Below are positions 1 through 64,000 of a stretch of 64,000 nt of DNA, piece by piece. Below the pieces are notes generated by a model. That model was not told where the DNA came from. It worked only from the letters and a program-made list of their open reading frames with translations, and did no database searches. Position numbers and translations under genes: made by a program. This DNA comes from an uncultured Gammaproteobacteria bacterium (lineage in GTDB: Bacteria > Patescibacteriota > Patescibacteriia > Buchananbacterales > UBA6539): NCBI GenBank assembly GCA_964535715.1, contig CAZHUO010000002.1:16916-80915 (forward strand). The letters run 5' to 3'. Numbering within the stretch: the stretch's first letter is position 1; each line of letters starts with the position of its first letter.

Positions 1-63
1 GATGAAATTAAAGAAAAAGTGGAGCAGTTAATTAAAAGTCTTGAATTATCTAAATTAAATTGA
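1..63 (+). CDS. 3' end of an upstream CDS (partial, product unknown)
   Basis: Frame 1 is open from the window edge (DEIKEKVEQLIKSLELSKLN) and stops at TGA 61-63. It is too short to assign. Confidence 0.4.
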   Translation, partial: DEIKEKVEQLIKSLELSKLN

Positions 64-218
64 TAACAGGTTTTATGCCGCTGTAAGTTAACAGTTTTAC
101 AGCATCAGCTGGACGTTTTTTGAAGAACTTGGTAAGATAAATATAACAATTTAACTAATCAACATAGCGCCGTTTTTGGCGTGTTTTTTAAAACTGCATA
201 ATCACCTTTACGTCATCT

Positions 219-255
219 TTGACGTCTTGACATAAAAAACCCTATAATATAAGAT
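219..255 (+). promoter_or_regulatory. Candidate sigma70-type promoter with an abutting palindrome, upstream of the peptide/radical-SAM cassette
   Basis: TTGACG (219-224), 18 nt, TATAAT (243-248). An alternative is TTGACA (227-232), 17 nt, TAAGAT (250-255). The perfect palindrome ACGTCA-tctt-TGACGT (210-225) overlaps the -35. Pattern only. Confidence 0.4.
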
Positions 256-436
256 AAAGCGTTAAATTGGTGGCAAAGACGATTATTTTAGTGGTTAATT
301 TTTGTTGATTTTACCCCTTAAACCTATTATTTTGAGGGAAGTCTAAAAGTATAAACCAACAGAAACTAGCCACTTGCTAGATTGTCCTTTGTCATAAGCG
401 AACAGAATGTGAATGGTCGAAAGGAGGTGACAGGTC

Positions 437-520
437 ATGTTGAAAGAGTTCACGCTCGAGAAGCGGTCAAAGGTATCCAGCCGCACGTTGAAGGACGCGG
501 TGGACATGGACCAGGACTAG
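437..520 (+). CDS. 27-aa candidate RiPP precursor peptide (MLKEFTLEKRSKVSSRTLKDAVDMDQD)
   Basis: ATG 437 follows a consensus SD AAGGAGGTGA (421-430) with a 6-nt spacer. TAG 518-520 lies just upstream of the PqqD-like/rSAM/SPASM gene. The ORF is too short for the supplied track and has no homology support. Confidence 0.5.
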   Translation: MLKEFTLEKRSKVSSRTLKDAVDMDQD

Positions 521-530
521 GCCGAGAAGC

Positions 531-2018
531 GTGGGGAGGATGGTGGCTTTGCTAAAGGCAAGGTGCCATCCTCCCCCAACATTCATTCAGGAAAGGAAAA
601 AAGTGATGTATCCAATACTGGTTGATTGCCGAGTAAGGGGGGCTGAAGGTGACTATTACCTTCATCGTTACCGTACGGGTGATGAGTTTGTTCTTGACTC
701 GTTACAAGCACAAATTCTGCAAGCCTGCACAGGAGAGCATGATGTTGAATGGTTGTCCGGAGAGTTCAATCAGCCAGCCGCAGATATCATGATTTTCCTT
801 GACACGCTCCAAGAGGCTGGTCTGGTGATGAAAAGCGAGGGGGCAACAAAGATTGAGTTCGCAGCGCTCACCAAGCCGCCTTACCTCCGCGAAGTTCATA
901 TTGACGCCACAGGCTGGTGCAATCTCTTTGGAAAGTGTAAGCATTGTTACGGCCGACGAACATTCGAAGAAGCTACTAATGACCAGCTAACAACGGAAGA
1001 GATGATACAGCTCATCGAACAGCTTGGCCAGATGAATGTGGCAAACTGCGTAATGTCCGGTGGGGAAGTGTTCATGAGAAAAGATTTACCCCAACTGATC
1101 TCTTGTCTGGCCCAGCAGCACATCCATCTCACCGGTATCTTCACGAATGGAACGATTTATCGCGATGACGTTGTCGATGCGCTTCAAAAGGAAAAGATGA
1201 GGACTCGTTTTCTTGTCAGCCTTGATGGCCACACTCCCGAGATTCATGACTTTATGCGGGGTCACGGTAACTTTCAAAAGACGGTCGATTTCATCGGTCG
1301 GATTCACGCCGCAGGATTTCCGGTAACAATCAATACCGTGGTCATCAAGCAGAACGTTGCGCACCTAATGGCGATGGCTCGTTTCCTGGAAATCCTTGGA
1401 ACGGTTTACCTCTGGCGCATATCGGTACCTCGCGAACAGGGAGAGACGATTGTCAACAAGGAGCTTATTCTGCCAGACTGGAATGACGTTTTTGCAGCCT
1501 ATGAGCAATTGATCAGGTATGCAATCGCTTCCACTGGCGGGATGCAGTACCAGATCAGCTCAATCTTCAAGTCAGCGTTGCTTGAAGAGCCAATCTACTA
1601 CCTGTTCCGCCCGGAAAGTAGTTGCTGCGAATACAAGCGCAACTCCATTACGGTTAAGCCGAATGGCAAGGTTACTCCTTGTACCGCCTTTGACAATTTC
1701 GTCTTGGGTGATGTCAGGCAAAGCTCGTTGGCCGACATCTGGTACAGTGATCTGACGCAGTCATTCAAGGTTCTTCCAGTTCAAGCAACGGCCTGCAGAG
1801 GCTGCGAACTGTTGCCGTATTGTGGAGGTGGTTGTCGCAAAGTGGCATGGGAGATGCACGGCAGCGCTTTGGCTCTGGACGACAGCGCTTGCCCACTTTA
1901 CCGGTTTGCCCGGGATGTTGTCGGGCCCCTTCTGGAGGAACAGGGCGTAACGGCAGAACTGCTTGAGCGCCCCAGTACCTATCGGTTCGATCCACGCATC
2001 ATCGATCACGCGATATGA
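531..2018 (+). CDS. Radical SAM/SPASM peptide-modifying enzyme with a fused N-terminal PqqD-like RRE domain
   Basis: RRE-like segment FVLDSLQAQILQACTGEHDVEWLSGEF...IMIFLDTLQEAGLV. rSAM core GWCNLFGKCKHCYG, SGGEVF, SLDG. 7-Cys SPASM region CCEYKRNSITVKPNGKVTPC...CRGCELLPYCGGGC...ACPLY. The start is ambiguous: GTG 531, ATG 540, TTG 549, or ATG 606 (AGGA 8 nt upstream). Confidence 0.9.
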   Translation: MGRMVALLKARCHPPPTFIQERKKVMYPILVDCRVRGAEGDYYLHRYRTGDEFVLDSLQAQILQACTGEHDVEWLSGEFNQPAADIMIFLDTLQEAGLVMKSEGATKIEFAALTKPPYLREVHIDATGWCNLFGKCKHCYGRRTFEEATNDQLTTEEMIQLIEQLGQMNVANCVMSGGEVFMRKDLPQLISCLAQQHIHLTGIFTNGTIYRDDVVDALQKEKMRTRFLVSLDGHTPEIHDFMRGHGNFQKTVDFIGRIHAAGFPVTINTVVIKQNVAHLMAMARFLEILGTVYLWRISVPREQGETIVNKELILPDWNDVFAAYEQLIRYAIASTGGMQYQISSIFKSALLEEPIYYLFRPESSCCEYKRNSITVKPNGKVTPCTAFDNFVLGDVRQSSLADIWYSDLTQSFKVLPVQATACRGCELLPYCGGGCRKVAWEMHGSALALDDSACPLYRFARDVVGPLLEEQGVTAELLERPSTYRFDPRIIDHAI

Positions 2019-2032
2019 GCTAATTAAGTTAT

Positions 2033-2075
2033 GGAGGGGAGGAGTGAAAACCACGTCTTCCCTCCAATATTTTTA
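2033..2075 (+). terminator. Intrinsic terminator closing the GC-rich cassette
   Basis: GGAGGGGAGGA (2033-2043) pairs imperfectly with TCTTCCCTCC (2056-2065), followed by aatattttt. Confidence 0.55.
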
Positions 2076-2884
2076 TGAAAATGAAAAAAAATAAAACTAG
2101 GAAAGAGTGGTGGCAAAAAATTTTTGATCAGGATTATATTAAAACTTACATTGATATCACACCACAAGAGCTTACGGACAAGCAAGTCTCTTTTTTAATA
2201 AATAAATTAAAGCCGATTTCCAAAAAGAAAATTTTAGATTTGGGATGTGGTTATGGCCGTCATACTCTAAAGCTTGCTAAGCTCGGTTGTTCGATTATTG
2301 GTCTTGATTATTCCAAATTATTTTTGAATATTGCCAAAAGACAAGCCGCAAAAGAAGGCATTAAAGCAAATTTTGTTACAGGCGATATGAGGAAGCTTGG
2401 ATTTAAAAATAAGTTTGACGCGGTTATTTGTATGTTTACATCCTTTGGCTATTTTAATGAATACACAGATCATGAGGATACAATTAGGGGTGTTGCCAAA
2501 GCCCTTAAGTCAAAGGGAATATTTTTATTAGATTTGAATAACCCAGCTCGTCGGTTAGCAGGGATAATCAAGAATGGTAAGCTGGACAAAAAAAGGAAAA
2601 TTTTAATCACTAAAAAGATTTTTAAATTATCGAACGGTTTGAAAGTTACGATAACGCAAGAATTTGATTTGATTAAAATGCGTTGGAAATTAATTAGGCA
2701 GTGGAAGGAAGGTAAGAGGAATAAAAAGTATTCTTCAGATATTTATTTATTTACCTTGCCGGAAATTAAACACTTACTGGAACACAATGGATTTAAAGTT
2801 GAGAAAACATGGGGCGATTTTGACGGTTCACTGTTTAATCTTGAGAGTCGAAGGTTGATTATTTTAGCAAGAAAAAAATTGTAA
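2075..2884 (+). CDS. Class I SAM-dependent methyltransferase
   Basis: Motif I ILDLGCGYGRH, followed by FDAVICMFTSFGYF. Confidence 0.85.
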   Translation: MKMKKNKTRKEWWQKIFDQDYIKTYIDITPQELTDKQVSFLINKLKPISKKKILDLGCGYGRHTLKLAKLGCSIIGLDYSKLFLNIAKRQAAKEGIKANFVTGDMRKLGFKNKFDAVICMFTSFGYFNEYTDHEDTIRGVAKALKSKGIFLLDLNNPARRLAGIIKNGKLDKKRKILITKKIFKLSNGLKVTITQEFDLIKMRWKLIRQWKEGKRNKKYSSDIYLFTLPEIKHLLEHNGFKVEKTWGDFDGSLFNLESRRLIILARKKL

Positions 2885-2895
2885 TATTTTGCATT

Positions 2896-3312
2896 ATGAA
2901 AATTCGTTGGGCTAAAACCAATAAAGATTTTACCTATATTGCTTCTTTATTTAACCCAAAAAATAACCGATATGTTTGGCCGAAAACTCAAACCGCTAAG
3001 CAAGTTAAACAAAACTGCAGTGAAACCAGACGTTATTATATTTTATTAGTTAAGAATAAACCAGTTGGCTGGTTTAACACTCGTTTGTCCGACAGTAAAG
3101 AAGCAACCATTGGAATAATTATTGACTATCCCTACCAAGGTCAAGGTTTTGGCAAACAAGCTATGGCTTTAATTAAAAAGGAAGCAAAAAAATTAGGAAT
3201 GAGAAGATTGCGGCTGGAAGTTTTTTTGGATAATAAATCAGCTATCAATCTTTATAAGAAAACCGGCTTTCGAACAGCAGCTAAAGTGGTGGTAATGGAA
3301 AAGAAAATTTAG
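2896..3312 (+). CDS. GNAT family N-acetyltransferase
   Basis: Acetyl-CoA motif QGQGFGKQAM and C-terminal NKSAINLYKKTGF. Confidence 0.8.
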   Translation: MKIRWAKTNKDFTYIASLFNPKNNRYVWPKTQTAKQVKQNCSETRRYYILLVKNKPVGWFNTRLSDSKEATIGIIIDYPYQGQGFGKQAMALIKKEAKKLGMRRLRLEVFLDNKSAINLYKKTGFRTAAKVVVMEKKI

Positions 3313-3346
3313 ATATCTAAACTTATTTTGTTAAAAATTATTAACC

Positions 3347-3760
3347 ATGCGAGTACGAGCGATTATAATTAAGGACAATAAAATAATCCTGATTAAAAGA
3401 GTAAGACCTAATGAAACATATTGGGTTTTTCCCGGTGGCGGTGTTGATTCTGGCGAAACAAAAGAAAATGCCCTAGCTAGAGAAATTAAGGAAGAATTGG
3501 GTTTGGATATTGAAGTAAAAGAATTATTTCTAAAAAGGCAATCAGATAAACCGGGAATGGAAGGTATAATGGAATACTTTTTTTCGGCAGATATTATCGG
3601 TGGTGAGCTCGGCAGTGGCGATGGTCCGGAATACCAGAGTGGTACTAATTATGAAGGTAATTACAAAATTGATTTAATTGACATTGGTGATTTAGACCAA
3701 ATCAATTTAAAACCAAAAGAAGCTAAGGATTTGGTTCTAAAATTATCTAGTCAAAAATGA
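3347..3760 (+). CDS. NUDIX hydrolase
   Basis: Nudix box GGGVDSGETKENALAREIKEELGL. Confidence 0.85.
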   Translation: MRVRAIIIKDNKIILIKRVRPNETYWVFPGGGVDSGETKENALAREIKEELGLDIEVKELFLKRQSDKPGMEGIMEYFFSADIIGGELGSGDGPEYQSGTNYEGNYKIDLIDIGDLDQINLKPKEAKDLVLKLSSQK

Positions 3761-4386
3761 AAAGAATTATTTTAACATCCCACGGATTCGAAAAAAATAA
3801 GAAATTAAAGCAGCAACTTCTTGGATTACTGCCATCTTTGACTAAAAATTTATCCGTTGTTATTATAACAACCGCTTCAGCCGAATGGAAGGAAAAAAAT
3901 AAACATGCCGTTTCCGCTAAACAAGCGTTGGAAAATATGGGATTTAAAAAGGTAGCTTTTCTGGACGTAGAATTTGAAAGTCCAAATAAGCTAAAGGATT
4001 TTAATTTAATTTATATTTGTGGTGGAAATCCATTTTATCTTTTATATCACCTTAAGAAAAGCGGAGCTGACAAAGTAATTCAGAAGCTAGCAGACAAGGG
4101 AGTTATCTTAGTTGGTGTTAGCGCTGGTGCTGTAGTATTAGGCCCAAGTATCAAAGTCGCTCAATATTTTGATGATGAGAAAAATATTGTTAAGTTAAAA
4201 AATTTTTCTGCCTTGAAACTAACTGACATTATAATTTTACCTCATTATAAAATAGAATACGAAAATAAAGTAAAAGATTTTGAAAAAGAAAATCATTGTC
4301 AGGTTACTCGTCTAAAAGATAGCCAAGGCGTTACGGTAATTGAAGATAAAATTAAGCCCATTGATTTCGGCGGCCGCAAACCGTAA
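3757..4386 (+). CDS. Peptidase S51 (dipeptidase E-like)
   Basis: ICGGNPFYLLYHL and VGVSAGAVVLG, the S51 nucleophile context. ATGA start/stop overlap with the preceding gene. Confidence 0.75.
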   Translation: MKRIILTSHGFEKNKKLKQQLLGLLPSLTKNLSVVIITTASAEWKEKNKHAVSAKQALENMGFKKVAFLDVEFESPNKLKDFNLIYICGGNPFYLLYHLKKSGADKVIQKLADKGVILVGVSAGAVVLGPSIKVAQYFDDEKNIVKLKNFSALKLTDIIILPHYKIEYENKVKDFEKENHCQVTRLKDSQGVTVIEDKIKPIDFGGRKP

Positions 4387-4419
4387 TTTGCGGTACAAGT
4401 AGCCTACTTTCAGTATCAG

Positions 4420-4738
4420 AATAATGGAATTGGATCAAATACTAATTACTCAGACTTAAAAACAGGACACACCAGTGTCCGATTTTTGGGACAGCACAAT
4501 ATCCCTGTCCCGTGTCCGATTTGTCCAATTTTGTAGAATTAGGCCTGACCGAGATGCCTCAAACTCGCCTCTAGTAAATACTCTAAATAACCCTTATAAT
4601 GCTTGTAAAGTTTCGGTTCTAGACCGAGGTACACTGCCAGAAAATCGCCGAAGAGGCGTTTTTTTGCCTGTCCGCCTCTCTGGCTCGCCATTCGGTGGCT
4701 TGCGGGGTATAATGTAACTAATAATTAATTCCATTATT
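4420..4738. repeat. IR-bounded GC-rich non-coding island (candidate ncRNA, regulatory array or MITE-like insert)
   Basis: A perfect 12-bp inverted repeat, AATAATGGAATT (4420-4431) / AATTCCATTATT (4727-4738), encloses palindromes GGACAC-acca-GTGTCC (4465-4480) and GGGACAG-N10-CTGTCCC (4488-4511), direct repeats GTGTCCGATTT (4475-4485, 4512-4522) and a terminator. Confidence 0.45.
4641..4665 (+). terminator. Intrinsic terminator inside the non-coding island
   Basis: aaaatCGCC-gaaga-GGCG followed by seven T (4659-4665). The stem is short (4 GC pairs). Confidence 0.45.
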
Positions 4739-4754
4739 TTTAACCAATATCATT

Positions 4755-5090
4755 ATGCAATTTCTAATCAATTGGCTAATCTATACTTTAGCCATTATCA
4801 TTACCGCCTATTTGCTGCCGGGCGCAACGATTGAAAGCCTTTTTGCCGCATTTGTTTTGGCTTTGGTTTTGGGGTTGATTAACGCGGTTTTAAAGCCGAT
4901 AATAATTATTTTGACTTTGCCGATTAATATTTTAACCCTGGGACTTTTGACATTGGTGATTAACGCCTTACTGGTGATGCTGGCCGATTTTATTGTGCCG
5001 GGTTTTTCCGTTGGCAGTTTTTGGTGGGCGCTTTTATTCAGCATCATTTTGTCAATTATCAATCTGGTGTTAAGCCGGATTAAAGAGTAA
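4755..5090 (+). CDS. Phage holin family IV / DUF360 (YvlD-like) membrane protein
   Basis: 111 aa, about four TM segments, LGLINAVLKPIIIILTLPINILTLGLLTLVINAL pattern typical of this family. Confidence 0.7.
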   Translation: MQFLINWLIYTLAIIITAYLLPGATIESLFAAFVLALVLGLINAVLKPIIIILTLPINILTLGLLTLVINALLVMLADFIVPGFSVGSFWWALLFSIILSIINLVLSRIKE

Positions 5091-5185
5091 ATAATCGAAT
5101 ATAAGTTTTCGTCGTAAAATGTTGTGTGAATTTTTGTCGTAGTCTATCCGCCAAAAGATACCATTTAGTTGTTGATATTTTTTGT

Positions 5186-5214
5186 TTGACTGAGTTTTGA
5201 GGCGGGTATATAAT
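5186..5214 (+). promoter_or_regulatory. Near-consensus sigma70 promoter
   Basis: TTGACT (5186-5191), 17 nt, TATAAT (5209-5214), about 120 nt upstream of ATG 5337. Confidence 0.5.
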
Positions 5215-5267
5215 ACCAAAGCTAATTATTTAATCGAGATTGTTATGGTAAAAACCGTAAATAATCA

Positions 5268-5366
5268 ACCCCGCACTAATTTTATAATCAATTTTATAAA
5301 TATATCTTTTAATTATAATTATTTAATAATAAATGTATGACTCAAAACACTAAATTAGTGCGGGGT
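5268..5366. repeat. 15-bp perfect GC-rich inverted repeat bracketing the start codon of ORF 5337
   Basis: ACCCCGCACTAATTT (5268-5282) / AAATTAGTGCGGGGT (5352-5366), 69-nt AT-rich spacer. It shares the 12-mer CCCCGCACTAAT with 15634-15645. Confidence 0.8.
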
Positions 5367-5663
5367 CAACATAGCGCAACAATTGATGACGTTTTAGAGG
5401 CAGTCAATATTTTTGCCGACGAAACTCATCAGGAGTTTAGTCATGTCAAAGGCGAGATATCGGAGATTAATAGTAACATAACAAGAATGGTTACCAAAGA
5501 TTACCTGGATGACAAGATGTCGGATTTAAGAGGCGATTTAGTAGTGATGATGAGAAAAGAAGATAATAAGCTAAAAACTCTGGTCGGTGTATTAAAAGAA
5601 AAGTCAGTTTTAGATAGCAGTGATGTCAGCCGGATATATTCAATGGAGCCTTTTGCTCAATAA
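5337..5663 (+). CDS. Hypothetical protein (coiled-coil-like)
   Basis: 108-aa ORF with a promoter upstream and a terminator downstream. No family recognised. Confidence 0.55.
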   Translation: MTQNTKLVRGQHSATIDDVLEAVNIFADETHQEFSHVKGEISEINSNITRMVTKDYLDDKMSDLRGDLVVMMRKEDNKLKTLVGVLKEKSVLDSSDVSRIYSMEPFAQ

Positions 5664-5682
5664 TCTGAATTAATTAAATTAA

Positions 5683-5706
5683 AGCCCGCCATTGGCGGCT
5701 TTTTTG
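5683..5706 (+). terminator. Intrinsic terminator
   Basis: AGCCCGCC-att-GGCGGCT followed by a T-run (5700-5705). Confidence 0.7.
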
Positions 5707-5822
5707 ATTTTTTTAAGTCTCTTTTTTTATAGCTAAGAATTCTATTTCTGCTGTTTTCTCCCAAGCTTGTAAGTAATTATAACCTTATCTATAATGTAAG
5801 ACAGGGAAGTAATTTTATAATT

Positions 5823-6845
5823 ATGGATTTAGATAGAATAAATGAAATACTAAAATCATATCAGTTTTTTCGGCGCAAGCAGGTTGATGAAGCGATTTTT
5901 AATCGCTTGGCTTCTAATTGGTCTGAAGTTTCCAACTTGCCCAAAGATCTGATTGAAATTCTTCAAAATGAATGCCCTTTGGAAATCAAAGCGAAAACCT
6001 TTGAAACCAAAGACAAAAAAACCGTAAAAGCTGCAATTATATTGTCAGACAATAAGGAAATCGAAACTGTTTTAATGCGTCATAAAGACAATCGCAATAC
6101 GGTCTGCGTATCTTGCCAGGTCGGCTGCGCTTTAAACTGCGCTTTTTGCGCAACCGGCCAGCAGGGCTTTTGCCGAGATCTGACATCTTCGGAAATTATT
6201 TTGCAGGTTTTATATTTTGCCCGCTTTTTAAAAAAAGAAAACGCCAAAATTACCAATGTTGTTTTTATGGGCATGGGCGAGCCGTTTTTGAATTATGATA
6301 ATGTAATGAAGGCGATTTATTGGCTGAATGACAAAGATAAATTTAATTTAGGAAGCCGCCAAATTTCCATTTCAACTTCAGGAATTATTGAAGGCATAAA
6401 TAAGCTTGCCAAAGAGCCATTGCAGGTAAATTTGGCTTTTTCATTTCATGCTGTTGATAACGATTTACGAACCAAGCTTATGCCGATTAACCAAACTAAT
6501 TCCTTGAGTAAAGTATTGGAGGCAATCGGCAATTATATTGAGAAAACAAATCGGCGGGTAATGATTGAATATCTAATGCTTGAAAATATTAATGATTCAG
6601 AAAATTCGGCTCTTGACTTGGCCAAGCTTTTAAAGAAAAAACTGCATCGACTTTTTTTTGTCAATTTGATCAGTTACAATGCGACTGAAAAATTTCAGCC
6701 TTCAAACCCGGAAACAATAAAAAAATTCAAAAGCATTTTGGAAAAAGAGGGAATTGTTGTGGTTCAAAGATATCGCTTCGGAACAGATATTAAAGCCGCC
6801 TGCGGCCAGCTGGCTTTAAATAGAGTAAAATTAAAAGACAAATAA
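5823..6845 (+). CDS. rlmN: 23S rRNA/tRNA (adenine-C2)-methyltransferase RlmN (radical SAM)
   Basis: CQVGCALNCAFCATGQQGF, GMGEPFLNYDNV, C-terminal ACGQL. Confidence 0.9.
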   Translation: MDLDRINEILKSYQFFRRKQVDEAIFNRLASNWSEVSNLPKDLIEILQNECPLEIKAKTFETKDKKTVKAAIILSDNKEIETVLMRHKDNRNTVCVSCQVGCALNCAFCATGQQGFCRDLTSSEIILQVLYFARFLKKENAKITNVVFMGMGEPFLNYDNVMKAIYWLNDKDKFNLGSRQISISTSGIIEGINKLAKEPLQVNLAFSFHAVDNDLRTKLMPINQTNSLSKVLEAIGNYIEKTNRRVMIEYLMLENINDSENSALDLAKLLKKKLHRLFFVNLISYNATEKFQPSNPETIKKFKSILEKEGIVVVQRYRFGTDIKAACGQLALNRVKLKDK

Positions 6846-6846
6846 T

Positions 6847-7674
6847 GTGAAAAAACTTTTTTATTTATTTTTATTAATATTTTTTTTCTTTTCATTTTAT
6901 TTAGGCTTAAAATTTTTTTACATTCAGAAAGAAAATAAAAGCCAAATCAATAGAGAAAAATTAGAAGAAACCGAAATCAAAGAGCAAAAAATAATTCCAG
7001 AACACGCCAAGGTGCCGATTCTAGTTTATCATCATATCAGGGATTTTTTGCCAAAAGACAGCGCAAATAGCCGGACTTTTATTGTTCCCGCTTCTGATTT
7101 TGCCAATCAGCTTAAATATTTGAAAGATAATGGCTTTGAAGCAATTTCCTTTAAAAATTTACTTGATTATTTTACCGGTGATTTTTCTATGCCAAACAAG
7201 CCGATAATCATTTCATTTGACGACGGGTTGATTAATCAATACCAAAATGCATTTCCGCTGCTCAAAGAATACGGTTTTTCCGCAACATTTTTTATTTTTA
7301 CAAACCCCATAGGAAAAAGCGAAAATTATATGAGCTGGGAAAATGTCAAAGAATTGAATGATGCGGGAATGGAATTTGGCATTCACGGCCATTACCATCT
7401 TTATTTTGACAAAATCAGCCCTGATGAGCTTGATAAAGAAATTGTTTTCAGCAAACAAGTACTAGAGGAAAAGATTAATAGCATGATCGATGTTATTGCC
7501 TATCCTTTTGGCAGTTATAACGATGAAGCATTGAATAAAATAAAAAAAGCTGGCTTTTTTGCTGCGAGAGGGATTACTAATGGCGTAATACATTATAAAG
7601 ATGATTTTTATGATTTAAATAGTTATTTTATAACGGATGATTTTTCGCGTTTTAAAAATATTGTTGAACAATAA
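6847..7674 (+). CDS. Polysaccharide deacetylase (NodB-type), membrane-anchored
   Basis: N-terminal TM segment, PILVYHHI, IISFDDG, HGHYH. GTG start adjoining the rlmN stop. Confidence 0.8.
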   Translation: MKKLFYLFLLIFFFFSFYLGLKFFYIQKENKSQINREKLEETEIKEQKIIPEHAKVPILVYHHIRDFLPKDSANSRTFIVPASDFANQLKYLKDNGFEAISFKNLLDYFTGDFSMPNKPIIISFDDGLINQYQNAFPLLKEYGFSATFFIFTNPIGKSENYMSWENVKELNDAGMEFGIHGHYHLYFDKISPDELDKEIVFSKQVLEEKINSMIDVIAYPFGSYNDEALNKIKKAGFFAARGITNGVIHYKDDFYDLNSYFITDDFSRFKNIVEQ

Positions 7675-7772
7675 AATCCGCCTTAAATTGTAATAATATA
7701 TCGGCAAATTACGCCCTTGTCTAATATTTTATACTTAATGATTAAATCAGTCTTAAAAAACAAATGATTTTC

Positions 7773-7801
7773 TTGGCAAAAATATTGAAATACGCTATAA
7801 T
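7773..7801 (+). promoter_or_regulatory. Candidate promoter of the HU gene
   Basis: TTGGCA (7773-7778), 17 nt, TATAAT (7796-7801). Confidence 0.5.
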
Positions 7802-7832
7802 AAATATATAATTAATAATTTTCTTAAAAAAA

Positions 7833-8114
7833 ATGGCTAAAATGACCAAATCTCAAACGCTTGCAGCATTGTCTGAAAGCACTGAGTTAAGCAAAAAAGA
7901 CGTAGCTAATCTACTTGATAAGCTAGTCGAGTTAGCTTATTCAGAAGTCAAGAAAAGCGGCGAATTTGCCATCCCTGGTGTTGGTAAATTAGTAAAAATG
8001 AACAGAAAAGCCAGAATGGGAAGAAATCCTGCCACCGGCGAAGAAATCAAAATCCCGGCAAAAACTGTTGTTAAATTCAGAGTTGCCAAAGCCGCAAAAG
8101 AAGCTGTTTTATAA
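7833..8114 (+). CDS. hup: HU family DNA-binding protein
   Basis: 93 aa, GEFAIPGVGKLVKMNRKARMGRNPATGEEIKIPAKTVVKFR. Confidence 0.9.
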   Translation: MAKMTKSQTLAALSESTELSKKDVANLLDKLVELAYSEVKKSGEFAIPGVGKLVKMNRKARMGRNPATGEEIKIPAKTVVKFRVAKAAKEAVL

Positions 8115-8133
8115 AAGCTTTATAAAAATAAAG

Positions 8134-8158
8134 GAGCCTGAAATTTTAGGCTCTTTTA
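8134..8158 (+). terminator. Intrinsic terminator after the HU gene
   Basis: GAGCCT (8134-8139) / AGGCTC (8148-8153) followed by TTTT. Confidence 0.7.
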
Positions 8159-8230
8159 TTATTCTAAGCAAGTTAGCATTTTTTCATTAACCTTTTTTCA
8201 AAAATAATGTATAATTAAAATAATGATTTT

Positions 8231-9583
8231 ATGACAAAAAAATGCGATAAAAAAACAAAAGCCTGGATAGTTTCTGTTGATATGGGTTATGGCCATCAGC
8301 GGCCCGCTCATGCTTTAAGGCACTTGGCAAATAAAGGCAGAGTCATCACCGCAAATAATTATCCCGGCATTCCTTCTTTTGATCGAAAAATTTGGTATGA
8401 AAGCCGGAGATTTTATGAATTTATGTCGCGTTTTAAGAATGTGCCTATTATCGGGGATAAGGCTTGGAAGATATATGATAACATGCAGGAAATTCCGGAA
8501 TTTTATCCAAAACGCGATTTGTCGAAGCTTAGCCTTCAGATCAGGCAGATTTATTCAATTATTGAGTCTAAAAAATGGGGCAGCCATTTAATAAATAAAT
8601 TGTCAAAAAATCCTTTGCCTTTAGTCTCAACTTTTTTTATCTCGGCATTTATGGCCGAAACTTTTAAATATCCGGGAGAAATATATTGTTTGGCTACCGA
8701 TACCGATATTAATCGGGCCTGGGCGCCAAAACAGCCGGCTTCTTCCAAGATAAAATATTTTGCTCCAAGTTATCGAGTGGTGGAAAGGCTTAAGCTATAC
8801 GGCGTTCCGGCCGAAAAGATTTTTTTAACCGGTTTTCCTTTGCCTTTGGAAAACACCGGCAACCTGAATCTTAATATTTTAAAAAAAGATTTAAAAAACA
8901 GGTTGGCTAATTTGGATCCAAATGGCAATTATTGGAAAACGTACCATGATGTTGCCGAAAAACATGCAGGTATTAAAAAATTGCCGGCTAAATCTGATCA
9001 TATACTGACCTTAATGTTTGCCGTCGGCGGCGCCGGTGCTCAAAGAGAAATCGGAGTGCAAATAATTAAAAGTTTGAAAAATAAGATTATTAAAAAGAAA
9101 ATAAGGGTAATTCTGGTGGCTGGAATTCATAATAGCCTAAATCAATTTTTCCGCAAATCAGTTGTGGATAACGGCTTGAAAAAGGAATTGGAAAATGGAG
9201 TAAAGATTATTTTTTCTGCCGGAAAATATGATTATTTTAAAAAATTTAATAAAGCATTGCGTACAACTGATGTTTTATGGACTAAGCCGTCCGAGCTGAG
9301 TTTTTATTGCGCTTTGGGAATACCGATTATTATTGCACCGCCAATAGGTTCTCAGGAAGAATTCAACCGGCGCTGGCTTAGGACTATTGGATCAGCTTCA
9401 AGTCAATTTGATCCAAAATATTGTAACGAATGGTTTTTTGATTGGGTTAATTCCGGCTGGCTGGCTGAAGCGGCAATGCAGGGTTTTGTTGAAGCGCCGA
9501 AATTCGGGACTTATAATATTGAAAAGATAATTTGCCATGAGTTTGAAAAGGCTAAAAAGCCCAAGATGGTTTTGCAGTATTAA
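8231..9583 (+). CDS. GT-B glycosyltransferase-like protein (MGDG synthase / GT28-like)
   Basis: N-terminal MGYGHQRPAHAL and C-terminal TKPSELSFYCALGIPIIIAPPIGSQEEFN resemble the UgtP/MurG-type donor-binding region. Motif-level call only. Confidence 0.5.
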   Translation: MTKKCDKKTKAWIVSVDMGYGHQRPAHALRHLANKGRVITANNYPGIPSFDRKIWYESRRFYEFMSRFKNVPIIGDKAWKIYDNMQEIPEFYPKRDLSKLSLQIRQIYSIIESKKWGSHLINKLSKNPLPLVSTFFISAFMAETFKYPGEIYCLATDTDINRAWAPKQPASSKIKYFAPSYRVVERLKLYGVPAEKIFLTGFPLPLENTGNLNLNILKKDLKNRLANLDPNGNYWKTYHDVAEKHAGIKKLPAKSDHILTLMFAVGGAGAQREIGVQIIKSLKNKIIKKKIRVILVAGIHNSLNQFFRKSVVDNGLKKELENGVKIIFSAGKYDYFKKFNKALRTTDVLWTKPSELSFYCALGIPIIIAPPIGSQEEFNRRWLRTIGSASSQFDPKYCNEWFFDWVNSGWLAEAAMQGFVEAPKFGTYNIEKIICHEFEKAKKPKMVLQY

Positions 9584-9585
9584 GT

Positions 9586-9660
9586 CATGGAACAGAGAAC
9601 ATAAAACATGGAACAAAAGCTTAATATTGCATGTTCTGTGGTATGTGTTTTATGTTCCAT
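9586..9660. repeat. Long imperfect AT-rich word hairpin (ATGGAACA/GAACATAAAACA words)
   Basis: Left arm ATGGAACAGAGAACATAAAACATGGAACA and right arm TGTTCTGTGGTATGTGTTTTATGTTCCAT pair in blocks of 8, 7 and 5 bp. Confidence 0.6.
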
Positions 9661-9693
9661 AAATCATGAATTTGTGTTATATTAAAATTACAT

Positions 9694-11442
9694 ATGAAAA
9701 ACAGCCAAAATACTAAAAATAACATTTTCACCTGGAAAATCGGCGGAATTGCCGGCGGGGGACAGCAAGCAGCTGGCCTGATTTTTACTAAAGCTTGTGT
9801 TCGCGGTGGCCTGTATACTTTTGACAGCTCCGAATATCCCTCGCGAATTCGCGGCGGGTTGGTAACTTACCGAGTCAGCATTTCCGAAAAACCGGTAATG
9901 GCAATTTACCAAAAAACTCAGCTATTAATTGCTTTGAATCGTGAAGCTTTTGACTACTGTCTACTGGATATGACCAAAGATGGTGTAATTTTATATGATA
10001 GCGATAATTTTGAAATAAAACCCAGTGAAGCCAAAGGAATTAAAGTTTATCCAATGCCTTTGGAAAAATTAGCTAAAGAAGCCGGCATTAAGCCGATTGC
10101 CGTAAATATTATCATTACCGGCGCTTGTGCGGCTTTGCTTGATTATGACTTAGGCATTCTGGATGAGGTTATTAAAGATTCATTTGCCGACAAGGGTCAA
10201 GAAGTTGTAGACATGAATATTACGGCTTCTAAGTTTGGTTATGACTATGCGGTCAAAAATTTTGATACCAAAAATTTTCCTTATAAATTAAAGCCTTTAA
10301 AGAAAAATAATGATTCGATGATTGTCACTTCCAACGATACGCTTTCTTTGGGAGCGGTTGCCTGCGGCTGTAAATTTTTAGCAGCTTACCCGATGACTCC
10401 AGCTTCTTCGATTATGCACAATTTGGCCGCCTGGGCGGAAAAACATGGCATGGTAGTCAAACATGCCGAAGACGAGATTTCCGCCATGCATATGGCAATT
10501 GGTGCGGGTTATGCCGGAGTTAGGTCAATGACTTGCACATCCGGGGGTGGTTTTGCTTTGATGTCTGAAGCCTTGGCTTTAGCCGGAATTACTGAAACGC
10601 CTGTTGTAATTGCTGAGGCGCAAAGGCCCGGCCCGGCCACCGGCTTGCCGACTTGGACTGAGCAAGGAGATTTGGATTTTCTGCGCCATGCCGGCCACGG
10701 CGAATTTATTCGGGTAATCTTGGCGCCGGGTGATCCTAAAGAAGCTTTTAATTTAACTGTTTTGGCTTTTAACTTGGCTGAAGTCTGGCAAATTCCGGTT
10801 TTTGTTTTGGTTGATAAATATATTGCCGAGGGTCATCAATCAATTGAAGATTTAAGCATTAATAAGATAAAAATTGATCGTGGAGAGCTTCTAAGTGAAG
10901 AACAGCTGGCAAAAATTAAAGACTTTAAGCGATATGAATATTCTAAATCAGGAGTTTCGCCTCGTTCTATTCCAGGCCAAAAAGGCGGAGTCTATTTGGC
11001 AAACAGCGATGAGCATGAAGAACACGGCTATACAATCGAAGGGTACGATGCAAAAACTCGGAAGCTGATGGTTGAAAAAAGAGCTTCTAAATTATCTGGT
11101 ATATTAAAAGATTTGCCCAAGCCGGAGTTATTTGGATCTAAATCAGCCAAGTTAACTTTAATCGGCTGGGGTTCAGTCAAAGGTCCGGTTTTGGAAGCAT
11201 TGAAAGTTTTAGATCAAGTAAATTATGTTCATATAGCCGCTCCTTGGCCTCTTAATGCTGATGAAGTCAGAAAAGTTCTAAAAGGAACCAAGAAATTGGT
11301 TGCTATTGAAAATAATCATACCGGCCAACTGGCTAATATTTTGGAACAAAACGGAATTAAAATTGATGAAAGATTAAACAAGTTCGATGGCGCCCAGTTT
11401 TTTCCGGAAGAAGTCATTGAGTCAGTTAGTAAGTTAAAATAA
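9694..11442 (+). CDS. 2-oxoacid:ferredoxin oxidoreductase, fused gamma/alpha subunit
   Basis: 582 aa, YPMTPASSIMHNLA, AEDEISAMHMAIGAGYAG. Followed by the TPP-binding beta subunit gene. Confidence 0.85.
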   Translation: MKNSQNTKNNIFTWKIGGIAGGGQQAAGLIFTKACVRGGLYTFDSSEYPSRIRGGLVTYRVSISEKPVMAIYQKTQLLIALNREAFDYCLLDMTKDGVILYDSDNFEIKPSEAKGIKVYPMPLEKLAKEAGIKPIAVNIIITGACAALLDYDLGILDEVIKDSFADKGQEVVDMNITASKFGYDYAVKNFDTKNFPYKLKPLKKNNDSMIVTSNDTLSLGAVACGCKFLAAYPMTPASSIMHNLAAWAEKHGMVVKHAEDEISAMHMAIGAGYAGVRSMTCTSGGGFALMSEALALAGITETPVVIAEAQRPGPATGLPTWTEQGDLDFLRHAGHGEFIRVILAPGDPKEAFNLTVLAFNLAEVWQIPVFVLVDKYIAEGHQSIEDLSINKIKIDRGELLSEEQLAKIKDFKRYEYSKSGVSPRSIPGQKGGVYLANSDEHEEHGYTIEGYDAKTRKLMVEKRASKLSGILKDLPKPELFGSKSAKLTLIGWGSVKGPVLEALKVLDQVNYVHIAAPWPLNADEVRKVLKGTKKLVAIENNHTGQLANILEQNGIKIDERLNKFDGAQFFPEEVIESVSKLK

Positions 11443-11489
11443 GTCTAGATAAGTCCAGACAAGAATCTTATCTTGACTTATCTCGACTT
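11441..11489. repeat. 23-bp-stem hairpin between the oxidoreductase subunit genes
   Basis: AAGTCTAGATAAGTCCAGACAAG-aat-CTTATCTTGACTTATCTCGACTT, 20 of 23 positions paired. Confidence 0.75.
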
Positions 11490-11506
11490 AATCCTTATTT
11501 CTATTT

Positions 11507-12361
11507 ATGTCTACCGAAAAAGATTTTATAACTCCCATAAAGCCCACTTGGTGTGTCGGATGCGGCAATTTTGGCATTTGGACGGCTTTAAGGCAGGCCT
11601 TGGCTGAATTAGGGTTGGAGCCCCATCAGGTTGCAATGGTTTTTGATATAGGTTGCTGCGGCAATGGCGCCAATTGGCATAACCTGTACGGCTTTCACAG
11701 TCTTCACGGCCGGCCTTTGCCGGTTGCATATGCCGTTAAGCTGGCAAATCATGATTTGAAAGTGATTGCCATTTCCGGCGATGGCGGCGGCTATGGCGAG
11801 GGTGGAAATCATTTTATTCATACTTGCCGAGGAAATATTGATATAACTTATATCATTCATAATAACCACCGCTATAGCTTAACCACCGGCCAATCTTCGC
11901 CGACTTCCGAGCAGGGAGCAAAAACCAAGTCAACTCCGGCCGGACTGATTGAAAAGCCTTTCAACGGCCTTCAGGTGGCAATAACTTGTGGCGCCACCTT
12001 TGTCGCCCAAGGCTATTCTGACGAGGTTGTCCATCTAAAAGAAATATTTAAAAAAGCCATCAGTCACAAGGGATTTTCTTTAGTTGATGTTTTACAGCCA
12101 TGCGTGATATTCAATGACAAAGATATCCGCCAGCAATACCGCGAAAAGACATACAAGCTTGAAGAATCCGGTTACAAGCCAAGCGATAAGCTTGAGGCTT
12201 ATAAAAAAGCAGGGGAGACTGAAAAATTGCCGATCGGCATATTATATCAGGAAGTCCGCCCTAGTTATGAAAGCCAGCTTTCCCAGCTTTTCAAGCAGCC
12301 TTTAGTAAAGCAGAAGGTGGAAAAAGTTGAAATTGCCGAGTTATTAAAAGAATTTAAATAA
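11507..12361 (+). CDS. 2-oxoacid:ferredoxin oxidoreductase, beta (TPP-binding) subunit
   Basis: WCVGCGNFGI and GDGGGYGEGGNHFIH. Confidence 0.85.
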   Translation: MSTEKDFITPIKPTWCVGCGNFGIWTALRQALAELGLEPHQVAMVFDIGCCGNGANWHNLYGFHSLHGRPLPVAYAVKLANHDLKVIAISGDGGGYGEGGNHFIHTCRGNIDITYIIHNNHRYSLTTGQSSPTSEQGAKTKSTPAGLIEKPFNGLQVAITCGATFVAQGYSDEVVHLKEIFKKAISHKGFSLVDVLQPCVIFNDKDIRQQYREKTYKLEESGYKPSDKLEAYKKAGETEKLPIGILYQEVRPSYESQLSQLFKQPLVKQKVEKVEIAELLKEFK

Positions 12362-12378
12362 TTTTTGAATAAAAAAGT

Positions 12379-13962
12379 ATGAAAAAATTTTTTATTTTAG
12401 TTGTCCTTTCTTTTTTAGTTATTCCAATATTCTCAGCCAAAGCAGCAGAAACTCTTGCTCAGCGTCTGAAGGGCTATATCCTTCTTCAGGTTGAAGAGCG
12501 CGGGGAAGCCTGGTATGTAAACCCCGATGATTCAAAAAGATATTACATGAAAGACGGGGTAGTCGCCTATGAAATGCTAAGAGAGTTTGGATTGGGTATT
12601 GCTGATGCAGATTTGGCTAAAATTCCAGTAGGCATTGAAGAAAGGTTTGAAGATACTGATACCGACAAAGACGGCTTAGCCGACAGGCTTGAAGAAGGTT
12701 TGGAAACCAATTTAAATTTAGCAGATACTGACAAAGACGGAGTTTCAGACGGCCAAGAAGTAAAAAGCGGCAATAATCCCTTAGGCGCAGGCAAAATGGC
12801 AGTTGACACCAACTTGGTAGGCAGGCTGAAAGGAAAAATTCTCCTTCAGGTTCAAAAAGCCGGCCAGGCCTGGTATATCAACCCAAAAGACGGCAAGCGT
12901 TACTACATGAAAAACGGCGATGCCGCCTACCAAATCATGAGATTTTTAAGCCTGGGTATTACTAATTCCGATTTGGAGAAGATTACAAAGAGTGATTGGT
13001 CTGTTCCTAATATAAGCCAGTCGAAGTCAGATCATTTTTTTGTTAAAAAAATTACAGATAATTTTTTTTCGCCTAAAATTGATAGTAATAACGGCATATA
13101 CTATTTATCAAGAGGTTCGGAAAATAGTTCAGAACTTAGAAAATTTACATTATCAGCCGATTTAATTATTGCAGAAAAAGGATTATGGAACATATATGTT
13201 GATAATAAAAATAATATCTGGGGCTACAATTCTTATGATGATACTGATGACGGGCTTTATTTTTTGGATAATACAAAATTAACAAAGTTTACTGCTGGTG
13301 ATTATTATTTGAAGTGGGTAAAAGTTGCTTCTGAAAATGATTTTTTACCAAGCAGTTCAATATATGATATAGCTTCAAATTCGGAAGGCTTGTGGATTGC
13401 GACAGATAAAGGTTTGGTGTTTTATAATTATAATACCTGGAAAACATTTACTTATAACGATTGGAAACCGGATGATTATTTCAAAGATAATAGAATAGAC
13501 CAGGTTGAAGCAAATGATTCATATGTGGTATTCAGGTCAGTATTTGATACTTATGTTTATAAGGATGGAAAATTTATTGAAATCAGCGATATGGTTGATG
13601 GTATGTCTGATCTTTATTTGGATGGGAATTTTTTATGGCAATATACTAATAATAGTTATATAACTAAAGGCGTATATAGATATAACATCAATACAAAAGA
13701 ACAAAAATTATTTGGTAATGAAGAAGGATTGGATAATCTTAAAATCGACTCTGTTTCAAAAGATTCTCAAGGAAATCTTTGGTTTGCGGCTAATGCAGAT
13801 AAAGATGAATTTGGTGGATTATACAAATATGACGGCAGCAATTTTACTAAATATTTTAGAGACGAAGGCTCAACTAGTTTCAATTTTTATGATTTATTAA
13901 TTGATTCTAATGATAATATTTATGCATGTGGGTTAGGTGATTTATACAAATTGGAATTTTAA
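12379..13962 (+). CDS. Secreted repeat protein (duplicated RLKGxILLQV...AWY.NP.D.KRYYM domain, TSP3-like DTDKDG repeats, C-terminal propeller-like region)
   Basis: Signal peptide MKKFFILVVLSFLVIPIFSAKA. Two roughly 60-aa repeats. DTDTDKDGLAD and DTDKDGVSDGQE. Confidence 0.7.
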   Translation: MKKFFILVVLSFLVIPIFSAKAAETLAQRLKGYILLQVEERGEAWYVNPDDSKRYYMKDGVVAYEMLREFGLGIADADLAKIPVGIEERFEDTDTDKDGLADRLEEGLETNLNLADTDKDGVSDGQEVKSGNNPLGAGKMAVDTNLVGRLKGKILLQVQKAGQAWYINPKDGKRYYMKNGDAAYQIMRFLSLGITNSDLEKITKSDWSVPNISQSKSDHFFVKKITDNFFSPKIDSNNGIYYLSRGSENSSELRKFTLSADLIIAEKGLWNIYVDNKNNIWGYNSYDDTDDGLYFLDNTKLTKFTAGDYYLKWVKVASENDFLPSSSIYDIASNSEGLWIATDKGLVFYNYNTWKTFTYNDWKPDDYFKDNRIDQVEANDSYVVFRSVFDTYVYKDGKFIEISDMVDGMSDLYLDGNFLWQYTNNSYITKGVYRYNINTKEQKLFGNEEGLDNLKIDSVSKDSQGNLWFAANADKDEFGGLYKYDGSNFTKYFRDEGSTSFNFYDLLIDSNDNIYACGLGDLYKLEF

Positions 13963-13975
13963 TTTAAATTAATTT

Positions 13976-14008
13976 AAAAATAGCACCTTCATTACGGAGG
14001 TGCTTTTT
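13976..14008. terminator. Bidirectional intrinsic terminator
   Basis: aaaaa-GCACCTTC-attac-GGAGGTGC-ttttt, between convergent ORFs. Confidence 0.7.
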
Positions 14009-14210
14009 AATGGTTTTTTTTGCCACCTATGGGCAAAATTTCGCCACAGCGAGAGCATGGCTCGCAGCCTTTTATTTTGTGTCCGACCCATGAACACCAA
14101 AGAGCATACCAAATCCATTTTTTTAGAATAATTTTCCTTTCCTCTGAAATTGAACTCTTGCCGTTTTTTTTTGCGATTTCTTTTGCGCCGTTTCTGTGAT
14201 TTTTTTTCAT
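14007..14210 (-). CDS. Small Lys-rich hypothetical protein with C-terminal CX2CX2C
   Basis: 67-aa ORF with GGGTGAG upstream of the ATG. WCSWVGHKIKGCEPCSRCGE. The Cys-coding part coincides with a GC hairpin, so it may be non-coding. Confidence 0.3.
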   Translation of the reverse strand: MKKNHRNGAKEIAKKNGKSSISEERKIILKKWIWYALWCSWVGHKIKGCEPCSRCGEILPIGGKKNH

Positions 14211-14286
14211 TTTCTCACCCTTTTAAGTTAGTATGGATTAGTCCTAAACAGCAAAGGATGATACTTTTATATTACTTCAATTTAAT

Positions 14287-14308
14287 AAAAAAAGCCATCT
14301 ATGATGGC
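14287..14308 (-). terminator. Intrinsic terminator (minus strand), about 175 nt downstream of the L,D-transpeptidase stop
   Basis: On the minus strand: GCCATC-ata-GATGGC followed by TTTTTTT. Confidence 0.55.
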
Positions 14309-14484
14309 GTAGTATTAATATGTAAATTATTATTAAATCCTAAACTCTAAATCCTAAATCCTAAATTCCAATTCTCCAAACGTTTGGAATTTATAATTTG
14401 TTATTTAGAATTTATTCGCCGAAGGCGAATCGCCGCCATTGGCGGGCAAGCGCCTACGGCGGAGATATTAGGATTTAAAATTTC

Positions 14485-15216
14485 TTATCGGCCTTCTTTT
14501 TTATCAAACTCTTTATTTTGGATTTCAACCAGTGTCGCTTTCGGCACAGTATCAAATAATTCAATGACGTCTTTATTTATCATCCGAATACAGCCATGGG
14601 AAGCCGGCTCGCCGATAAGGCCTTCCTCGTTAGTTCCATGAATAAATATGCCCCTTTGAGCGGAATTATCATTTATTCCTTTTTCCAAACCCTCAAGCGC
14701 TAAAAGCCTGGTAGTCATTAAATCACTAGGTGCTTGGACGTGCTCGGTATATATTGTAGTTTTGCCTTTTTTGCTTTGTTTTTCAAAAACAGTCCCTAAC
14801 TCTGCATTGTCGCCGATTTTAGCAGATATGCGGTGAGTTCCAAAAGGCGTTTTATTGCTATTATTTTTATTGCTAATACCTTTGGCAGCGGTTGAAATAT
14901 TATATGATTTGACAATTTGGTTATCTTTTACAAGAAGCATTTCCTGACGTTCAGGGTTAATGACTATGGCGAATTCTTCGGGTTTTAAATTGAAGTTGCT
15001 GGTTAATTTTTCTACGCTTTCCTTGATTTCTTCCCAGATTTGCTCCGGCGTTCTTTCTTGCTCTTTTTGTTCTGCGTCAGCTGATTTTAAAGAAAGCAGT
15101 TCTTTGGCAGCTAAAGCGCCAAAAAAGGCCTGTTTTAAAAATTCACGACGAGTTGGCTTGTTATTTTTTTCAGTTTTAGATTCTTCCGTTTCCGGATTAA
15201 ATGTTTCTTTTTCCAT
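14485..15216 (-). CDS. L,D-transpeptidase (YkuD family) with a Tat-like signal
   Basis: [15 protein letters not shown]. Catalytic [23 protein letters not shown]. Confidence 0.85.
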
Positions 15217-15236
15217 AAGAAATAATGTAATTTATT

Positions 15237-15585
15237 GGCGACGTAGGGCGAGAGTCCCGCACCTATTTTACTCATCAATCATTTTCAAGATTAATTTTTT
15301 CTACAGTATAAAATAAATTATTTAACCTAAACAGTGATCAGTAAAATAGGTGCGGGATCTAGTTAAGCCGCTACGACGCAGGTTTAATTAATGAATCTTA
15401 TCGTGAAAAGGGAGCCATCAAAGGGTGAAATACCCGAAAGCGCTCCGTCGCCAAAGCGGTACTTATCCAGTTTTGACGCGTCAACGACTTGTCCCGATTA
15501 ATCCTTCGCCTTTGGCGGAGTGAAAAATCTTAGATCCCGTCTTATTCATATCTAATTATAAAGCGGGACTCCGTGGTTAATACCC
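15237..15585. mobile_element. 349-bp GC-rich structured non-coding insertion with a 6-bp TTTATT target duplication (MITE-like / mobile ncRNA candidate)
   Basis: The string ATAATGTAATTTATTAAATATATT-TGG is contiguous at 16122-16148. Here it is split after TTTATT (15231-15236) and resumes with TTTATT (15586-15591). Subterminal IR GAGTCCCGC / GCGGGACTC. An 18-bp stem at 15255-15272 / 15340-15357. Confidence 0.5.
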
Positions 15586-15600
15586 TTTATTAAATATATT

Positions 15601-15765
15601 TGGTCGGGCTGGGGAGATTCGAACTCCCGACCTCCCCGCACTAATGTCCGCGAATTGGCATTTTTGAAATTTAAAGTTAGATTAGCGCGAACACCGCCTG
15701 CGGCTGGTATTTCAAGAGATGAGACAAGATAATAGACATGGTGCGGGGCAGGCATCATCCCGAAC
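15601..15765 (-). pseudogene. Disrupted tRNA-Pro remnant (3' part only, interrupted by a 119-bp insert)
   Basis: 15601-15633 is identical to the CCA, acceptor, T arm and variable loop of the intact tRNA. 15753-15765 (catcatcccgaac) is a mutated anticodon stem/loop. No 5' half is present. Confidence 0.7.
15634..15752. repeat. 119-bp IR-flanked insert at the variable-loop/anticodon-stem junction of the tRNA remnant
   Basis: CCCCGCAC (15634-15641) and GTGCGGGG (15741-15748). The same CCCCGCACTAAT word occurs at 5270-5281. Confidence 0.55.
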
Positions 15766-15790
15766 TTAAGTAAAGCAATTTTTAATTCTC

Positions 15791-15847
15791 TCGGGCTGGG
15801 GAGATTCGAACTCCCGACCTCATCGTCCCGAACGATGCGCGCTAGCC
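15791..15847 (-). pseudogene. tRNA-Pro 3' fragment (D-loop to acceptor, no CCA)
   Basis: 57 of 57 identical to 16149-16205 of the intact tRNA. It diverges on both sides. Confidence 0.8.
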
Positions 15848-16123
15848 CCCGCCAGAGGCGGGTCGGCCTTTGGCGGAAGCTGCTCTAATAATTATATTAC
15901 GAACTTGTCTTCCAAATCCACTTTTGTAAAATTTTTCTCTCATAATAGCATCCTGTTCGCATAAGTATTTTTCAAAATATAATAATATTAGATGACCATT
16001 CTCACGTGTCCATTTGTTCGATTTCTGATTATGTTGTTTTAATCTGTCTTCTGGATTAATTTTTGAGTAACCGACGTATATCTTTCCATTTTTTATACTT
16101 TTTAAAAAATATACATAAAACAT
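15842..16123 (-). CDS. GIY-YIG nuclease family protein
   Basis: MFYVYFLKSIKNGKIYVGYS...RLKQHN...REKFYKS. The stop TAG (15842-15844) lies inside the tRNA fragment. The GC-hairpin-encoded tail is AASAKGRPASGGG. Confidence 0.75.
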   Translation of the reverse strand: MFYVYFLKSIKNGKIYVGYSKINPEDRLKQHNQKSNKWTRENGHLILLYFEKYLCEQDAIMREKFYKSGFGRQVRNIIIRAASAKGRPASGGG

Positions 16124-16145
16124 AATGTAATTTATTAAATATATT

Positions 16146-16222
16146 TGGTCGGGCTGGGGAGATTCGAACTCCCGACCTCATCGTCCCGAACGATGCGCGC
16201 TAGCCAGCTGCGCTACAGCCCG
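16146..16222 (-). tRNA. tRNA-Pro (anticodon CGG), CCA encoded
   Basis: CGGGCTG-TA-GCGC-AGCTGGCTA-GCGC-G-CATCG-TTCGGGA-CGATG-AGGTC-GGGAG-TTCGAAT-CTCCC-CAGCCCG-A-CCA folds as a canonical 77-nt cloverleaf. Confidence 0.9.
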
Positions 16223-16311
16223 ATAAATAGCGATTAACCAATAACGGTTAACAGTCAATTATTATAGTTTATATTCTTTTTAGTATAAAATCAAGTTTAA
16301 GCCAAAAAGAT

Positions 16312-16347
16312 AAGGCCGCGTCATTTTGCAATAACGCGGCCTTTTTT
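16312..16347. terminator. Bidirectional hairpin terminator
   Basis: AAGGCCGCG (16312-16320) / CGCGGCCTT (16335-16343), T-run on plus, ATCTTTTT on minus. It lies downstream of the minus-strand gene at 16364. Confidence 0.6.
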
Positions 16348-16363
16348 GCGGGTTTTGGGGGAA

Positions 16364-16786
16364 TTATTTTTTCATAGAATCCCTTACTCTTTTTCTAGCC
16401 ATTACAAGCCAGAACATCTCGCAGGCGCTTATGTTAAGCGCAATGCCGAGAATCATGAGTAATAATCCAAATATTCCCTTTTGGGATGTCAGTAATGGAA
16501 TCGCAACAAGTGCAATTCCTAAACTTATCTGACATGCCCACCAGTACGGGTATTTGCGTGCGATTCTGCGGTGCGTCTTATTGGTAGCATCGCAAAAAAC
16601 CAAGCTTGCATAGGATATGAAGACGCCTAACCAAATGATTAACGTCCATATCATGCAAAGCATAGCCATCTCGGAAATTTTGCTGTAACGATCCGGATAA
16701 AACCTGTAGACCCAGCCAAACAGCACCATTATGCCGAGCAGCGCACAACACAGCTTTCCCATTCCATTCTTGTAATACCTGGTCAC
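16364..16786 (-). CDS. Hypothetical four-TM membrane protein, compositionally atypical
   Basis: 140 aa. GTG start with AGGAG 7 nt upstream. Sampled 60-nt lines give 22-30 G+C per 60, against about 17-20 per 60 in neighbouring genes. Confidence 0.6.
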   Translation of the reverse strand: MTRYYKNGMGKLCCALLGIMVLFGWVYRFYPDRYSKISEMAMLCMIWTLIIWLGVFISYASLVFCDATNKTHRRIARKYPYWWACQISLGIALVAIPLLTSQKGIFGLLLMILGIALNISACEMFWLVMARKRVRDSMKK

Positions 16787-16973
16787 CTTTTTTCTCCTTT
16801 TTTTTCTGTACAGCCCTGTACAATTTCCTTATCCTGATGCCCAAGAATGGAACTTATAACTATATCATATTTTTAATATTTTGTCAATATTTGAGGTAAA
16901 AATTGGTATTTTGACCGATTTTTGATTTAGAGGTAGAATGAAATAGCTTTAATTTGTTAAAATTTAGCGTTTT

Positions 16974-17666
16974 ATGACCAAAAAACACAATTTAAGCCAT
17001 ATTGGTATTATTATGGACGGCAACAGGCGCTGGGCCAAAAATAAGGGCTTACCGACTTTGGAAGGCCACCAAAAAGGCTACCAAAAGATGAAAAAAGTCG
17101 CCAAATGGTGTATTGACCGAGGCGTTAAGATATTAACAGTTTATGCTTTTTCAACGGAAAACTGGCATCGCCAAAAAAACGAAGTTAATTATCTAATGAA
17201 TCTGTTACGTGATGTTTTTAAAAAAGATTTTGACGAGCTTTCCAAACAAGGAATTAAAATCAAAGTCATTGGCCAAAAAGAGCGCCTGGCTTCTGATATT
17301 CAGCAAATAGTTGAAGAAGTTGAATTGAAAACTAAAAATAATAAAAAATTGCTGTTTCAAATCGCTATTTCTTATGGCGGCAGACCCGATATTGTCCAGT
17401 CGGTTAAAAAAATTGTTTCTCAAAATATCCCCGTTGAAAGAATTACCGAAGATCTGATTTCCAAAAACCTTTGGACTGCGGGAGTTTATGATCCCGATTT
17501 GATTGTTCGGACTTCCGGCGAACATCGTCTGTCTAATTTTTTAACTTGGCAGTCTGCCTATTCGGAGCTGATTTTTATTAAAAAACACTGGCCGGAGTTT
17601 TCTGAAAAAGATTTAGACAAGATTATCGCAGAATATAACAAAAGAAGTCGAAGATTCGGCAAATAA
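16974..17666 (+). CDS. uppS: Undecaprenyl-diphosphate synthase (isoprenyl transferase)
   Basis: HIGIIMDGNRRWAK, YAFSTENWHR, IRTSGEHRLSNFLTWQSAYSEL. Confidence 0.9.
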   Translation: MTKKHNLSHIGIIMDGNRRWAKNKGLPTLEGHQKGYQKMKKVAKWCIDRGVKILTVYAFSTENWHRQKNEVNYLMNLLRDVFKKDFDELSKQGIKIKVIGQKERLASDIQQIVEEVELKTKNNKKLLFQIAISYGGRPDIVQSVKKIVSQNIPVERITEDLISKNLWTAGVYDPDLIVRTSGEHRLSNFLTWQSAYSELIFIKKHWPEFSEKDLDKIIAEYNKRSRRFGK

Positions 17667-17671
17667 TAAAT

Positions 17672-17762
17672 ATCTAATATCTTAAATCTAACATCTAATA
17701 TCTACAAATTAAAAGATAAAATTCTTCATATTTTTTAGATTTAAGATCTAAGATTTAAGATT
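17672..17762. repeat. Word hairpin (ATCTTAAATCT / AGATTTAAGAT)
   Basis: ATCTTAAATCTA (17679-17690) is complementary to TAGATTTAAGAT (17736-17747) and to AGATTTAAGAT (17751-17761). Confidence 0.65.
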
Positions 17763-17773
17763 GAGCGAAGCGA

Positions 17774-19021
17774 ATGGATTTATTCGACGAAAAACTTAAA
17801 AATGACCTAAAAGCCAATGCACCCCTGGCTGACCGAATGCGGCCGGAAACACTGGCTGATTTTGCCGGCCAAAAAGAAGTTGTCGGGGAAGGCAAGCTTT
17901 TGCGCCAGGCGATTGAAAGCGACCAGATACCTTCAATGATTTTTTGGGGCCCGCCGGGAACAGGCAAAAGCACTTTGGCAAGAATTATTGCAAAAATGAC
18001 CAAATCGGTTTTTGTCCAGCTTTCGGCAGTGAGTTCAGGAGTTAAAGAATTTCGGGAAATTATTAAAGTGGCTCAAGATCAGAGGAAATTCAATGGCCAA
18101 AGGACAATCCTTTTTATTGACGAAATCCATCGCTGGAATAAAGCCCAGCAGGATGGCCTTTTGCCGTATGTTGAACAGGGAATAATTACGTTAATTGGCG
18201 CGACAACGGAAAATCCGAGCTTTGAAGTGGTTTCAGCTTTGCTTTCGCGTTGCCGGGTTTTTGTTTTAAACCAGCTAAGCGACCATGATATAGAAAAAAT
18301 AATTGCCCGAGGTTTAAAAATCGGTTTTCCCGGCTTAAAAATCGGTCTGGATGACGAAACCAGCCGTTACTTAGCGGGCTTGTCAAACGGCGATGCTAGA
18401 GTCGCTTTAAATGCTTTGGAATTTGCCGTTAATTCAACCAGGCCTAATTCAGTCGGCAAAATTATTTTAAATAAAGATACAATTAAAGAATCGCTGCAAA
18501 AGTCAAGCTTTTTGTATGATAAAGGCGGGGATCAACATTATAATATCATTTCCGCCCTGCATAAATCAGTTCGCGGAGGCAATGCCGATGCCGCTTTATA
18601 TTGGCTTGGCCGTATGCTTGAAGCGGGCGAGGATCCGCTTTATATTGCCAGGCGCTTGGTTCGAATGTCTGTTGAAGATATTGGTTTGGCTAATTCCCAG
18701 GCTCTTGAACAAGCTGTCGCCTGTTACCAAGGCTGCCATTTTTTGGGAATGCCTGAATGTAATATAATTTTAGCGCAATGCGTGGTTTACTTGGCAAAAT
18801 CAAAAAAATCGGTTGAAATTTACCAAGCTTATGGTAAGGTTAAGGAAGATGTTAAAGCCACAATGGATGAACCGGTACCGCTTCATTTGCGCAATGCACC
18901 AACCAAGCTGATGAAAGACTTAAATTATGGCAAAGATTACAAGTATTCTCCGGATTATGATTGGCAGGAAGACCAGGAGTATTTACCCGCCAAAATTAAA
19001 GGTAATAGATATCTAAAATAG
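17774..19021 (+). CDS. rarA: Replication-associated recombination protein A (AAA+ ATPase)
   Basis: [77 protein letters not shown]. Confidence 0.9.
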
Positions 19022-19124
19022 CTTATATCTGGCATGAAATATTGTAAATTAATCCCTTATGACTTTATAATGACGGCGGGTTTGCCGGAAAAGTTGAAGG
19101 GGAGAAAGTATCTTAAGTAAGCAC

Positions 19125-19266
19125 CAAATTCCAAATTACAAATAATAAACAAATCTCAAATTATAAATTCAAAATTCCAACGGGTAAGCTTAAGGGTTTG
19201 TGATTTGTGATTTTAAACATTGTAATTTGTTTGAAATTTGAGATTTGGAATTTGTAATTTATTATT
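19125..19266. repeat. Composite AT-rich word hairpin (AAATTCCAAAT / AAATTACAAAT / AAATCTCAAAT words)
   Basis: AAATCTCAAATT (left) / AATTTGAGATTT (right) and AAATTACAAAT / ATTTGTAATTT are complementary. It overlaps the track's extended N-terminus of the Nudix ORF. Confidence 0.6.
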
Positions 19267-19268
19267 CT

Positions 19269-19715
19269 ATGCTTCGCCAAAAAACAATCGGCATAATCAC
19301 TTTTAAGTTCGAAGGGCGGGGAATCCGCTATCTGCTTTTGCATCACGGCGGAGAATATTGGAATTTTTCCAAAGGCAGGCAGGAAGGGCTTGAAACCGAG
19401 ATAGATTCGGCTTTGCGCGAGCTCAAAGAAGAAACCGGAATTGAAAAAATTAATATTATTGAAGGCTTTAAGGATGAATATGACTATGATTTTGATACTC
19501 AAATTAAGGATGGATTAAGAAAAAAGGTCTGCAAAAAAGCGATATTTTTTTTAGGAGAAGTAATGCAGGATAAAGTAAAAATTTCCGATGAACATATTGA
19601 TTTTGGCTGGTTTGATTTTGAAACTGCTTTAGAAAGGCTATTTTATCAGGAAGGCCGTGATTCTTTGAAAAAAGCTCATCAGTTTATTTTAAAACGGCAG
19701 GATTTTGTGCTATAA
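19269..19715 (+). CDS. NUDIX hydrolase (Ap4A-hydrolase-like)
   Basis: Nudix box KGRQEGLETEIDSALRELKEETGI. I prefer ATG 19269 because 19245-19268 lies in the hairpin. Confidence 0.8.
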   Translation: MLRQKTIGIITFKFEGRGIRYLLLHHGGEYWNFSKGRQEGLETEIDSALRELKEETGIEKINIIEGFKDEYDYDFDTQIKDGLRKKVCKKAIFFLGEVMQDKVKISDEHIDFGWFDFETALERLFYQEGRDSLKKAHQFILKRQDFVL

Positions 19716-19800
19716 TTACGAGCGAGGGACAAATGAAAATTTATTTTCATTTGGAACGAGTGAAGTAATTTCATGGCTGCCGAAGGCAGACATGTAATAA

Positions 19801-19879
19801 CTACGAATACGAATTCTTACGAATATACGAATCACCATTCTAAGCTATTTGTATATTCGTATTTATTCGTATTTCGTAG
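19801..19879. repeat. Word hairpin (ACGAAT / ATTCGT)
   Basis: CTACGAATACGAATTCTTACGAATATAC versus GTATATTCGTATTTATTCGTATTTCGTAG, directly before the pilT ATG. Confidence 0.7.
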
Positions 19880-19880
19880 A

Positions 19881-20927
19881 ATGATGGATATAAATAAATA
19901 TTTTGATTTAGCAATAAAGAAAGGCGCTTCCGATCTTCATTTGGTTGCCGGCTGTAAATCGACTTTGAGAGTTGAGGGGAATTTACAGGTTATTGATGAT
20001 GGAATTTTAGACCAAAAAGAATTAGAAACAGCGGTTTTTTCTTTAATGAAAGAAGAAGATATTGATTTTTTTAAAAAAAACAAAGAGCTTGATTTTGCCC
20101 TGGATATTTCCGGCGGTAATTTTAGAGTTAATCTGCATCAACAGGAAGGTAAAATCGGAATTGCAGCCAGAGTCATTCCTGACAGAATTCCCGAACCTCA
20201 GGATATTATGTTTAGCGAAACAATGTATAATTTAAGCCATTTAAATCACGGCTTAATCCTGATTACCGGACCGTCAGGTTGCGGCAAATCAACGACGCTT
20301 GCAGTTCTGATAAATTTAATAAATAAAGAGCGTCGGGCGCACATCATTACGATTGAAGATCCAGTAGAGTTTATTTTTAATGAAAATCAAAGCATTATTG
20401 AGCAAAGAGAAATCGGCCGTGATACCAAATCCTTTAGCGAAGCTTTAAAAAGAGCATTGCGCCAAGACCCCAATGTCATAATGGTTGGCGAAATGCGCGA
20501 TTTGGAAACAATCTCAGCGACTTTGACTGCCGCTGAAACCGGCCATTTGGTTCTTTCCACTTTGCATACAAGCACAGCTAATGAGACCATTGAAAGGATT
20601 GTCGATATTTTTCCGGCTCACCGGCAAAAGCAGATTTTGCTTCAGCTGGGATCAACTTTGCGGGCAGTAGTCTGCCAGCAGATTTTACCCAAGAAAGGCG
20701 GCGGTTTGATTGTTGCCAGAGAAATAATGATAAATACTCCGGCTATTTCCAGCTTGATTCGGGAAGGAAAAATTGCCCATATCAACTCGGCAATTCAGAC
20801 CGGAAAAAGCGAAGGCATGATTACAATGGATACATCATTGAAAAGTTTGTATAAAGAAGGGTTGATTGAAAAGCAGGTTTATTTAAACAGGACCAGTAAA
20901 AGTGATACTTTAAATACTTATTATTAA
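19881..20927 (+). CDS. pilT: Type IV pilus retraction ATPase PilT
   Basis: GASDLHL, Walker A GPSGCGKSTT, DPNVIMVGEMRD, TGHLVLSTLHT. Start moved to ATG 19881, downstream of the hairpins. Confidence 0.85.
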   Translation: MMDINKYFDLAIKKGASDLHLVAGCKSTLRVEGNLQVIDDGILDQKELETAVFSLMKEEDIDFFKKNKELDFALDISGGNFRVNLHQQEGKIGIAARVIPDRIPEPQDIMFSETMYNLSHLNHGLILITGPSGCGKSTTLAVLINLINKERRAHIITIEDPVEFIFNENQSIIEQREIGRDTKSFSEALKRALRQDPNVIMVGEMRDLETISATLTAAETGHLVLSTLHTSTANETIERIVDIFPAHRQKQILLQLGSTLRAVVCQQILPKKGGGLIVAREIMINTPAISSLIREGKIAHINSAIQTGKSEGMITMDTSLKSLYKEGLIEKQVYLNRTSKSDTLNTYY

Positions 20928-20937
20928 TTTAAAGGCT

Positions 20938-21276
20938 ATGACCGATGAAAAATGGAATGATATAATTTCTAAAATAAAAGACAATTTTGAGTTGATAAGC
21001 CATAAAAATGAAGATCTTGATGAGGAAATTGGTCCGGGAACGATAGAAATTGTTGAATTTATCGGCCCTTTGGGCAAAATGAAGCTTGAACGCACAACCA
21101 AACCTCTGATGATTGATAAAAAAACAATCGGTTCAAAGCGGATTGGAAGCAATACTACGGTTGAATATCTTTATTCAGACACTGAAAAGGTTCATAAATT
21201 TAAAGCATATCGGTACAATGATAAAGATGAAATCTGGAATGAAATGGAAATGCAGAAAAGCGGAATGTTTTTTTAA
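20938..21276 (+). CDS. Hypothetical protein
   Basis: 112-aa ORF with host-like composition. No motif recognised. Confidence 0.5.
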   Translation: MTDEKWNDIISKIKDNFELISHKNEDLDEEIGPGTIEIVEFIGPLGKMKLERTTKPLMIDKKTIGSKRIGSNTTVEYLYSDTEKVHKFKAYRYNDKDEIWNEMEMQKSGMFF

Positions 21277-21318
21277 TCGTTAAGAGTTAATTTTATTTTA
21301 TTTATTCTAATTTAATTT

Positions 21319-21699
21319 ATGAAAAAAAATATAAAAATCTTAGTTTTTCTTTCTTTAATAGTAATCTTATCTGCCTGTACATTGAAAAAAAATGAAGTTA
21401 ATGATCCGGCCGTGAAAAGCGATGCTGAAAAAAAAGAAAATATAATAAAAGTTGAAAAAGAATATAAGTCGGCGCTTGTTGAGATTCTAAAGCCTTACTG
21501 GGAAAGCCAGCAAATTGCCGGGATTAAAGATAAAATTTTGGAATTGCGGGCTCCGGCGGAGGATTTTAATTTGCATTTTAACCTGGTGGTCGCTTTTGAG
21601 CTTTTGGAACAGGGCCAGGCTGAATCCGATCAGTCTAAGATTGAAGAGGGAATGGAAAAAATCAAAAAACTTCAAGAAGAATATTCATGGATTAAATAA
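21319..21699 (+). CDS. Putative lipoprotein
   Basis: Signal peptide with lipobox LILSAC. Confidence 0.6.
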   Translation: MKKNIKILVFLSLIVILSACTLKKNEVNDPAVKSDAEKKENIIKVEKEYKSALVEILKPYWESQQIAGIKDKILELRAPAEDFNLHFNLVVAFELLEQGQAESDQSKIEEGMEKIKKLQEEYSWIK

Positions 21700-21704
21700 A
21701 GCAT

Positions 21705-22202
21705 ATGCATACAAAATTAAACAAATGCCAAAAAGGCGTCACTTTAATAGAGTTAATGGTAAGTGTCTTGATTATCATATTGCTTGCAACCATTGGTATG
21801 ATTGCCATAAAGAATTCCCGGGCAAAGGCCAGAGACGCCAAAAGAGTTTATGATTTGCAGCAATACGCAAAAGCAATAAGGCTTTATGCCCAGTCAAGCC
21901 CCTCCGGCACCTATCCGCCAACCGCCGGTTTTCTGGGTAAAAATCATTTATCAGAAGATATTAATGACCAGCTGAAGCTATATATTCCGGATTTGCCAAG
22001 CGATCCGCTGGATTTAGGAGGAGATGTTGGAAATTATTTTTATTATTACATACCTGATAACAGCTGCTATGGCGGTGTTTATCCAACAGTGCATGTTTTA
22101 AACATAGAAACTTCAAATCCTGAATATAAAAAAAATGATTGTACTGACGGAAGTTCTGACAGGGGAGCGAATGCTGCAGACTATCTAATTATTATTCGCT
22201 AA
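21705..22202 (+). CDS. Type IV pilin-like protein (prepilin N-terminal cleavage/methylation domain)
   Basis: KG|VTLIELMVSVLIIILLATIGMIAI with Glu at +5. Confidence 0.8.
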   Translation: MHTKLNKCQKGVTLIELMVSVLIIILLATIGMIAIKNSRAKARDAKRVYDLQQYAKAIRLYAQSSPSGTYPPTAGFLGKNHLSEDINDQLKLYIPDLPSDPLDLGGDVGNYFYYYIPDNSCYGGVYPTVHVLNIETSNPEYKKNDCTDGSSDRGANAADYLIIIR

Positions 22203-22204
22203 AT

Positions 22205-23008
22205 ATGGAAAAAATCAAAAGGCTTAAAGAAAAATTAAGTAATAAAATTGCAAGAAAAAAGAGCATTAAAACTGGCAAAAATGTGAAATCAAGCTGTTTG
22301 ATGTTTGCGATTATTTTTTTAATGGTTTTTATTTTTATTTTTGTCTTATTGGTTGTTAAAACCGGCGCCGCAAGAGTGCCTATTTTATCGAAGGCTTTTT
22401 ACCAAAAACCTCAGCCAACAAGAGTCATCAGCATAGAGCCGGGCTATAAGGAGGAAGGTGGCGTTTTTTCGGACAAGACCACATTTATTTTAAAAATACC
22501 CGAGAAGAGCTTAACATTTACTTTGAGAGAAGAATTTATTAATAAAAGTCCGAACGCTTTTTTCAGGCCCGATATACAGATAGTTATTACTCCGAATGAA
22601 TTGGAATTTTATTCTTCACTTGTTAAGCCTTCCGATATGGCAATTATTTTTGGCATTAAGCCGGAAATTTCCAATGAAAAAATAGATTTCAAAATTACAA
22701 AGTTAAGAATCGGAAGTTTAAATATCCATCCCAATATTGCGGATTTTGTTATCCGCAAAATTATTGGGCGCAAAGTTACGCCAAATCTTCAAAAAAATAT
22801 AATGGAAAAATTAAACATGCTGGCCGATATAAATAGTTTTGAAATGTCTGAAGGAATGATAAATTTTTCTTTGGTGATGAAAATCAAACCCAACACAGAT
22901 GGTTCTGACTTAACGGAAGAACAGCTAAAATCGCTGGAAAATATCGATCTGACCGAAGAAAAAATAAACATTTTGAAAGAACAGCTCAAATCTAAAAATT
23001 TGCAATGA
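22205..23008 (+). CDS. Hypothetical single-pass membrane protein
   Basis: One N-terminal TM segment. Start 3 nt after the pilin gene stop. Confidence 0.55.
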   Translation: MEKIKRLKEKLSNKIARKKSIKTGKNVKSSCLMFAIIFLMVFIFIFVLLVVKTGAARVPILSKAFYQKPQPTRVISIEPGYKEEGGVFSDKTTFILKIPEKSLTFTLREEFINKSPNAFFRPDIQIVITPNELEFYSSLVKPSDMAIIFGIKPEISNEKIDFKITKLRIGSLNIHPNIADFVIRKIIGRKVTPNLQKNIMEKLNMLADINSFEMSEGMINFSLVMKIKPNTDGSDLTEEQLKSLENIDLTEEKINILKEQLKSKNLQ

Positions 23009-23772
23009 AATTACTTAATAAAATAATCCCGTTTTTGACCTCTTTTTCAATTATCGTTTTGCTTGAAATTCTGATAAAATATCCAAAAAGCATTTATTTG
23101 GTTGTAATTATTTCCTCATTATTAATTGTTTTCAGCGTTTATCAGATTACCGGCAGGATTTTATTTAAAAACGGCAATTTTTTAAATTTAGTCACAACCC
23201 CGTTATTTTTATTTGCCGGCAGTTTTATATTCATGATTTTTTTGGAAAATGTAATAGCCAGGCAATTTGTCATTATTTTGCTTTCGGTATTGATATTTGC
23301 GGTTTTACAGTCAACTACATTGAAGTTTAATTTTAGGCCGAAATATCAGCCCCACTCACTGGAAAACATCATTGACCATGCCAATTTGCTTAGCCTGTTT
23401 TTGATTTCTTGCAGCCTTTTCAGCCTGTCGATTTTCTTGGCGGTTCCCTTGTATATTTTGATAATTTCTTTTGTCGTTTTTATTATTTTAATCGCTTCTC
23501 AGCTTTTGTGGTTTAGTGAAACTTCGATCAGATCCAGCTGGCCGTATTTATTTGTAATAATAATTTTGATGCTTGAAACTTTTATTGTTGTCAGTTTTCT
23601 GCCGACCAGTATTTATGTCAACGGTATGATTTTGACTTTGTCTTATTATCTGCTCGGCGGGATATTAAAAAATTGGCTTTTAGGGATACGAGAAAACAAG
23701 GTAATTAAGCGCTATTTATTTGCAAGCGCAATAAGCTTAATAATAATTTTAGCCACCGCCAAGTGGTTTTAA
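23005..23772 (+). CDS. Hypothetical polytopic membrane protein
   Basis: About 7 hydrophobic segments. ATGA overlap with the upstream gene. Confidence 0.55.
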   Translation: MKLLNKIIPFLTSFSIIVLLEILIKYPKSIYLVVIISSLLIVFSVYQITGRILFKNGNFLNLVTTPLFLFAGSFIFMIFLENVIARQFVIILLSVLIFAVLQSTTLKFNFRPKYQPHSLENIIDHANLLSLFLISCSLFSLSIFLAVPLYILIISFVVFIILIASQLLWFSETSIRSSWPYLFVIIILMLETFIVVSFLPTSIYVNGMILTLSYYLLGGILKNWLLGIRENKVIKRYLFASAISLIIILATAKWF

Positions 23773-23776
23773 AAAT

Positions 23777-24955
23777 ATGAATTTGTTTAAAATAAAAAAT
23801 GACCAGAAATTTATTTCTCAAGTTGTTGTCTTATCGATAATTTTCGGCTTTGCCGCCGGAGTGGTGGGGCAAATAGTATCAAACGTCTATTTTGATCCGT
23901 GGCAAAATAATTATATTTATCAAGACACATTGGCGTCTAATGCCAACCCGCTGAACAATGTCGAGCAGATCCCGGAGCTTAGGAGGATAGAGAGGTTTTT
24001 GGGCATTCAGCAGGATTTTGAAGTTAATAATTCAATCCAAAAAGCAAAACCGACAATGGTTGGAATTTATTTTAAAAAATCGCAGGCAACAAAGCCGATT
24101 GACCAGCTTTATTTGTCATCAGGCCTTAAAGCCAATGGCTTTATCTTAACAAATGACGGCTGGGTTATAACCTATGGCGATGTTTTCAAAAATGCAAAAA
24201 ATGAAGATTTTGTCGTAGCTTACGGTGAAAAAATATTTTCGGTTGAAAATATTGTCATTGATTCTGTTACCGGCGTTGTTTTCGTAAAAATTTCGGCCAC
24301 CAATCTGCCGGTGGTAATTTTAGGGGATTCAAAAGACATGACAAACGGCCAGCTTGGCATTGCTTTGAATTTTTTAGATGAAGTTTCTGTCACTAGTATT
24401 AAAAGCGTCAATTATTGGCCGGTATATTCCAAAGATGATTATATTTTATCATCGGAAGCATATAATAAATTATTTTTACTGGCAGATAATCTAGACGGCA
24501 ATTATGTCGGCGGTCCGTTAATTAATTTAGGCGGGGAATTAATAGGCATTATTAAGGAATTTGATTCTAAAAAAGGAGTTTCTACCGTTTTGCCGATAAA
24601 TCAATTTCGTTCGATAATTTTAGATGTGTTGAAAGATAATAAAATTACGAGACCTTATCTTGGGATTAAATATATTGATTTGTCACAATCTGTCGGCTTA
24701 AGCAACGAGTTAAGCCAAAATTTAAATAAGGGAGCGTTGGTTTATCAAAAGCCCGATTTAAATTCACCGGCAGCGGAAATTGGCATTGAACAGTATGACA
24801 TAATAGTTAGCGTTTATGGACAGCAGGTAAGCGAGGAAAATAATTTGGCTGAATTGCTTCAGCAGTATAAAGCTGGCGATAAAATCGAGCTGGAAATACT
24901 TCGCGGCAAAGAAACTATGGTTAAAAGTTTAGCTTTAAGCGCTTTGTCTGATTAG
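23777..24955 (+). CDS. HtrA/S1C-like protein with PDZ domain, catalytic triad apparently lost
   Basis: Positions aligning to TNxHV, DIAVLK and GNSGGPL read TYGDV, TGVVFVK and GNYVGGPL. The C-terminal PDZ-like region contains GDKIELEILRG. Confidence 0.65.
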   Translation: MNLFKIKNDQKFISQVVVLSIIFGFAAGVVGQIVSNVYFDPWQNNYIYQDTLASNANPLNNVEQIPELRRIERFLGIQQDFEVNNSIQKAKPTMVGIYFKKSQATKPIDQLYLSSGLKANGFILTNDGWVITYGDVFKNAKNEDFVVAYGEKIFSVENIVIDSVTGVVFVKISATNLPVVILGDSKDMTNGQLGIALNFLDEVSVTSIKSVNYWPVYSKDDYILSSEAYNKLFLLADNLDGNYVGGPLINLGGELIGIIKEFDSKKGVSTVLPINQFRSIILDVLKDNKITRPYLGIKYIDLSQSVGLSNELSQNLNKGALVYQKPDLNSPAAEIGIEQYDIIVSVYGQQVSEENNLAELLQQYKAGDKIELEILRGKETMVKSLALSALSD

Positions 24956-24968
24956 TTAAATAATTAAT

Positions 24969-24997
24969 TAAAAGACGCGGAAATTATTCCGCGCTTT
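24969..24997. terminator. Bidirectional intrinsic terminator
   Basis: aaaa-ga-CGCGGAA-atta-TTCCGCG-c-tttt, between convergent genes. Confidence 0.7.
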
Positions 24998-25025
24998 TGT
25001 TTATATAAGTTTTTTTTGTTGATAA

Positions 25026-25307
25026 TTAATTTTTGTTTTTTTCCGCAAGCAGCGGGTTAGGGGAATAAAGCTTATTTTTTATTTTCCACTTATCCACATA
25101 CTGGCCAATTCCGCTATTTGCCAATTTATTTTTTGCGGCGGTCTTTTTTTGTGACCACTCCAGAAGGCTAGAAAAATTGATTTTGTATCTCCCTTGAACT
25201 ACGATGTATTTTACTTCTTCGGATTTGATTATTCGTCTTATTGTTTTTTGATCAACTCCAAAAAGCCTTGAAGCTTCTGAAACCGATACTCTTATAACGT
25301 TTGGCAT
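25026..25307 (-). CDS. Excisionase-family helix-turn-helix DNA-binding protein
   Basis: VSVSEASRLFGVDQKTIRRIIKSEEVKYIVVQGRYKI. Confidence 0.65.
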   Translation of the reverse strand: MPNVIRVSVSEASRLFGVDQKTIRRIIKSEEVKYIVVQGRYKINFSSLLEWSQKKTAAKNKLANSGIGQYVDKWKIKNKLYSPNPLLAEKNKN

Positions 25308-25530
25308 AATTATATGTTAATTTTTTTAAATATGAAGGTGGTAGATATATAAATTTGGTATTTTGTCTAGAATAGTCTGGACAAAATTTATCATTTTAAT
25401 AATATAACATTATAAATAGATTGTCAACATTTAATTTGTTTAATATTTAACTTTATTACTTTATTTACAATATTACTATAATATTTATCGCTATAATGCC
25501 CATTATTCACATATTATTAACTTATTTCTC

Positions 25531-25559
25531 TTGACTTAAAAATGGAAAATCGTTATATT
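25531..25559 (+). promoter_or_regulatory. Candidate promoter of the ECF sigma operon
   Basis: TTGACT (25531-25536), 17 nt, TATATT (25554-25559). Confidence 0.45.
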
Positions 25560-25614
25560 AGAATCTATTGTTGTAACAATTATTAACTTTTTGCGTCATA
25601 ATTATTGTAACCTA

Positions 25615-26178
25615 ATGAAACCTTTGAAATTCAATGAAAAACTGATTTTACTGAAGCTGAAAAAAAAGGATCCGGAAGCATTTTCTCAAATATATGATCT
25701 GTATGTGACTCCGATATATAGGTTCATTTATTTTAAGGTTGCTACTCGTCAGGATGCGGAGGATTTGACATCGGAAGCTTTTTTAAAAGTTTGGCAATAT
25801 ATTGCTGAAACAGAAAATGAAGTTGAAAATTTAAGAGCTTTTCTTTACAAGACCGCACGCAATTTGGTGATAGATTTTTATCGCCGCAATGCCAAAAGAG
25901 ATATTACCCAGGACATTGAAGTATTGAGCTCCGTACAAGATGAAAGGCAGCAAGATCTTTTATCCAGGATTGAAACCAAGATTGATATGGAAAATATGGA
26001 AACGATTTTGCGCAAGATGAAAGATGAATATCGGGAAATTATAATTTTACGCTACATTGAAGAACTTTCAATCAATGAAATTGCAAAAGTTCTGGAACGT
26101 TCAAAAGGTTCAGCCAGAGTTTTGCTTCATCGGGCATTGAAAGTCGCCAGAGAATTGCTTAAAAAAAATGGAAAATAA
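25615..26178 (+). CDS. ECF-type RNA polymerase sigma-70 family factor
   Basis: Region 2 DAEDLTSEAFLKVW and region 4 ELSINEIAKVLERSKGSARVLLHRA. I prefer ATG 25615 over the track's TTG 25591. Confidence 0.85.
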   Translation: MKPLKFNEKLILLKLKKKDPEAFSQIYDLYVTPIYRFIYFKVATRQDAEDLTSEAFLKVWQYIAETENEVENLRAFLYKTARNLVIDFYRRNAKRDITQDIEVLSSVQDERQQDLLSRIETKIDMENMETILRKMKDEYREIIILRYIEELSINEIAKVLERSKGSARVLLHRALKVARELLKKNGK

Positions 26179-27052
26179 AATACTCATCAAAGAGATTAAA
26201 AAATTAAGAAAAGAAATTACCCCATCTGAAACATGGGTTAATTTTAGTAAGAGCAGTTTATTAAAGCAAATCAATCCGCAAAATCAATATCATGAAGAAA
26301 AAATCGGTTTGGGGGGATATCTTTATTTATTTACCAATACGTTCCGCCAAACGCTTTTGCAGCCGGCAATAATGATGCTTATGGTTTTAGTTACATTTTT
26401 AGGAAGCAGTCTGTCAATCAATGCCGCTTTTTACAGTCTGCCTGGCGAGTACTTATATAATGTTAAGCTGGCGCTTGAGAAAACTCATATGGCTTTGACT
26501 CCGCAAGAGCAAAAAGCTCAGCTTCAGGTTGAATTTGTCCAAAAGCGGGTTTTGGAGTTTGAAAAGATTGTTTCTCAGCCAGACATTGAGCCTCAGGAGA
26601 TGAAAAGAAGAATTCAAACCGTTGCCAAAGAATTTAAAAATAATATTTCCAATGTAAATAATCAGCTGGCGATAATCAGCCAGAATATGAATAGTACCGA
26701 AATCGGAGATGATGTTTTGGCTCAGGATAAGGAAAAAACTTTGCAAATGGCGGTATCGGTAAGCGAAAAAACGAAAGAATTAGTTAAAACATTCGGTGAT
26801 AAAGTAAATTCGCTTCCGCAAGAGGATTTGACTGAGCTTGAAAATATAGTTATTGATGTCGCTCAGACTGTCGAGGATGTAAATAATTCAGCCGAACAAT
26901 TATCCGGTGATAAAGATAATCCGGCAGATGAAAGCGCTGCCCAGCAGGGAGAAGTTAAAGGAGCTGAAAACACTGATGAAAATAAAATAGAAAATACCGC
27001 AAATACTGAAGCGGAAAAAACCAATGATCAGGATTTAGAAGCTAGTAATTAA
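26168..27052 (+). CDS. Putative anti-sigma / DUF5667-like membrane protein
   Basis: Overlaps the sigma gene stop. One TM segment (PAIMMLMVLVTFLGSSL) and an acidic coiled C-terminus. Confidence 0.5.
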   Translation: MENKILIKEIKKLRKEITPSETWVNFSKSSLLKQINPQNQYHEEKIGLGGYLYLFTNTFRQTLLQPAIMMLMVLVTFLGSSLSINAAFYSLPGEYLYNVKLALEKTHMALTPQEQKAQLQVEFVQKRVLEFEKIVSQPDIEPQEMKRRIQTVAKEFKNNISNVNNQLAIISQNMNSTEIGDDVLAQDKEKTLQMAVSVSEKTKELVKTFGDKVNSLPQEDLTELENIVIDVAQTVEDVNNSAEQLSGDKDNPADESAAQQGEVKGAENTDENKIENTANTEAEKTNDQDLEASN

Positions 27053-27311
27053 TTTATTTTAAACCCAACCAAGTTTTAATATAAAGTTGGGAGTTAATTA
27101 GTTCATTAATACTTTTTTGGAGAATTAGGGTCTGAGTTCCCTTGAATTTTTTAGGCAAAGGCCGACTCAATGAGTTGAGGTCTAAAAAACTAAAGGCGAT
27201 CAGGACTTAGGCAGCTTTAAAAAGCTCAGTGATATTGTTAGGTTCGCCTAGGCGTAGCAAGATCACTTGCCTAACCAGAAAAACTAATGAATTAAGAAAG
27301 GAAAATTAAAC

Positions 27312-30300
27312 ATGAAAAAATTATTAACCTACAGCCTGGTAATCACTACCATTGTATGGTCTGTCGGTTTAATCGCAATGCCTTTGGGAGTTGCGGCTGT
27401 TTCTTCTGGAAGCCTTATTAAAAAGGCTGACAGTCCAGCTGTCTACTACTTGGGTGCAGATGGAAAGAGATATGCTTTCCCGCGATCTGAAATCTACATG
27501 ACCTGGTATAGCAACTATTCCGGCGTAGAAGTTGTAAGCGATGAAGTTTTCAACTCTTATGCTTATGGTGGCAGTGTATTCCCGAAACCGGGCGTTAAAT
27601 TGGTTCAATTCGTCGATGGTGAAACACCATGGCACGTTTTGGATCCAAAAGTATATGCAGTTGCCGGTGATGGCGTCTTAAGACACATTACCACTGCTGA
27701 AGCTGCTGTAAGTATATTTGGTGCAAACTGGGAAACAATGATCATCCCGATTATTGAATTGCTTGCTTCTGAATACACTTTCGGCGCAGACATTGTTTCT
27801 GCTTCTGATTTCGACAAAGCTGCAGAAACTGCCGAATCTTCCACAATTAATGAAAATCAGAATTTAGGTGGAGTAGTTTCCGGCGGAACAAGCTTGACCG
27901 TTTCTTTAGCTGCTGACACCCCGGCTTCCGGGATTGTCGTTGCCAATGCCGGCCGAGTTCCATACACCAAAGTTAATCTAACCGCTTCAGCCGATGGTGA
28001 CATCACTATTGACAGTTGGGTAGTTTTAAGAGCCGGTTTAGCCCAGGATGCCGCTTTTTCAAGCGTTGACATCTTAGACGGCGCAACCATGCTTCCGATT
28101 AACGAAACCGGAAAAACCTTCAATTCAACCCACAAAGCTAACTTTACTGAAGATTTTGTTATTCCAGCCGGAACAACCAGATCGATTTATTTAGCCGGTA
28201 ATATGGGTGCCACAGGATCATATGCTGGTGAGACTCCGGCTTTAGCTTTGGAATCAGTTGTCTTAAAGAGCGGTGGTGCAGTTATTGGTTCATTGCCGAT
28301 TACCGGTAATTACCAGACTGTAAACGGTACCATTACTATTGGTACTGCCACTGTCAGCAGAGGTGCATACACCAATGCCACTGACACAACCTTGGAAGTT
28401 GGAAAAACCGCTTACACCTTTTTCTCTTTCAAGATTGAAAATGGTTCTGCTGAAAAAGTATCTTTCAGCAATATAAAAGTTTATCAAAAAGGCAGCGCTT
28501 CTTTGAGCACTGACTTGGATAACTTGGCTTTGTACCAGGATGGCACAAAGGTTGCTGACGGAACAGTTTCCGGCAATTATATCACATTTGTTTTCACCCC
28601 GATTGCTTTTGAAAAGGGTGCAACCAAACAGTATCAGGTAAAAGGCGATATAATTTCCGGCTCTGCCAGGGTTATTGAGCTTGGTATTTACCGCTCAACC
28701 GACCTTTTGGTAAAAGGTGAAACTTACGGTTATAACATTACTCCTACATATAGCGGAACCGGATCTTCTTCAAGCAACCCGGTTTTACAGGACAATGAAT
28801 TTACTGTTTCTCAAGGAACATTTAGAGTCGGTCGATCAAGCACTGTTGGTTCTGAAAACATCGCTGTTGGCGACAATCAGACTTTAGGAGCCTTTGAATT
28901 AGAAGCCAAAGGCGAACCGATTATCGTTTCTGCTTTAACTTTGACTATTGTGTCTTCAACTGTTGGTGCAACCATTCTTGAAGATGCTTTGCAGTCAGTT
29001 AAATTAGTTGATGCTTCCGGAGCTACTGTTGCCGGTCCAACTGATGTTACAAACAACGCTTTAACAGTTGCTTTCACTGATTCATTTACTGTTCCTGTTG
29101 GAGTAAATCATTATAAAGTAGTTGGTAATATTGCTACTAATGGCGGCTGGATCTCAAATAATACTATTTATGCAAAGATTTCCACCCCGGCCACAGCCAT
29201 TACTGCTAAAGGAGAAAATACCGGTTTAAGCATTACCCCAACACCGGCTGCAGACATTACTACTGCCACTCAAACAGTTAAAGCCGCAAATGTAACAGTC
29301 AGCAAGAATTCAACTCCAACCAATAAATCTGTTATTACTAACAGTACCGGAGTTTTAATCGGCAGCTGGTCATTTGATGCAAGTAATTCAGGTGAAGACA
29401 TCAGAATTACCTCAATTGCAATCAAGGCTTCAAGTACCGGCAAGTTGAATAATCTAACCTTAAAAGATGGCTCAACTGCTTTAGATCCGACAAACGATGC
29501 TGTCACTGCAACAACTATTGCTGCTCCGACAACTTCTACCTTTGCTTTATCAGAACCGATTATAATCACTAAAGGCACTTCAAAGACAATTAACCTTTAC
29601 GCTGATATTGGTTCAGATGCATTACAAGGTGAAGTGGATGCTTGGGGCATTACCTCAGGCGCCGCAGTAACTGCTTATGGCGTCACTACTGGTAATTCCG
29701 CCAATGTTTCTGTCACTGCAAGCGATGGTGCATTAGTTACAATTGCAACAGCCGGTACTATTGAATTTCTTGAACATGCAGACTCATTAACACAACGCTT
29801 AGTTGTTGATGGCTCTACTGCCCAGGCCTTGACTGATATGAAAGTTAAAGCTACCAATGAAGATGTAGATATTACTAGTTTAACTATCTATGTCCAAGAT
29901 GGTGGTTTAACCGGTACCGGAGCTGGCAGCTATACCCAGTTATCAAAGGTATATCTTAAATTGGATGGTACAATTGTCGGCAACGTTGATGGTTATAACA
30001 TGGCCGACGCTTCAAAATTAATCAATCTTGAAAGAGGCCAATTAACCATTCCAAAAGGCGATGCTGGTAAAAAATTAAGCATTTTAGGCGATATAGTTGA
30101 AATCGGAACCGGTGAGCCGGGAACTGAAGCTGTTGATATCAAAGTCGGCATTTCTGATCCTGCCACCACTGTTGGTGCAGGTTCTAATGCCAGTGCAGCA
30201 AGGACTTATACAGACGCTTCCGGTTCAGCCGTCATCATTCATGAAGCTGTACCGCAAGTTGCAATCGTTCCGGTAGCAACATTTGGTGGTAGTTTGGCTT

Positions 30301-30881
30301 CCGGGCATCTTCACAGAACCAATATCACAGCAGTCGGCGGTCCTATTGGCATCTGGAGAATGTCTTATGAAGTAACTACCAATACCGCAACTCTTGATGC
30401 TAATACTGCCTATTTGTATTGTGCTTCAGGTTGCAGCGGTATACCAAATGGTACTCAATTATCCGCTACTTCTGATGGTGCCGACGTTGAAGCCCAATCC
30501 CGTGAAAACTTTTTCCTAGAAGTCGATTCCTCTTTTGCTAACAGCAAATCATACGTTCAGATTGCTGAGAACGCAACTGCGGTAATTGACCTTTATGCAA
30601 CTATTTCCGGCCAAAGTACTACTCAAGTTGATAGTGCTGTTGTCAGATTGTTGGGCGACCAAGCTACAACTACAGCTGACAATTTAACCGGTAATGCCGC
30701 TACTACATCAGTCTGGGGTGAAACCGATCAAGTTCATAATAACTTCATCTGGTCATCTCTGTACTCAGACAGCAGTAATTCCGCAGCTGCTTTAGCTGCT
30801 GAACAATGGTTTAATGGTTATTTGGTGAGCGGTATGGGAACAGCAGTCAGTACTACACCTATTAGTATCCCGGAATCATAA
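27312..30881 (+). CDS. Large secreted surface (S-layer-like) protein, Thr/Ser/Ala/Gly-rich with repeated beta-rich modules
   Basis: 1189 aa. Signal peptide MKKLLTYSLVITTIVWSVGLIAMPLGVAA. N-terminal SPAVYYLGADGKRYAFP module. SD-like AAAGGA upstream. About 260-nt leader. Confidence 0.75.
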   Translation: MKKLLTYSLVITTIVWSVGLIAMPLGVAAVSSGSLIKKADSPAVYYLGADGKRYAFPRSEIYMTWYSNYSGVEVVSDEVFNSYAYGGSVFPKPGVKLVQFVDGETPWHVLDPKVYAVAGDGVLRHITTAEAAVSIFGANWETMIIPIIELLASEYTFGADIVSASDFDKAAETAESSTINENQNLGGVVSGGTSLTVSLAADTPASGIVVANAGRVPYTKVNLTASADGDITIDSWVVLRAGLAQDAAFSSVDILDGATMLPINETGKTFNSTHKANFTEDFVIPAGTTRSIYLAGNMGATGSYAGETPALALESVVLKSGGAVIGSLPITGNYQTVNGTITIGTATVSRGAYTNATDTTLEVGKTAYTFFSFKIENGSAEKVSFSNIKVYQKGSASLSTDLDNLALYQDGTKVADGTVSGNYITFVFTPIAFEKGATKQYQVKGDIISGSARVIELGIYRSTDLLVKGETYGYNITPTYSGTGSSSSNPVLQDNEFTVSQGTFRVGRSSTVGSENIAVGDNQTLGAFELEAKGEPIIVSALTLTIVSSTVGATILEDALQSVKLVDASGATVAGPTDVTNNALTVAFTDSFTVPVGVNHYKVVGNIATNGGWISNNTIYAKISTPATAITAKGENTGLSITPTPAADITTATQTVKAANVTVSKNSTPTNKSVITNSTGVLIGSWSFDASNSGEDIRITSIAIKASSTGKLNNLTLKDGSTALDPTNDAVTATTIAAPTTSTFALSEPIIITKGTSKTINLYADIGSDALQGEVDAWGITSGAAVTAYGVTTGNSANVSVTASDGALVTIATAGTIEFLEHADSLTQRLVVDGSTAQALTDMKVKATNEDVDITSLTIYVQDGGLTGTGAGSYTQLSKVYLKLDGTIVGNVDGYNMADASKLINLERGQLTIPKGDAGKKLSILGDIVEIGTGEPGTEAVDIKVGISDPATTVGAGSNASAARTYTDASGSAVIIHEAVPQVAIVPVATFGGSLASGHLHRTNITAVGGPIGIWRMSYEVTTNTATLDANTAYLYCASGCSGIPNGTQLSATSDGADVEAQSRENFFLEVDSSFANSKSYVQIAENATAVIDLYATISGQSTTQVDSAVVRLLGDQATTTADNLTGNAATTSVWGETDQVHNNFIWSSLYSDSSNSAAALAAEQWFNGYLVSGMGTAVSTTPISIPES

Positions 30882-30934
30882 TAAGATTTTCGCGATCCGA
30901 TATAGATTCTTATAGATAAAATTTCTATAGGATG

Positions 30935-30988
30935 AATAAAATCAAGAAGCCCTGCCAAAAGCGGGGCTCTTGATTTTATTGGGTTTTT
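30935..30988 (+). terminator. Strong intrinsic terminator after the surface-protein gene
   Basis: AATAAAATCAAGAAGCCCTGC-caaaa-GCGGGGCTCTTGATTTTATT, followed by gggttttt. Confidence 0.8.
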
Positions 30989-31007
30989 GGGTTAAAATGA
31001 GGACATA

Positions 31008-31210
31008 TTGTCATTCTGAATTTATTACTGCTTTGTCATCCTGAATTCATTTCAGGATCCAGTAAAGCCTAGAGTGACAAGTCTAGAAAAAAAGCACCCC
31101 CTTTGTCATCCTGAAATTGGTTCAGGATCTGGAAAAGTCTAGAAAGCACCTCCTTGTCATTTCGAGCGACTCACCGAAGCCTAAAAGGCGGAGGTGAGGA
31201 GTCGAGAAAT
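31008..31210 (+). repeat. Array of four TTGTCAT(C/T)(C/T)(C/T)GA(A/G) hairpin repeats upstream of the GIY-YIG gene
   Basis: Copies at 31008, 31033, 31103 and 31154. Hairpins ATCCTGAA-n5-TTCAGGAT occur twice. TTTCGAGCGACTCACC...GGTGAGGAGTCGAGAAA also forms a hairpin. Confidence 0.75.
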
Positions 31211-31224
31211 CCCACACGTAAATT

Positions 31225-31521
31225 ATGCAAGAAAAAGAATACTATACATATATCATGATGAACAGGTGGAACACGGTTTCTTATGTCGGAATAAGCGGCG
31301 ATCTTTCCTTTAGGGTTTGGCAGCACAAAGAAAAGGTAAATGAAGGTTTTACTAAAAAATACAACATCAATAAGTTAGTTTATTATGAAACCTATGATAA
31401 TCCCGATGACGCCATTGTCAGAGAAAAACAGTTGAAACGGTGGAACAGAAAGAAAAAGGTTGATTTAATAAAAAAAGAAAATCCTGAATTTAAGGACTTA
31501 TCGGATGGTTGGGAGGTGTGA
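31225..31521 (+). CDS. GIY-YIG nuclease family protein
   Basis: YYTYIMMNRWNTVSYVGISGDLSFRVWQHK...AIVREKQLKRWNRKKK. Confidence 0.8.
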   Translation: MQEKEYYTYIMMNRWNTVSYVGISGDLSFRVWQHKEKVNEGFTKKYNINKLVYYETYDNPDDAIVREKQLKRWNRKKKVDLIKKENPEFKDLSDGWEV

Positions 31522-31558
31522 GATCTCTCCACTCCTCTTTTAAATAAAACAAAGTCGT

Positions 31559-31632
31559 CGGTCGAGATGACTAAGCGAGAGATTTTTTTCAGCCCTAGCT
31601 AATGGGATTCTTAAACTAGTTCAGAGTGGCAA
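31559..31632 (-). repeat. Inverted copies of the TTGTCAT-type repeat downstream of the GIY-YIG gene
   Basis: The reverse complement of 31559-31573 (TAGTCATCTCGACCG) matches TTGTCATTTCGAGCG at 12 of 15. The reverse complement of 31620-31632 (TTGCCACTCTGAA) matches TTGTCATCCTGAA at 10 of 13. Confidence 0.55.
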
Positions 31633-31677
31633 TAAAGAAAATAAAGCCTCTAAATTTAATCCTTAATCCTTACAAAA

Positions 31678-32421
31678 ATGTCTGAGAAAAAAAGAAAAAT
31701 AATTATATCTTTAGCTGTTGCTTTTGGCATTATTTTAATTATCGCCGGTCTGCTTTTTTATTATCAGAAGCAGGGAATGATAAAAATATTTCCAACCAAA
31801 GAAGAAAAAGAAATTGCCAAAATTTTGGAAATTGACAGAGAAAAGCTTCGTCCGGCTCAGGATTTATCGCAAGAAGATTTTGAAAAGATAATTAAAGAGC
31901 TTGAAAAAGAGAAAGAAAATGTTTTGTCAGATCCAAAAAGCGCAACCGCCTGGCATGAATTTGCAATCCTTAAAAATTTTTTAAACGATCACCAAGGCGC
32001 TGTTGAAGCCTGGGAAATGTCTTTTGAGATTCAGCCAAATAATTTTAGAACGGCGTTGAATTTGGCAAATACTTGTCAGTATTTTGTAAAAGATTATCCA
32101 AAAGCCGAGTACTATTACAGAAAAGTTTTAGAATTACAGCCCCAATTAACCTCGGCATTTGACGGACTAATGGATCTTTATCGCTATAATTATAAAGAAA
32201 AGCAAAGTGAATACGAGCCATTGGTTTTGCAGGGAATTGAAAATGATCAGGCTAATGCCGCGGCTTATTATTCGAGCCTGATTGGGTTTTTTATGTCAGA
32301 AGAGACATCAAATGAAGAAAAGGCCGTCAAGTATTGGGAAAAGCTTAATAGTATTGATTCAGTCAAAGCTGAAGCGGCTTTTGATTCTTATCCAAAACTT
32401 AAAGAACTAGTAGAAAAATAG
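31678..32421 (+). CDS. Membrane-anchored TPR repeat protein
   Basis: N-terminal TM segment. TPR-like AWHEFAILKNFLNDHQGAVEAWEMSFEIQPNN and AEYYYRKVLELQP. Confidence 0.65.
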   Translation: MSEKKRKIIISLAVAFGIILIIAGLLFYYQKQGMIKIFPTKEEKEIAKILEIDREKLRPAQDLSQEDFEKIIKELEKEKENVLSDPKSATAWHEFAILKNFLNDHQGAVEAWEMSFEIQPNNFRTALNLANTCQYFVKDYPKAEYYYRKVLELQPQLTSAFDGLMDLYRYNYKEKQSEYEPLVLQGIENDQANAAAYYSSLIGFFMSEETSNEEKAVKYWEKLNSIDSVKAEAAFDSYPKLKELVEK

Positions 32422-32422
32422 T

Positions 32423-34759
32423 ATGGGTTATAAAAATATTTTAGAAAAAATCAGCATTGGCGCGATTTTTTTTGGAATCGGCGTCACTTTATTTGTTCCG
32501 TTAATTACCAATAGTAATTTTGTTTTTCCTTTTATATTTCCAAAAGTAATTATTTTTCGCGTTGCAGTTTCCTTGATCTTTTTATTTTATTTACTTTTGG
32601 TTTATCTTGATAAAAAATATCTGCCCAGATTGAATTTAATTTTTTGGTTGATCTTTGGTTTTATCTTTATTGCTTTTGTTTCATCATTTTTCGGCCTTGA
32701 TTTTTATTTAAGTTTTTGGGGTGATATTGAAAGAAGTGAAGGTCTAATTTTATGGCTTCATTTGATGGCTTATTTCATAGTCTTATCCGGGGTTTTAAAT
32801 AATGAGAAGATTTGGCTGATTTTTTTTGATGTGTCATTATTTTCCAGTCTCCTTCTTTGTCTTTTTGCTTTAGCCCAGATTTTTAAGGTTGAATCGGTAT
32901 TAAATACAACCGGTGAAAGAGTCTCATCAACTATCGGTAATCCGGCATTTTTAGCGGTATATTTGATGTTTCAGCTGGCATTTTGCGCTTATTTGTTTAT
33001 AAAAAGGCCGATTTATTTAAAGTTTTATTATGTCGCATTGTTTTTATTTTTTTCCTATATCATTATTGAAACCGAGACTAGGGGAGCAGCAGTTGGATTA
33101 GCTGTTGCCTTTTTAGTTTCCGGCGGCTTATTTTTGCTGACAACAAAAAATAAAATAGTCAGGGTAGTATCCTTAATTTTAATTTCTTTTGTTATTTTAA
33201 GCAGCACCTTGATATATATTGGCCGAGATACCGATTTTATTAAAAATGATCCGACTTTGCGCCGCCTAGCTTCCATATCATTAAACAGCCCGACGGTTAA
33301 AACCCGTTTAGTCGCCTGGCAAGCTGCATGGAATGGCTGGCAGGATAGTTTTATTTTGGGTTATGGATTGGAAAATTTTAATAAAATTTTTGACAAAAAT
33401 TTTCCGCCTTCAATTTATGAAGAAGAAGGCTCGCAAGTTTGGTTTGACCGGGCGCATAATTTTATTTTTGACCGAGGTTTAACAAGCGGTATTTTGGGGC
33501 TTTCTCTGTATTTGGCTTTTATTTTATTGCCATCAGTAATATTTTTAAAAAAGATCTTTTTGAAGCCTGATGAGGAGGATGAAAAAGATGAGGCAGATTA
33601 TTATTTGTACATAATCTTTATCAGCTTTACCGTCGGTTTTTTAATTCAAAATTTATTTGTCTTTGAAACAGTCACAACTTATATTATTTTATTTTTCTGC
33701 TGGGCTTTTATTTCTTCTAAAATTGATTTGTTCAGATTAAAATTGGAAATAAACAATAAGATATGGTTTTCAGCATTTGTTTTATTTTTGATTTTATTAA
33801 CCCCTTTAATTTGGTTTTCTGATATTAAGCCGGCTTTGGCAAATGCCGAAGTGGCCAAGGCTTTGCATTTAGAAAAAAATTTAAGCGACCCAAAAGCCAA
33901 GTATGATTTTTTTGATGTGGTTGATGAATTTAAAAAAGGGCTAAAGATTCAAACATATGGCCTGCCGGAATACAGAATTCAATTTATTGAGTTTTTATAT
34001 AATCAGCTGGCGAATGTTGGATCGGTATCAGAAAAAGTCAAGCCCGAACTTTTATATGGCCAGGAAATTATTAATGATCATCTATTGCAAAGGCCCAACG
34101 ATGCCAAAAGCTATCTTTTGGCCATGAGATTTTATAATTACACTTTTAATTCTTTACCAGGCCAAGAAATTGAACGTTTGGACACTTCACTTGTTTTTTT
34201 CCCAAAGCTTAAAGAATTAAGCCCGACTCGGCCGCATGTTTATCAGGAAGCCGGATTTTCTGAGCTTTATAAATTTAGAATATATCAACAAAATAATGAT
34301 TTAGATTTAGCTGAAAAGTCCAAAGAAAAGGCTGAAGAATATTTTAAGCAAGCAGTAAAATTAAATCCGAAGGTTGTTGAGTCGCATATTAATTTAATAA
34401 TGCTTTATTTAAATTCCGGACAAGATGAAAAAATTCAGGAGGTCATAAATAATATGGAAGAAAACGAGGCTGATTTTAGAGATGCTGATTATCTCAGTCG
34501 TTTAATCAGTCTTTCCGTTGGCAATAAAAATTATAAATGGTCAGTTTGGTTTGCCGAAGAATTCATTAAAATAGATCAGAAAAATCTCGGCGCATGGAAT
34601 AATTTGGCCATATCTTATGCATATCTTGGCCAAGATGAAAAAGCAATAGAAATTGCAGAAAAAATGAAAGAAATTTTTTCCGGAACTTATGGTTTGAATA
34701 ACGACATTAATTTGTTTATTCAATCGATTAAAGCCGGAAAATACAAGGAAAAAGATTGA
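32423..34759 (+). CDS. O-antigen ligase-like (Wzy_C) polytopic membrane protein with C-terminal TPR domain
   Basis: More than 10 TM segments. ETETRGAAVGLAV loop typical of O-antigen ligase family. C-terminal TPR-like repeats. Confidence 0.7.
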   Translation: MGYKNILEKISIGAIFFGIGVTLFVPLITNSNFVFPFIFPKVIIFRVAVSLIFLFYLLLVYLDKKYLPRLNLIFWLIFGFIFIAFVSSFFGLDFYLSFWGDIERSEGLILWLHLMAYFIVLSGVLNNEKIWLIFFDVSLFSSLLLCLFALAQIFKVESVLNTTGERVSSTIGNPAFLAVYLMFQLAFCAYLFIKRPIYLKFYYVALFLFFSYIIIETETRGAAVGLAVAFLVSGGLFLLTTKNKIVRVVSLILISFVILSSTLIYIGRDTDFIKNDPTLRRLASISLNSPTVKTRLVAWQAAWNGWQDSFILGYGLENFNKIFDKNFPPSIYEEEGSQVWFDRAHNFIFDRGLTSGILGLSLYLAFILLPSVIFLKKIFLKPDEEDEKDEADYYLYIIFISFTVGFLIQNLFVFETVTTYIILFFCWAFISSKIDLFRLKLEINNKIWFSAFVLFLILLTPLIWFSDIKPALANAEVAKALHLEKNLSDPKAKYDFFDVVDEFKKGLKIQTYGLPEYRIQFIEFLYNQLANVGSVSEKVKPELLYGQEIINDHLLQRPNDAKSYLLAMRFYNYTFNSLPGQEIERLDTSLVFFPKLKELSPTRPHVYQEAGFSELYKFRIYQQNNDLDLAEKSKEKAEEYFKQAVKLNPKVVESHINLIMLYLNSGQDEKIQEVINNMEENEADFRDADYLSRLISLSVGNKNYKWSVWFAEEFIKIDQKNLGAWNNLAISYAYLGQDEKAIEIAEKMKEIFSGTYGLNNDINLFIQSIKAGKYKEKD

Positions 34760-34761
34760 TT

Positions 34762-37617
34762 ATGTTTTTTAAATTATATTATCGCATAATAAAATCAAAA
34801 AGGATAAAAATTTTTTCAATTTTTTTGGCCATTTTGATTTTAGCTGGTTTGTTTTTTTTGTCTTTTGCAAAAACCAGCTTTGTATCAGTTGAAAGCCGAG
34901 CTGAATTTTTGCGCAGCCATCCGACTATACAGAAGCTTCTGCCGCTTTATTGGAAAATCAGGAAAATTGGTGATATTACATATTTTCCGTATGTTTTTAA
35001 AAAAAATGAATTGCCGACTTATCGACTTGTAATAAAGCCGGAAAACTTAAAGATTTTAAATGATAATCTGCCTGATGAATTCATGTCGGTAATCTATGGC
35101 GATAAAACCTATGTGCCGGCTAAATTTTATTATCAGGAAAAAGAATATGATGTAAAAGTCCGCTATCGCGGTGATACTGCTATTCATTGGAATGCCCCGA
35201 AAAAATCTTATCATGTTAAATTTGACAAAGACCAGCCGTTTAACGGTTTTAGGGAGCTTGCTTTTGTTATTGCGGATGATCGAAAATTTGTTTTAGAATA
35301 TTTTAACAATTATCGCGCAGATAAGTTTGGCTTATTTCACCCGCCAAGCTTTTTTGCTAATTTAAATTTAAATGGCAATAAACAAGGCTTGTATTTTGTG
35401 ATCGAGGGCTGGTCGCAGGAAATGCTGACTAAATGGGAAGTACCCGATGAAGCCAATCTTTATGGCGATGATAATTTTGGCGTCGTGTGGGACAGCCCTT
35501 TTGGCTGGCGCTTGGTGACAAAAGACAGCCAGGATCGGTTTGCCTTTGATAATTTTTCGGCCATGAACTATTTATTGGATCTATTCAGTAATTCAACCGA
35601 TGAGGAATTTTTTTCTCAAATATTCAATTTGCTGGATGAAGAAAATTTTTATAATTGGCAGATTCAAAATCAACTTATTAATTCGTCGCATCAAAACTTG
35701 GGGAATATCCAATTTTATTTTGATGATTCAAGAGGAAAATTTTATATTATTCCCTGGGATGTTATGGGTGATTCGGTCGATACCGATAATTTCACTAACT
35801 ACGGCCCGATTGCCAGGCGGATTTTTACCAATCCGGAATTTTTTCACAAAAAAAATCTAATGCTTTATCAGTATGTATCTGATGAAAAAAATCTTGAAGA
35901 TGATTTAAAGTTTTATGACCAATCCTATAATAGTATTAAGCCGGCTTTATATAAAGATCGGGAAAAAATTTATACAAACGCTTGGGCTGACAGTATTTAC
36001 AAAGAAAACCGGGAAAAAATTATTACGGTTTTTAATCGGCTAAAAGAACATTTAAAATCAGGTTCTATTTTTGCCGAAATTGCCGTTAATGACGATGATA
36101 ATATAAAAATTAATTCAGTAAATTTATTAGCTGAAATCAATCTGACCGCTAAAAGCGTGCCGGAATTTTATTTAATCTCGGTTAAGCCGGAGTTAATTGA
36201 TAATTTGGCAGAAGCTGACTATCAATTATATTATGATTCTAATTCTAATAATGAATTTGATTTAAAAGACCAGAAGCTAGAAGATCCAAAAAAGGTTATG
36301 ATTTATAGCAGGCAAGCAATCAATCCAGTAAACAGCAGGCTTGAGCCGCAATCGACAAAATATAAGTTTTTTCTAGTCAGCAATAATGTTTCGCCGCAGG
36401 AATTTGCAGGCAAGGTAAAGTCTTTTGAGCTTGAATTGGAAAATGCAATCACCGCCGAAATTCTTGAAAAAGAAAATATTGACCTGAAAATAGTCGGTCG
36501 AAATGTTTTTAAATATTTTTCAGCAATAAATGATATAAGCGGTTTTATAAAAAAATACCCGATTTTTAAAGTCGATGAATCAAGCAAGGAAATATTGCTT
36601 GATTCAGGCTTTTATCAAATCAATCAGACAGTTATTGTTCCAAAAGGCTTTACCTTAAAAATTATGGCGGGCGCTAATTTAATTTTCGGCCCAAAAACTT
36701 CATTAGTCAGCTATAGTCCGGTTTTGGCTTTGGGCACAAAAGAAAAGCCAATTATAATTTCCGGGCAATCTGGCAGCCAACCTTGGGGTGTTTTTGCAGT
36801 TTTAGACCAGGGTAAACAAGAAAGCAAATTTAGCTACGTCCAATTTTTAGGCGGAAAAGATGATTATATCAACGGCGCATATTTTTCCGGCCAGCTTTCG
36901 GTTTATTTTTCCGATGTGCTAATTGATAATTGCCAATTTTCCGATGCCAATGCGGATGATTCTTTAAACGTTAAAAAATCAAAAGTTATAATTTCCAACA
37001 GCCTGTTTTTCAACAACAGCGCTGATGCGATAGATTTTGATTTTATTAAAGACGGTGAAATAAACAATAGCCGATTTTTCAATAATGGCAACGATGGAAT
37101 TGATATAAGCGGTTCGGAGGTTTTGCTTAAAGGTAATTATATTGAGAAATCCGGAGATAAGTGCATCAGTATCGGTGAATATTCGCGAGGTTCAAAAATT
37201 TATAATAATGTTTTAAACGGCTGTAATATCGGCATTGAAGTAAAAGACGGTTCTAATCCTTTTATTATTAATAATGTGATAGTAAATAATAATATTGGTA
37301 TAAATGCCTACGTTAAAAAACCGGTCTTTTCCGGAGATCTGATTACGGTTTATAACAGCATCATATGGAATAATAAGGAGCCGATAAAAACCGCAGACAA
37401 CATGTCAATTGAAATTTATTCAAGTGATCTTCCCGTCTACTCTGATAAAAATAATAATTTTGATATTGAGCCAATTTTTAGCAATCCGGATGAAAAAGAC
37501 TTTACAATAAATAAGGATAATGTTAAAATGTCATTTATTGATAAAGGCAATTCAGCTATTTTAGAAAGTGTTTTGAATATTAAAATAAAAAAAGCTCCCA
37601 TTGGTTTAATCAGATAA
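34762..37617 (+). CDS. CotH kinase family protein fused to a right-handed beta-helix domain
   Basis: CotH pattern VKVRYRGDTAIHWNAPKKSYHVKF...LNLNGNKQGLYFVIEG. C-terminal NNSADAIDF / NNGNDGIDISGS beta-helix repeats. ATG 34762 preferred over TTG 34756. Confidence 0.75.
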   Translation: MFFKLYYRIIKSKRIKIFSIFLAILILAGLFFLSFAKTSFVSVESRAEFLRSHPTIQKLLPLYWKIRKIGDITYFPYVFKKNELPTYRLVIKPENLKILNDNLPDEFMSVIYGDKTYVPAKFYYQEKEYDVKVRYRGDTAIHWNAPKKSYHVKFDKDQPFNGFRELAFVIADDRKFVLEYFNNYRADKFGLFHPPSFFANLNLNGNKQGLYFVIEGWSQEMLTKWEVPDEANLYGDDNFGVVWDSPFGWRLVTKDSQDRFAFDNFSAMNYLLDLFSNSTDEEFFSQIFNLLDEENFYNWQIQNQLINSSHQNLGNIQFYFDDSRGKFYIIPWDVMGDSVDTDNFTNYGPIARRIFTNPEFFHKKNLMLYQYVSDEKNLEDDLKFYDQSYNSIKPALYKDREKIYTNAWADSIYKENREKIITVFNRLKEHLKSGSIFAEIAVNDDDNIKINSVNLLAEINLTAKSVPEFYLISVKPELIDNLAEADYQLYYDSNSNNEFDLKDQKLEDPKKVMIYSRQAINPVNSRLEPQSTKYKFFLVSNNVSPQEFAGKVKSFELELENAITAEILEKENIDLKIVGRNVFKYFSAINDISGFIKKYPIFKVDESSKEILLDSGFYQINQTVIVPKGFTLKIMAGANLIFGPKTSLVSYSPVLALGTKEKPIIISGQSGSQPWGVFAVLDQGKQESKFSYVQFLGGKDDYINGAYFSGQLSVYFSDVLIDNCQFSDANADDSLNVKKSKVIISNSLFFNNSADAIDFDFIKDGEINNSRFFNNGNDGIDISGSEVLLKGNYIEKSGDKCISIGEYSRGSKIYNNVLNGCNIGIEVKDGSNPFIINNVIVNNNIGINAYVKKPVFSGDLITVYNSIIWNNKEPIKTADNMSIEIYSSDLPVYSDKNNNFDIEPIFSNPDEKDFTINKDNVKMSFIDKGNSAILESVLNIKIKKAPIGLIR

Positions 37618-37620
37618 TTT

Positions 37621-38376
37621 ATGCCGAAATTGAATTTACATTTTCAGAGATTTGAATTTAAATATTATCTGCCGAAAAATAAAGCAGATAAAATAATTCC
37701 GGCTTTTTTGGCTCATATGGAATGGGATCCCTATATTCAGGGAACCGGCCGGGATTTTTATGAAGTAAACAGCCTTTATTTTGACAGTTCTAATTTTGGT
37801 TGTTTTTGGGACAAGGAAAGCGGAATTGCTGACCGAAAAAAATTGAGACTCAGGTTTTATGGTCAGGAAATTAATGATAAAACGCCTGTATTTGTCGAAA
37901 TAAAGAGAAAAAAAGATGCTTTGGTAATTAAGGATAGAATCAAACTGGAAGCGGCTGATTGTTTTAATAATGTTTTTGATGAAAAATTACTTGGATTGTT
38001 AAGTAAAGATCAGGAAAATAATTTTTTGCAGGAGTTAGTTTGGTTTAAAAAAAGAAATGTAATGAGGCCAAAGCTTTTTGTATCTTATAATCGCAAAGCA
38101 TTAATCAGCAAAATGGATAAAAGATTCAGGGTGACATTTGATTATAATATTAAAACCAAACTTCTTAATGATTTTAAGGATTACAGCTGCAACAATTTAA
38201 AAGAAGTATATCCTAACGGTTTGATTTTGGAGCTTAAATATAATAATATTTTGCCGGCTTGGTTTCAGCAAATCATCCAAAAATATCAGCTTCAGAGAAT
38301 AGCTTTTTCCAAATACTGCAATTCATTGAGAAAAGTTGTTCCGAACCTTGATGATAATAATTATTCAATAAATTAA
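37621..38376 (+). CDS. VTC (polyphosphate polymerase-type) domain protein
   Basis: RFEFKYYL, SLYFDS, KLRLRFY, VFVEIKRK. Confidence 0.7.
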   Translation: MPKLNLHFQRFEFKYYLPKNKADKIIPAFLAHMEWDPYIQGTGRDFYEVNSLYFDSSNFGCFWDKESGIADRKKLRLRFYGQEINDKTPVFVEIKRKKDALVIKDRIKLEAADCFNNVFDEKLLGLLSKDQENNFLQELVWFKKRNVMRPKLFVSYNRKALISKMDKRFRVTFDYNIKTKLLNDFKDYSCNNLKEVYPNGLILELKYNNILPAWFQQIIQKYQLQRIAFSKYCNSLRKVVPNLDDNNYSIN

Positions 38377-38389
38377 ATTAATAAAAATT

Positions 38390-39076
38390 ATGCCGCAAAA
38401 TTTGTTTAACATCACGCCGATTGGCGAGCCTTTAACTTTATTGACAATAATAATCACTATTTTGTTAGCATTTATATTGTCTTTGGCTGTTGCTTGGGTT
38501 TATAAAATTACCCACAAAGGCCTTTCGTATTCACAATCATTTACTTTTACTTTAATTTTAATCGGCTTATTGCTGTCGGTTATTATGATGGTAATCGGCA
38601 ACAGCTTAGCGATTGCATTCGGAGCATTCGGCGCATTTTCTTTGATTCGTTTTCGCACAGCAATAAAAGATACAAAAGACGTGGCCTTCATTTTACTTGC
38701 TGTGACAATTGGCTTGGCAATGGGGACAAGGAATTTCTTAATTGCCATTATAATTACTGTTTTTACCTTGTTGGTTATTTATATATTGACAAAGATCAAT
38801 TTTGGCTCGATAAAAAAGTATGATTATATTTTGAATTTTTCCGCCAATAGTAATATTTTTTCTAATGAAAAAATGCGCAAGCTTTTTAGCGAATTTTTTA
38901 AATATGATAATTTGTTAAATGTTGTTTCCAAAGAAAATGGCAGGATTCTAGATTATACTTTTAATATTAAATTCATTAAATCCGAAGAATTGGAAGCGTT
39001 TATCAAGAAATTCAGTCAGCTTGAGGGAGTTACCAATATTGACATTATCAGTGCAAAAAACGACATCGAATATTAA
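38390..39076 (+). CDS. DUF4956 domain membrane protein
   Basis: AFILSLAVAWVYKITHKGLSYSQSF...GAFSLIRFRTAIKDTKDVAFILLAVTIGLAMG. Confidence 0.65.
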   Translation: MPQNLFNITPIGEPLTLLTIIITILLAFILSLAVAWVYKITHKGLSYSQSFTFTLILIGLLLSVIMMVIGNSLAIAFGAFGAFSLIRFRTAIKDTKDVAFILLAVTIGLAMGTRNFLIAIIITVFTLLVIYILTKINFGSIKKYDYILNFSANSNIFSNEKMRKLFSEFFKYDNLLNVVSKENGRILDYTFNIKFIKSEELEAFIKKFSQLEGVTNIDIISAKNDIEY

Positions 39077-39083
39077 ATTCATT

Positions 39084-39116
39084 AAAAAAACACTTTGTGA
39101 AAGCAAAGTGTTTTTA
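39084..39116. terminator. Bidirectional intrinsic terminator
   Basis: aaaaaa-ACACTTTG-tgaaag-CAAAGTGT-tttt, between convergent genes. Confidence 0.75.
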
Positions 39117-39142
39117 TATTGGTTGTAATTATTTGTAAACTC

Positions 39143-40264
39143 TTATTCGCTATAAATTTTTTTTGTTCTTTCAACCATTTTTTCTAAGCTAAAATAATTT
39201 TCTACATCAATTTTTGCTTGCCTGCCAATTTTTACTGCTAAAACATTATCTTTTAGCAGGCGAGTGATTTTTGTTGCCAAATCAGACGGGCTGAATGGTT
39301 CAACCAGCAAGCCGTTGGTTTCGTTTTTTAACATTTCCGGAATTCCGCCTACTTTTGTGGCAACAATTGGCAAGCCGGCGCGCATCGCTTCCAAAATGGC
39401 ATATGGAAAGCCTTCTTTTATTGAAGGCAAAACGAAAATGTCAAAGGCGTTAAGGTATTTTTTTGCATCCAGTACTTTTGACAAAAAAAAGTTATTTTGC
39501 AAATTAAGACCTCTAATTTTCAATTTTAATTCCTTTTCCAGCTGGCCAAAGCCGATTAATCTGAAAATTATATCAGGAAATTGTTTTGTAATTTCTTTGG
39601 CTGCAGAAATTAAATATGTTAAGCCTTTAGTTTCATAAAAGTTTGCAATAGTTCCAATAACAATTTTATCTGGTGGTAAATCAAGTTTTTGCCTGGCAAT
39701 TACTTTATTTAGAAAATCTATCGGTTCAATGCCGTTATTTATCGTAATAAGCTTATTTTCAGGGGCAATTTTATTTTTTATTCCGGCTTGCCGGTCAAAT
39801 TCCGAAACGCAAATCAGCTTGTCTTTGTATCTGGCGGAAAATTTTTCGGCAAAAGTGTAAATATTTTTTTGCAAGTTGCTCATTGGTTCGTTGAAAACAA
39901 AGCCGTGGACCGTATAGATAATTTTTTTTACTTTAGCATGCTTTCCGGCTATTGCTCCAATTACTCCGGCTTTGCTGCTGTTGAGGTGTAAAACATCGGG
40001 TTTTAATTCATTAATCAATTTTTTTATTTCAAAATATGCCTTTATGTCTTCAAGCGGACTGATTTCTCGAATTAAATGTTTTAATTTATAATTTTTTATG
40101 CCATGTTTGTTCAGTTTACTATAGAGTTCCTCATTTCCGCCGGCCGCTACCATTACTTCATATTTTTCTTGTGGCAAATTTGTCGCTAAATCAAAAATAT
40201 AGTGCTGAGCTCCGCCCCATTCCGATTGAGTAACAATATATAAAATTTTGCTGATTTTAGCCAT
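39143..40264 (-). CDS. Glycosyltransferase family 4
   Basis: SIKEGFPYAILEAMRAGLPIVATKVGGIPEML. Confidence 0.85.
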   Translation of the reverse strand: MAKISKILYIVTQSEWGGAQHYIFDLATNLPQEKYEVMVAAGGNEELYSKLNKHGIKNYKLKHLIREISPLEDIKAYFEIKKLINELKPDVLHLNSSKAGVIGAIAGKHAKVKKIIYTVHGFVFNEPMSNLQKNIYTFAEKFSARYKDKLICVSEFDRQAGIKNKIAPENKLITINNGIEPIDFLNKVIARQKLDLPPDKIVIGTIANFYETKGLTYLISAAKEITKQFPDIIFRLIGFGQLEKELKLKIRGLNLQNNFFLSKVLDAKKYLNAFDIFVLPSIKEGFPYAILEAMRAGLPIVATKVGGIPEMLKNETNGLLVEPFSPSDLATKITRLLKDNVLAVKIGRQAKIDVENYFSLEKMVERTKKIYSE

Positions 40265-40278
40265 TTTTTTAGAGTAAA

Positions 40279-40310
40279 GTTAACTGTTAACTGTTAAATG
40301 TTAACTGTTG
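40279..40310. repeat. Tandem GTTAACT heptamers in a divergent promoter region
   Basis: GTTAACT GTTAACT GTTAAAT GTTAACT GTTG. Three GTTAAC palindromes. Confidence 0.7.
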
Positions 40311-40449
40311 AATTAGTGTTGACCAAAAGTTTAATTTATATAATAATGATAAGGTATAATTGTTTAATAATCAAGCTTAATTTTTACTAAATTTACTTAA
40401 TTTAGCAAAACCCTTTTTGGGGGTTTTATTAAATTTTATAATTCAAACT

Positions 40450-41700
40450 ATGGAAACAAAAATTTGTGTTGTAGGGCTTGGATATGTTGGCTTGCCTTTG
40501 GCCTGCCTTTTTTCAAAAGAATATAAAGTCTATGGTTTTGATGTTAATCAAAAAAAGATTGATGAATTAAAAAATGGCTTTGACCGAACCAATGAAGTTG
40601 AAAATCTGAAAAATTACAAGCTGGAATATTCAAGCGATCCGTCAATAATCAAGAAGGCTAACTTTATTATTGTTGCTGTGCCAACACCGATTTTGTACGA
40701 TAAGCGGCCGGATTTAAGCTTAGTTATCAGCGCCTCAGAGATTGTCGGCAAAAATTTGCAGCCTGGCTCAATCGTGGTTTATGAAAGTACGGTCTATCCT
40801 GGTTGTACTGAAGAAAAATGTTTGCCAATTTTGGAAATGGAGTCAGGGCTAGTCTTGGGTAACGGTTTTAAAATAGGTTATTCGCCGGAACGGGTTAATC
40901 CCGGCGATAAAATTCATACGATTGATAAGATTTTCAAAATTGTTTCTGGAAGCGACAAAGAAGCTTTGGAAAAAATCGCTGAAGTCTATGGATCAATTAC
41001 AAAAATTCATAAAGCTCAAAGCATCAAAGTCGCAGAAGCAGCTAAAGTGATTGAAAATGTCCAGCGCGATTTGAATATAGCTTTGATGAATGAGCTGGCT
41101 TTAATTTTTGATCGTTTGGGAATCAACACCCGCGAAGTAATAGAAGCGGCCGGTACGAAATGGAATTTTCATAAATACTATCCGGGATTAGTTGGCGGAC
41201 ATTGCATCGGTGTTGATCCGTATTATCTGACTTACAAGGCGATGCAAGTCGGTTATAATCCGCAGGTAATTTTGGCCGGTCGGGGTATTAATGAATTTAT
41301 GACAGAATTTGTTGCTTCAAAATTAGTAGATTGCCGAAAAATTTTGGTAATGGGCTTAACCTTTAAAGAAAATGTGACGGATGTCAGAAACAGCAAAGCC
41401 AATGATCTGATAAGTAAACTGCGGGGCCAGGGCTCGGAAGTTTACGGATATGATCCGTTGCTGGAAAATTTTAAAGATGCCTTGTCCCGATTTGGCTATA
41501 CTTTGATTGAAGATTTTCCTCCTGATAAAAAATTTGATGCAATTATATTGTTTAGCCCTCATGATATTTTCAAATCGAAAAAATATTCACTTGATAATCT
41601 AAAAAATATTTGTAATGAAAATCCAATTTTATTTGATATGAAAGGTTTTTATAATAAAATTGATGCGGAAAATTCCGGTTTTAAATATTTAACGCTCTAA
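40450..41700 (+). CDS. Nucleotide-sugar (UDP-N-acetyl-hexosamine type) dehydrogenase
   Basis: KICVVGLGYVGLPLA and GGHCIGVDPYYL. Start at ATG 40450 (METKICVVG). Confidence 0.8.
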   Translation: METKICVVGLGYVGLPLACLFSKEYKVYGFDVNQKKIDELKNGFDRTNEVENLKNYKLEYSSDPSIIKKANFIIVAVPTPILYDKRPDLSLVISASEIVGKNLQPGSIVVYESTVYPGCTEEKCLPILEMESGLVLGNGFKIGYSPERVNPGDKIHTIDKIFKIVSGSDKEALEKIAEVYGSITKIHKAQSIKVAEAAKVIENVQRDLNIALMNELALIFDRLGINTREVIEAAGTKWNFHKYYPGLVGGHCIGVDPYYLTYKAMQVGYNPQVILAGRGINEFMTEFVASKLVDCRKILVMGLTFKENVTDVRNSKANDLISKLRGQGSEVYGYDPLLENFKDALSRFGYTLIEDFPPDKKFDAIILFSPHDIFKSKKYSLDNLKNICNENPILFDMKGFYNKIDAENSGFKYLTL

Positions 41701-41704
41701 TTTG

Positions 41705-42823
41705 ATGAAAGTATTGATAATTTCATTAGCTTACCCGCCGTTTGTCGGCGGTGCTGAGCTGGCAGTAAAAGAAATCACCGATAGGATTTCCAGTTTAAGT
41801 TTTGACATGATTACAGCAAACCTAGATGGAAGACAAAAAGAGTCTGAAAAAATCGGCAACATAAATATATATCGAGTAGGCAAGGGTGTAGTTTCAAAAT
41901 ATTTGTTTCCATTTATCGGCTTTAAAAAAGCTGAAGAATTACATAAAAAAAATAAATACGATGTTGTTTGGGCAATTATGGCAAATCAGGCCGGTTTAGC
42001 GGCTTTAAAATTTAAAAAGAAATTTCCCAATGTCAAATACATTCTGACTTTGCAGGAAGGGGATTCACTTTTAAGAATTTGGTCTCGAACTTGGTTTATG
42101 CGCTCTCGTTATAAAAAAATTTATCTGAAAGCTGATTTAATCCAGGCAATAAGCAATTTTTTGGCCAATCGGGCGAAAAAATACGGCTATAAGGGAAAAA
42201 TGGAAATTGTGCCAAACGGCGTTGACCTTTCCAGTTTTAGCAGGGAATTTGATTTGCAGGAGTTGCTAGATTTTAAAAAAAGTTTGGGTTTGGCTAAAGA
42301 AGATAAAGTTGTAACCACTATATCTCGTTTAGTCCATAAAAACGGAATAGATACTTTGATAAAATCAGCCAGAAATTTATCGGTAAAAGTTTTGATTATC
42401 GGATCAGGCAAGCTTGAAAACAGGCTTAAGTCATTGGCCCAGGAAACAGGGGTTAGGGATAAAGTTTTGTTTTTGGGCTATATTTCTTCTGAAAAGCTCT
42501 CAAAATATTTAAAAATTTCAGATGTGTTTGTTCGGACTTCCCGTTCTGAAGGCCTGGGCTCGGCGTTTTTAGAGGCAATGGCCGCGGAAGTTCCGGTAAT
42601 TGGCACATGCGTCGGTGGTATTCCTGATTTTTTAAAGCCCGAAGAAACAGGCTTATTTTGCGAGGTCGGAAATCCGACTGACTTGGCAAGTAAAATTTCT
42701 GTTTTACTTTCAAACGAGGAATTAAAAAATAAGTTGGTAAAAAACAGCAAAAAGCTAGTTTTGGAAAATTATGACTGGCAGGCAATTTCCCAAAAAATGG
42801 AAAGCGTTTTTAAATCATTATGA
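41705..42823 (+). CDS. Glycosyltransferase family 4
   Basis: SRSEGLGSAFLEAMAAEVPVIGTCVGGIPDFL. Confidence 0.85.
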   Translation: MKVLIISLAYPPFVGGAELAVKEITDRISSLSFDMITANLDGRQKESEKIGNINIYRVGKGVVSKYLFPFIGFKKAEELHKKNKYDVVWAIMANQAGLAALKFKKKFPNVKYILTLQEGDSLLRIWSRTWFMRSRYKKIYLKADLIQAISNFLANRAKKYGYKGKMEIVPNGVDLSSFSREFDLQELLDFKKSLGLAKEDKVVTTISRLVHKNGIDTLIKSARNLSVKVLIIGSGKLENRLKSLAQETGVRDKVLFLGYISSEKLSKYLKISDVFVRTSRSEGLGSAFLEAMAAEVPVIGTCVGGIPDFLKPEETGLFCEVGNPTDLASKISVLLSNEELKNKLVKNSKKLVLENYDWQAISQKMESVFKSL

Positions 42824-42962
42824 ATCCCGTCAGAAGTCGCGGTTATGTTAATTACAAAAACTATCAAAATGTTTAATAAACTTATAAATAATTTAATTTG
42901 GCCAAGCGGTATTGATTTATTTTCTTTAGAGATAAGACAGGCCGCCACCTACTTTTAACGGG

Positions 42963-44135
42963 ATGAAATTATTAATTGCCACAGGCATCTACCCGCCTGA
43001 TATTGGCGGTCCGGCGACAATTTTAAAAGCTTTGGCTGACTCTTTAATCGGTTTGGGTATTAGCGTGAAAATAATTACTTACTCAGAGAAAACAGAAGTT
43101 GTTAAAGATAATGAGATTAAAATTTATAAAATAAACAAGAAAAGATTTTTTCTAAGGCGTTATTTTAGATATTTATATAGATTCTCAAAACTAGCCAAGT
43201 GGGCAGATCTAGTTTATGTAACGGATACTTATAGTGTTGGTTATTTTGCTTATTTGTTAAAAAAATTTTTAAATATAAAATATATTGTTCGCTTTGCCGG
43301 CGATAGCGCCTGGGAAATGTCTGTAGCAAACGGCTGGACTAACGATTATATCGTTGATTTTCAAAAGAAAATTTATAGCAAAAAAATTGAAAAATTAAAA
43401 AATCGTCGAAAGAAAATTTTGTTAAATGCCAACAAAGTAATTGCGGTTAGCAATTTTTTAGCCGATATTGCTGAAGCAATCGGTGTTGCCAAAGATAAAA
43501 TAGAAGTTATATATAATTCAATTGACTTTTTGGAAGATCCAATAAATTTAGTCCGAAAAACAGAAAATATTAAATTTAAGTATGGCAGAAATGCAAAAAT
43601 AATCGTTACTGCTTGCCGACTCACCCCTTGGAAGGGAGTGGCCGGAATTATAAAAATTTTGCCGGAATTAAAAAATAGAATTGGCAACGTAAATTTGCTT
43701 GTTTTAGGAGACGGACAAGAATTGGAAAATTTGAAAAGTTCGGCATTTAATTCTGGAGTTAAAGACGAAGTTATTTTTCTCGGTAAAATTAAACATCAAG
43801 ATATTATTAGTTATTTTAAAGCCGCCGATTTATTTATTCTCAATACAAACTATGAAGGTTTATCCCATACTATATTGGAAGCAATGAAATCCGAAGTGCC
43901 AATCATTACAACCAATATTGGCGGTAATCCGGAGGTAATTACCGACGGCAAAGAAGGTATGTTGATTAATTATGATGATCAGAAAGGCATGTTTGATTCA
44001 GCAGTAAAAATTTTATCCGATAAACAGTTTAGTGAAAGTTTAACTAATCAAGCGAAAGAAAAGTTGAAAGTTTTTAATTGGAAAGATGGCATGGAAAAAA
44101 CACTAGAATTATTAAAAAAAGTCAGCAATGAATAA
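42963..44135 (+). CDS. Glycosyltransferase family 4
   Basis: TNYEGLSHTILEAMKSEVPIITTNIGGNPEVI. Confidence 0.85.
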   Translation: MKLLIATGIYPPDIGGPATILKALADSLIGLGISVKIITYSEKTEVVKDNEIKIYKINKKRFFLRRYFRYLYRFSKLAKWADLVYVTDTYSVGYFAYLLKKFLNIKYIVRFAGDSAWEMSVANGWTNDYIVDFQKKIYSKKIEKLKNRRKKILLNANKVIAVSNFLADIAEAIGVAKDKIEVIYNSIDFLEDPINLVRKTENIKFKYGRNAKIIVTACRLTPWKGVAGIIKILPELKNRIGNVNLLVLGDGQELENLKSSAFNSGVKDEVIFLGKIKHQDIISYFKAADLFILNTNYEGLSHTILEAMKSEVPIITTNIGGNPEVITDGKEGMLINYDDQKGMFDSAVKILSDKQFSESLTNQAKEKLKVFNWKDGMEKTLELLKKVSNE

Positions 44136-45573
44136 GATATTATTAATAAATCCGGCTTTTAATATTGCCAAAGACAACTACGACAGTTCGATTTCAGTCG
44201 GATTATTAAGTATTGCCACATACTTAGATAGTCAAGGAGTAGGGGTGGAAATAGTTGATGGAGCAAGACAAAATAATTATTTGGATTTAATCAAAGCTAA
44301 AGCCTCAGGTTATAATTTTTTCGGCTTGTCGGTAATGACCACTCAAATCCCTGGTGCTTTAAAAATAAGCCAATTAATAAAAGATTTAAATCCAAACTGT
44401 AAAATTATTTGGGGTGGAACCCATCCAACCTTTTTTCCAAAAGAAACAATCGCACATCCTTTAGTTGATATTGTTTGTATTGGCGAAGGGGAATCTACCG
44501 TTTTGGATATAGCTAGCGGTAAAAGTTTAGAAGGAATTGACGGCATTGTCTATAAAAGGAATGATGAAATTATTACTAATCATCCGCGCAAATTGCACAA
44601 TCCCGCCGATATGCCTATTTTTAAATGGAGCCTGATACCGGAAGTGATTTTAAAAAAGTTGGAATTAGTTCCGTCTTTGACTTCGCGTGGTTGTCCGCAC
44701 CGTTGCACTTTTTGTATAAATGCTATTTTGAAAAATAAGTGGCGTGGTCGTACTGTTGATCAAGTTTTGAGTGATTTGGAAACTATAAAAAATAATATAT
44801 ATTTTAAGGGGAAAAATGTAAGATTTTGGGATGAAAATTTTTTTGTTGATATTAATAGATCTAAAGAAATTATCAACGGTATGATTGAAAGAAGTTTAGA
44901 AATACCGTGGGAAACAACAATCAGGGTTGATTATATTAAGGATGGGCAAGTTGATGATAATTTTTTGGCGAAAATTAAAAAGTCCGGCTGTTATCTTCTT
45001 TCTTTCGGAGCGGAATCGGGGTCATCGGAAATTTTAGCCAAGATAAAAAAGGATATTACTGCTGAAGAAATTTTGAATTCGGCAAGAATGTGTTTAAAAC
45101 ATAATATTATTCCTCAATATTCTTTTATGATCGGGTTGCCGGGTGAAAGCAAAAAGGATATGAAGATGACCCTGAAGGTTATTGATCGACTAGTTAAACT
45201 AAGCGATAAAGTTCAAATTCTTGGTCCTCAGGCTTTTAGGCCATATCCGGGATCCACTTTGTATGAAGAATGTATTACTGCTGGCTGGCAGGCTCCTAAA
45301 ACTTTGGAGGATTGGTCTCATTTGATAGAAAATGAATTAAGTTATCTAACTGTTCAAAATTTTCCCTGGGTTAAATATAAAAATTTTGTTGAATCAATGG
45401 AAGCCTATGTCCGTTTTGGCGCCCATAACATTAAAAGTGCAATGGGTTCAACTGTTAAGGCTAAAAAGCTGGTAAAATTAATTTTTGTTTTAATTTGTAA
45501 ATTAAGATGGAAGTTGAAATTTTTTGCCTGGCCAATAGAATTTAAATTAGCTAAAAGGTTTGTTACCAAGTAA
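44128..45573 (+). CDS. B12-binding domain radical SAM protein (class B-like)
   Basis: N-terminal B12-domain-like region (GLSVMTTQ, IIWGGTHPT) followed by TSRGCPHRCTFC (CX3CX2C). Confidence 0.8.
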   Translation: MNKILLINPAFNIAKDNYDSSISVGLLSIATYLDSQGVGVEIVDGARQNNYLDLIKAKASGYNFFGLSVMTTQIPGALKISQLIKDLNPNCKIIWGGTHPTFFPKETIAHPLVDIVCIGEGESTVLDIASGKSLEGIDGIVYKRNDEIITNHPRKLHNPADMPIFKWSLIPEVILKKLELVPSLTSRGCPHRCTFCINAILKNKWRGRTVDQVLSDLETIKNNIYFKGKNVRFWDENFFVDINRSKEIINGMIERSLEIPWETTIRVDYIKDGQVDDNFLAKIKKSGCYLLSFGAESGSSEILAKIKKDITAEEILNSARMCLKHNIIPQYSFMIGLPGESKKDMKMTLKVIDRLVKLSDKVQILGPQAFRPYPGSTLYEECITAGWQAPKTLEDWSHLIENELSYLTVQNFPWVKYKNFVESMEAYVRFGAHNIKSAMGSTVKAKKLVKLIFVLICKLRWKLKFFAWPIEFKLAKRFVTK

Positions 45574-45576
45574 AAT

Positions 45577-46686
45577 ATGAGAGTTTTAATGATCTCAATT
45601 GATAAAGGACTGCTTGGTCAAGGTCAACTTGGAGATGTAGTTGAGCGTCATATTGAATATGGAAAACAAGTTGAGAGGTTAGATATTATTGTTTTTTCTC
45701 ATAAAGGTTATAGAAATTATAAAATTTCTGAAAAAGTTACTTCTTATCCGACCAATTCAGCAAGTAAGTTTAGATATTTTTCTGATGCTTTAAAAATTGG
45801 AAAATGCTTATTTAAGGATAAACGGTATGACTTAATTGTCACTCAAGAGCCATTTTTAGCAGGTTTAGTTGGTGTTATTTTAAAAAAGAAATTTGGCAGT
45901 AAGTTATTGGTTCATTTTCACGGAGATTTTTGGAAAAATAAAAATTGGTTGAAAGAACATTGGGTTAACTATATATTTTTATTAATTTCAAAATTTGTCG
46001 TGCCAAAAGTCGATGGCATTAGAGTTATGAGTCAAGGACAAAAAGATAAATTAGTTAAAGTGGGAATTGATAAAAATAAAATCAGAGTAATTTCTACGCC
46101 GGTTGATTTGCAAAAATATTTAAATCAAGAATTAAGAATTAAGAGTCAAGAATCAAGAATAGTTTTACATGTTGGTAGGAACGATAAGGTTAAGGACTAT
46201 TCAACTTTAATTAAAGCATTTAAAATAGTCAGCCAAAAATTGCCAAATGCAAAATTTATTCAGGTCGGTGCGGACTCAGAAATTAAGAAAGCAATTGAAG
46301 ATTTTGGACCCATTGAAGTAGATATTTTAGGAAAAGTCAGTTCTGAAAATTTGATTAATATCTATAATCAATCTGACGTCGTTGTTTTAAGTTCAACTTC
46401 TGAAAGTTTTGGCAAGGTCCTAGTTGAAGCCAATGCCTGCGGCAAGCCGGTAGTTTCTACGGCTACGACAGGTGCTAAAGAAATAATCCAAGACGGTTAT
46501 AATGGCTATTTAGTATCGATCGGTGATGCTGAGGACTTGGCTGAGAAAATTTTATATCTTTTAAATAATCCAGAAGATGCCAAAGAGATGGGGAAAAAGG
46601 GCCGTAAACTGGTCAAAGAAAAATTTGGCAACAATATGGAAAGGATAATTAATTTTTGGCAAGAATTAACTTATGGCAAAAAGTAA
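45577..46686 (+). CDS. Glycosyltransferase family 4
   Basis: STSESFGKVLVEANACGKPVVSTATTGAKEII. Confidence 0.8.
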   Translation: MRVLMISIDKGLLGQGQLGDVVERHIEYGKQVERLDIIVFSHKGYRNYKISEKVTSYPTNSASKFRYFSDALKIGKCLFKDKRYDLIVTQEPFLAGLVGVILKKKFGSKLLVHFHGDFWKNKNWLKEHWVNYIFLLISKFVVPKVDGIRVMSQGQKDKLVKVGIDKNKIRVISTPVDLQKYLNQELRIKSQESRIVLHVGRNDKVKDYSTLIKAFKIVSQKLPNAKFIQVGADSEIKKAIEDFGPIEVDILGKVSSENLINIYNQSDVVVLSSTSESFGKVLVEANACGKPVVSTATTGAKEIIQDGYNGYLVSIGDAEDLAEKILYLLNNPEDAKEMGKKGRKLVKEKFGNNMERIINFWQELTYGKK

Positions 46687-47284
46687 ATTGTTTGAAGAAA
46701 AAATAATAAAAATTTTTACTGAAAAAAATAAAATTATTGATATTGGCGGGGGATTAAGAATTAATTCCGAAAAGAATAATCGTTTTGATGAAAATAACAA
46801 ATGGTTAAAGCCTTATTTGGAAAAGGTGAATTACTTGATTTTAGACAAAGTTTCAAGCTATAACCCCGATATTGTTGGCGATATTCACCAGCTCCCTTTG
46901 GCGGATAATTCCGTTGATGCGATTATTTGCATTGCGGTTTTGGAACATGTAGAAAATCCAATTAAGGCTTGTGAAGAAATTTATCGTGTTTTAAAACCCG
47001 GCGGCTATGTTTTTATTTATGTACCGTTTCTTTATTATTATCATCCAATGGAAGGGTATTATCAAGATTTTTATCGTTTTACAATCGATGGTGTAAAATA
47101 TCTGTTGCGCAATTTTAGAAATCTGGAAATAGAAAAAGTCAGAGGACCGCTAGAAACATTAAATAATTTATTGCCGGGAAAGATTTCTCGCCGAACTGCT
47201 TTTATCGCCAGATTTTTTGACCGGTTTATAAAGCGGCCAAGAAACAATGTTGTTAGCGGATTTTATATATTTTGTGTTAAATAG
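46673..47284 (+). CDS. Class I SAM-dependent methyltransferase
   Basis: VDAIICIAVLEHVENP...YRVLKPGGYVFI. Confidence 0.75.
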   Translation: MAKSKLFEEKIIKIFTEKNKIIDIGGGLRINSEKNNRFDENNKWLKPYLEKVNYLILDKVSSYNPDIVGDIHQLPLADNSVDAIICIAVLEHVENPIKACEEIYRVLKPGGYVFIYVPFLYYYHPMEGYYQDFYRFTIDGVKYLLRNFRNLEIEKVRGPLETLNNLLPGKISRRTAFIARFFDRFIKRPRNNVVSGFYIFCVK

Positions 47285-48322
47285 ATGAAATTATTAATGA
47301 TAACCAGAAAAGTTGACAGAAACGAGCATTTAGCCGGGTTCATTTATAATTGGGTTAAAAAAATTGGAGAGCAAGTTGAAGAGCTTAGAGTCATTAGCTG
47401 GCAGGAAGGGGACAGCTCTGGCTTGCTGGAAAATATCAAAGTTTGGCATTTGCCGACTAATGGCAATAAGCTTATAAAGATCATAAAATTTAAATTATTA
47501 GTTTGGAAAAATCTAAATGGTGTTGACGGAATTTTTTGTCATCAAATGCCAATTTATACTATCATCGCCGGATCTTTGGCCCGTTTACGTGGCAAAAAGG
47601 TGGTGAGCTGGTACATGCATCGTCAGATTGACCTTAAGGTAAGGCTGATGGAAAAAATCGCTAATGTAATTTTGTCTGCTTCAAAGGAAAGTTTTAGGCT
47701 CCCCTCTAAAAAATTGGTCACTACTGGCCACGGGATTGATACAAAGCTTTTTAAGCCGGCTGAAAAAATGCCAGAAAATATTTTTAAAATAATCAGTATT
47801 GGACGGATTTCGCCAACCAAAGATTATGAATCAATGATTAAGGCAGTTGATATTTTAGCCGAGCAGGGGATTGATAATATAAAATTAACTATCATCGGCG
47901 ATGCCGGATTGTCTGATCAAAAATCTTATTTTGAAAATTTAAAACAGATGACAGAAAAAATGAATTTGTCCGAAAAAGTTGAGTTTTTAGGGCCAAAACC
48001 CAATCATGAAATTCCCCTTTATTTACAACAGTCGGATTTGTTTATTAATATGAGCAAAACAGGAAGTATTGACAAGGCGGTTTTGGAAGCAATGAGCTGC
48101 GGTTGTTTGGTTTTAACTGCTAATGAATCTTTTCTTGAAATTTTACCACCCGAGATGCAGACTGAAAGGGATAATCCGCAGAAGTTGGCAGAAAAGACCA
48201 AGCGGCTGATAAATTTATCGCCGGAAAAAACCAGACAGTTTTATCAGCAGCTAAGGCAAGAAGTTGTCAATAATCATAATCTGGATAATTTAGTAAAAAA
48301 AATTATTAATCAGTTTTCCTAA
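47285..48322 (+). CDS. Glycosyltransferase family 4-like
   Basis: SKTGSIDKAVLEAMSCGCLVLTAN. GT-B layout. Confidence 0.7.
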   Translation: MKLLMITRKVDRNEHLAGFIYNWVKKIGEQVEELRVISWQEGDSSGLLENIKVWHLPTNGNKLIKIIKFKLLVWKNLNGVDGIFCHQMPIYTIIAGSLARLRGKKVVSWYMHRQIDLKVRLMEKIANVILSASKESFRLPSKKLVTTGHGIDTKLFKPAEKMPENIFKIISIGRISPTKDYESMIKAVDILAEQGIDNIKLTIIGDAGLSDQKSYFENLKQMTEKMNLSEKVEFLGPKPNHEIPLYLQQSDLFINMSKTGSIDKAVLEAMSCGCLVLTANESFLEILPPEMQTERDNPQKLAEKTKRLINLSPEKTRQFYQQLRQEVVNNHNLDNLVKKIINQFS

Positions 48323-48326
48323 AATA

Positions 48327-49238
48327 ATGAATTTAAAAAATATTAAATTGCAATTTTTTTATCTTCGCAAGTCTTTTTTTCAATATAAAAAAGGTTTTGA
48401 ATATGTTTATTATAAACATATTTTAGCTCCAAAAATTTTAAAAATTAATAAAGTTTTAGAAAAGCCAATTAACAATAATGATTTGTCAATTCATATTTTG
48501 ACTTGCCATAAGGATTTAGTAATAACGGTCTGGTCACTGGCAAGTTTTTACAACAATATTGAGTTATCTGGTCAACTATTCATTCATAATGATGGAAGCT
48601 TAAACTCAGCAGATCAAGATATATTGAAAAAATTTTTTCCAAACTCAAAAATAATCAACCCGAATTACTTATTTGAAAAGTATAGTGATAAATTGGATGC
48701 CTATCCGATGATAAAAAAATTTAGGTTGGAATTTAATGGCTATTTTTTGCTAAAAAAATTGATTGATCCCTATTTTATTTCTGACAAAAAAATTCGATTG
48801 GTTATTGATTCAGATTTGTTATGGTTTTTTCCGCCGACGGAAATTATCGACGCCATTAATGGAAATGGAATAGGAAGTCGGTCATTAATGATGAAAAACA
48901 ATAGAAGTTGTTATATCTATTTTAATGACGGCAAGTTAAACGATGATTTAGCTTCTTTTAATTCCGGAATTGTTCTATATAGCAAGGCTGATTTTAATTT
49001 AGATAAATTATCAGATTATTTAAGTAAGATTGATATTGAAAATAAGGAAAATGCCCATTTTATTGAACAGGCTGGTTATGCCTATTGTCTAAATAATCTA
49101 ATTTCGTTGCCTGAAAATTTATATACTATAAAAGATAAAGTTGAAGGTAATACAGTGGTTAAGCATTATACCAGTCCGCGTCGTCCGTTATTTTTTATTG
49201 AGGGTTTGAAAAATTTAAAAAATAAATTATTAAAGTAA
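48327..49238 (+). CDS. Hypothetical protein, possible GT-A-type sugar transferase
   Basis: LVIDSDLLWF (DxD-like), context within a glycan cluster. Weak. Confidence 0.35.
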   Translation: MNLKNIKLQFFYLRKSFFQYKKGFEYVYYKHILAPKILKINKVLEKPINNNDLSIHILTCHKDLVITVWSLASFYNNIELSGQLFIHNDGSLNSADQDILKKFFPNSKIINPNYLFEKYSDKLDAYPMIKKFRLEFNGYFLLKKLIDPYFISDKKIRLVIDSDLLWFFPPTEIIDAINGNGIGSRSLMMKNNRSCYIYFNDGKLNDDLASFNSGIVLYSKADFNLDKLSDYLSKIDIENKENAHFIEQAGYAYCLNNLISLPENLYTIKDKVEGNTVVKHYTSPRRPLFFIEGLKNLKNKLLK

Positions 49239-51083
49239 ATGTGTGGTATAAATGGTTTTAATTGGCAAGACGAAGGATTGATAAAAAAAATGAATCAGCG
49301 AATTAGTCATCGTGGTTTTGATGATAGTGGATTTTTTCTTACTCAAAATGTTTCTCTTGGCCACCAGCGACTATCAATTCTTGATTTGTCAGAAAAAGGC
49401 CACCAGCCGATGAGTTTCAAAAATTTGACCATTATTTATAATGGTGAACTTTATAATTATCAGGAGATTAGAGATGAATTAAAAAAAAGCGGTCATCAAT
49501 TTGAATCTGATACGGACACGGAGGTAATTTTAAAAAGTTACTATGCCTGGGGAACTAAATGTTTAGATAAATTTAATGGGATTTTTGTTTTAGCAATTTT
49601 GGATCAGAAAAAACAGGAGTTATTCTTAGCGCGCGATCAAATTGGAGTTAAGCCTTTATTTTATTATTTAAAGGATAAAACATTTATCTTTTCTTCAGAA
49701 ATTAAGGCAATCTTAGAACATAAGATTGATAAGACTATCTTACCGGAACGAATAAGTTTTGTTTACAAAATGTCTTGCCTGCCCGGGGAATTGACCATGT
49801 TTAAATACATTCATCAATTACCGGCTGCCCATTATGTTGTTTTTAAAAATAATTTTTTGGTTAAAAAATGTTATTGGCAATTGACCGATTTTACGGATAT
49901 AAATAATAAAGATGAAATAGCAACAAAAATAAGGGAAATTTTGAACGATTCAGTAAAAAAGCAAATGATTAGCGATGTGCCATTGGGAGTTTTTTTGTCT
50001 GGTGGTATTGATTCTAGCGTGATAACGATGTTGGCAAGTCGGCATTCCCATCAGCCGGTTAAAACTTTTTCCGTTGGTTTTGATGTCGAGCAAGAATCAG
50101 AGAAGTTCAATGCCGATTTTTATTTAGCGCGCCAGACTGCTCAATATTTTAAAACTGATCATCAAGAATTATTTTTAAAAAAAGGACAAGCTCTCCAATA
50201 TATGGATTTTTTGGCTGATAATTTGGAAATGCCTAACAACATGACGACTTCTATTCCGAGTTTTTGGTTATCAAAATGGGCTAAAAAACAGGTTAGTGTA
50301 GTTTTAGGCGGAGATGGCGGAGATGAACTTTTTGGCGGTTATCAGCGCTATCAGCTTAGCCTAATTATTTCCAATTGGTTAAGAATTCCTTCGTTATTAC
50401 GCAAGGTGGCACCTTACAAATTAATTGAGGTGATTGCAAAAAAGAGAGATTTGATCTCTCGGCTTAGAACTGAGGATGAACTTAAACGCTATCTTAGCTT
50501 TAAGTGCCACCGAGATGAAGATGCACCAGCTATTTTTAAAGAAATTTATAAGCCCGAATTGGTTGATGAATATTTAGCTGAAAATTTTTTTAGGAAGCCT
50601 TTGCCGACTAAAGATTTTGAAAAATATTTTATGCTTGTAGATTTACAAACTTGGCTTGTTGATCATTCATTAATTAGATCAGACAAGGTGACAATGAACT
50701 TTGCCTTAGAAGAACGTGTTCCAATGCTTGATCGTAGATTAGTTGAGCTTTCTGTAAAAATTCCAACAAAATATAAACTAGATTCAAGAAATACAAAAAA
50801 GATTTTCAAAGAAACTTTTAAAAATGATTTGCCAGAATTTTTGTTTAATCAGCCAAAGCGTGGCTGGCTTGCGCCGGCGGCAAAATGGTTAAGATTTGAA
50901 ATGAAAGAATTTGCTTATGATGTTTTATCTGATAATTTTGTTCCGGAATCAAAAAATTATTTTGATTTAAAATTAGCTAGAGATTTGCTAGATAAACACA
51001 TAAAAGGCGAACGGTATAATCTTCATTTGCTTTGGATATTAATAACTTGGCAGCTTTGGTATAAAAAAAATATTTTGAGATAA
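49239..51083 (+). CDS. asnB: Asparagine synthase (glutamine-hydrolysing) family amidotransferase
   Basis: N-terminal MCGI nucleophile. PP-loop FLSGGIDSS. Confidence 0.85.
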   Translation: MCGINGFNWQDEGLIKKMNQRISHRGFDDSGFFLTQNVSLGHQRLSILDLSEKGHQPMSFKNLTIIYNGELYNYQEIRDELKKSGHQFESDTDTEVILKSYYAWGTKCLDKFNGIFVLAILDQKKQELFLARDQIGVKPLFYYLKDKTFIFSSEIKAILEHKIDKTILPERISFVYKMSCLPGELTMFKYIHQLPAAHYVVFKNNFLVKKCYWQLTDFTDINNKDEIATKIREILNDSVKKQMISDVPLGVFLSGGIDSSVITMLASRHSHQPVKTFSVGFDVEQESEKFNADFYLARQTAQYFKTDHQELFLKKGQALQYMDFLADNLEMPNNMTTSIPSFWLSKWAKKQVSVVLGGDGGDELFGGYQRYQLSLIISNWLRIPSLLRKVAPYKLIEVIAKKRDLISRLRTEDELKRYLSFKCHRDEDAPAIFKEIYKPELVDEYLAENFFRKPLPTKDFEKYFMLVDLQTWLVDHSLIRSDKVTMNFALEERVPMLDRRLVELSVKIPTKYKLDSRNTKKIFKETFKNDLPEFLFNQPKRGWLAPAAKWLRFEMKEFAYDVLSDNFVPESKNYFDLKLARDLLDKHIKGERYNLHLLWILITWQLWYKKNILR

Positions 51084-51086
51084 TTT

Positions 51087-51710
51087 ATGTCCGATTCTAA
51101 CATTTTAAACCCGGATGAATATTTAGGAAGATCCTATCTTAATAAAGAAAGATGGGTTAGTTATTCATTGCAGATAAAACTTATCAGCGAGTTTGTTGCT
51201 AAAGGGGAGATTTTAGAAATAGGAGTCGGAAATAAAATTGTAGCTGATTTTTTAAGTAAAAAATATAAGCTAACTACAGTTGATATTAATCCCGACTTAA
51301 AGCCTGATATTATAGCCTCAGTAAATAATTTAATCAGCTTGGTTGATCGTAAATTTGATGCCTCGCTTTGTTTTGAAGTTTTGGAACACTTGCCTTATAG
51401 TGAATTTAAAAATTGCTTGTCAGAGTTAAGACGTGTCAGCCGAAGCTATGTTTTATTGTCTTTGCCGTACTGGGGATATACTTTCGGCTTTAAGATAAAA
51501 ATTCCTGTTTTGGGCGAATGGGTTTTTAAATTTAAAGTTACTTCTTTAAAAAAACATCAGTTCAACGGCCAGCATTACTGGGAGCTAGGAAAGAAAGGTT
51601 ACCAGCTTAGGAGAATAAAAAAAGATATCATTGATTCTGATTTTAAAATAGTTAAATCATTTTGGGATTTGGATGATCCTTATCATTATTATTTTGTATT
51701 AATGAAATAA
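51087..51710 (+). CDS. Class I SAM-dependent methyltransferase
   Basis: ILEIGVGNK and FDASLCFEVLEHL. Confidence 0.65.
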   Translation: MSDSNILNPDEYLGRSYLNKERWVSYSLQIKLISEFVAKGEILEIGVGNKIVADFLSKKYKLTTVDINPDLKPDIIASVNNLISLVDRKFDASLCFEVLEHLPYSEFKNCLSELRRVSRSYVLLSLPYWGYTFGFKIKIPVLGEWVFKFKVTSLKKHQFNGQHYWELGKKGYQLRRIKKDIIDSDFKIVKSFWDLDDPYHYYFVLMK

Positions 51711-51713
51711 AAT

Positions 51714-52889
51714 ATGAAAATTTTATATATTGCTAACGCCCGAATACCGACAGAAAAAGCGCATGGTTATCAGATTATGAAAATGTGTGAATCATTTTCT
51801 AAAATTGGTTTTAAGCTTGAACTGATATTGCCAACCAGAAGGAATAAAGAATTAAGCGGCATAATACTGTTTGATTATTATAGAGTGAAGAATATTTTTA
51901 AAATAACTAAAATTTTTTGTCCTGATCCGTATTTTTTACTTAAATTTCCAAAAGGTGTATTCATTAAATTTCAAACTTTATTTTTTGGCATTAGCTTATT
52001 TTTTTATTTACTTTTGAAAAAAAATAAAAAAGGATATATTTTTTACACCCGTGATGAGCATTTATTACCAATTTTATTTTTATTTTCAAAAAAGGTTGTG
52101 TGGGAGAGTCATAATTTGCCCAGTCATAAATTAAAATATTCAGCCATTTGGAAAAAATGTTTTAGAATTATTGCCATAACACAAGGTTTAAAGGATGATT
52201 TAATTAAATTAGGTATTGGTTCAAAAAAGATTTTAGTTGCGCCTGATGGCGTAGACTTGGCAGATTTTGATAATTTACCTGATAATCAAAATGAACTAAG
52301 ATTGGAATTAAAGCTTCCGTTGGATAAAAAAATAATTCTTTACTCAGGGCATTTGTATGATTGGAAAGGTGCCCTTATTTTTGCTGAATCTGCCAAATTT
52401 TTTTCGGAAAATAGTTTAGCTGTTTTTCTTGGAGGTACAGATGATGATATAAAAAGCTTCAAGACAAAGTATGGAAATTATGGCAATATTTTAATTTTAG
52501 GAAGAGTGGAAAAAAGTCAGGTTGCAAAATATTTAAAAGCAGCGGATATATTGGTTTTGCCTAACTCCGCAAAACTGGAAATCTCAGCCAGATATACCTC
52601 TCCGCTAAAACTTTTTGAATATATGGCATCAGGCAAGCCTATTGTGTCCAGTAATCTCCCGGCCATTAGAGAGATATTGAGTGAAAACAGCGCTTTATTG
52701 GTTGAGCCGGATAGCGCCAAAGACTTGGCTGATGGTATTTTTAAATTGCTTAGTGATGATATTATTTCTCATCATTTGTCAAAACAAGCTTTACTTGGCG
52801 TTCAAAAGTATTCTTGGGAAAAAAGAGCTGACAATATTTTAGACTTCATTAAAGATGGTAATTTGGCAAAAAATCAAGAAAAATTGTAA
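51714..52889 (+). CDS. Glycosyltransferase family 4
   Basis: RYTSPLKLFEYMASGKPIVSSNLPAIREIL. Confidence 0.8.
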   Translation: MKILYIANARIPTEKAHGYQIMKMCESFSKIGFKLELILPTRRNKELSGIILFDYYRVKNIFKITKIFCPDPYFLLKFPKGVFIKFQTLFFGISLFFYLLLKKNKKGYIFYTRDEHLLPILFLFSKKVVWESHNLPSHKLKYSAIWKKCFRIIAITQGLKDDLIKLGIGSKKILVAPDGVDLADFDNLPDNQNELRLELKLPLDKKIILYSGHLYDWKGALIFAESAKFFSENSLAVFLGGTDDDIKSFKTKYGNYGNILILGRVEKSQVAKYLKAADILVLPNSAKLEISARYTSPLKLFEYMASGKPIVSSNLPAIREILSENSALLVEPDSAKDLADGIFKLLSDDIISHHLSKQALLGVQKYSWEKRADNILDFIKDGNLAKNQEKL

Positions 52890-52982
52890 TTTAGCAAATT
52901 AGCCCAATGGCTAAATATTAATTTGTCAGCAGTGGTTTTTTTTGATATAATTAGTATAATTTATTTTTTATTTATTTGAAAA

Positions 52983-53720
52983 ATGCCAGAAAATATTACA
53001 GTCAATAAGTTTTCGATTTCAGTTTTTTTTCCCTGTTATAATGATAAGGGGACTATTGCCACTTTGGTAATAGAAGCAAAAGCGGTATTAGAAAAAATTA
53101 CTGATGATTATGAAATAATCGTTATTGATGACGGCTCAACCGATGGCAGCCGTGATTTGCTTTTGGAATTAAAGGCAAGTGTTCCTCAGCTGCGCATAGT
53201 TTTTCATCAACAAAACGAAGGATATGGTTGCGTATTACAGACCGGTTTTAAGACGGCAACCAAAGAATTAGTTTTTTATACCGATGGCGATGGCCAATAT
53301 GATGTTAAAGAATTGCCAAAATTATTGGAAAAAATGGCTGAAGGCATTGATATAGTTAACGGTTATAAAATTAAGCGTTCCGACCCATTACATAGGATTA
53401 TTATCGGATATACTTATCAGGAAGTGATGCGCTTGGCTTTTTGGCTGCCGATTAAAGATCCTGACTGCGATTTTCGGCTAATGCGGCGAAAAATTTTTGA
53501 TAAAGTAAGTTTGAAAAGCAAAACAGGAACTGTCTGCATCGAGCTTGTTAAAAGGATAGATCGGGCCGGGTTTAAATTTGCTGAAGTCGGAGTGAGCCAT
53601 TATTTCAGAACATATGGTAAATCTCAGTTCTTTAACTTCCCTAGGGTTTTCCGAAGCTTGGTTCAGCTTGGACTTTTATGGCTCGAATTAATGATTTTTA
53701 ATAGGAAAAATATAAAATAA
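52983..53720 (+). CDS. Glycosyltransferase family 2 (polyprenol-phosphate sugar transferase-like)
   Basis: YEIIVIDDGSTDGS and YTDGDGQY. Confidence 0.85.
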   Translation: MPENITVNKFSISVFFPCYNDKGTIATLVIEAKAVLEKITDDYEIIVIDDGSTDGSRDLLLELKASVPQLRIVFHQQNEGYGCVLQTGFKTATKELVFYTDGDGQYDVKELPKLLEKMAEGIDIVNGYKIKRSDPLHRIIIGYTYQEVMRLAFWLPIKDPDCDFRLMRRKIFDKVSLKSKTGTVCIELVKRIDRAGFKFAEVGVSHYFRTYGKSQFFNFPRVFRSLVQLGLLWLELMIFNRKNIK

Positions 53721-54307
53721 TGAAAAATATGCTTAAAAAATTTTTGACAGTTCCTTGGGTTTCAATTTTTTTAAGAAGAATTGTTGAAAATAATTTTAAA
53801 AAGGAAAAAGAGTTAATAAAAAAATATTTTTCAATTATTAATGATCAGATATTGGATTTAGGTTGCGGAACCGGAGAATTCTCAGTTTTTTTTCCCCCAG
53901 AAAAATATATCGGAATTGATATTGATTTGGAAAATATCAAATATGCTTCTTCCCATTATAAAGGAAATTTTTTAGTTGCTGATGCTAAAAATATGCTTTT
54001 TCCAGACAACAGTTTTTCTAATGTTCTGGTTATCGGAGTTTTTCATCATCTATCTGACCAGGATTGCCAACTAGTCTTGGCAGAAATTAAAAGAGTTTTG
54101 AAGCCGCAAGGCAGATTATTGATTATGGAAGATACTATCGATAAAAATATGCTTTCAAAAATTATTAATTATTTTGATCAAGGGAAATACATCAGAAAAA
54201 AGGAAGAATGGAAAAGAATTTTCAGCGAATTGTGGCATATTGAAAAAGAATCTGATTTCAGAGCCGGAATTTGCTTTTACTCCGCCTATTTATTAAAAAA
54301 TAAATAA
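53720..54307 (+). CDS. Class I SAM-dependent methyltransferase
   Basis: ILDLGCGTGEF, VIGVFHHL, LKPQGRLLIME. Confidence 0.8.
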   Translation: MKNMLKKFLTVPWVSIFLRRIVENNFKKEKELIKKYFSIINDQILDLGCGTGEFSVFFPPEKYIGIDIDLENIKYASSHYKGNFLVADAKNMLFPDNSFSNVLVIGVFHHLSDQDCQLVLAEIKRVLKPQGRLLIMEDTIDKNMLSKIINYFDQGKYIRKKEEWKRIFSELWHIEKESDFRAGICFYSAYLLKNK

Positions 54308-54323
54308 ATTTTAACTTAAAATT

Positions 54324-55586
54324 ATGAACGAATTTAATCATGATGTCTCATTGGGAAAATTAGACAGGTGTCAAATAACTGGTTCCAAAAATCTATTCGA
54401 AGCCATTGATTTGGGACATCAGCCGCCTTGTGATGCCTTGTTAAACGAAGAAGATTTAGATAAGCCGGAAACGACTTACCCGTTAAAGCTGATGATTTGT
54501 CCTGATTCCGGTCTTGGTCAGCTGGATTTTGTTGTTGACGGCTCCATTATTTATCCGCCTAATTATCCCTACCGTGCCGGCATATCAAAACCTTTGCGCG
54601 AATACCAGCAATCATTTGCCGATGGTGTAGTTGATAAATATAAAATTGAAAAAGATTCGTTGTGTGTTGATATTGGCAGTAATGACGGAACTTTGCTTAC
54701 CGGCTTTAAAAAACATGGAATGAAAACACTTGGAGTTGAACCGACAAACATGTCAAAATTTGCTGTTTTAGAAAATAATATCGAAACTATACAGGAATTT
54801 TTTACTGAAAAAGTTGCCGCCGAAATAGTTGAAACAAGGGGATACGCCAAGGTTATAACAATGACGAATGTTTTTGCCCATATGGCGCCTCTTGGCGAAG
54901 TTATGCGCGGTATAAACAAGCTAATGGATAAAGATGGTATTTTTATCACTGAAAGCCAATATTTATTGGATGTTTTAGAAAGCAACCAATTTGACGGGAT
55001 TTACCATGAGCATATAAGAACCTATAGTTTTAAATCGCTGGTAACGCTTTTCTCTTATTATGATATGGAAGTTTTTGATGTCCAGCGCGCAAGTCGGTAT
55101 GGTGGTAATATTCGGGCTTATATTGCTCGCAAAGGTGTAAAAAAAATCAGTCCGGAAGTTAAAAAATTACTTGATTTGGAAGAGAAAGTCGGACTGCATA
55201 GGCCTGAAGCTTGGGCCAAGTGGCACAAAAGAGTAATGGATAATCGGATTAAATTTATGGAACATGCCTATAGCGTTAAAAGTAAAGGTCAAAAATTAGT
55301 TGCTGATTCATGCCCTGGCCGTGGAGCGGTTTTAGTTAATTATTATGGTATTGACCACAACTTAATGCCATATATAGCCCAATTGCCCGGATCTGAAAAA
55401 ATTGGAAAATATTTGCCGGGAACCCATATTCCGATTGTTGATAATAAAATTATATTGGAAGAGCAGCCGGATTATATTGTGATTCTTGCCTGGCATTATA
55501 GCGATTATATTATAGATAATTGGCGCAAAAAAGGAGTAAAATCTAAATTTATCTTGCCTTTGCCGGAATTTAAAATTGTTGATTAA
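54324..55586 (+). CDS. NDP-hexose C-methyltransferase-like enzyme (TylCIII-like)
   Basis: N-terminal zinc-ribbon-like CQITGS...HQPPCDAL, a central methyltransferase fold and a C-terminal C-methyltransferase-type domain. Confidence 0.65.
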
Positions 55587-55588
55587 AT

Positions 55589-56686
55589 ATGATTCAATTT
55601 TTGAACTTAAAAAAAATAAATGCCATTCATCGGGAAGAATTAATTGATGTGGTCAAAGGTGTTATCGACTCTGGATCTTATATATTGGGAGAAAAAGTTA
55701 AAGATTTTGAAAAAAAGTTTTCTGAATATTGTGGTGTCAGCCATACCGTTGGTACGGGTAATGGTTTAGACGCATTAACTTTAATTTTTCGATCATATAA
55801 GGAAATGGGAGCATTAAAAGATAATGATGAAGTTTTGGTGCCGGCTAATACCTACATTGCGACTATTTTGGCTATCACAGAAAATAATTTAAAGCCGATT
55901 TTGATTGAACCAGATATTGCTTCCAGTCAGATTAATATTGATTTTTTAAAAAAAAGCATTAATAAAAAAACCAAAGCATTAATTGTTGTACATCTTTATG
56001 GTCAAATTGATTTTTCCGACGATATAATAAGGATTGCAAAAAAGCATAAGCTGATTATTATTGAGGACTGTGCTCAAGCTGCCGGCGCGATTTATCAAGG
56101 AAAAAAAGCTGGATCGCTGGGTGATGCAGCCGGATTTAGCTTTTATCCGTCAAAAAATTTGGGGGCGTTAGGTGACGCCGGTGCGATTACGACAAGCAAT
56201 AAAGAATTAGCTGAAATTGCCAGGGCATTAAGAAATTATGGAAGTCACAAAAAGTATCATAATATATTCAAAGGCGTTAATAGTCGCTTGGATGAAATTC
56301 AGGCGGCTGTTTTGTTGGTTAAGCTTAAATATCTTGATCAAGAAAATAGCAAGCGAAAAGAAATTGCCAAGCTTTATTTAAAAAAAATTAAAAACGATAA
56401 ATTAAAAATGCCGACTTTGAACTCAGAAGAATCGCATGTCTGGCATTTATTCGCTTTAAGGACTGCTAATCGGGATGAGTTTGGCAAATTTTTATTGAAA
56501 AATGGGATTGAATATTATATTCATTATCCCATTCCTCCTCATTTTCAGCCGGCTTTCTCCGAGTGGAAAAATGAAAAATTTCCAGCCAGTGAAGAAATTC
56601 ATAAAACAACTATTAGTTTGCCATTAGACATATCAATGACAGCTGATGAAATAGAAAAAGTTATAGAAGTATGTAATGCTTATTAG
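55589..56686 (+). CDS. DegT/DnrJ/EryC1/StrS family sugar aminotransferase
   Basis: [21 protein letters not shown] (PLP lysine context). Confidence 0.85.
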
Positions 56687-56713
56687 AGGTTTACTTTTAA
56701 CATAAATAAATTT

Positions 56714-57085
56714 ATGAATCCAATAATTTTTTTGCTTATAGCTGACGTTTTAATGGCGGTTTGCGGACAGTTGCTTTTAAAAAAAGGAATGACAATATTA
56801 GGGCCGATTGATTTTAACTTAAATAATATTTGGGTTTTAATAATCAGCGCCTTAAAAAATATTTATATTTGGATTGCAGTGATTTGCTATGTGCTGGGCT
56901 TGGTTTTTTGGCTTTTTATTCTGTCAAAAGTCAAACTTTCAGTGGCCTATCCGATAACAGCATTAGTATACGTTTTAGTCGTATTCAGCTCATGGCTTTT
57001 ATTAAAAGAAGAAATAGGTGTATATCAAATTGTTGGAACAGGCTTAATAGTTTTTGGCTTGTTGTTCATGTTTAAATTTTTATAG
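56714..57085 (+). CDS. EamA/SMR-like small membrane transporter (ArnE/ArnF-like flippase subunit)
   Basis: 123 aa, four TM segments, next to a sugar aminotransferase and a large membrane protein. Confidence 0.55.
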   Translation: MNPIIFLLIADVLMAVCGQLLLKKGMTILGPIDFNLNNIWVLIISALKNIYIWIAVICYVLGLVFWLFILSKVKLSVAYPITALVYVLVVFSSWLLLKEEIGVYQIVGTGLIVFGLLFMFKFL

Positions 57086-57086
57086 A

Positions 57087-58874
57087 ATGAACCAAAAAAT
57101 AAAAATTTTTTTTACACGCCATTATCTAGCAATTTTATTTTCTATTTTAGTCGGCTTGATTTATATTTGGCCGCATGTCTGGTTTATCGCATCAAATAGC
57201 GATATTTATCAAGGAATACCCTTAATGCAGATTGATAATGAGGATTTTTACTTAGCCCGAATGCAAGAAATTTTAGACGGTCATCCATCATTAGGGTCGC
57301 CGGCTTTTTTTGAATATAAAGATCAGCCGCCAATGTCTCCGCCAACAGTTGAGATTTTATATGCATTGCCGACTATCTTTTTAGGTATTCCGTTGATAAT
57401 TACGCTTACCGCAAGTAAATTTATTTTACCGTTAGTTCTTTTTTTACTTATTTATTCGTTTATTTTTTCATTGCTTGGCCGTGAAAATAATTTAGCAAAT
57501 AAAATCAGCTCTATTGCTGGCGCAGCCCTTATTTTATTGGGTTATGATTTAATTGATTATCGTTATATTTTTAATTTATTATCAGGGTCTATAGAGCCGA
57601 GCAGATGGCTGATTTGGACAAGACCAGTAAATCCTATAACCGGCGCTATTTTCCTATTTTCTTTTTTATTATTTCTTAAAGCTGCGGTTTGTAATACTAA
57701 AAAATCACTAATACCAGCTATTGGGGCGGGATTTTTTTTGGCCTTGATGTTTTCCAGTTATTTTTTTAGCTGGGGAATTGCACTTTCGATATTAGCTATG
57801 ATGGGATTCTTTTATATTTTACGGCGTAATTATTATGTTGTTAAACGCATTATATTAATATCAATCCTTGGAATATTTTTATCCCTTCCTTACTGGTATT
57901 CATCATGGCAGGCAAAACAAAATATTTGGTACGATGAGGCTTTATTAAAAAGCGGTTTGTTTTATACCCACTACCCATTATTTAATAAAGTATTGATTGT
58001 ATCCTTTCTAATCTACCTCTTATTTTTACTTTTTAAGTTTTTTAATAATTCTCGTCGTTTCAATTTTGAAGACAATGATTATTTTATTTTGGCTCTTTTG
58101 ACCGGTGGCTTATTTGCCTTTAACCAGCAGGTTATTACCGGAATGACTGTTTGGCCATTTCATTTTGTCCAATATACTATTCCTTTTTCGATTATTGCCG
58201 GAATTATAGTATTACATAATATCACATATAAACACTGCAGGGTTGTTTGGCTAATGGCTATAGGTATTATCATTTTGGCTTCATCGTCTTACGGAATATA
58301 TATTCAATTTGCTACATATTCTAATTATTTGGAATATAATAAGTCGGTTCAAGACTATGCGGCATTATTTAAATGGATTAATAGCCAGGAAAAAGACTGC
58401 GTTGTTTTAGTTGCCGGTGATCGCAGGCAATTTAAAGAGCTGAGTGGCTTGGTTCTTGCTTTTACTCATTGCAATCAATATAGTAATGAATGGGCATATA
58501 CCTTAATGCCTTCGGAAAGAGTTTATCATAACTATTTAGTTAATTTGAGAATGAAAGGAATATCAGCTGATGGGTTTGAAGAATATTTACAAAAAAATTT
58601 CTCAGAAGCAAGATCTTTTTTGTTTTCTAATTGGGCGGGATTATACGGAGTTTCTACATTTCCTGACTTTACAGATGAAAAATTACAAGAAAGAATCAAA
58701 GGGTTGCCTGGTGATTATCATGAGTTTCTAAAAAAAGATTTTAAAACAGAACTAAATAAATATCGTTTGGATTTTATTATATCTTTTGGGCCCTTGTCGG
58801 AGCAGGCTATGAGTCAATTAAGTGATATAAAATTTCTTGAAAAAATAAATAATTTGTTCATTTATGAATATTAA
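57087..58874 (+). CDS. Large polytopic membrane protein, possible GT-C-type glycosyltransferase
   Basis: More than 10 TM segments then a soluble C-terminal domain. The function call rests on context only. Start at ATG 57087. Confidence 0.4.
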   Translation: MNQKIKIFFTRHYLAILFSILVGLIYIWPHVWFIASNSDIYQGIPLMQIDNEDFYLARMQEILDGHPSLGSPAFFEYKDQPPMSPPTVEILYALPTIFLGIPLIITLTASKFILPLVLFLLIYSFIFSLLGRENNLANKISSIAGAALILLGYDLIDYRYIFNLLSGSIEPSRWLIWTRPVNPITGAIFLFSFLLFLKAAVCNTKKSLIPAIGAGFFLALMFSSYFFSWGIALSILAMMGFFYILRRNYYVVKRIILISILGIFLSLPYWYSSWQAKQNIWYDEALLKSGLFYTHYPLFNKVLIVSFLIYLLFLLFKFFNNSRRFNFEDNDYFILALLTGGLFAFNQQVITGMTVWPFHFVQYTIPFSIIAGIIVLHNITYKHCRVVWLMAIGIIILASSSYGIYIQFATYSNYLEYNKSVQDYAALFKWINSQEKDCVVLVAGDRRQFKELSGLVLAFTHCNQYSNEWAYTLMPSERVYHNYLVNLRMKGISADGFEEYLQKNFSEARSFLFSNWAGLYGVSTFPDFTDEKLQERIKGLPGDYHEFLKKDFKTELNKYRLDFIISFGPLSEQAMSQLSDIKFLEKINNLFIYEY

Positions 58875-58953
58875 TTAATTATTTCTCAGTTTCTTAATTT
58901 TTTGGCTTATCTTAGATAAAAAAAGTAATTTATATGATACTTGTTGACACCTA

Positions 58954-58982
58954 TTGACACCATCATAAATTGCAGTTATAAT
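58954..58982 (+). promoter_or_regulatory. Consensus sigma70 promoter with duplicated -35 box
   Basis: TTGACA (58954-58959), 17 nt, TATAAT (58977-58982). TTGACACC is directly repeated (58944-58951 and 58954-58961). Confidence 0.6.
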
Positions 58983-59007
58983 TTAGAGTATTAATCCTAA
59001 TCATTAT

Positions 59008-59256
59008 ATGAATCAAGAAATTAAGCCAAACGCAGTTTATACTACCGAGGAAACTCAAGAATTACTTAAAATCAGCAGGAGTACTATTAAACGAATGCTT
59101 AAGAAAGGCTTGATCCGAGCAAATAAAGTTGGCGCCCAATATCGAATTTTAGGTAAAGAGATTTTAAGATTAGTTTCGCCTGAAATTGAGAAAGAGGCGG
59201 CTAAGCGCTACATGAAGGTTAAGGGTAAGGTAGTTGAAACCATTAATAAATGGTAG
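59008..59256 (+). CDS. Excisionase-family helix-turn-helix DNA-binding protein
   Basis: YTTEETQELLKISRSTIKRMLKKGLIRANKVGAQYRI. Confidence 0.65.
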   Translation: MNQEIKPNAVYTTEETQELLKISRSTIKRMLKKGLIRANKVGAQYRILGKEILRLVSPEIEKEAAKRYMKVKGKVVETINKW

Positions 59257-59272
59257 TTTTTTTTATTTTATT

Positions 59273-61069
59273 ATGACAGCCAAAAATAATCGCGTCGTTA
59301 CAATAATTAAATTATCCAATAAAGCTTTTGGTAAGTATAAAAAGCAGATTTTAATTTTGATTCTTTTAGGATTTGCTGGGGCATTTTTGGAAGGCATTGG
59401 AGTAAATGCCATTATTCCGCTTTTTTCTTTTGTTATTGGCGATACTCAAAATAATAGCGATATGATTTCGCAAGTAATTGAACAGTTTTTTGGATTTATA
59501 AAAATTGATTTCAATGTAAACTATTTGCTGATTTTTATCATAATTATGTTTGTCTTAAGATCATTTATTAAAGTTTATCTTGATTATGTAAGAATAAAGA
59601 TTACTGCAGAGTATGAGAATGAAACCCGTAACTTCATTTTTCAGAAAATATTAAAATCTGATTGGCCACATTTAATAAAACAAAAATTAGGATACCTCGA
59701 AAATATTATGCTAATAGACGTTCCTTATAGTGCCCTTATCCTTCGGGAAATTAGTACTATTATAATGTTAGCTACGAGTTTGATTGTTTATCTTTTGGTG
59801 GCTTTTAATATTAATTTAATAATTACACTTTTAACCTTAGCTTTGGGGTTGATAATTTTTTTGGTTTTAAAGCCCCTAAATTATAAGACAAAAGTCTTAT
59901 CTACTGATTCTGCCAAGCAGAATAAAAACATTACTCACCATATTACGGAAAATATTTTAGGAATTAAAACCGTAAAAAGTATGTGGGTTTCTTCCGGTGT
60001 TGAAGAAAAAGGAAAATATTTTTTTGATAAACTCTATAATATTAAAATAAAAATTTTTGTTATCAAAAGTATTATTAGTTCGTTTATTCAGCCAATAGGT
60101 TTAATTTTTGTTTGTTTGGTTTTTGCTTTTACTTATAAATCCTCGAGTTTTAATCTAGCTTCTTTGGCGGCAATTATTTATTTAATTCAGAAAATTTTTA
60201 CTTATATTCAACAACTTCAGCAAAGTCTAAATATTATGAATGAAAAATTGCCTTATTTAAAAAGTTCTCTTGATTATCAAGAGCAAGCCATTAAAAATGA
60301 AGAAGAAAATTATGGAAATAAGAAGTTTGTCTTTAATGACGAATTAAGATTCAACAATGTTAATTTTAAATATAGTGAAAACGATAATGAAAGAAAAGTG
60401 CTGAATGATATTAGTTTTACTGTTAAAAAAGGAGAGATGGTCGGTATGATTGGTCCTTCTGGCGTGGGTAAAACTACTTTAGTCGATTTAATATTAAGAC
60501 TTTTGAAACCGGATAGCGGCAGTATTACCTTGGATGGTGAAGATATATCAAAAATTGATCTAAAATCTTGGCGTAAGAATATTGGATATATATCTCAAGA
60601 TATGTTTTTAATGAATGACACAATTGCCAATAATATTAAATTTTATGATAATTCTATTACTGATGATAATTTAATTAAAGCGGCTAAGATGGCAAATATT
60701 TACGAATTTATTGAAAATTTACCGGATAAATTTGAAACCAACATCGGCGAACGGGGAGTCAGGCTTTCCGCCGGTCAGCGCCAGAGAGTAGTGATTGCTC
60801 GTATTTTAGCTCATGGTCCGGAGATTTTAATTCTTGATGAAGCTACTAGTGCTCTTGATAATCAATCAGAAATTAAAATACAAAAAGTTTTAGATAATTT
60901 AAAGGGTAATATTACAGTTTTGGCAATTGCCCATCGGTTAACAACGGTCGAAGGATCGGATAAGCTTTTAATTGTAGAAAATGGATGTATCAGCGAACAA
61001 GGGCTTCCTCAGGAGTTATTAAAGAACAGGGAGTCTTATTTTTCTAAAACGTATAATCTAAAAAAATAA
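59273..61069 (+). CDS. ABC transporter, fused permease/ATPase (MsbA-like exporter)
   Basis: Six TM segments. Walker A GPSGVGKTT, signature LSAGQRQR, Walker B ILILDEATS. Start at ATG 59273. Confidence 0.85.
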   Translation: MTAKNNRVVTIIKLSNKAFGKYKKQILILILLGFAGAFLEGIGVNAIIPLFSFVIGDTQNNSDMISQVIEQFFGFIKIDFNVNYLLIFIIIMFVLRSFIKVYLDYVRIKITAEYENETRNFIFQKILKSDWPHLIKQKLGYLENIMLIDVPYSALILREISTIIMLATSLIVYLLVAFNINLIITLLTLALGLIIFLVLKPLNYKTKVLSTDSAKQNKNITHHITENILGIKTVKSMWVSSGVEEKGKYFFDKLYNIKIKIFVIKSIISSFIQPIGLIFVCLVFAFTYKSSSFNLASLAAIIYLIQKIFTYIQQLQQSLNIMNEKLPYLKSSLDYQEQAIKNEEENYGNKKFVFNDELRFNNVNFKYSENDNERKVLNDISFTVKKGEMVGMIGPSGVGKTTLVDLILRLLKPDSGSITLDGEDISKIDLKSWRKNIGYISQDMFLMNDTIANNIKFYDNSITDDNLIKAAKMANIYEFIENLPDKFETNIGERGVRLSAGQRQRVVIARILAHGPEILILDEATSALDNQSEIKIQKVLDNLKGNITVLAIAHRLTTVEGSDKLLIVENGCISEQGLPQELLKNRESYFSKTYNLKK

Positions 61070-61070
61070 T

Positions 61071-62567
61071 ATGAAGGTTTGTTTTTTACTACAAAGAGAA
61101 TTTGCTTATATAGGCCATGATTTAGCTGTTCATTTGAAAAACCGTCATGGAATTGAAGAATTTTGTGCTTATGTATTAAATCGTCCGAGTTACAGGTTTC
61201 TTAAATTTCAAAAAGAAATTAATTATTCCAGTTTACTTTTAGATGAAGATCTTCACCGCAAGGCCGAAAAAGAAAAATTGGATTTGAAGTATGTAAAATT
61301 TTTAGAAGAAGAATATGGTATTCCTAATCTTTGGCCGTATGTTGAAGTCGACAGAATTATCCGTCTTAACCAATTGGTCAGAGAATATCCCATGGAAGCC
61401 AGAAAGTATACTCACGAGCAAATGATGATTCAAATTCAAGTTCGAGCCAAAGCCATTATTGAGATGCTGGAAAAAGAAAAGCCTGATTATTTGTTTTGTA
61501 CTGTTGTCGGCGGCATAGGGGGGCTATTACTTTTTAATATTGCCAAAAAAATGGGAATAAATGTCCGCATGATAATGCCGGGAAAAGTTGGGACAAGATA
61601 TCTAATTTCCGAGGCTTATGACAGTTTTGTAGAAATTGACAAGGAACTTGATTCTCTCATTGCAGACGGCAAAAATGTAGATAACTATGAAGAGGCTAAA
61701 AAAATTCTGATTGATTTTAGAAATCATCCGACTTCATATGCAAAAATGACAAATTTTTATTTAGAACGTGCCAGACAAATCAAACAGTTTGATTTTATTC
61801 TACCATCAAAAGTGGTCAGATATTTAAATTGGCTTTTTGGCAGGGTGTATTATTATTTTTCCCAAGAAGATAAATATGATTATACTTATATAAAAATTTT
61901 ACCAAAAATAAAGGATCAAATAGTTCGTAAATTGCGGGCAGTAAGGGGAATGAATGATCTCTTCGATGATATTGATTTGGATAATGAAGACTTTGTTTTT
62001 TTTCCTCTCCATATGGAACCAGAGACTACCTTGCTTCTTTATGCTTATAGATATACAAATCAGATTGAAGTAATAAAGCAGGTTGCAAAATCTTTGCCAA
62101 TTCATTTTAAACTTTATGTTAAAGAACACCCCCGCATGGTTGGTTTTAGGACTCGTAAATATTATAAGGAATTAAAGAAGATTCCCAACGTTAAATTAGT
62201 AAGACATCAGGCTAGCAGTCTGGAATTAATAAAGAAAGCCAGGCTGGTTACTGTCATTAGCGGTTCGGCTGGCTGGGAAGCTATTCAGCTGAAAATTCCA
62301 GTCATTACTTTTGGCGGAGTATTTTTTAACAAGCTTTCAATGGTCAAAAGTTGTGATAGTTATAATAAATTATCTAACATTGTAAAGCAGCAATTGGAAA
62401 ATTTTGATTATAACGAAGAAGAGATTATTAATTATGTTGGATTAATACTAAAACATAGCGTACTTGTTGATTTAAGACATCTTTGGCATCATGAATCAGA
62501 TAAAAAGAAAAAAAGAGAAGATCTAACAATATTAGCTGATTTAATTGCTGAGTATATAAAAAAATGA
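61071..62567 (+). CDS. Capsule polysaccharide biosynthesis protein family (KpsS/LpsZ-like)
   Basis: FFPLHMEPETTL...LYVKEHPRM pattern and context. Motif-level call. Confidence 0.5.
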   Translation: MKVCFLLQREFAYIGHDLAVHLKNRHGIEEFCAYVLNRPSYRFLKFQKEINYSSLLLDEDLHRKAEKEKLDLKYVKFLEEEYGIPNLWPYVEVDRIIRLNQLVREYPMEARKYTHEQMMIQIQVRAKAIIEMLEKEKPDYLFCTVVGGIGGLLLFNIAKKMGINVRMIMPGKVGTRYLISEAYDSFVEIDKELDSLIADGKNVDNYEEAKKILIDFRNHPTSYAKMTNFYLERARQIKQFDFILPSKVVRYLNWLFGRVYYYFSQEDKYDYTYIKILPKIKDQIVRKLRAVRGMNDLFDDIDLDNEDFVFFPLHMEPETTLLLYAYRYTNQIEVIKQVAKSLPIHFKLYVKEHPRMVGFRTRKYYKELKKIPNVKLVRHQASSLELIKKARLVTVISGSAGWEAIQLKIPVITFGGVFFNKLSMVKSCDSYNKLSNIVKQQLENFDYNEEEIINYVGLILKHSVLVDLRHLWHHESDKKKKREDLTILADLIAEYIKK

Positions 62568-63496
62568 TTACCATAAGTTCAATTTGTTATCATTATATTG
62601 CTAGAGGGGATGAATTTAAAAGGATTTGGGGGCACAGCTTTGAGCTTTTCAAAGAGCATATAGATTTTTTTAAAAAGAATAAAAGAATTATTGACCCGCA
62701 AGATGTTTTGCATGAAAGATTTGAAGAAGGGAATAATTATATTCTTTTGACATTCGATGATGGTCTGAAAGAGCATATTAGGATAGCTGATTATTTAGAT
62801 AGTCTAAAGCTGAAAGGGATTTTTGCTATCCCAACTTGCATATTAAGAGAAGAACCTTCAAATCCCCAGATAATCCATTTTGGCTCGGCCTATTATGGAA
62901 TAAGAAAATTCTATAGCTTCGTTGCCAAAGAAATAGAAAGTAATTTTTCTCAAGATTATTTTTTGCTGGCAGAGAAGCCAAATAGATTAGACATCAATGA
63001 GTTGCACAGAACTACTAAAGATATTTTTAAACGCAGAGTGGCACCGGTAATAGGCAGGAGGATATTATTAAATATTTTTAATAACAAAATTAAAAAGGAT
63101 TTTCCAAATTTTATGGAATTGGTGCATTTAAATAAGAAAGACATTGTTAATTTGGTAAAAAAAGGGCATACTGTTGCGGTTCACTCCGATACCCACCCTG
63201 TTGTTAGGAATATTGAAACAGATAAAGGCTTAATTTCAAAAGAAATTATGAAATCAAAGGCAAGTCTTTCCGGTTTAATTGGCCGGGAAGTGGAAATTTT
63301 TGCTTATCCTTTTGGAGAAAAAAATGATATTATAAATGATACAACAATTTTGACTGAAGCTGGCTATAAACAAATTTTAACCACTTATCAAGCCGGATTA
63401 GATTTTAATCAGTTGAATCTGGGTAGATATTGTTCACAAAGCCAGGATCAAGCTGAAAATTTGGCTAACCAGCTTTGGAAATATAAAGTTAAATAA
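62564..63496 (+). CDS. Polysaccharide deacetylase family protein
   Basis: LLTFDDGLKEH and HSDTHP. Confidence 0.75.
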   Translation: MITISSICYHYIARGDEFKRIWGHSFELFKEHIDFFKKNKRIIDPQDVLHERFEEGNNYILLTFDDGLKEHIRIADYLDSLKLKGIFAIPTCILREEPSNPQIIHFGSAYYGIRKFYSFVAKEIESNFSQDYFLLAEKPNRLDINELHRTTKDIFKRRVAPVIGRRILLNIFNNKIKKDFPNFMELVHLNKKDIVNLVKKGHTVAVHSDTHPVVRNIETDKGLISKEIMKSKASLSGLIGREVEIFAYPFGEKNDIINDTTILTEAGYKQILTTYQAGLDFNQLNLGRYCSQSQDQAENLANQLWKYKVK

Positions 63497-63500
63497 TATT

Positions 63501-64000
63501 ATGAATATAAAAAAAGTAGTATTGCTTAATAAAGTCGGGGATATTATTGATGGAATCGAAAAACCTGTTGATTCCTATAATTCAGGCAATATTTATCCTC
63601 TAGTGATTGAAAATTATGTTTGGAACAAAGAGATGCAAAGAAACAGTGCTGAAATTTATAAGGATAAAATTAAAAGGGTTTATGATATAGATAATATTCC
63701 CGGAGAAACTAAAAAAATGGTTGAAGATGATATATGCAGAATAGATTTAATAAAGACTTTTGACTATGGACCCAAGGTGTTGGAAGTTGGTTGCAGTGAT
63801 GGAACTGTCAGTATCAAACTTGCTGAATTACCGACCACTGAATTAATTTTAGGAATTGATATACGCCAATCTGCTATTGATGATGGACATAATTTGATTG
63901 ACAAGCTAGTTAAGGAAAAAAAATTAACCAATGAAGCGGCAAAAAAAGTCAGGCTGGAAGAATTTAGAATAGAAGATTTACCGGTTAATTATGGTAAATA
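63501..64000 (+). CDS. SAM-dependent methyltransferase (5' partial, runs off the window)
   Basis: ATG 63501, open to the window end. Motif I VLEVGCSDG. Not in the ORF track because no stop is present. Confidence 0.6.
   Translation, partial: MNIKKVVLLNKVGDIIDGIEKPVDSYNSGNIYPLVIENYVWNKEMQRNSAEIYKDKIKRVYDIDNIPGETKKMVEDDICRIDLIKTFDYGPKVLEVGCSDGTVSIKLAELPTTELILGIDIRQSAIDDGHNLIDKLVKEKKLTNEAAKKVRLEEFRIEDLPVNYGK

Follow-up and report, generated by a model that had tools for sequence, protein, structure and literature searches.

The locus studied here raises the question of what product its many glycan genes build, and by which route. It lies in a window of 64,000 nucleotides (the whole stretch of DNA analysed) and is a gene cluster for the assembly of a richly decorated glycan on the cell surface, which probably ends in a sialic-acid-like cap and carries sulfate. 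The host, an uncultured bacterium of low GC content, probably belongs to the Patescibacteria/CPR, judging from the names of homologues. With slightly better than even confidence, we favour a modular undecaprenyl-phosphate (Und-P)-based pathway in which an ABC transporter flips the lipid-linked chain, a GT-C enzyme adds an outside branch, and Wzy_C proteins ligate or polymerise it, possibly onto a nearby S-layer-like protein.

A preliminary description had delimited a cluster of ~25 kb running off the window end. The continuation was recovered on an identical public contig (L001; 11,437 of 11,437 shared bases identical), which adds ~16 kb past the window end and reaches window-equivalent coordinate ~80223, so that the earlier size was too narrow. 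The locus measures ~41–48 kb with at least 36 genes, and the window contains about half. It probably starts upstream, at a Wzy_C+TPR gene (32423-34759), and paralogous Wzy_C+TPR genes bracket the whole region. The earlier reading of an envelope glycan with dense methylation, amidation and amination is supported, and is strengthened by the continuation, which brings a nonulosonic-acid pathway, a sulfation module, a 3-deoxygenation-type enzyme, a phosphoglycosyltransferase for initiation and another ligase-like gene of the Wzy_C family.

Annotation with Pfam and NCBIfam recovered every gene of the preliminary description at its correct position; one HTH gene (59008-59256) had been overlooked. 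The listed genes are intact, tightly packed ORFs with gaps of -14 to +27 bp, except for one of 185 bp (divergent, at 40264/40450) and three of 93-139 bp. Strong promoter-like sites and hairpins coincide exactly with these sole sizeable gaps, although such calls are consensus matches only, with totals close to shuffle expectation. A hairpin (52899-52914) follows GT4 f, a promoter-like site (52923-52951; score 11/12 plus TG) precedes the GT2 gene, and a perfect TTGACA-17-TATAAT (58954-58982) lies just upstream of the HTH_17 gene; a further hairpin (39086-39115) lies downstream of the GT4 a 3' end. The region resembles a set of four or more transcription units or modules and not a single pathway. 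Assignments below family level all lie under NCBIfam equivalog cut-offs for eight proteins (dehydrogenase, DegT, ArnC-like, ArnE/F-like, ABC, NeuB, NeuA and CysQ). Module A (40450-52889) and the GT4 gene before it comprise:

39143-40264 (-): GT4 a, divergently transcribed (PF00534, 135.9 bits)
40450-41700 (+): UDP-HexNAc-type 6-dehydrogenase, first gene of module A (PF03721/PF00984/PF03720)
41705-42823 (+): GT4 b (PF00534, 149 bits)
42963-44135 (+): GT4 c (PF00534, 127 bits)
44128-45573 (+): B12-binding radical SAM enzyme (PF02310 and PF04055)
45577-46686 (+): GT4 d (Pfam)
46673-47284 (+): SAM methyltransferase 1 (Pfam)
47285-48322 (+): GT4 e (Pfam; 63% identical to its L011 counterpart)
48327-49238 (+): 303-aa protein of an unannotated family, possibly GT-A-type (53% identical copy in L011)
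49239-51083 (+): AsnB-type glutamine amidotransferase (PF00733, 282 bits)
51087-51710 (+): SAM methyltransferase 2 (Pfam)
51714-52889 (+): GT4 f, end of module A (Pfam)

The six GT4s are mutually only 21-31% identical and are therefore not recent duplicates; together with the possible GT-A enzyme they would lengthen the chain in the cytoplasm, in a presumed order. The earlier suggestion of a GT-A gene stays tentative: the 303-aa protein itself has no Pfam or PDB match, but its family, which counts 863 representatives in the 50% library, shares an invariant pattern of DxD, NxG and H, and two of 35 relatives match PF03407 (at 7.8e-5). Invariant residues are H87, D89, G90, D163, N212, G214, H280 and R286, and the DxD begins with D161, which at least 90% of the family conserve; the protein is a possible GT-A-type glycosyltransferase on this pattern. 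The dehydrogenase, for which ATG at 40450 is favoured as start over TTG at 40417, passes TIGR03026 (369 bits) and has TviB (UDP-GlcNAc 6-dehydrogenase) as best NCBIfam match (395 bits, under the equivalog cut-off); it would yield a HexNAc uronic acid. From its pairing with this enzyme, the AsnB-type protein (TIGR01536, 440 bits vs 267) would turn the uronic acid into a uronamide, a role for which we take WbpS-type enzymes to be a precedent, so that module A could provide either sugar. The radical SAM enzyme carries both Pfam domains and a CxxxCxxC motif (CPHRCTFC); its best NCBIfam matches (HpnJ, BchE, PhpK) are all far under cut-offs, and it is probably a Class-B-type methylase of unactivated carbon. 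With the SAM methyltransferases it would add O-, N- or C-methyl groups.

Module B (52983-58874) comprises:

52983-53720 (+): ArnC/PpgS/DPM1-like GT2, a polyprenyl-phosphate sugar synthase by likeness, first gene of module B (PF00535)
53720-54307 (+): SAM methyltransferase 3 (Pfam)
54324-55586 (+): TylC3-type sugar C-methyltransferase (PF08421 and PF08484, Methyltransf_13+14)
55589-56686 (+): DegT aminotransferase (PF01041)
56714-57085 (+): ArnE/ArnF-like small flippase, 4 TM segments (PF00892, EamA)
57054/57087-58874 (+): 606-aa membrane protein, ~11-12 TM, assigned to the GT-C fold

The best NCBIfam matches are ArnC, PgfS, Dol-P-hexose transferase and PpgS for the GT2, PseC, ArnB and LegC for DegT, and ArnF (53 bits) and ArnE (35 bits) for the small transporter, all under cut-off. 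The 606-aa protein has no Pfam match; it is a membrane glycosyltransferase with a GT-C fold, from a family that is restricted to CPR and lacks a Pfam model. The GT2 would load a C-methylated and/or aminated sugar on Und-P, the ArnE/F-like protein would flip it, and the GT-C enzyme would attach the sugar outside the membrane. The C-methyltransferase and DegT pair recurs in L009, L010 and L014 (71% and 60% identity in L014).

Module C begins at 59008 and continues beyond the window; its first methyltransferase, with the four above, completes the five that had been counted:

59008-59256 (+): HTH_17/excisionase-family DNA-binding protein, 82 aa, first gene of module C (PF12728, 45.7 bits; TIGR01764, 37 bits vs 28.8)
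59273-61069 (+): fused TMD-NBD ABC half-transporter (PF00664 and PF00005)
61071-62567 (+): KpsS/KpsC-like protein (Pfam Capsule_synth)
62564-63496 (+): polysaccharide deacetylase (PF01522, 45 bits)
63501-64000 (+): SAM methyltransferase 5, truncated at the window end (complete in L001, 274 aa)
off-window, to the end of the locus, in order: short NeuB, NeuC, NeuA, SemiSWEET, methyltransferase 6, sulfotransferase
then: pyruvate kinase (PK)-ATP-sulfurylase-APS-kinase, CysQ, GT2, SDR, RfbH-like, Bac_transf phosphoglycosyltransferase (-), Wzy_C+TPR

NeuC passes its equivalog cut-off (373.9 vs 235.9), and the short NeuB keeps the HCVSxYP, GYSDH and EKHFT motifs, with the 290-aa NeuB 6ncs as best match. 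NeuC, NeuB and NeuA would produce a CMP-nonulosonic acid, most simply Neu5Ac-like as there is no accompanying dehydratase/acetyltransferase set. The pyruvate-kinase-PAPS-synthase fusion exceeds the domain cut-offs for sulfate adenylyltransferase and APS kinase and is accompanied by a sulfotransferase (PF00685) and CysQ, which makes a complete sulfation module; the fusion and CysQ would supply the PAPS-dependent sulfotransferase, which with the deacetylase and two methyltransferases would further alter the chain. The pairing of the deacetylase with the KpsS-like gene is conserved, L011 having a copy of 54% identity at the matching position. The off-window GT2 is the second of the locus, and the RfbH-like protein is a dehydrase of 3-deoxygenation type. 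There is no obvious nucleotidyltransferase in the locus for the precursor sugars of the C-methyltransferase and RfbH-like enzymes, and the sole candidate 4,6-dehydratase is an SDR protein of 311 aa, a weak match. The phosphoglycosyltransferase passes TIGR03025 (389.5 bits vs 295.6) and would be a WbaP/WcaJ-type enzyme that begins the chain on Und-P. An UppS gene is also present in the window (16974-17666; PF01255, 286.7 bits), so the Und-PP carrier is made.

Structure prediction groups the KpsS-like protein with the retaining ulosonic-acid transferases WbbB, KpsC and KrkA, supporting its membership among them, and in six loci its gene lies together with one for a CMP-sugar synthetase. It would act as a CMP-nonulosonate transferase, attaching the nonulosonic acid probably as a terminal cap; a precedent is Acinetobacter baumannii KpsS1, a KpsS homologue experimentally shown to be a retaining pseudaminic-acid transferase (GT118; as cited in PMC12887879). 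The adjoining ABC protein (HepA 348, MsbA 321, PglK 249 bits, all under equivalog cut-offs) would flip the completed lipid-linked glycan. The product could instead be a lipid-anchored capsule or lipoglycan made by a group-2-capsule-like route, in which the KpsS-like enzyme primes a membrane lipid, e.g., (lyso)phosphatidylglycerol, with a (non)ulosonic acid, the GT4s extend it in the cytoplasm and the ABC transporter exports the lipid-linked polymer. A lipid-linked polymer was among the options of the preliminary description; in structure the KpsS-like protein comes nearest to KpsC and WbbB, and its gene is immediately beside the ABC gene in the window, L011 and L006. However, a KpsC partner, KpsM/KpsT-type ABC-2 transporter and KpsD/E are lacking, the ABC protein is of the fused MsbA/PglK/HepA type, and the classical Und-P phosphoglycosyltransferase and two Wzy_C proteins would be unneeded. 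Moreover, KpsS1, the characterised KpsS homologue that handles a nonulosonic acid, acts on a repeat unit, not a lipid primer. We therefore regard the group-2-like route as improbable.

The upstream flank, which includes a candidate acceptor, comprises:

27312-30881: S-layer-like 1189-aa protein with signal peptide
31678-32421 (+): TPR protein, one N-terminal TM (Pfam TPR families)
32423-34759 (+): Wzy_C membrane protein with C-terminal TPR domain (PF04932, 68.4 bits vs cut-off 31.7)
34756-37617 (+): CotH kinase and beta-helix (Pfam)
37621-38376 (+): VTC domain protein (Pfam)
38390-39076 (+): DUF4956 membrane protein (Pfam)

The Wzy_C family includes polymerases, lipid-A-core ligases and protein O-oligosaccharyltransferases; the upstream gene and its paralogue (28-42% identity; L012 18433-21120), which closes the locus, would polymerise the glycan, ligate it to an acceptor, or both. 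By position, the TPR protein would belong to the locus and is a possible accessory to the adjoining ligase-like gene. The CotH/VTC/DUF4956 trio also occurs within a homologous glycan locus on a Taylorbacteria contig (L014), directly upstream of a GT-C homologue. The 1189-aa protein (pI 4.5; rich in T/A/S/G/V) has 22 NxS/T sequons vs 13.0 +/- 3.1 in shuffles, and a surface protein such as this would be our preferred acceptor, although the sequence alone may fit a protein-linked or a lipid-linked product. YkuD and UppS are peptidoglycan enzymes near the locus, and a Wzy_C-polymerised secondary cell-wall or teichuronic-acid-like heteropolysaccharide on peptidoglycan rather than protein would suit their proximity, the uronic-acid chemistry of the TviB-like dehydrogenase and AsnB, two Wzy_C paralogues serving as polymerase and ligase, and anionic decorations typical of such polymers (nonulosonic acid and sulfate). 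Pfam found no LytR-CpsA-Psr (LCP) ligase, Wzx flippase or chain-length regulator (Wzz/PCP) in ~48 kb, so the assembly route is not fixed by gene content; this argues against a wall polymer, as does the C-terminal TPR on Wzy_C if it is a protein-interaction module, which it resembles. We consider such a polymer unlikely. What the analysis shows is the gene content, folds, family assignments and module conservation, whereas the substrates, step order and acceptor of the favoured Und-P-based pathway are inferred from sequence.

Instead of one glycan, the modules might also yield two or three distinct products. An island of independent adjacent loci, in which, for example, B is a protein-mannosyltransferase-like single-sugar system, C yields a sialylated oligosaccharide and A an unrelated GT4-built polymer, would accord with the four or more putative transcription units and with the different combinations and orders of modules in L006, L007, L009-L011 and L014-L016. 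Against this, the whole region yielded only one initiating phosphoglycosyltransferase and one exporter, paralogous genes bracket it, and L011 combines core genes of modules A and C, which makes independent loci unlikely in our judgement. The closest relative, L011 retains GT4 e, the 303-aa protein, methyltransferase 2, GT4 f, ABC, KpsS-like, deacetylase, NeuC/A and phosphoglycosyltransferase genes at 44-79% identity; its ~18 kb recovered contain no module B, AsnB, radical SAM or sulfation genes.

No synteny to any characterised polysaccharide locus was found in what was searched, nor any relevant literature tying CPR to these glycan functions; the nearest relatives come from CPR metagenome bins, where the genes are unannotated ('hypothetical'). 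The tailoring, described earlier as unusually heavy, is so against classical O-antigen and capsule loci but is normal among related CPR loci; as these reuse the same parts in many CPR lineages, heavy tailoring is lineage-typical rather than unique. The kind of system encoded is familiar, and most of its parts are without studied relatives.

The stretch from 39143 to 64000 is nearly wall-to-wall coding, with 22 of its 23 open reading frames (ORFs) on the forward strand and gaps of −14 to +27 bp between them, save for one of 185 bp (divergent, 40264/40450) and three of 93–139 bp; its GC content (30–35%) is slightly lower than that of the housekeeping part upstream in the window. The full gene list that the preliminary description had drawn up for this envelope-glycan cluster was borne out by Pfam and NCBIfam: six GT4 genes and one GT2 gene; a nucleotide-sugar dehydrogenase (best match the UDP-GlcNAc 6-dehydrogenase TviB), listed there as UDP-HexNAc-type; five methyltransferases, namely four SAM methyltransferases and one TylC3-type C-methyltransferase (Methyltransf_13/14); an AsnB-type amidotransferase that passes TIGR01536; a DegT aminotransferase; an ArnE-like small transporter (a 4-TM EamA protein with best matches to ArnF/ArnE); an MsbA-like ABC exporter (fused, HepA/MsbA/PglK type); a KpsS-like protein with a Capsule_synth (KpsS/KpsC) match; and a polysaccharide deacetylase. 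The GT-C-like membrane protein is supported by the predicted fold of its AlphaFold model. The six GT4s are only 21–31% identical to each other, and thus are old, distinct enzymes. No close synteny to a characterised polysaccharide locus was found in the data searched, and Rfam and tRNA scans identified no RNA element within the cluster.

The extent originally given (~25 kb) proved too small. An exact look-up of the deacetylase led to a 42.9-kb public assembly contig (L001) that agrees with the window at each of the 11,437 bases they share and carries the continuation of the cluster, which does run off the window end. Identical contigs occur in the samples SRR34875126, SRR11845633/4 and SRR29243436. 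Measured from 39143, the locus reaches window-equivalent 80223 and is about 41 kb long; its length becomes about 48 kb with a start at 32423, where the upstream copy of two paralogous Wzy_C+TPR genes lies (32423–34759); these two genes bracket the locus. Between the first of them and the reported cluster is a CotH–VTC–DUF4956 trio, which is probably part of the locus because the same trio sits mid-way in a homologous glycan locus on a Taylorbacteria contig (L014, 3113–6928). Beyond the second Wzy_C+TPR gene is a subtilase with FG-GAP repeats; this is unrelated biology, and the locus is therefore taken to end there.

Genes within and around the locus (window positions unless marked L001; genes from the window-edge methyltransferase onward are in the order in which they occur)
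14485–15216 (reverse strand), L,D-transpeptidase (YkuD)
16974–17666, undecaprenyl-diphosphate synthase UppS (PF01255, 287 bits)
25591–26178, ECF sigma factor, overlapping a DUF5667 membrane protein (26168–27052)
34756–39076, trio of CotH kinase with right-handed beta-helix, VTC (polyphosphate-polymerase-like) domain protein and DUF4956 membrane protein
59008–59256, HTH_17/excisionase-type gene (82 aa), absent from the preliminary description
Window edge, methyltransferase, full length (274 aa) on L001
L001 11755–12585, short NeuB (276 aa) without SAF domain
L001, after NeuB, NeuC, passing its equivalog cut-off
L001, after NeuC, NeuA/PseF-like CMP-sugar synthetase
L001 14454–14726, SemiSWEET (PQ-loop) transporter (90 aa), between NeuA and a methyltransferase
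L001, after SemiSWEET, further methyltransferase, then PF00685 sulfotransferase
L001 16541–19327 (window-equivalent 69104–71890), fusion of pyruvate-kinase catalytic domain, ATP sulfurylase and APS kinase (928 aa)
L001, after the fusion, CysQ, second GT2 and SDR, in that order
L001, after the SDR, RfbH-like PLP enzyme (412 bits, cut-off 423)
L001, opposite strand, WbaP/WcaJ-class polyprenyl phosphoglycosyltransferase (PGT), passing TIGR03025
L001, last gene of the locus, Wzy_C+TPR protein (895 aa)

A SemiSWEET sugar uniporter is unusual within a glycan biosynthesis operon. Elsewhere in the window, a gene run at 531–7674 encodes a radical SAM/SPASM protein (531–2018), a methyltransferase (2075–2884), GNAT, NUDIX and peptidase S51 proteins, a holin-like 4-TM PF04020 protein (4755–5090), a second radical SAM protein (5823–6845) and a second polysaccharide deacetylase (6847–7674), and may be a peptide-modification or further envelope-modification cluster. 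A marginal Rfam tRNA match on the reverse strand (15791–15861; 30.6 bits, gathering score 29), with no ARAGORN call and ~290 nt from tRNA-Pro(CGG) (16146–16222), may represent a degenerate or unusual tRNA.

Sizeable forward-strand gaps are few in the cluster, and it is these that hold the region's best promoter-like sites, a pattern suggestive of internal promoters separating putative transcription units. By consensus match only, a perfect sigma-70 site (TTGACA-17-TATAAT, 58954–58982) precedes the HTH_17 gene, and an 11/12 site with an extended −10 TG (52923–52951) precedes an ArnC-like GT2; hairpins are predicted at 39086–39115 and 52899–52914. These candidate sites would split the locus into functionally sensible units.

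Putative modules of the locus
40450–52889, module A: dehydrogenase, five GT4s, radical SAM enzyme, two methyltransferases, GT-A candidate and AsnB
52983–58874, module B: ArnC-like GT2, methyltransferase, C-methyltransferase, DegT, ArnE/F-like flippase and GT-C protein
59008 onward, module C: regulator, ABC exporter, probable nonulosonate transferase, deacetylase, methyltransferases, nonulosonate synthesis, sulfation and further deoxy/amino-sugar genes

Module A most likely builds a backbone containing a HexNAc-uronic acid or uronamide with methyl groups. Its radical SAM enzyme combines a B12-binding domain (PF02310, 70.6 bits) with a radical SAM domain (PF04055, 68.2 bits), and its translation includes the CxxxCxxC motif as 'CPHRCTFC'; it reaches no equivalog (best HpnJ, 157 vs 578 bits), and its domain content is consistent with a class B methylase. 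The product of 48327–49238 (unk303), which had been proposed as a possible GT-A enzyme, is still a candidate only, with two of 35 relatives touching PF03407, weakly. The family comprises 863 representatives with an invariant H-x-D-G, DxD, N-x-G, H pattern, and neither single-sequence nor profile searches of the PDB identified a solved relative.

In module B, the 606-aa polytopic membrane protein (57087–58874) has no match in Pfam, NCBIfam or PDB by sequence, ArnT/PMT_2 included. An AlphaFold model built with an alignment of 42 homologues (pLDDT 87.5, pTM 0.90) supports a GT-C fold. Candidates for the conserved acidic residues of a GT-C first extracytoplasmic loop lie just after TM1: E63 (near-invariant, like N62, both at least 90%), D75 (at least 90%) and E87 (invariant). 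The same putative operon encodes the ArnC/PpgS-like GT2 and the ArnE/F-like flippase, a context compatible with a polyprenyl-phosphate donor, and the pairing of GT2 with GT-C recurs in two homologous neighbourhoods (L007 and L014). Module B most likely has the classical three-component layout, which would transfer one modified sugar from an Und-P donor on the outer side of the membrane. It resembles the ArnC/ArnEF/ArnT (L-Ara4N), GtrA/GtrB/GtrC and CsbB/GtcA/YfhO systems in that an ArnC-like GT2, a 4-TM ArnE/F-like protein and a GT-C protein share one putative operon, here with DegT, and a deacetylase-family gene is nearby. Unlike these systems, module B encodes C- and O/N-methyltransferases, which imply a different sugar. 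The Arn pathway itself was rejected for module B: there is no ArnA (decarboxylase/formyltransferase), all matches to Arn equivalogs are below their cut-offs (ArnB, 153 vs 631; ArnC, 85.5 vs 529; ArnE/F, 53 vs 99). As a further difference from the systems named above, the organism is not expected to have lipid A. The C-methyltransferase has the TylC3/EvaC-type domain set (PF08421, 64.4 bits; PF13489, 46.9 bits; PF08484, 124.1 bits), and the sole candidate for supplying it with an NDP-4-keto sugar is a weak 4,6-dehydratase-like SDR encoded beyond the window.

The KpsS-like protein (61071–62567) matches Capsule_synth (PF05159) at 35.5 bits (gathering score 20) over residues 331–420, and this domain is carried by all of the homologues listed (at least 120). 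A single-sequence search gave a weak match to KpsC (E 2.4e-4), and a profile of 40 family members matched KpsC with an E of 4.4e-11 and with the K-x-HP motif aligned. This CMP-binding HP motif, which aligns with 'vKvHP' of KpsC, has K351 and P354 without exception in the family and H353 in at least 90% of its members; the invariant acidic residues D94, E105, D270, D282, E318 and E403 may include the catalytic Asp nucleophile and Glu base expected of a retaining ulosonic-acid transferase. The modelled structure is a two-Rossmann GT-B-like fold, nearest to WbbB/KpsC. PF05159 and this predicted fold place the protein with the retaining ulosonic-acid transferases KpsC/KpsS (GT107), WbbB (GT99), KrkA (GT140) and KpsS1 (GT118), but it is ~500 aa with a long helical insert, sequence likeness is recognisable only in its C-terminal ~80–130 residues, and its family is CPR-wide and annotated only as 'hypothetical'. 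For KpsS1, the KpsS homologue of Acinetobacter baumannii and founder of GT118, a 2026 JBC paper reports experimental characterisation as a retaining transferase of pseudaminic acid (PMC12887879). Like kpsS1 in Acinetobacter K loci, the KpsS-like gene adjoins a CMP-nonulosonate pathway, lying three genes upstream of NeuB/NeuC/NeuA, and a CTP_transf_3 gene is close to it in five further neighbourhoods as well (L006, L007, L009, L010 and L011). From the KpsC profile match, the KpsS1 precedent and the Neu/CTP_transf_3 neighbours, we infer that the KpsS-like protein is probably a retaining CMP-nonulosonate transferase. A group 2 capsule, which a KpsS-like protein together with an ABC exporter might suggest, was rejected: no KpsC, KpsM/KpsT ABC-2 or KpsD/KpsE is encoded within the ~48 kb examined, and the ABC protein of the locus is a fused MsbA/HepA/PglK-type exporter, unlike the ABC-2 pair KpsM/KpsT of group 2.

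The pathway genes bear on the likely donor sugar. The putative CMP-sugar synthetase (PF02348) has PseF as its best NCBIfam match (186.9 bits, cut-off 205.7) and scores at most 60 bits on KdsB models, which argues against Kdo as the donor. NeuC is a hydrolysing UDP-GlcNAc 2-epimerase (TIGR03568, 373.9 bits, cut-off 235.9, full length); an epimerase of this type, in a locus without PseB, PseH and PseG, led to the rejection of a pseudaminic-acid pathway; legionaminic acid may still be the product, although the acetyltransferase for it is missing. The putative NeuB carries PF03102 and retains the HCVSxYP and GYSDH motifs, and its best PDB match is a 290-aa NeuB (6ncs, E 3.5e-30). Its TIGR03569 match (198 bits, cut-off 399.7) spans only model positions 2–234 of 329, and thus there is no SAF domain. 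The closest relative locus, L011, carries a normal, SAF-containing NeuB (8794–9873). Between the two loci, identity reaches 79% for NeuC and 73% for NeuA, the neighbouring genes, but only 33% for NeuB, a pattern suggesting that the short NeuB is a gene replacement, possibly with a different substrate.

Further along module C, the locus is predicted to encode a full PAPS-dependent sulfation set of ATP sulfurylase, APS kinase, sulfotransferase and PAP phosphatase. The PAPS-synthase fusion passes NF003166 (430.5 bits, cut-off 387) and, in its kinase domain, TIGR00455 (174.4 bits, cut-off 138.7); the sulfotransferase (PF00685/PF13469) has a marginal match to the characterised NoeE (E 6e-6), and CysQ falls below its cut-off (165 vs 228.8 bits). 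PAPS synthesis, sulfotransferase and CysQ inside a glycan locus are also found for rhizobial Nod factor/LPS, cyanobacterial sulfated EPS and haloarchaeal S-layer N-glycans, but the PAPS synthase of this locus has a pyruvate-kinase catalytic domain as its N-terminal fusion partner. This part comprises the A/B domains without the C-terminal regulatory domain, with the 'IISKIE', 'RGDL' and 'PTRAEVNDV' motifs intact. The architecture of pyruvate kinase plus sulfurylase, with or without the APS kinase, occurs in all of the best 120 homologues listed, which belong to many CPR lineages and to Woese-/Nanoarchaeota (DPANN), and a literature search found no paper linking pyruvate kinase and ATP sulfurylase in a fusion. 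The fusion may allow local regeneration of ATP from PEP to drive PAPS synthesis.

The most economical account of the whole is a five-step, Und-P-based model employing the PGT and two Wzy_C proteins. The glycan would be assembled on Und-P in the cytoplasm, flipped by the ABC exporter in a PglK-like manner, side-branched outside the cytoplasm by the GT-C protein, polymerised and/or ligated by the Wzy_C proteins, and attached to an acceptor, which may be protein, wall or lipid; the modules may feed one product or several. UppS is encoded in the window, so that the organism would make its own Und-PP carrier and an Und-P carrier would be available; the presence of YkuD indicates predicted peptidoglycan remodelling. 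The locus encodes the parts that Wzy_C-dependent ligation or polymerisation calls for, namely an ABC exporter, the PGT and two polytopic membrane proteins with a Wzy_C domain (PF04932), and the Wzy_C set could act as ligase, protein O-oligosaccharyltransferase or polymerase (WaaL/PglL/Wzy).

A candidate for the acceptor is a 1189-aa secreted protein (27312–30881), whose gene precedes the first Wzy_C gene by ~1.5 kb. No Pfam family matches it, and in composition it resembles an S-layer protein (T 12.0, A 11.4, S 10.1, G 9.8 and V 8.8%; Cys 0.2%; pI 4.5). It contains 22 NxS/T sequons vs 13.0 ± 3.1 in shuffled sequences, of which 4 in 1000 reach 22. These features are suggestive of a plausible glycan acceptor. 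Directly upstream of its gene, the DUF5667 protein looks like an anti-sigma factor, and the pair that it forms with the ECF sigma factor may serve envelope regulation.

Among known systems, Neisseria pgl/PglL, Geobacillus/Paenibacillus WsaP–WsaB and the Tannerella forsythia O-glycan cluster have the same Und-P PGT start, cytoplasmic glycosyltransferases, flippase and Wzy_C enzyme outside the membrane, although no sequence-level synteny with them was established. The T. forsythia glycan contains a nonulosonic acid, ManNAc-uronic acid/uronamide and methylation, like the glycan predicted here. The present locus differs from those O-glycan loci in adding sulfation, a B12-radical SAM enzyme, a C-methyltransferase and a GT-C side branch, and in having an ABC half-transporter instead of Wzx and two Wzy_C+TPR genes. 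By analogy, it would work like a Wzy_C-type glycosylation pathway to which an Arn/Gtr-like three-component decoration and an Acinetobacter-like KpsS1 transferase have been added.

Those homologues of the KpsS-like protein, the GT-C protein and the PAPS-synthase fusion that carry a lineage name are all from CPR/Patescibacteria, with the fusion also in DPANN archaea; they span Magasanik-, Giovannoni-, Falkow-, Niyogi-, Taylor-, Komeili-, Portnoy-, Lloyd-, Sung-, Doudna-, Yanofsky- and Paceibacteria, and nearly all are annotated as 'hypothetical'. These names and the CPR-typical domains DUF5667 and DUF5656 indicate that the host probably belongs to the CPR/Patescibacteria. A scan of species-representative genomes recovered relatives at 44–61% in three bins, one of Saccharibacteria, one of Omnitrophota and one with the label 'Gammaproteobacteria'. 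Seven neighbourhoods of homologues (L006, L009–L011 and L014–L016) reuse parts in varying combinations: the C-methyltransferase plus DegT pair, AsnB, B12-radical SAM, Methyltransf_21, GT4s, Capsule_synth, CTP_transf_3, sulfotransferase and the CotH trio. L011 shares GT4e, unk303, methyltransferase MT2, GT4f, the ABC exporter, the KpsS-like protein, deacetylase, NeuC/NeuA and PGT at 44–79% identity; genes for module B, AsnB, a radical SAM enzyme or sulfation were not seen in the ~18 kb of it that was recovered. The locus is thus one of a widespread, modular and uncharacterised class of CPR glycan loci. The kind of system, a locus for surface-glycan biosynthesis, is well known. The heavy tailoring stressed in the preliminary description is real in that tailoring genes are dense; because relatives reuse the same parts, it is typical of the class and not peculiar to this genome.

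One neighbourhood, L007 (CAZFKS010000006.1), comes from a bin labelled 'uncultured Gammaproteobacteria' and carries a KpsS-like gene (43%), the pyruvate-kinase–sulfurylase fusion (60%), CysQ, NeuA/B/C and a GT2 plus GT-C-like pair in one CPR-like block. Either the bin is wrongly assembled or labelled, or the module was transferred horizontally.

CPR/Patescibacteria are ultra-small, and many are thought to be attached to host cells. To our knowledge, their surface chemistry, which must mediate attachment, is essentially unknown, and we know of no experimental data on CPR surface glycans. Literature searches linking CPR/Patescibacteria to nonulosonic/sialic acid, sulfotransferase/PAPS, O-antigen ligase or S-layer glycosylation found nothing relevant. 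The outcome is a well-supported annotation with testable hypotheses, and not a new kind of system; what rises above routine is the predicted chemistry of nonulosonic acid, sulfate, uronamide and C-methyl/branched amino sugar, the structural assignment of two CPR-wide enzyme families, and the fusion of pyruvate kinase to PAPS synthase. A joint reading, which we consider improbable as a whole, would have a sulfated and C-methylated glycan with a nonulosonate cap cover an S-layer-type protein of these CPR, with the KpsS-like family as a clade of retaining nonulosonate transferases not recognised before, the ~600-aa family as a new GT-C protein glycosyltransferase (OST/PMT-like) acting on the sequon-rich 1189-aa protein, and the fusion as an ATP-regenerating device; if true, this device would make sulfation affordable for energy-poor fermenters. 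Three enzyme candidates could be expressed without cultivation: the retaining ulosonic-acid transferase family, the GT-C family without a Pfam model and the fusion. The locus and its relatives in at least 10 named CPR lineages show a shared modular glycan toolkit, which includes sialic-acid-like sugars, sulfate, uronamides and branched/methylated sugars.
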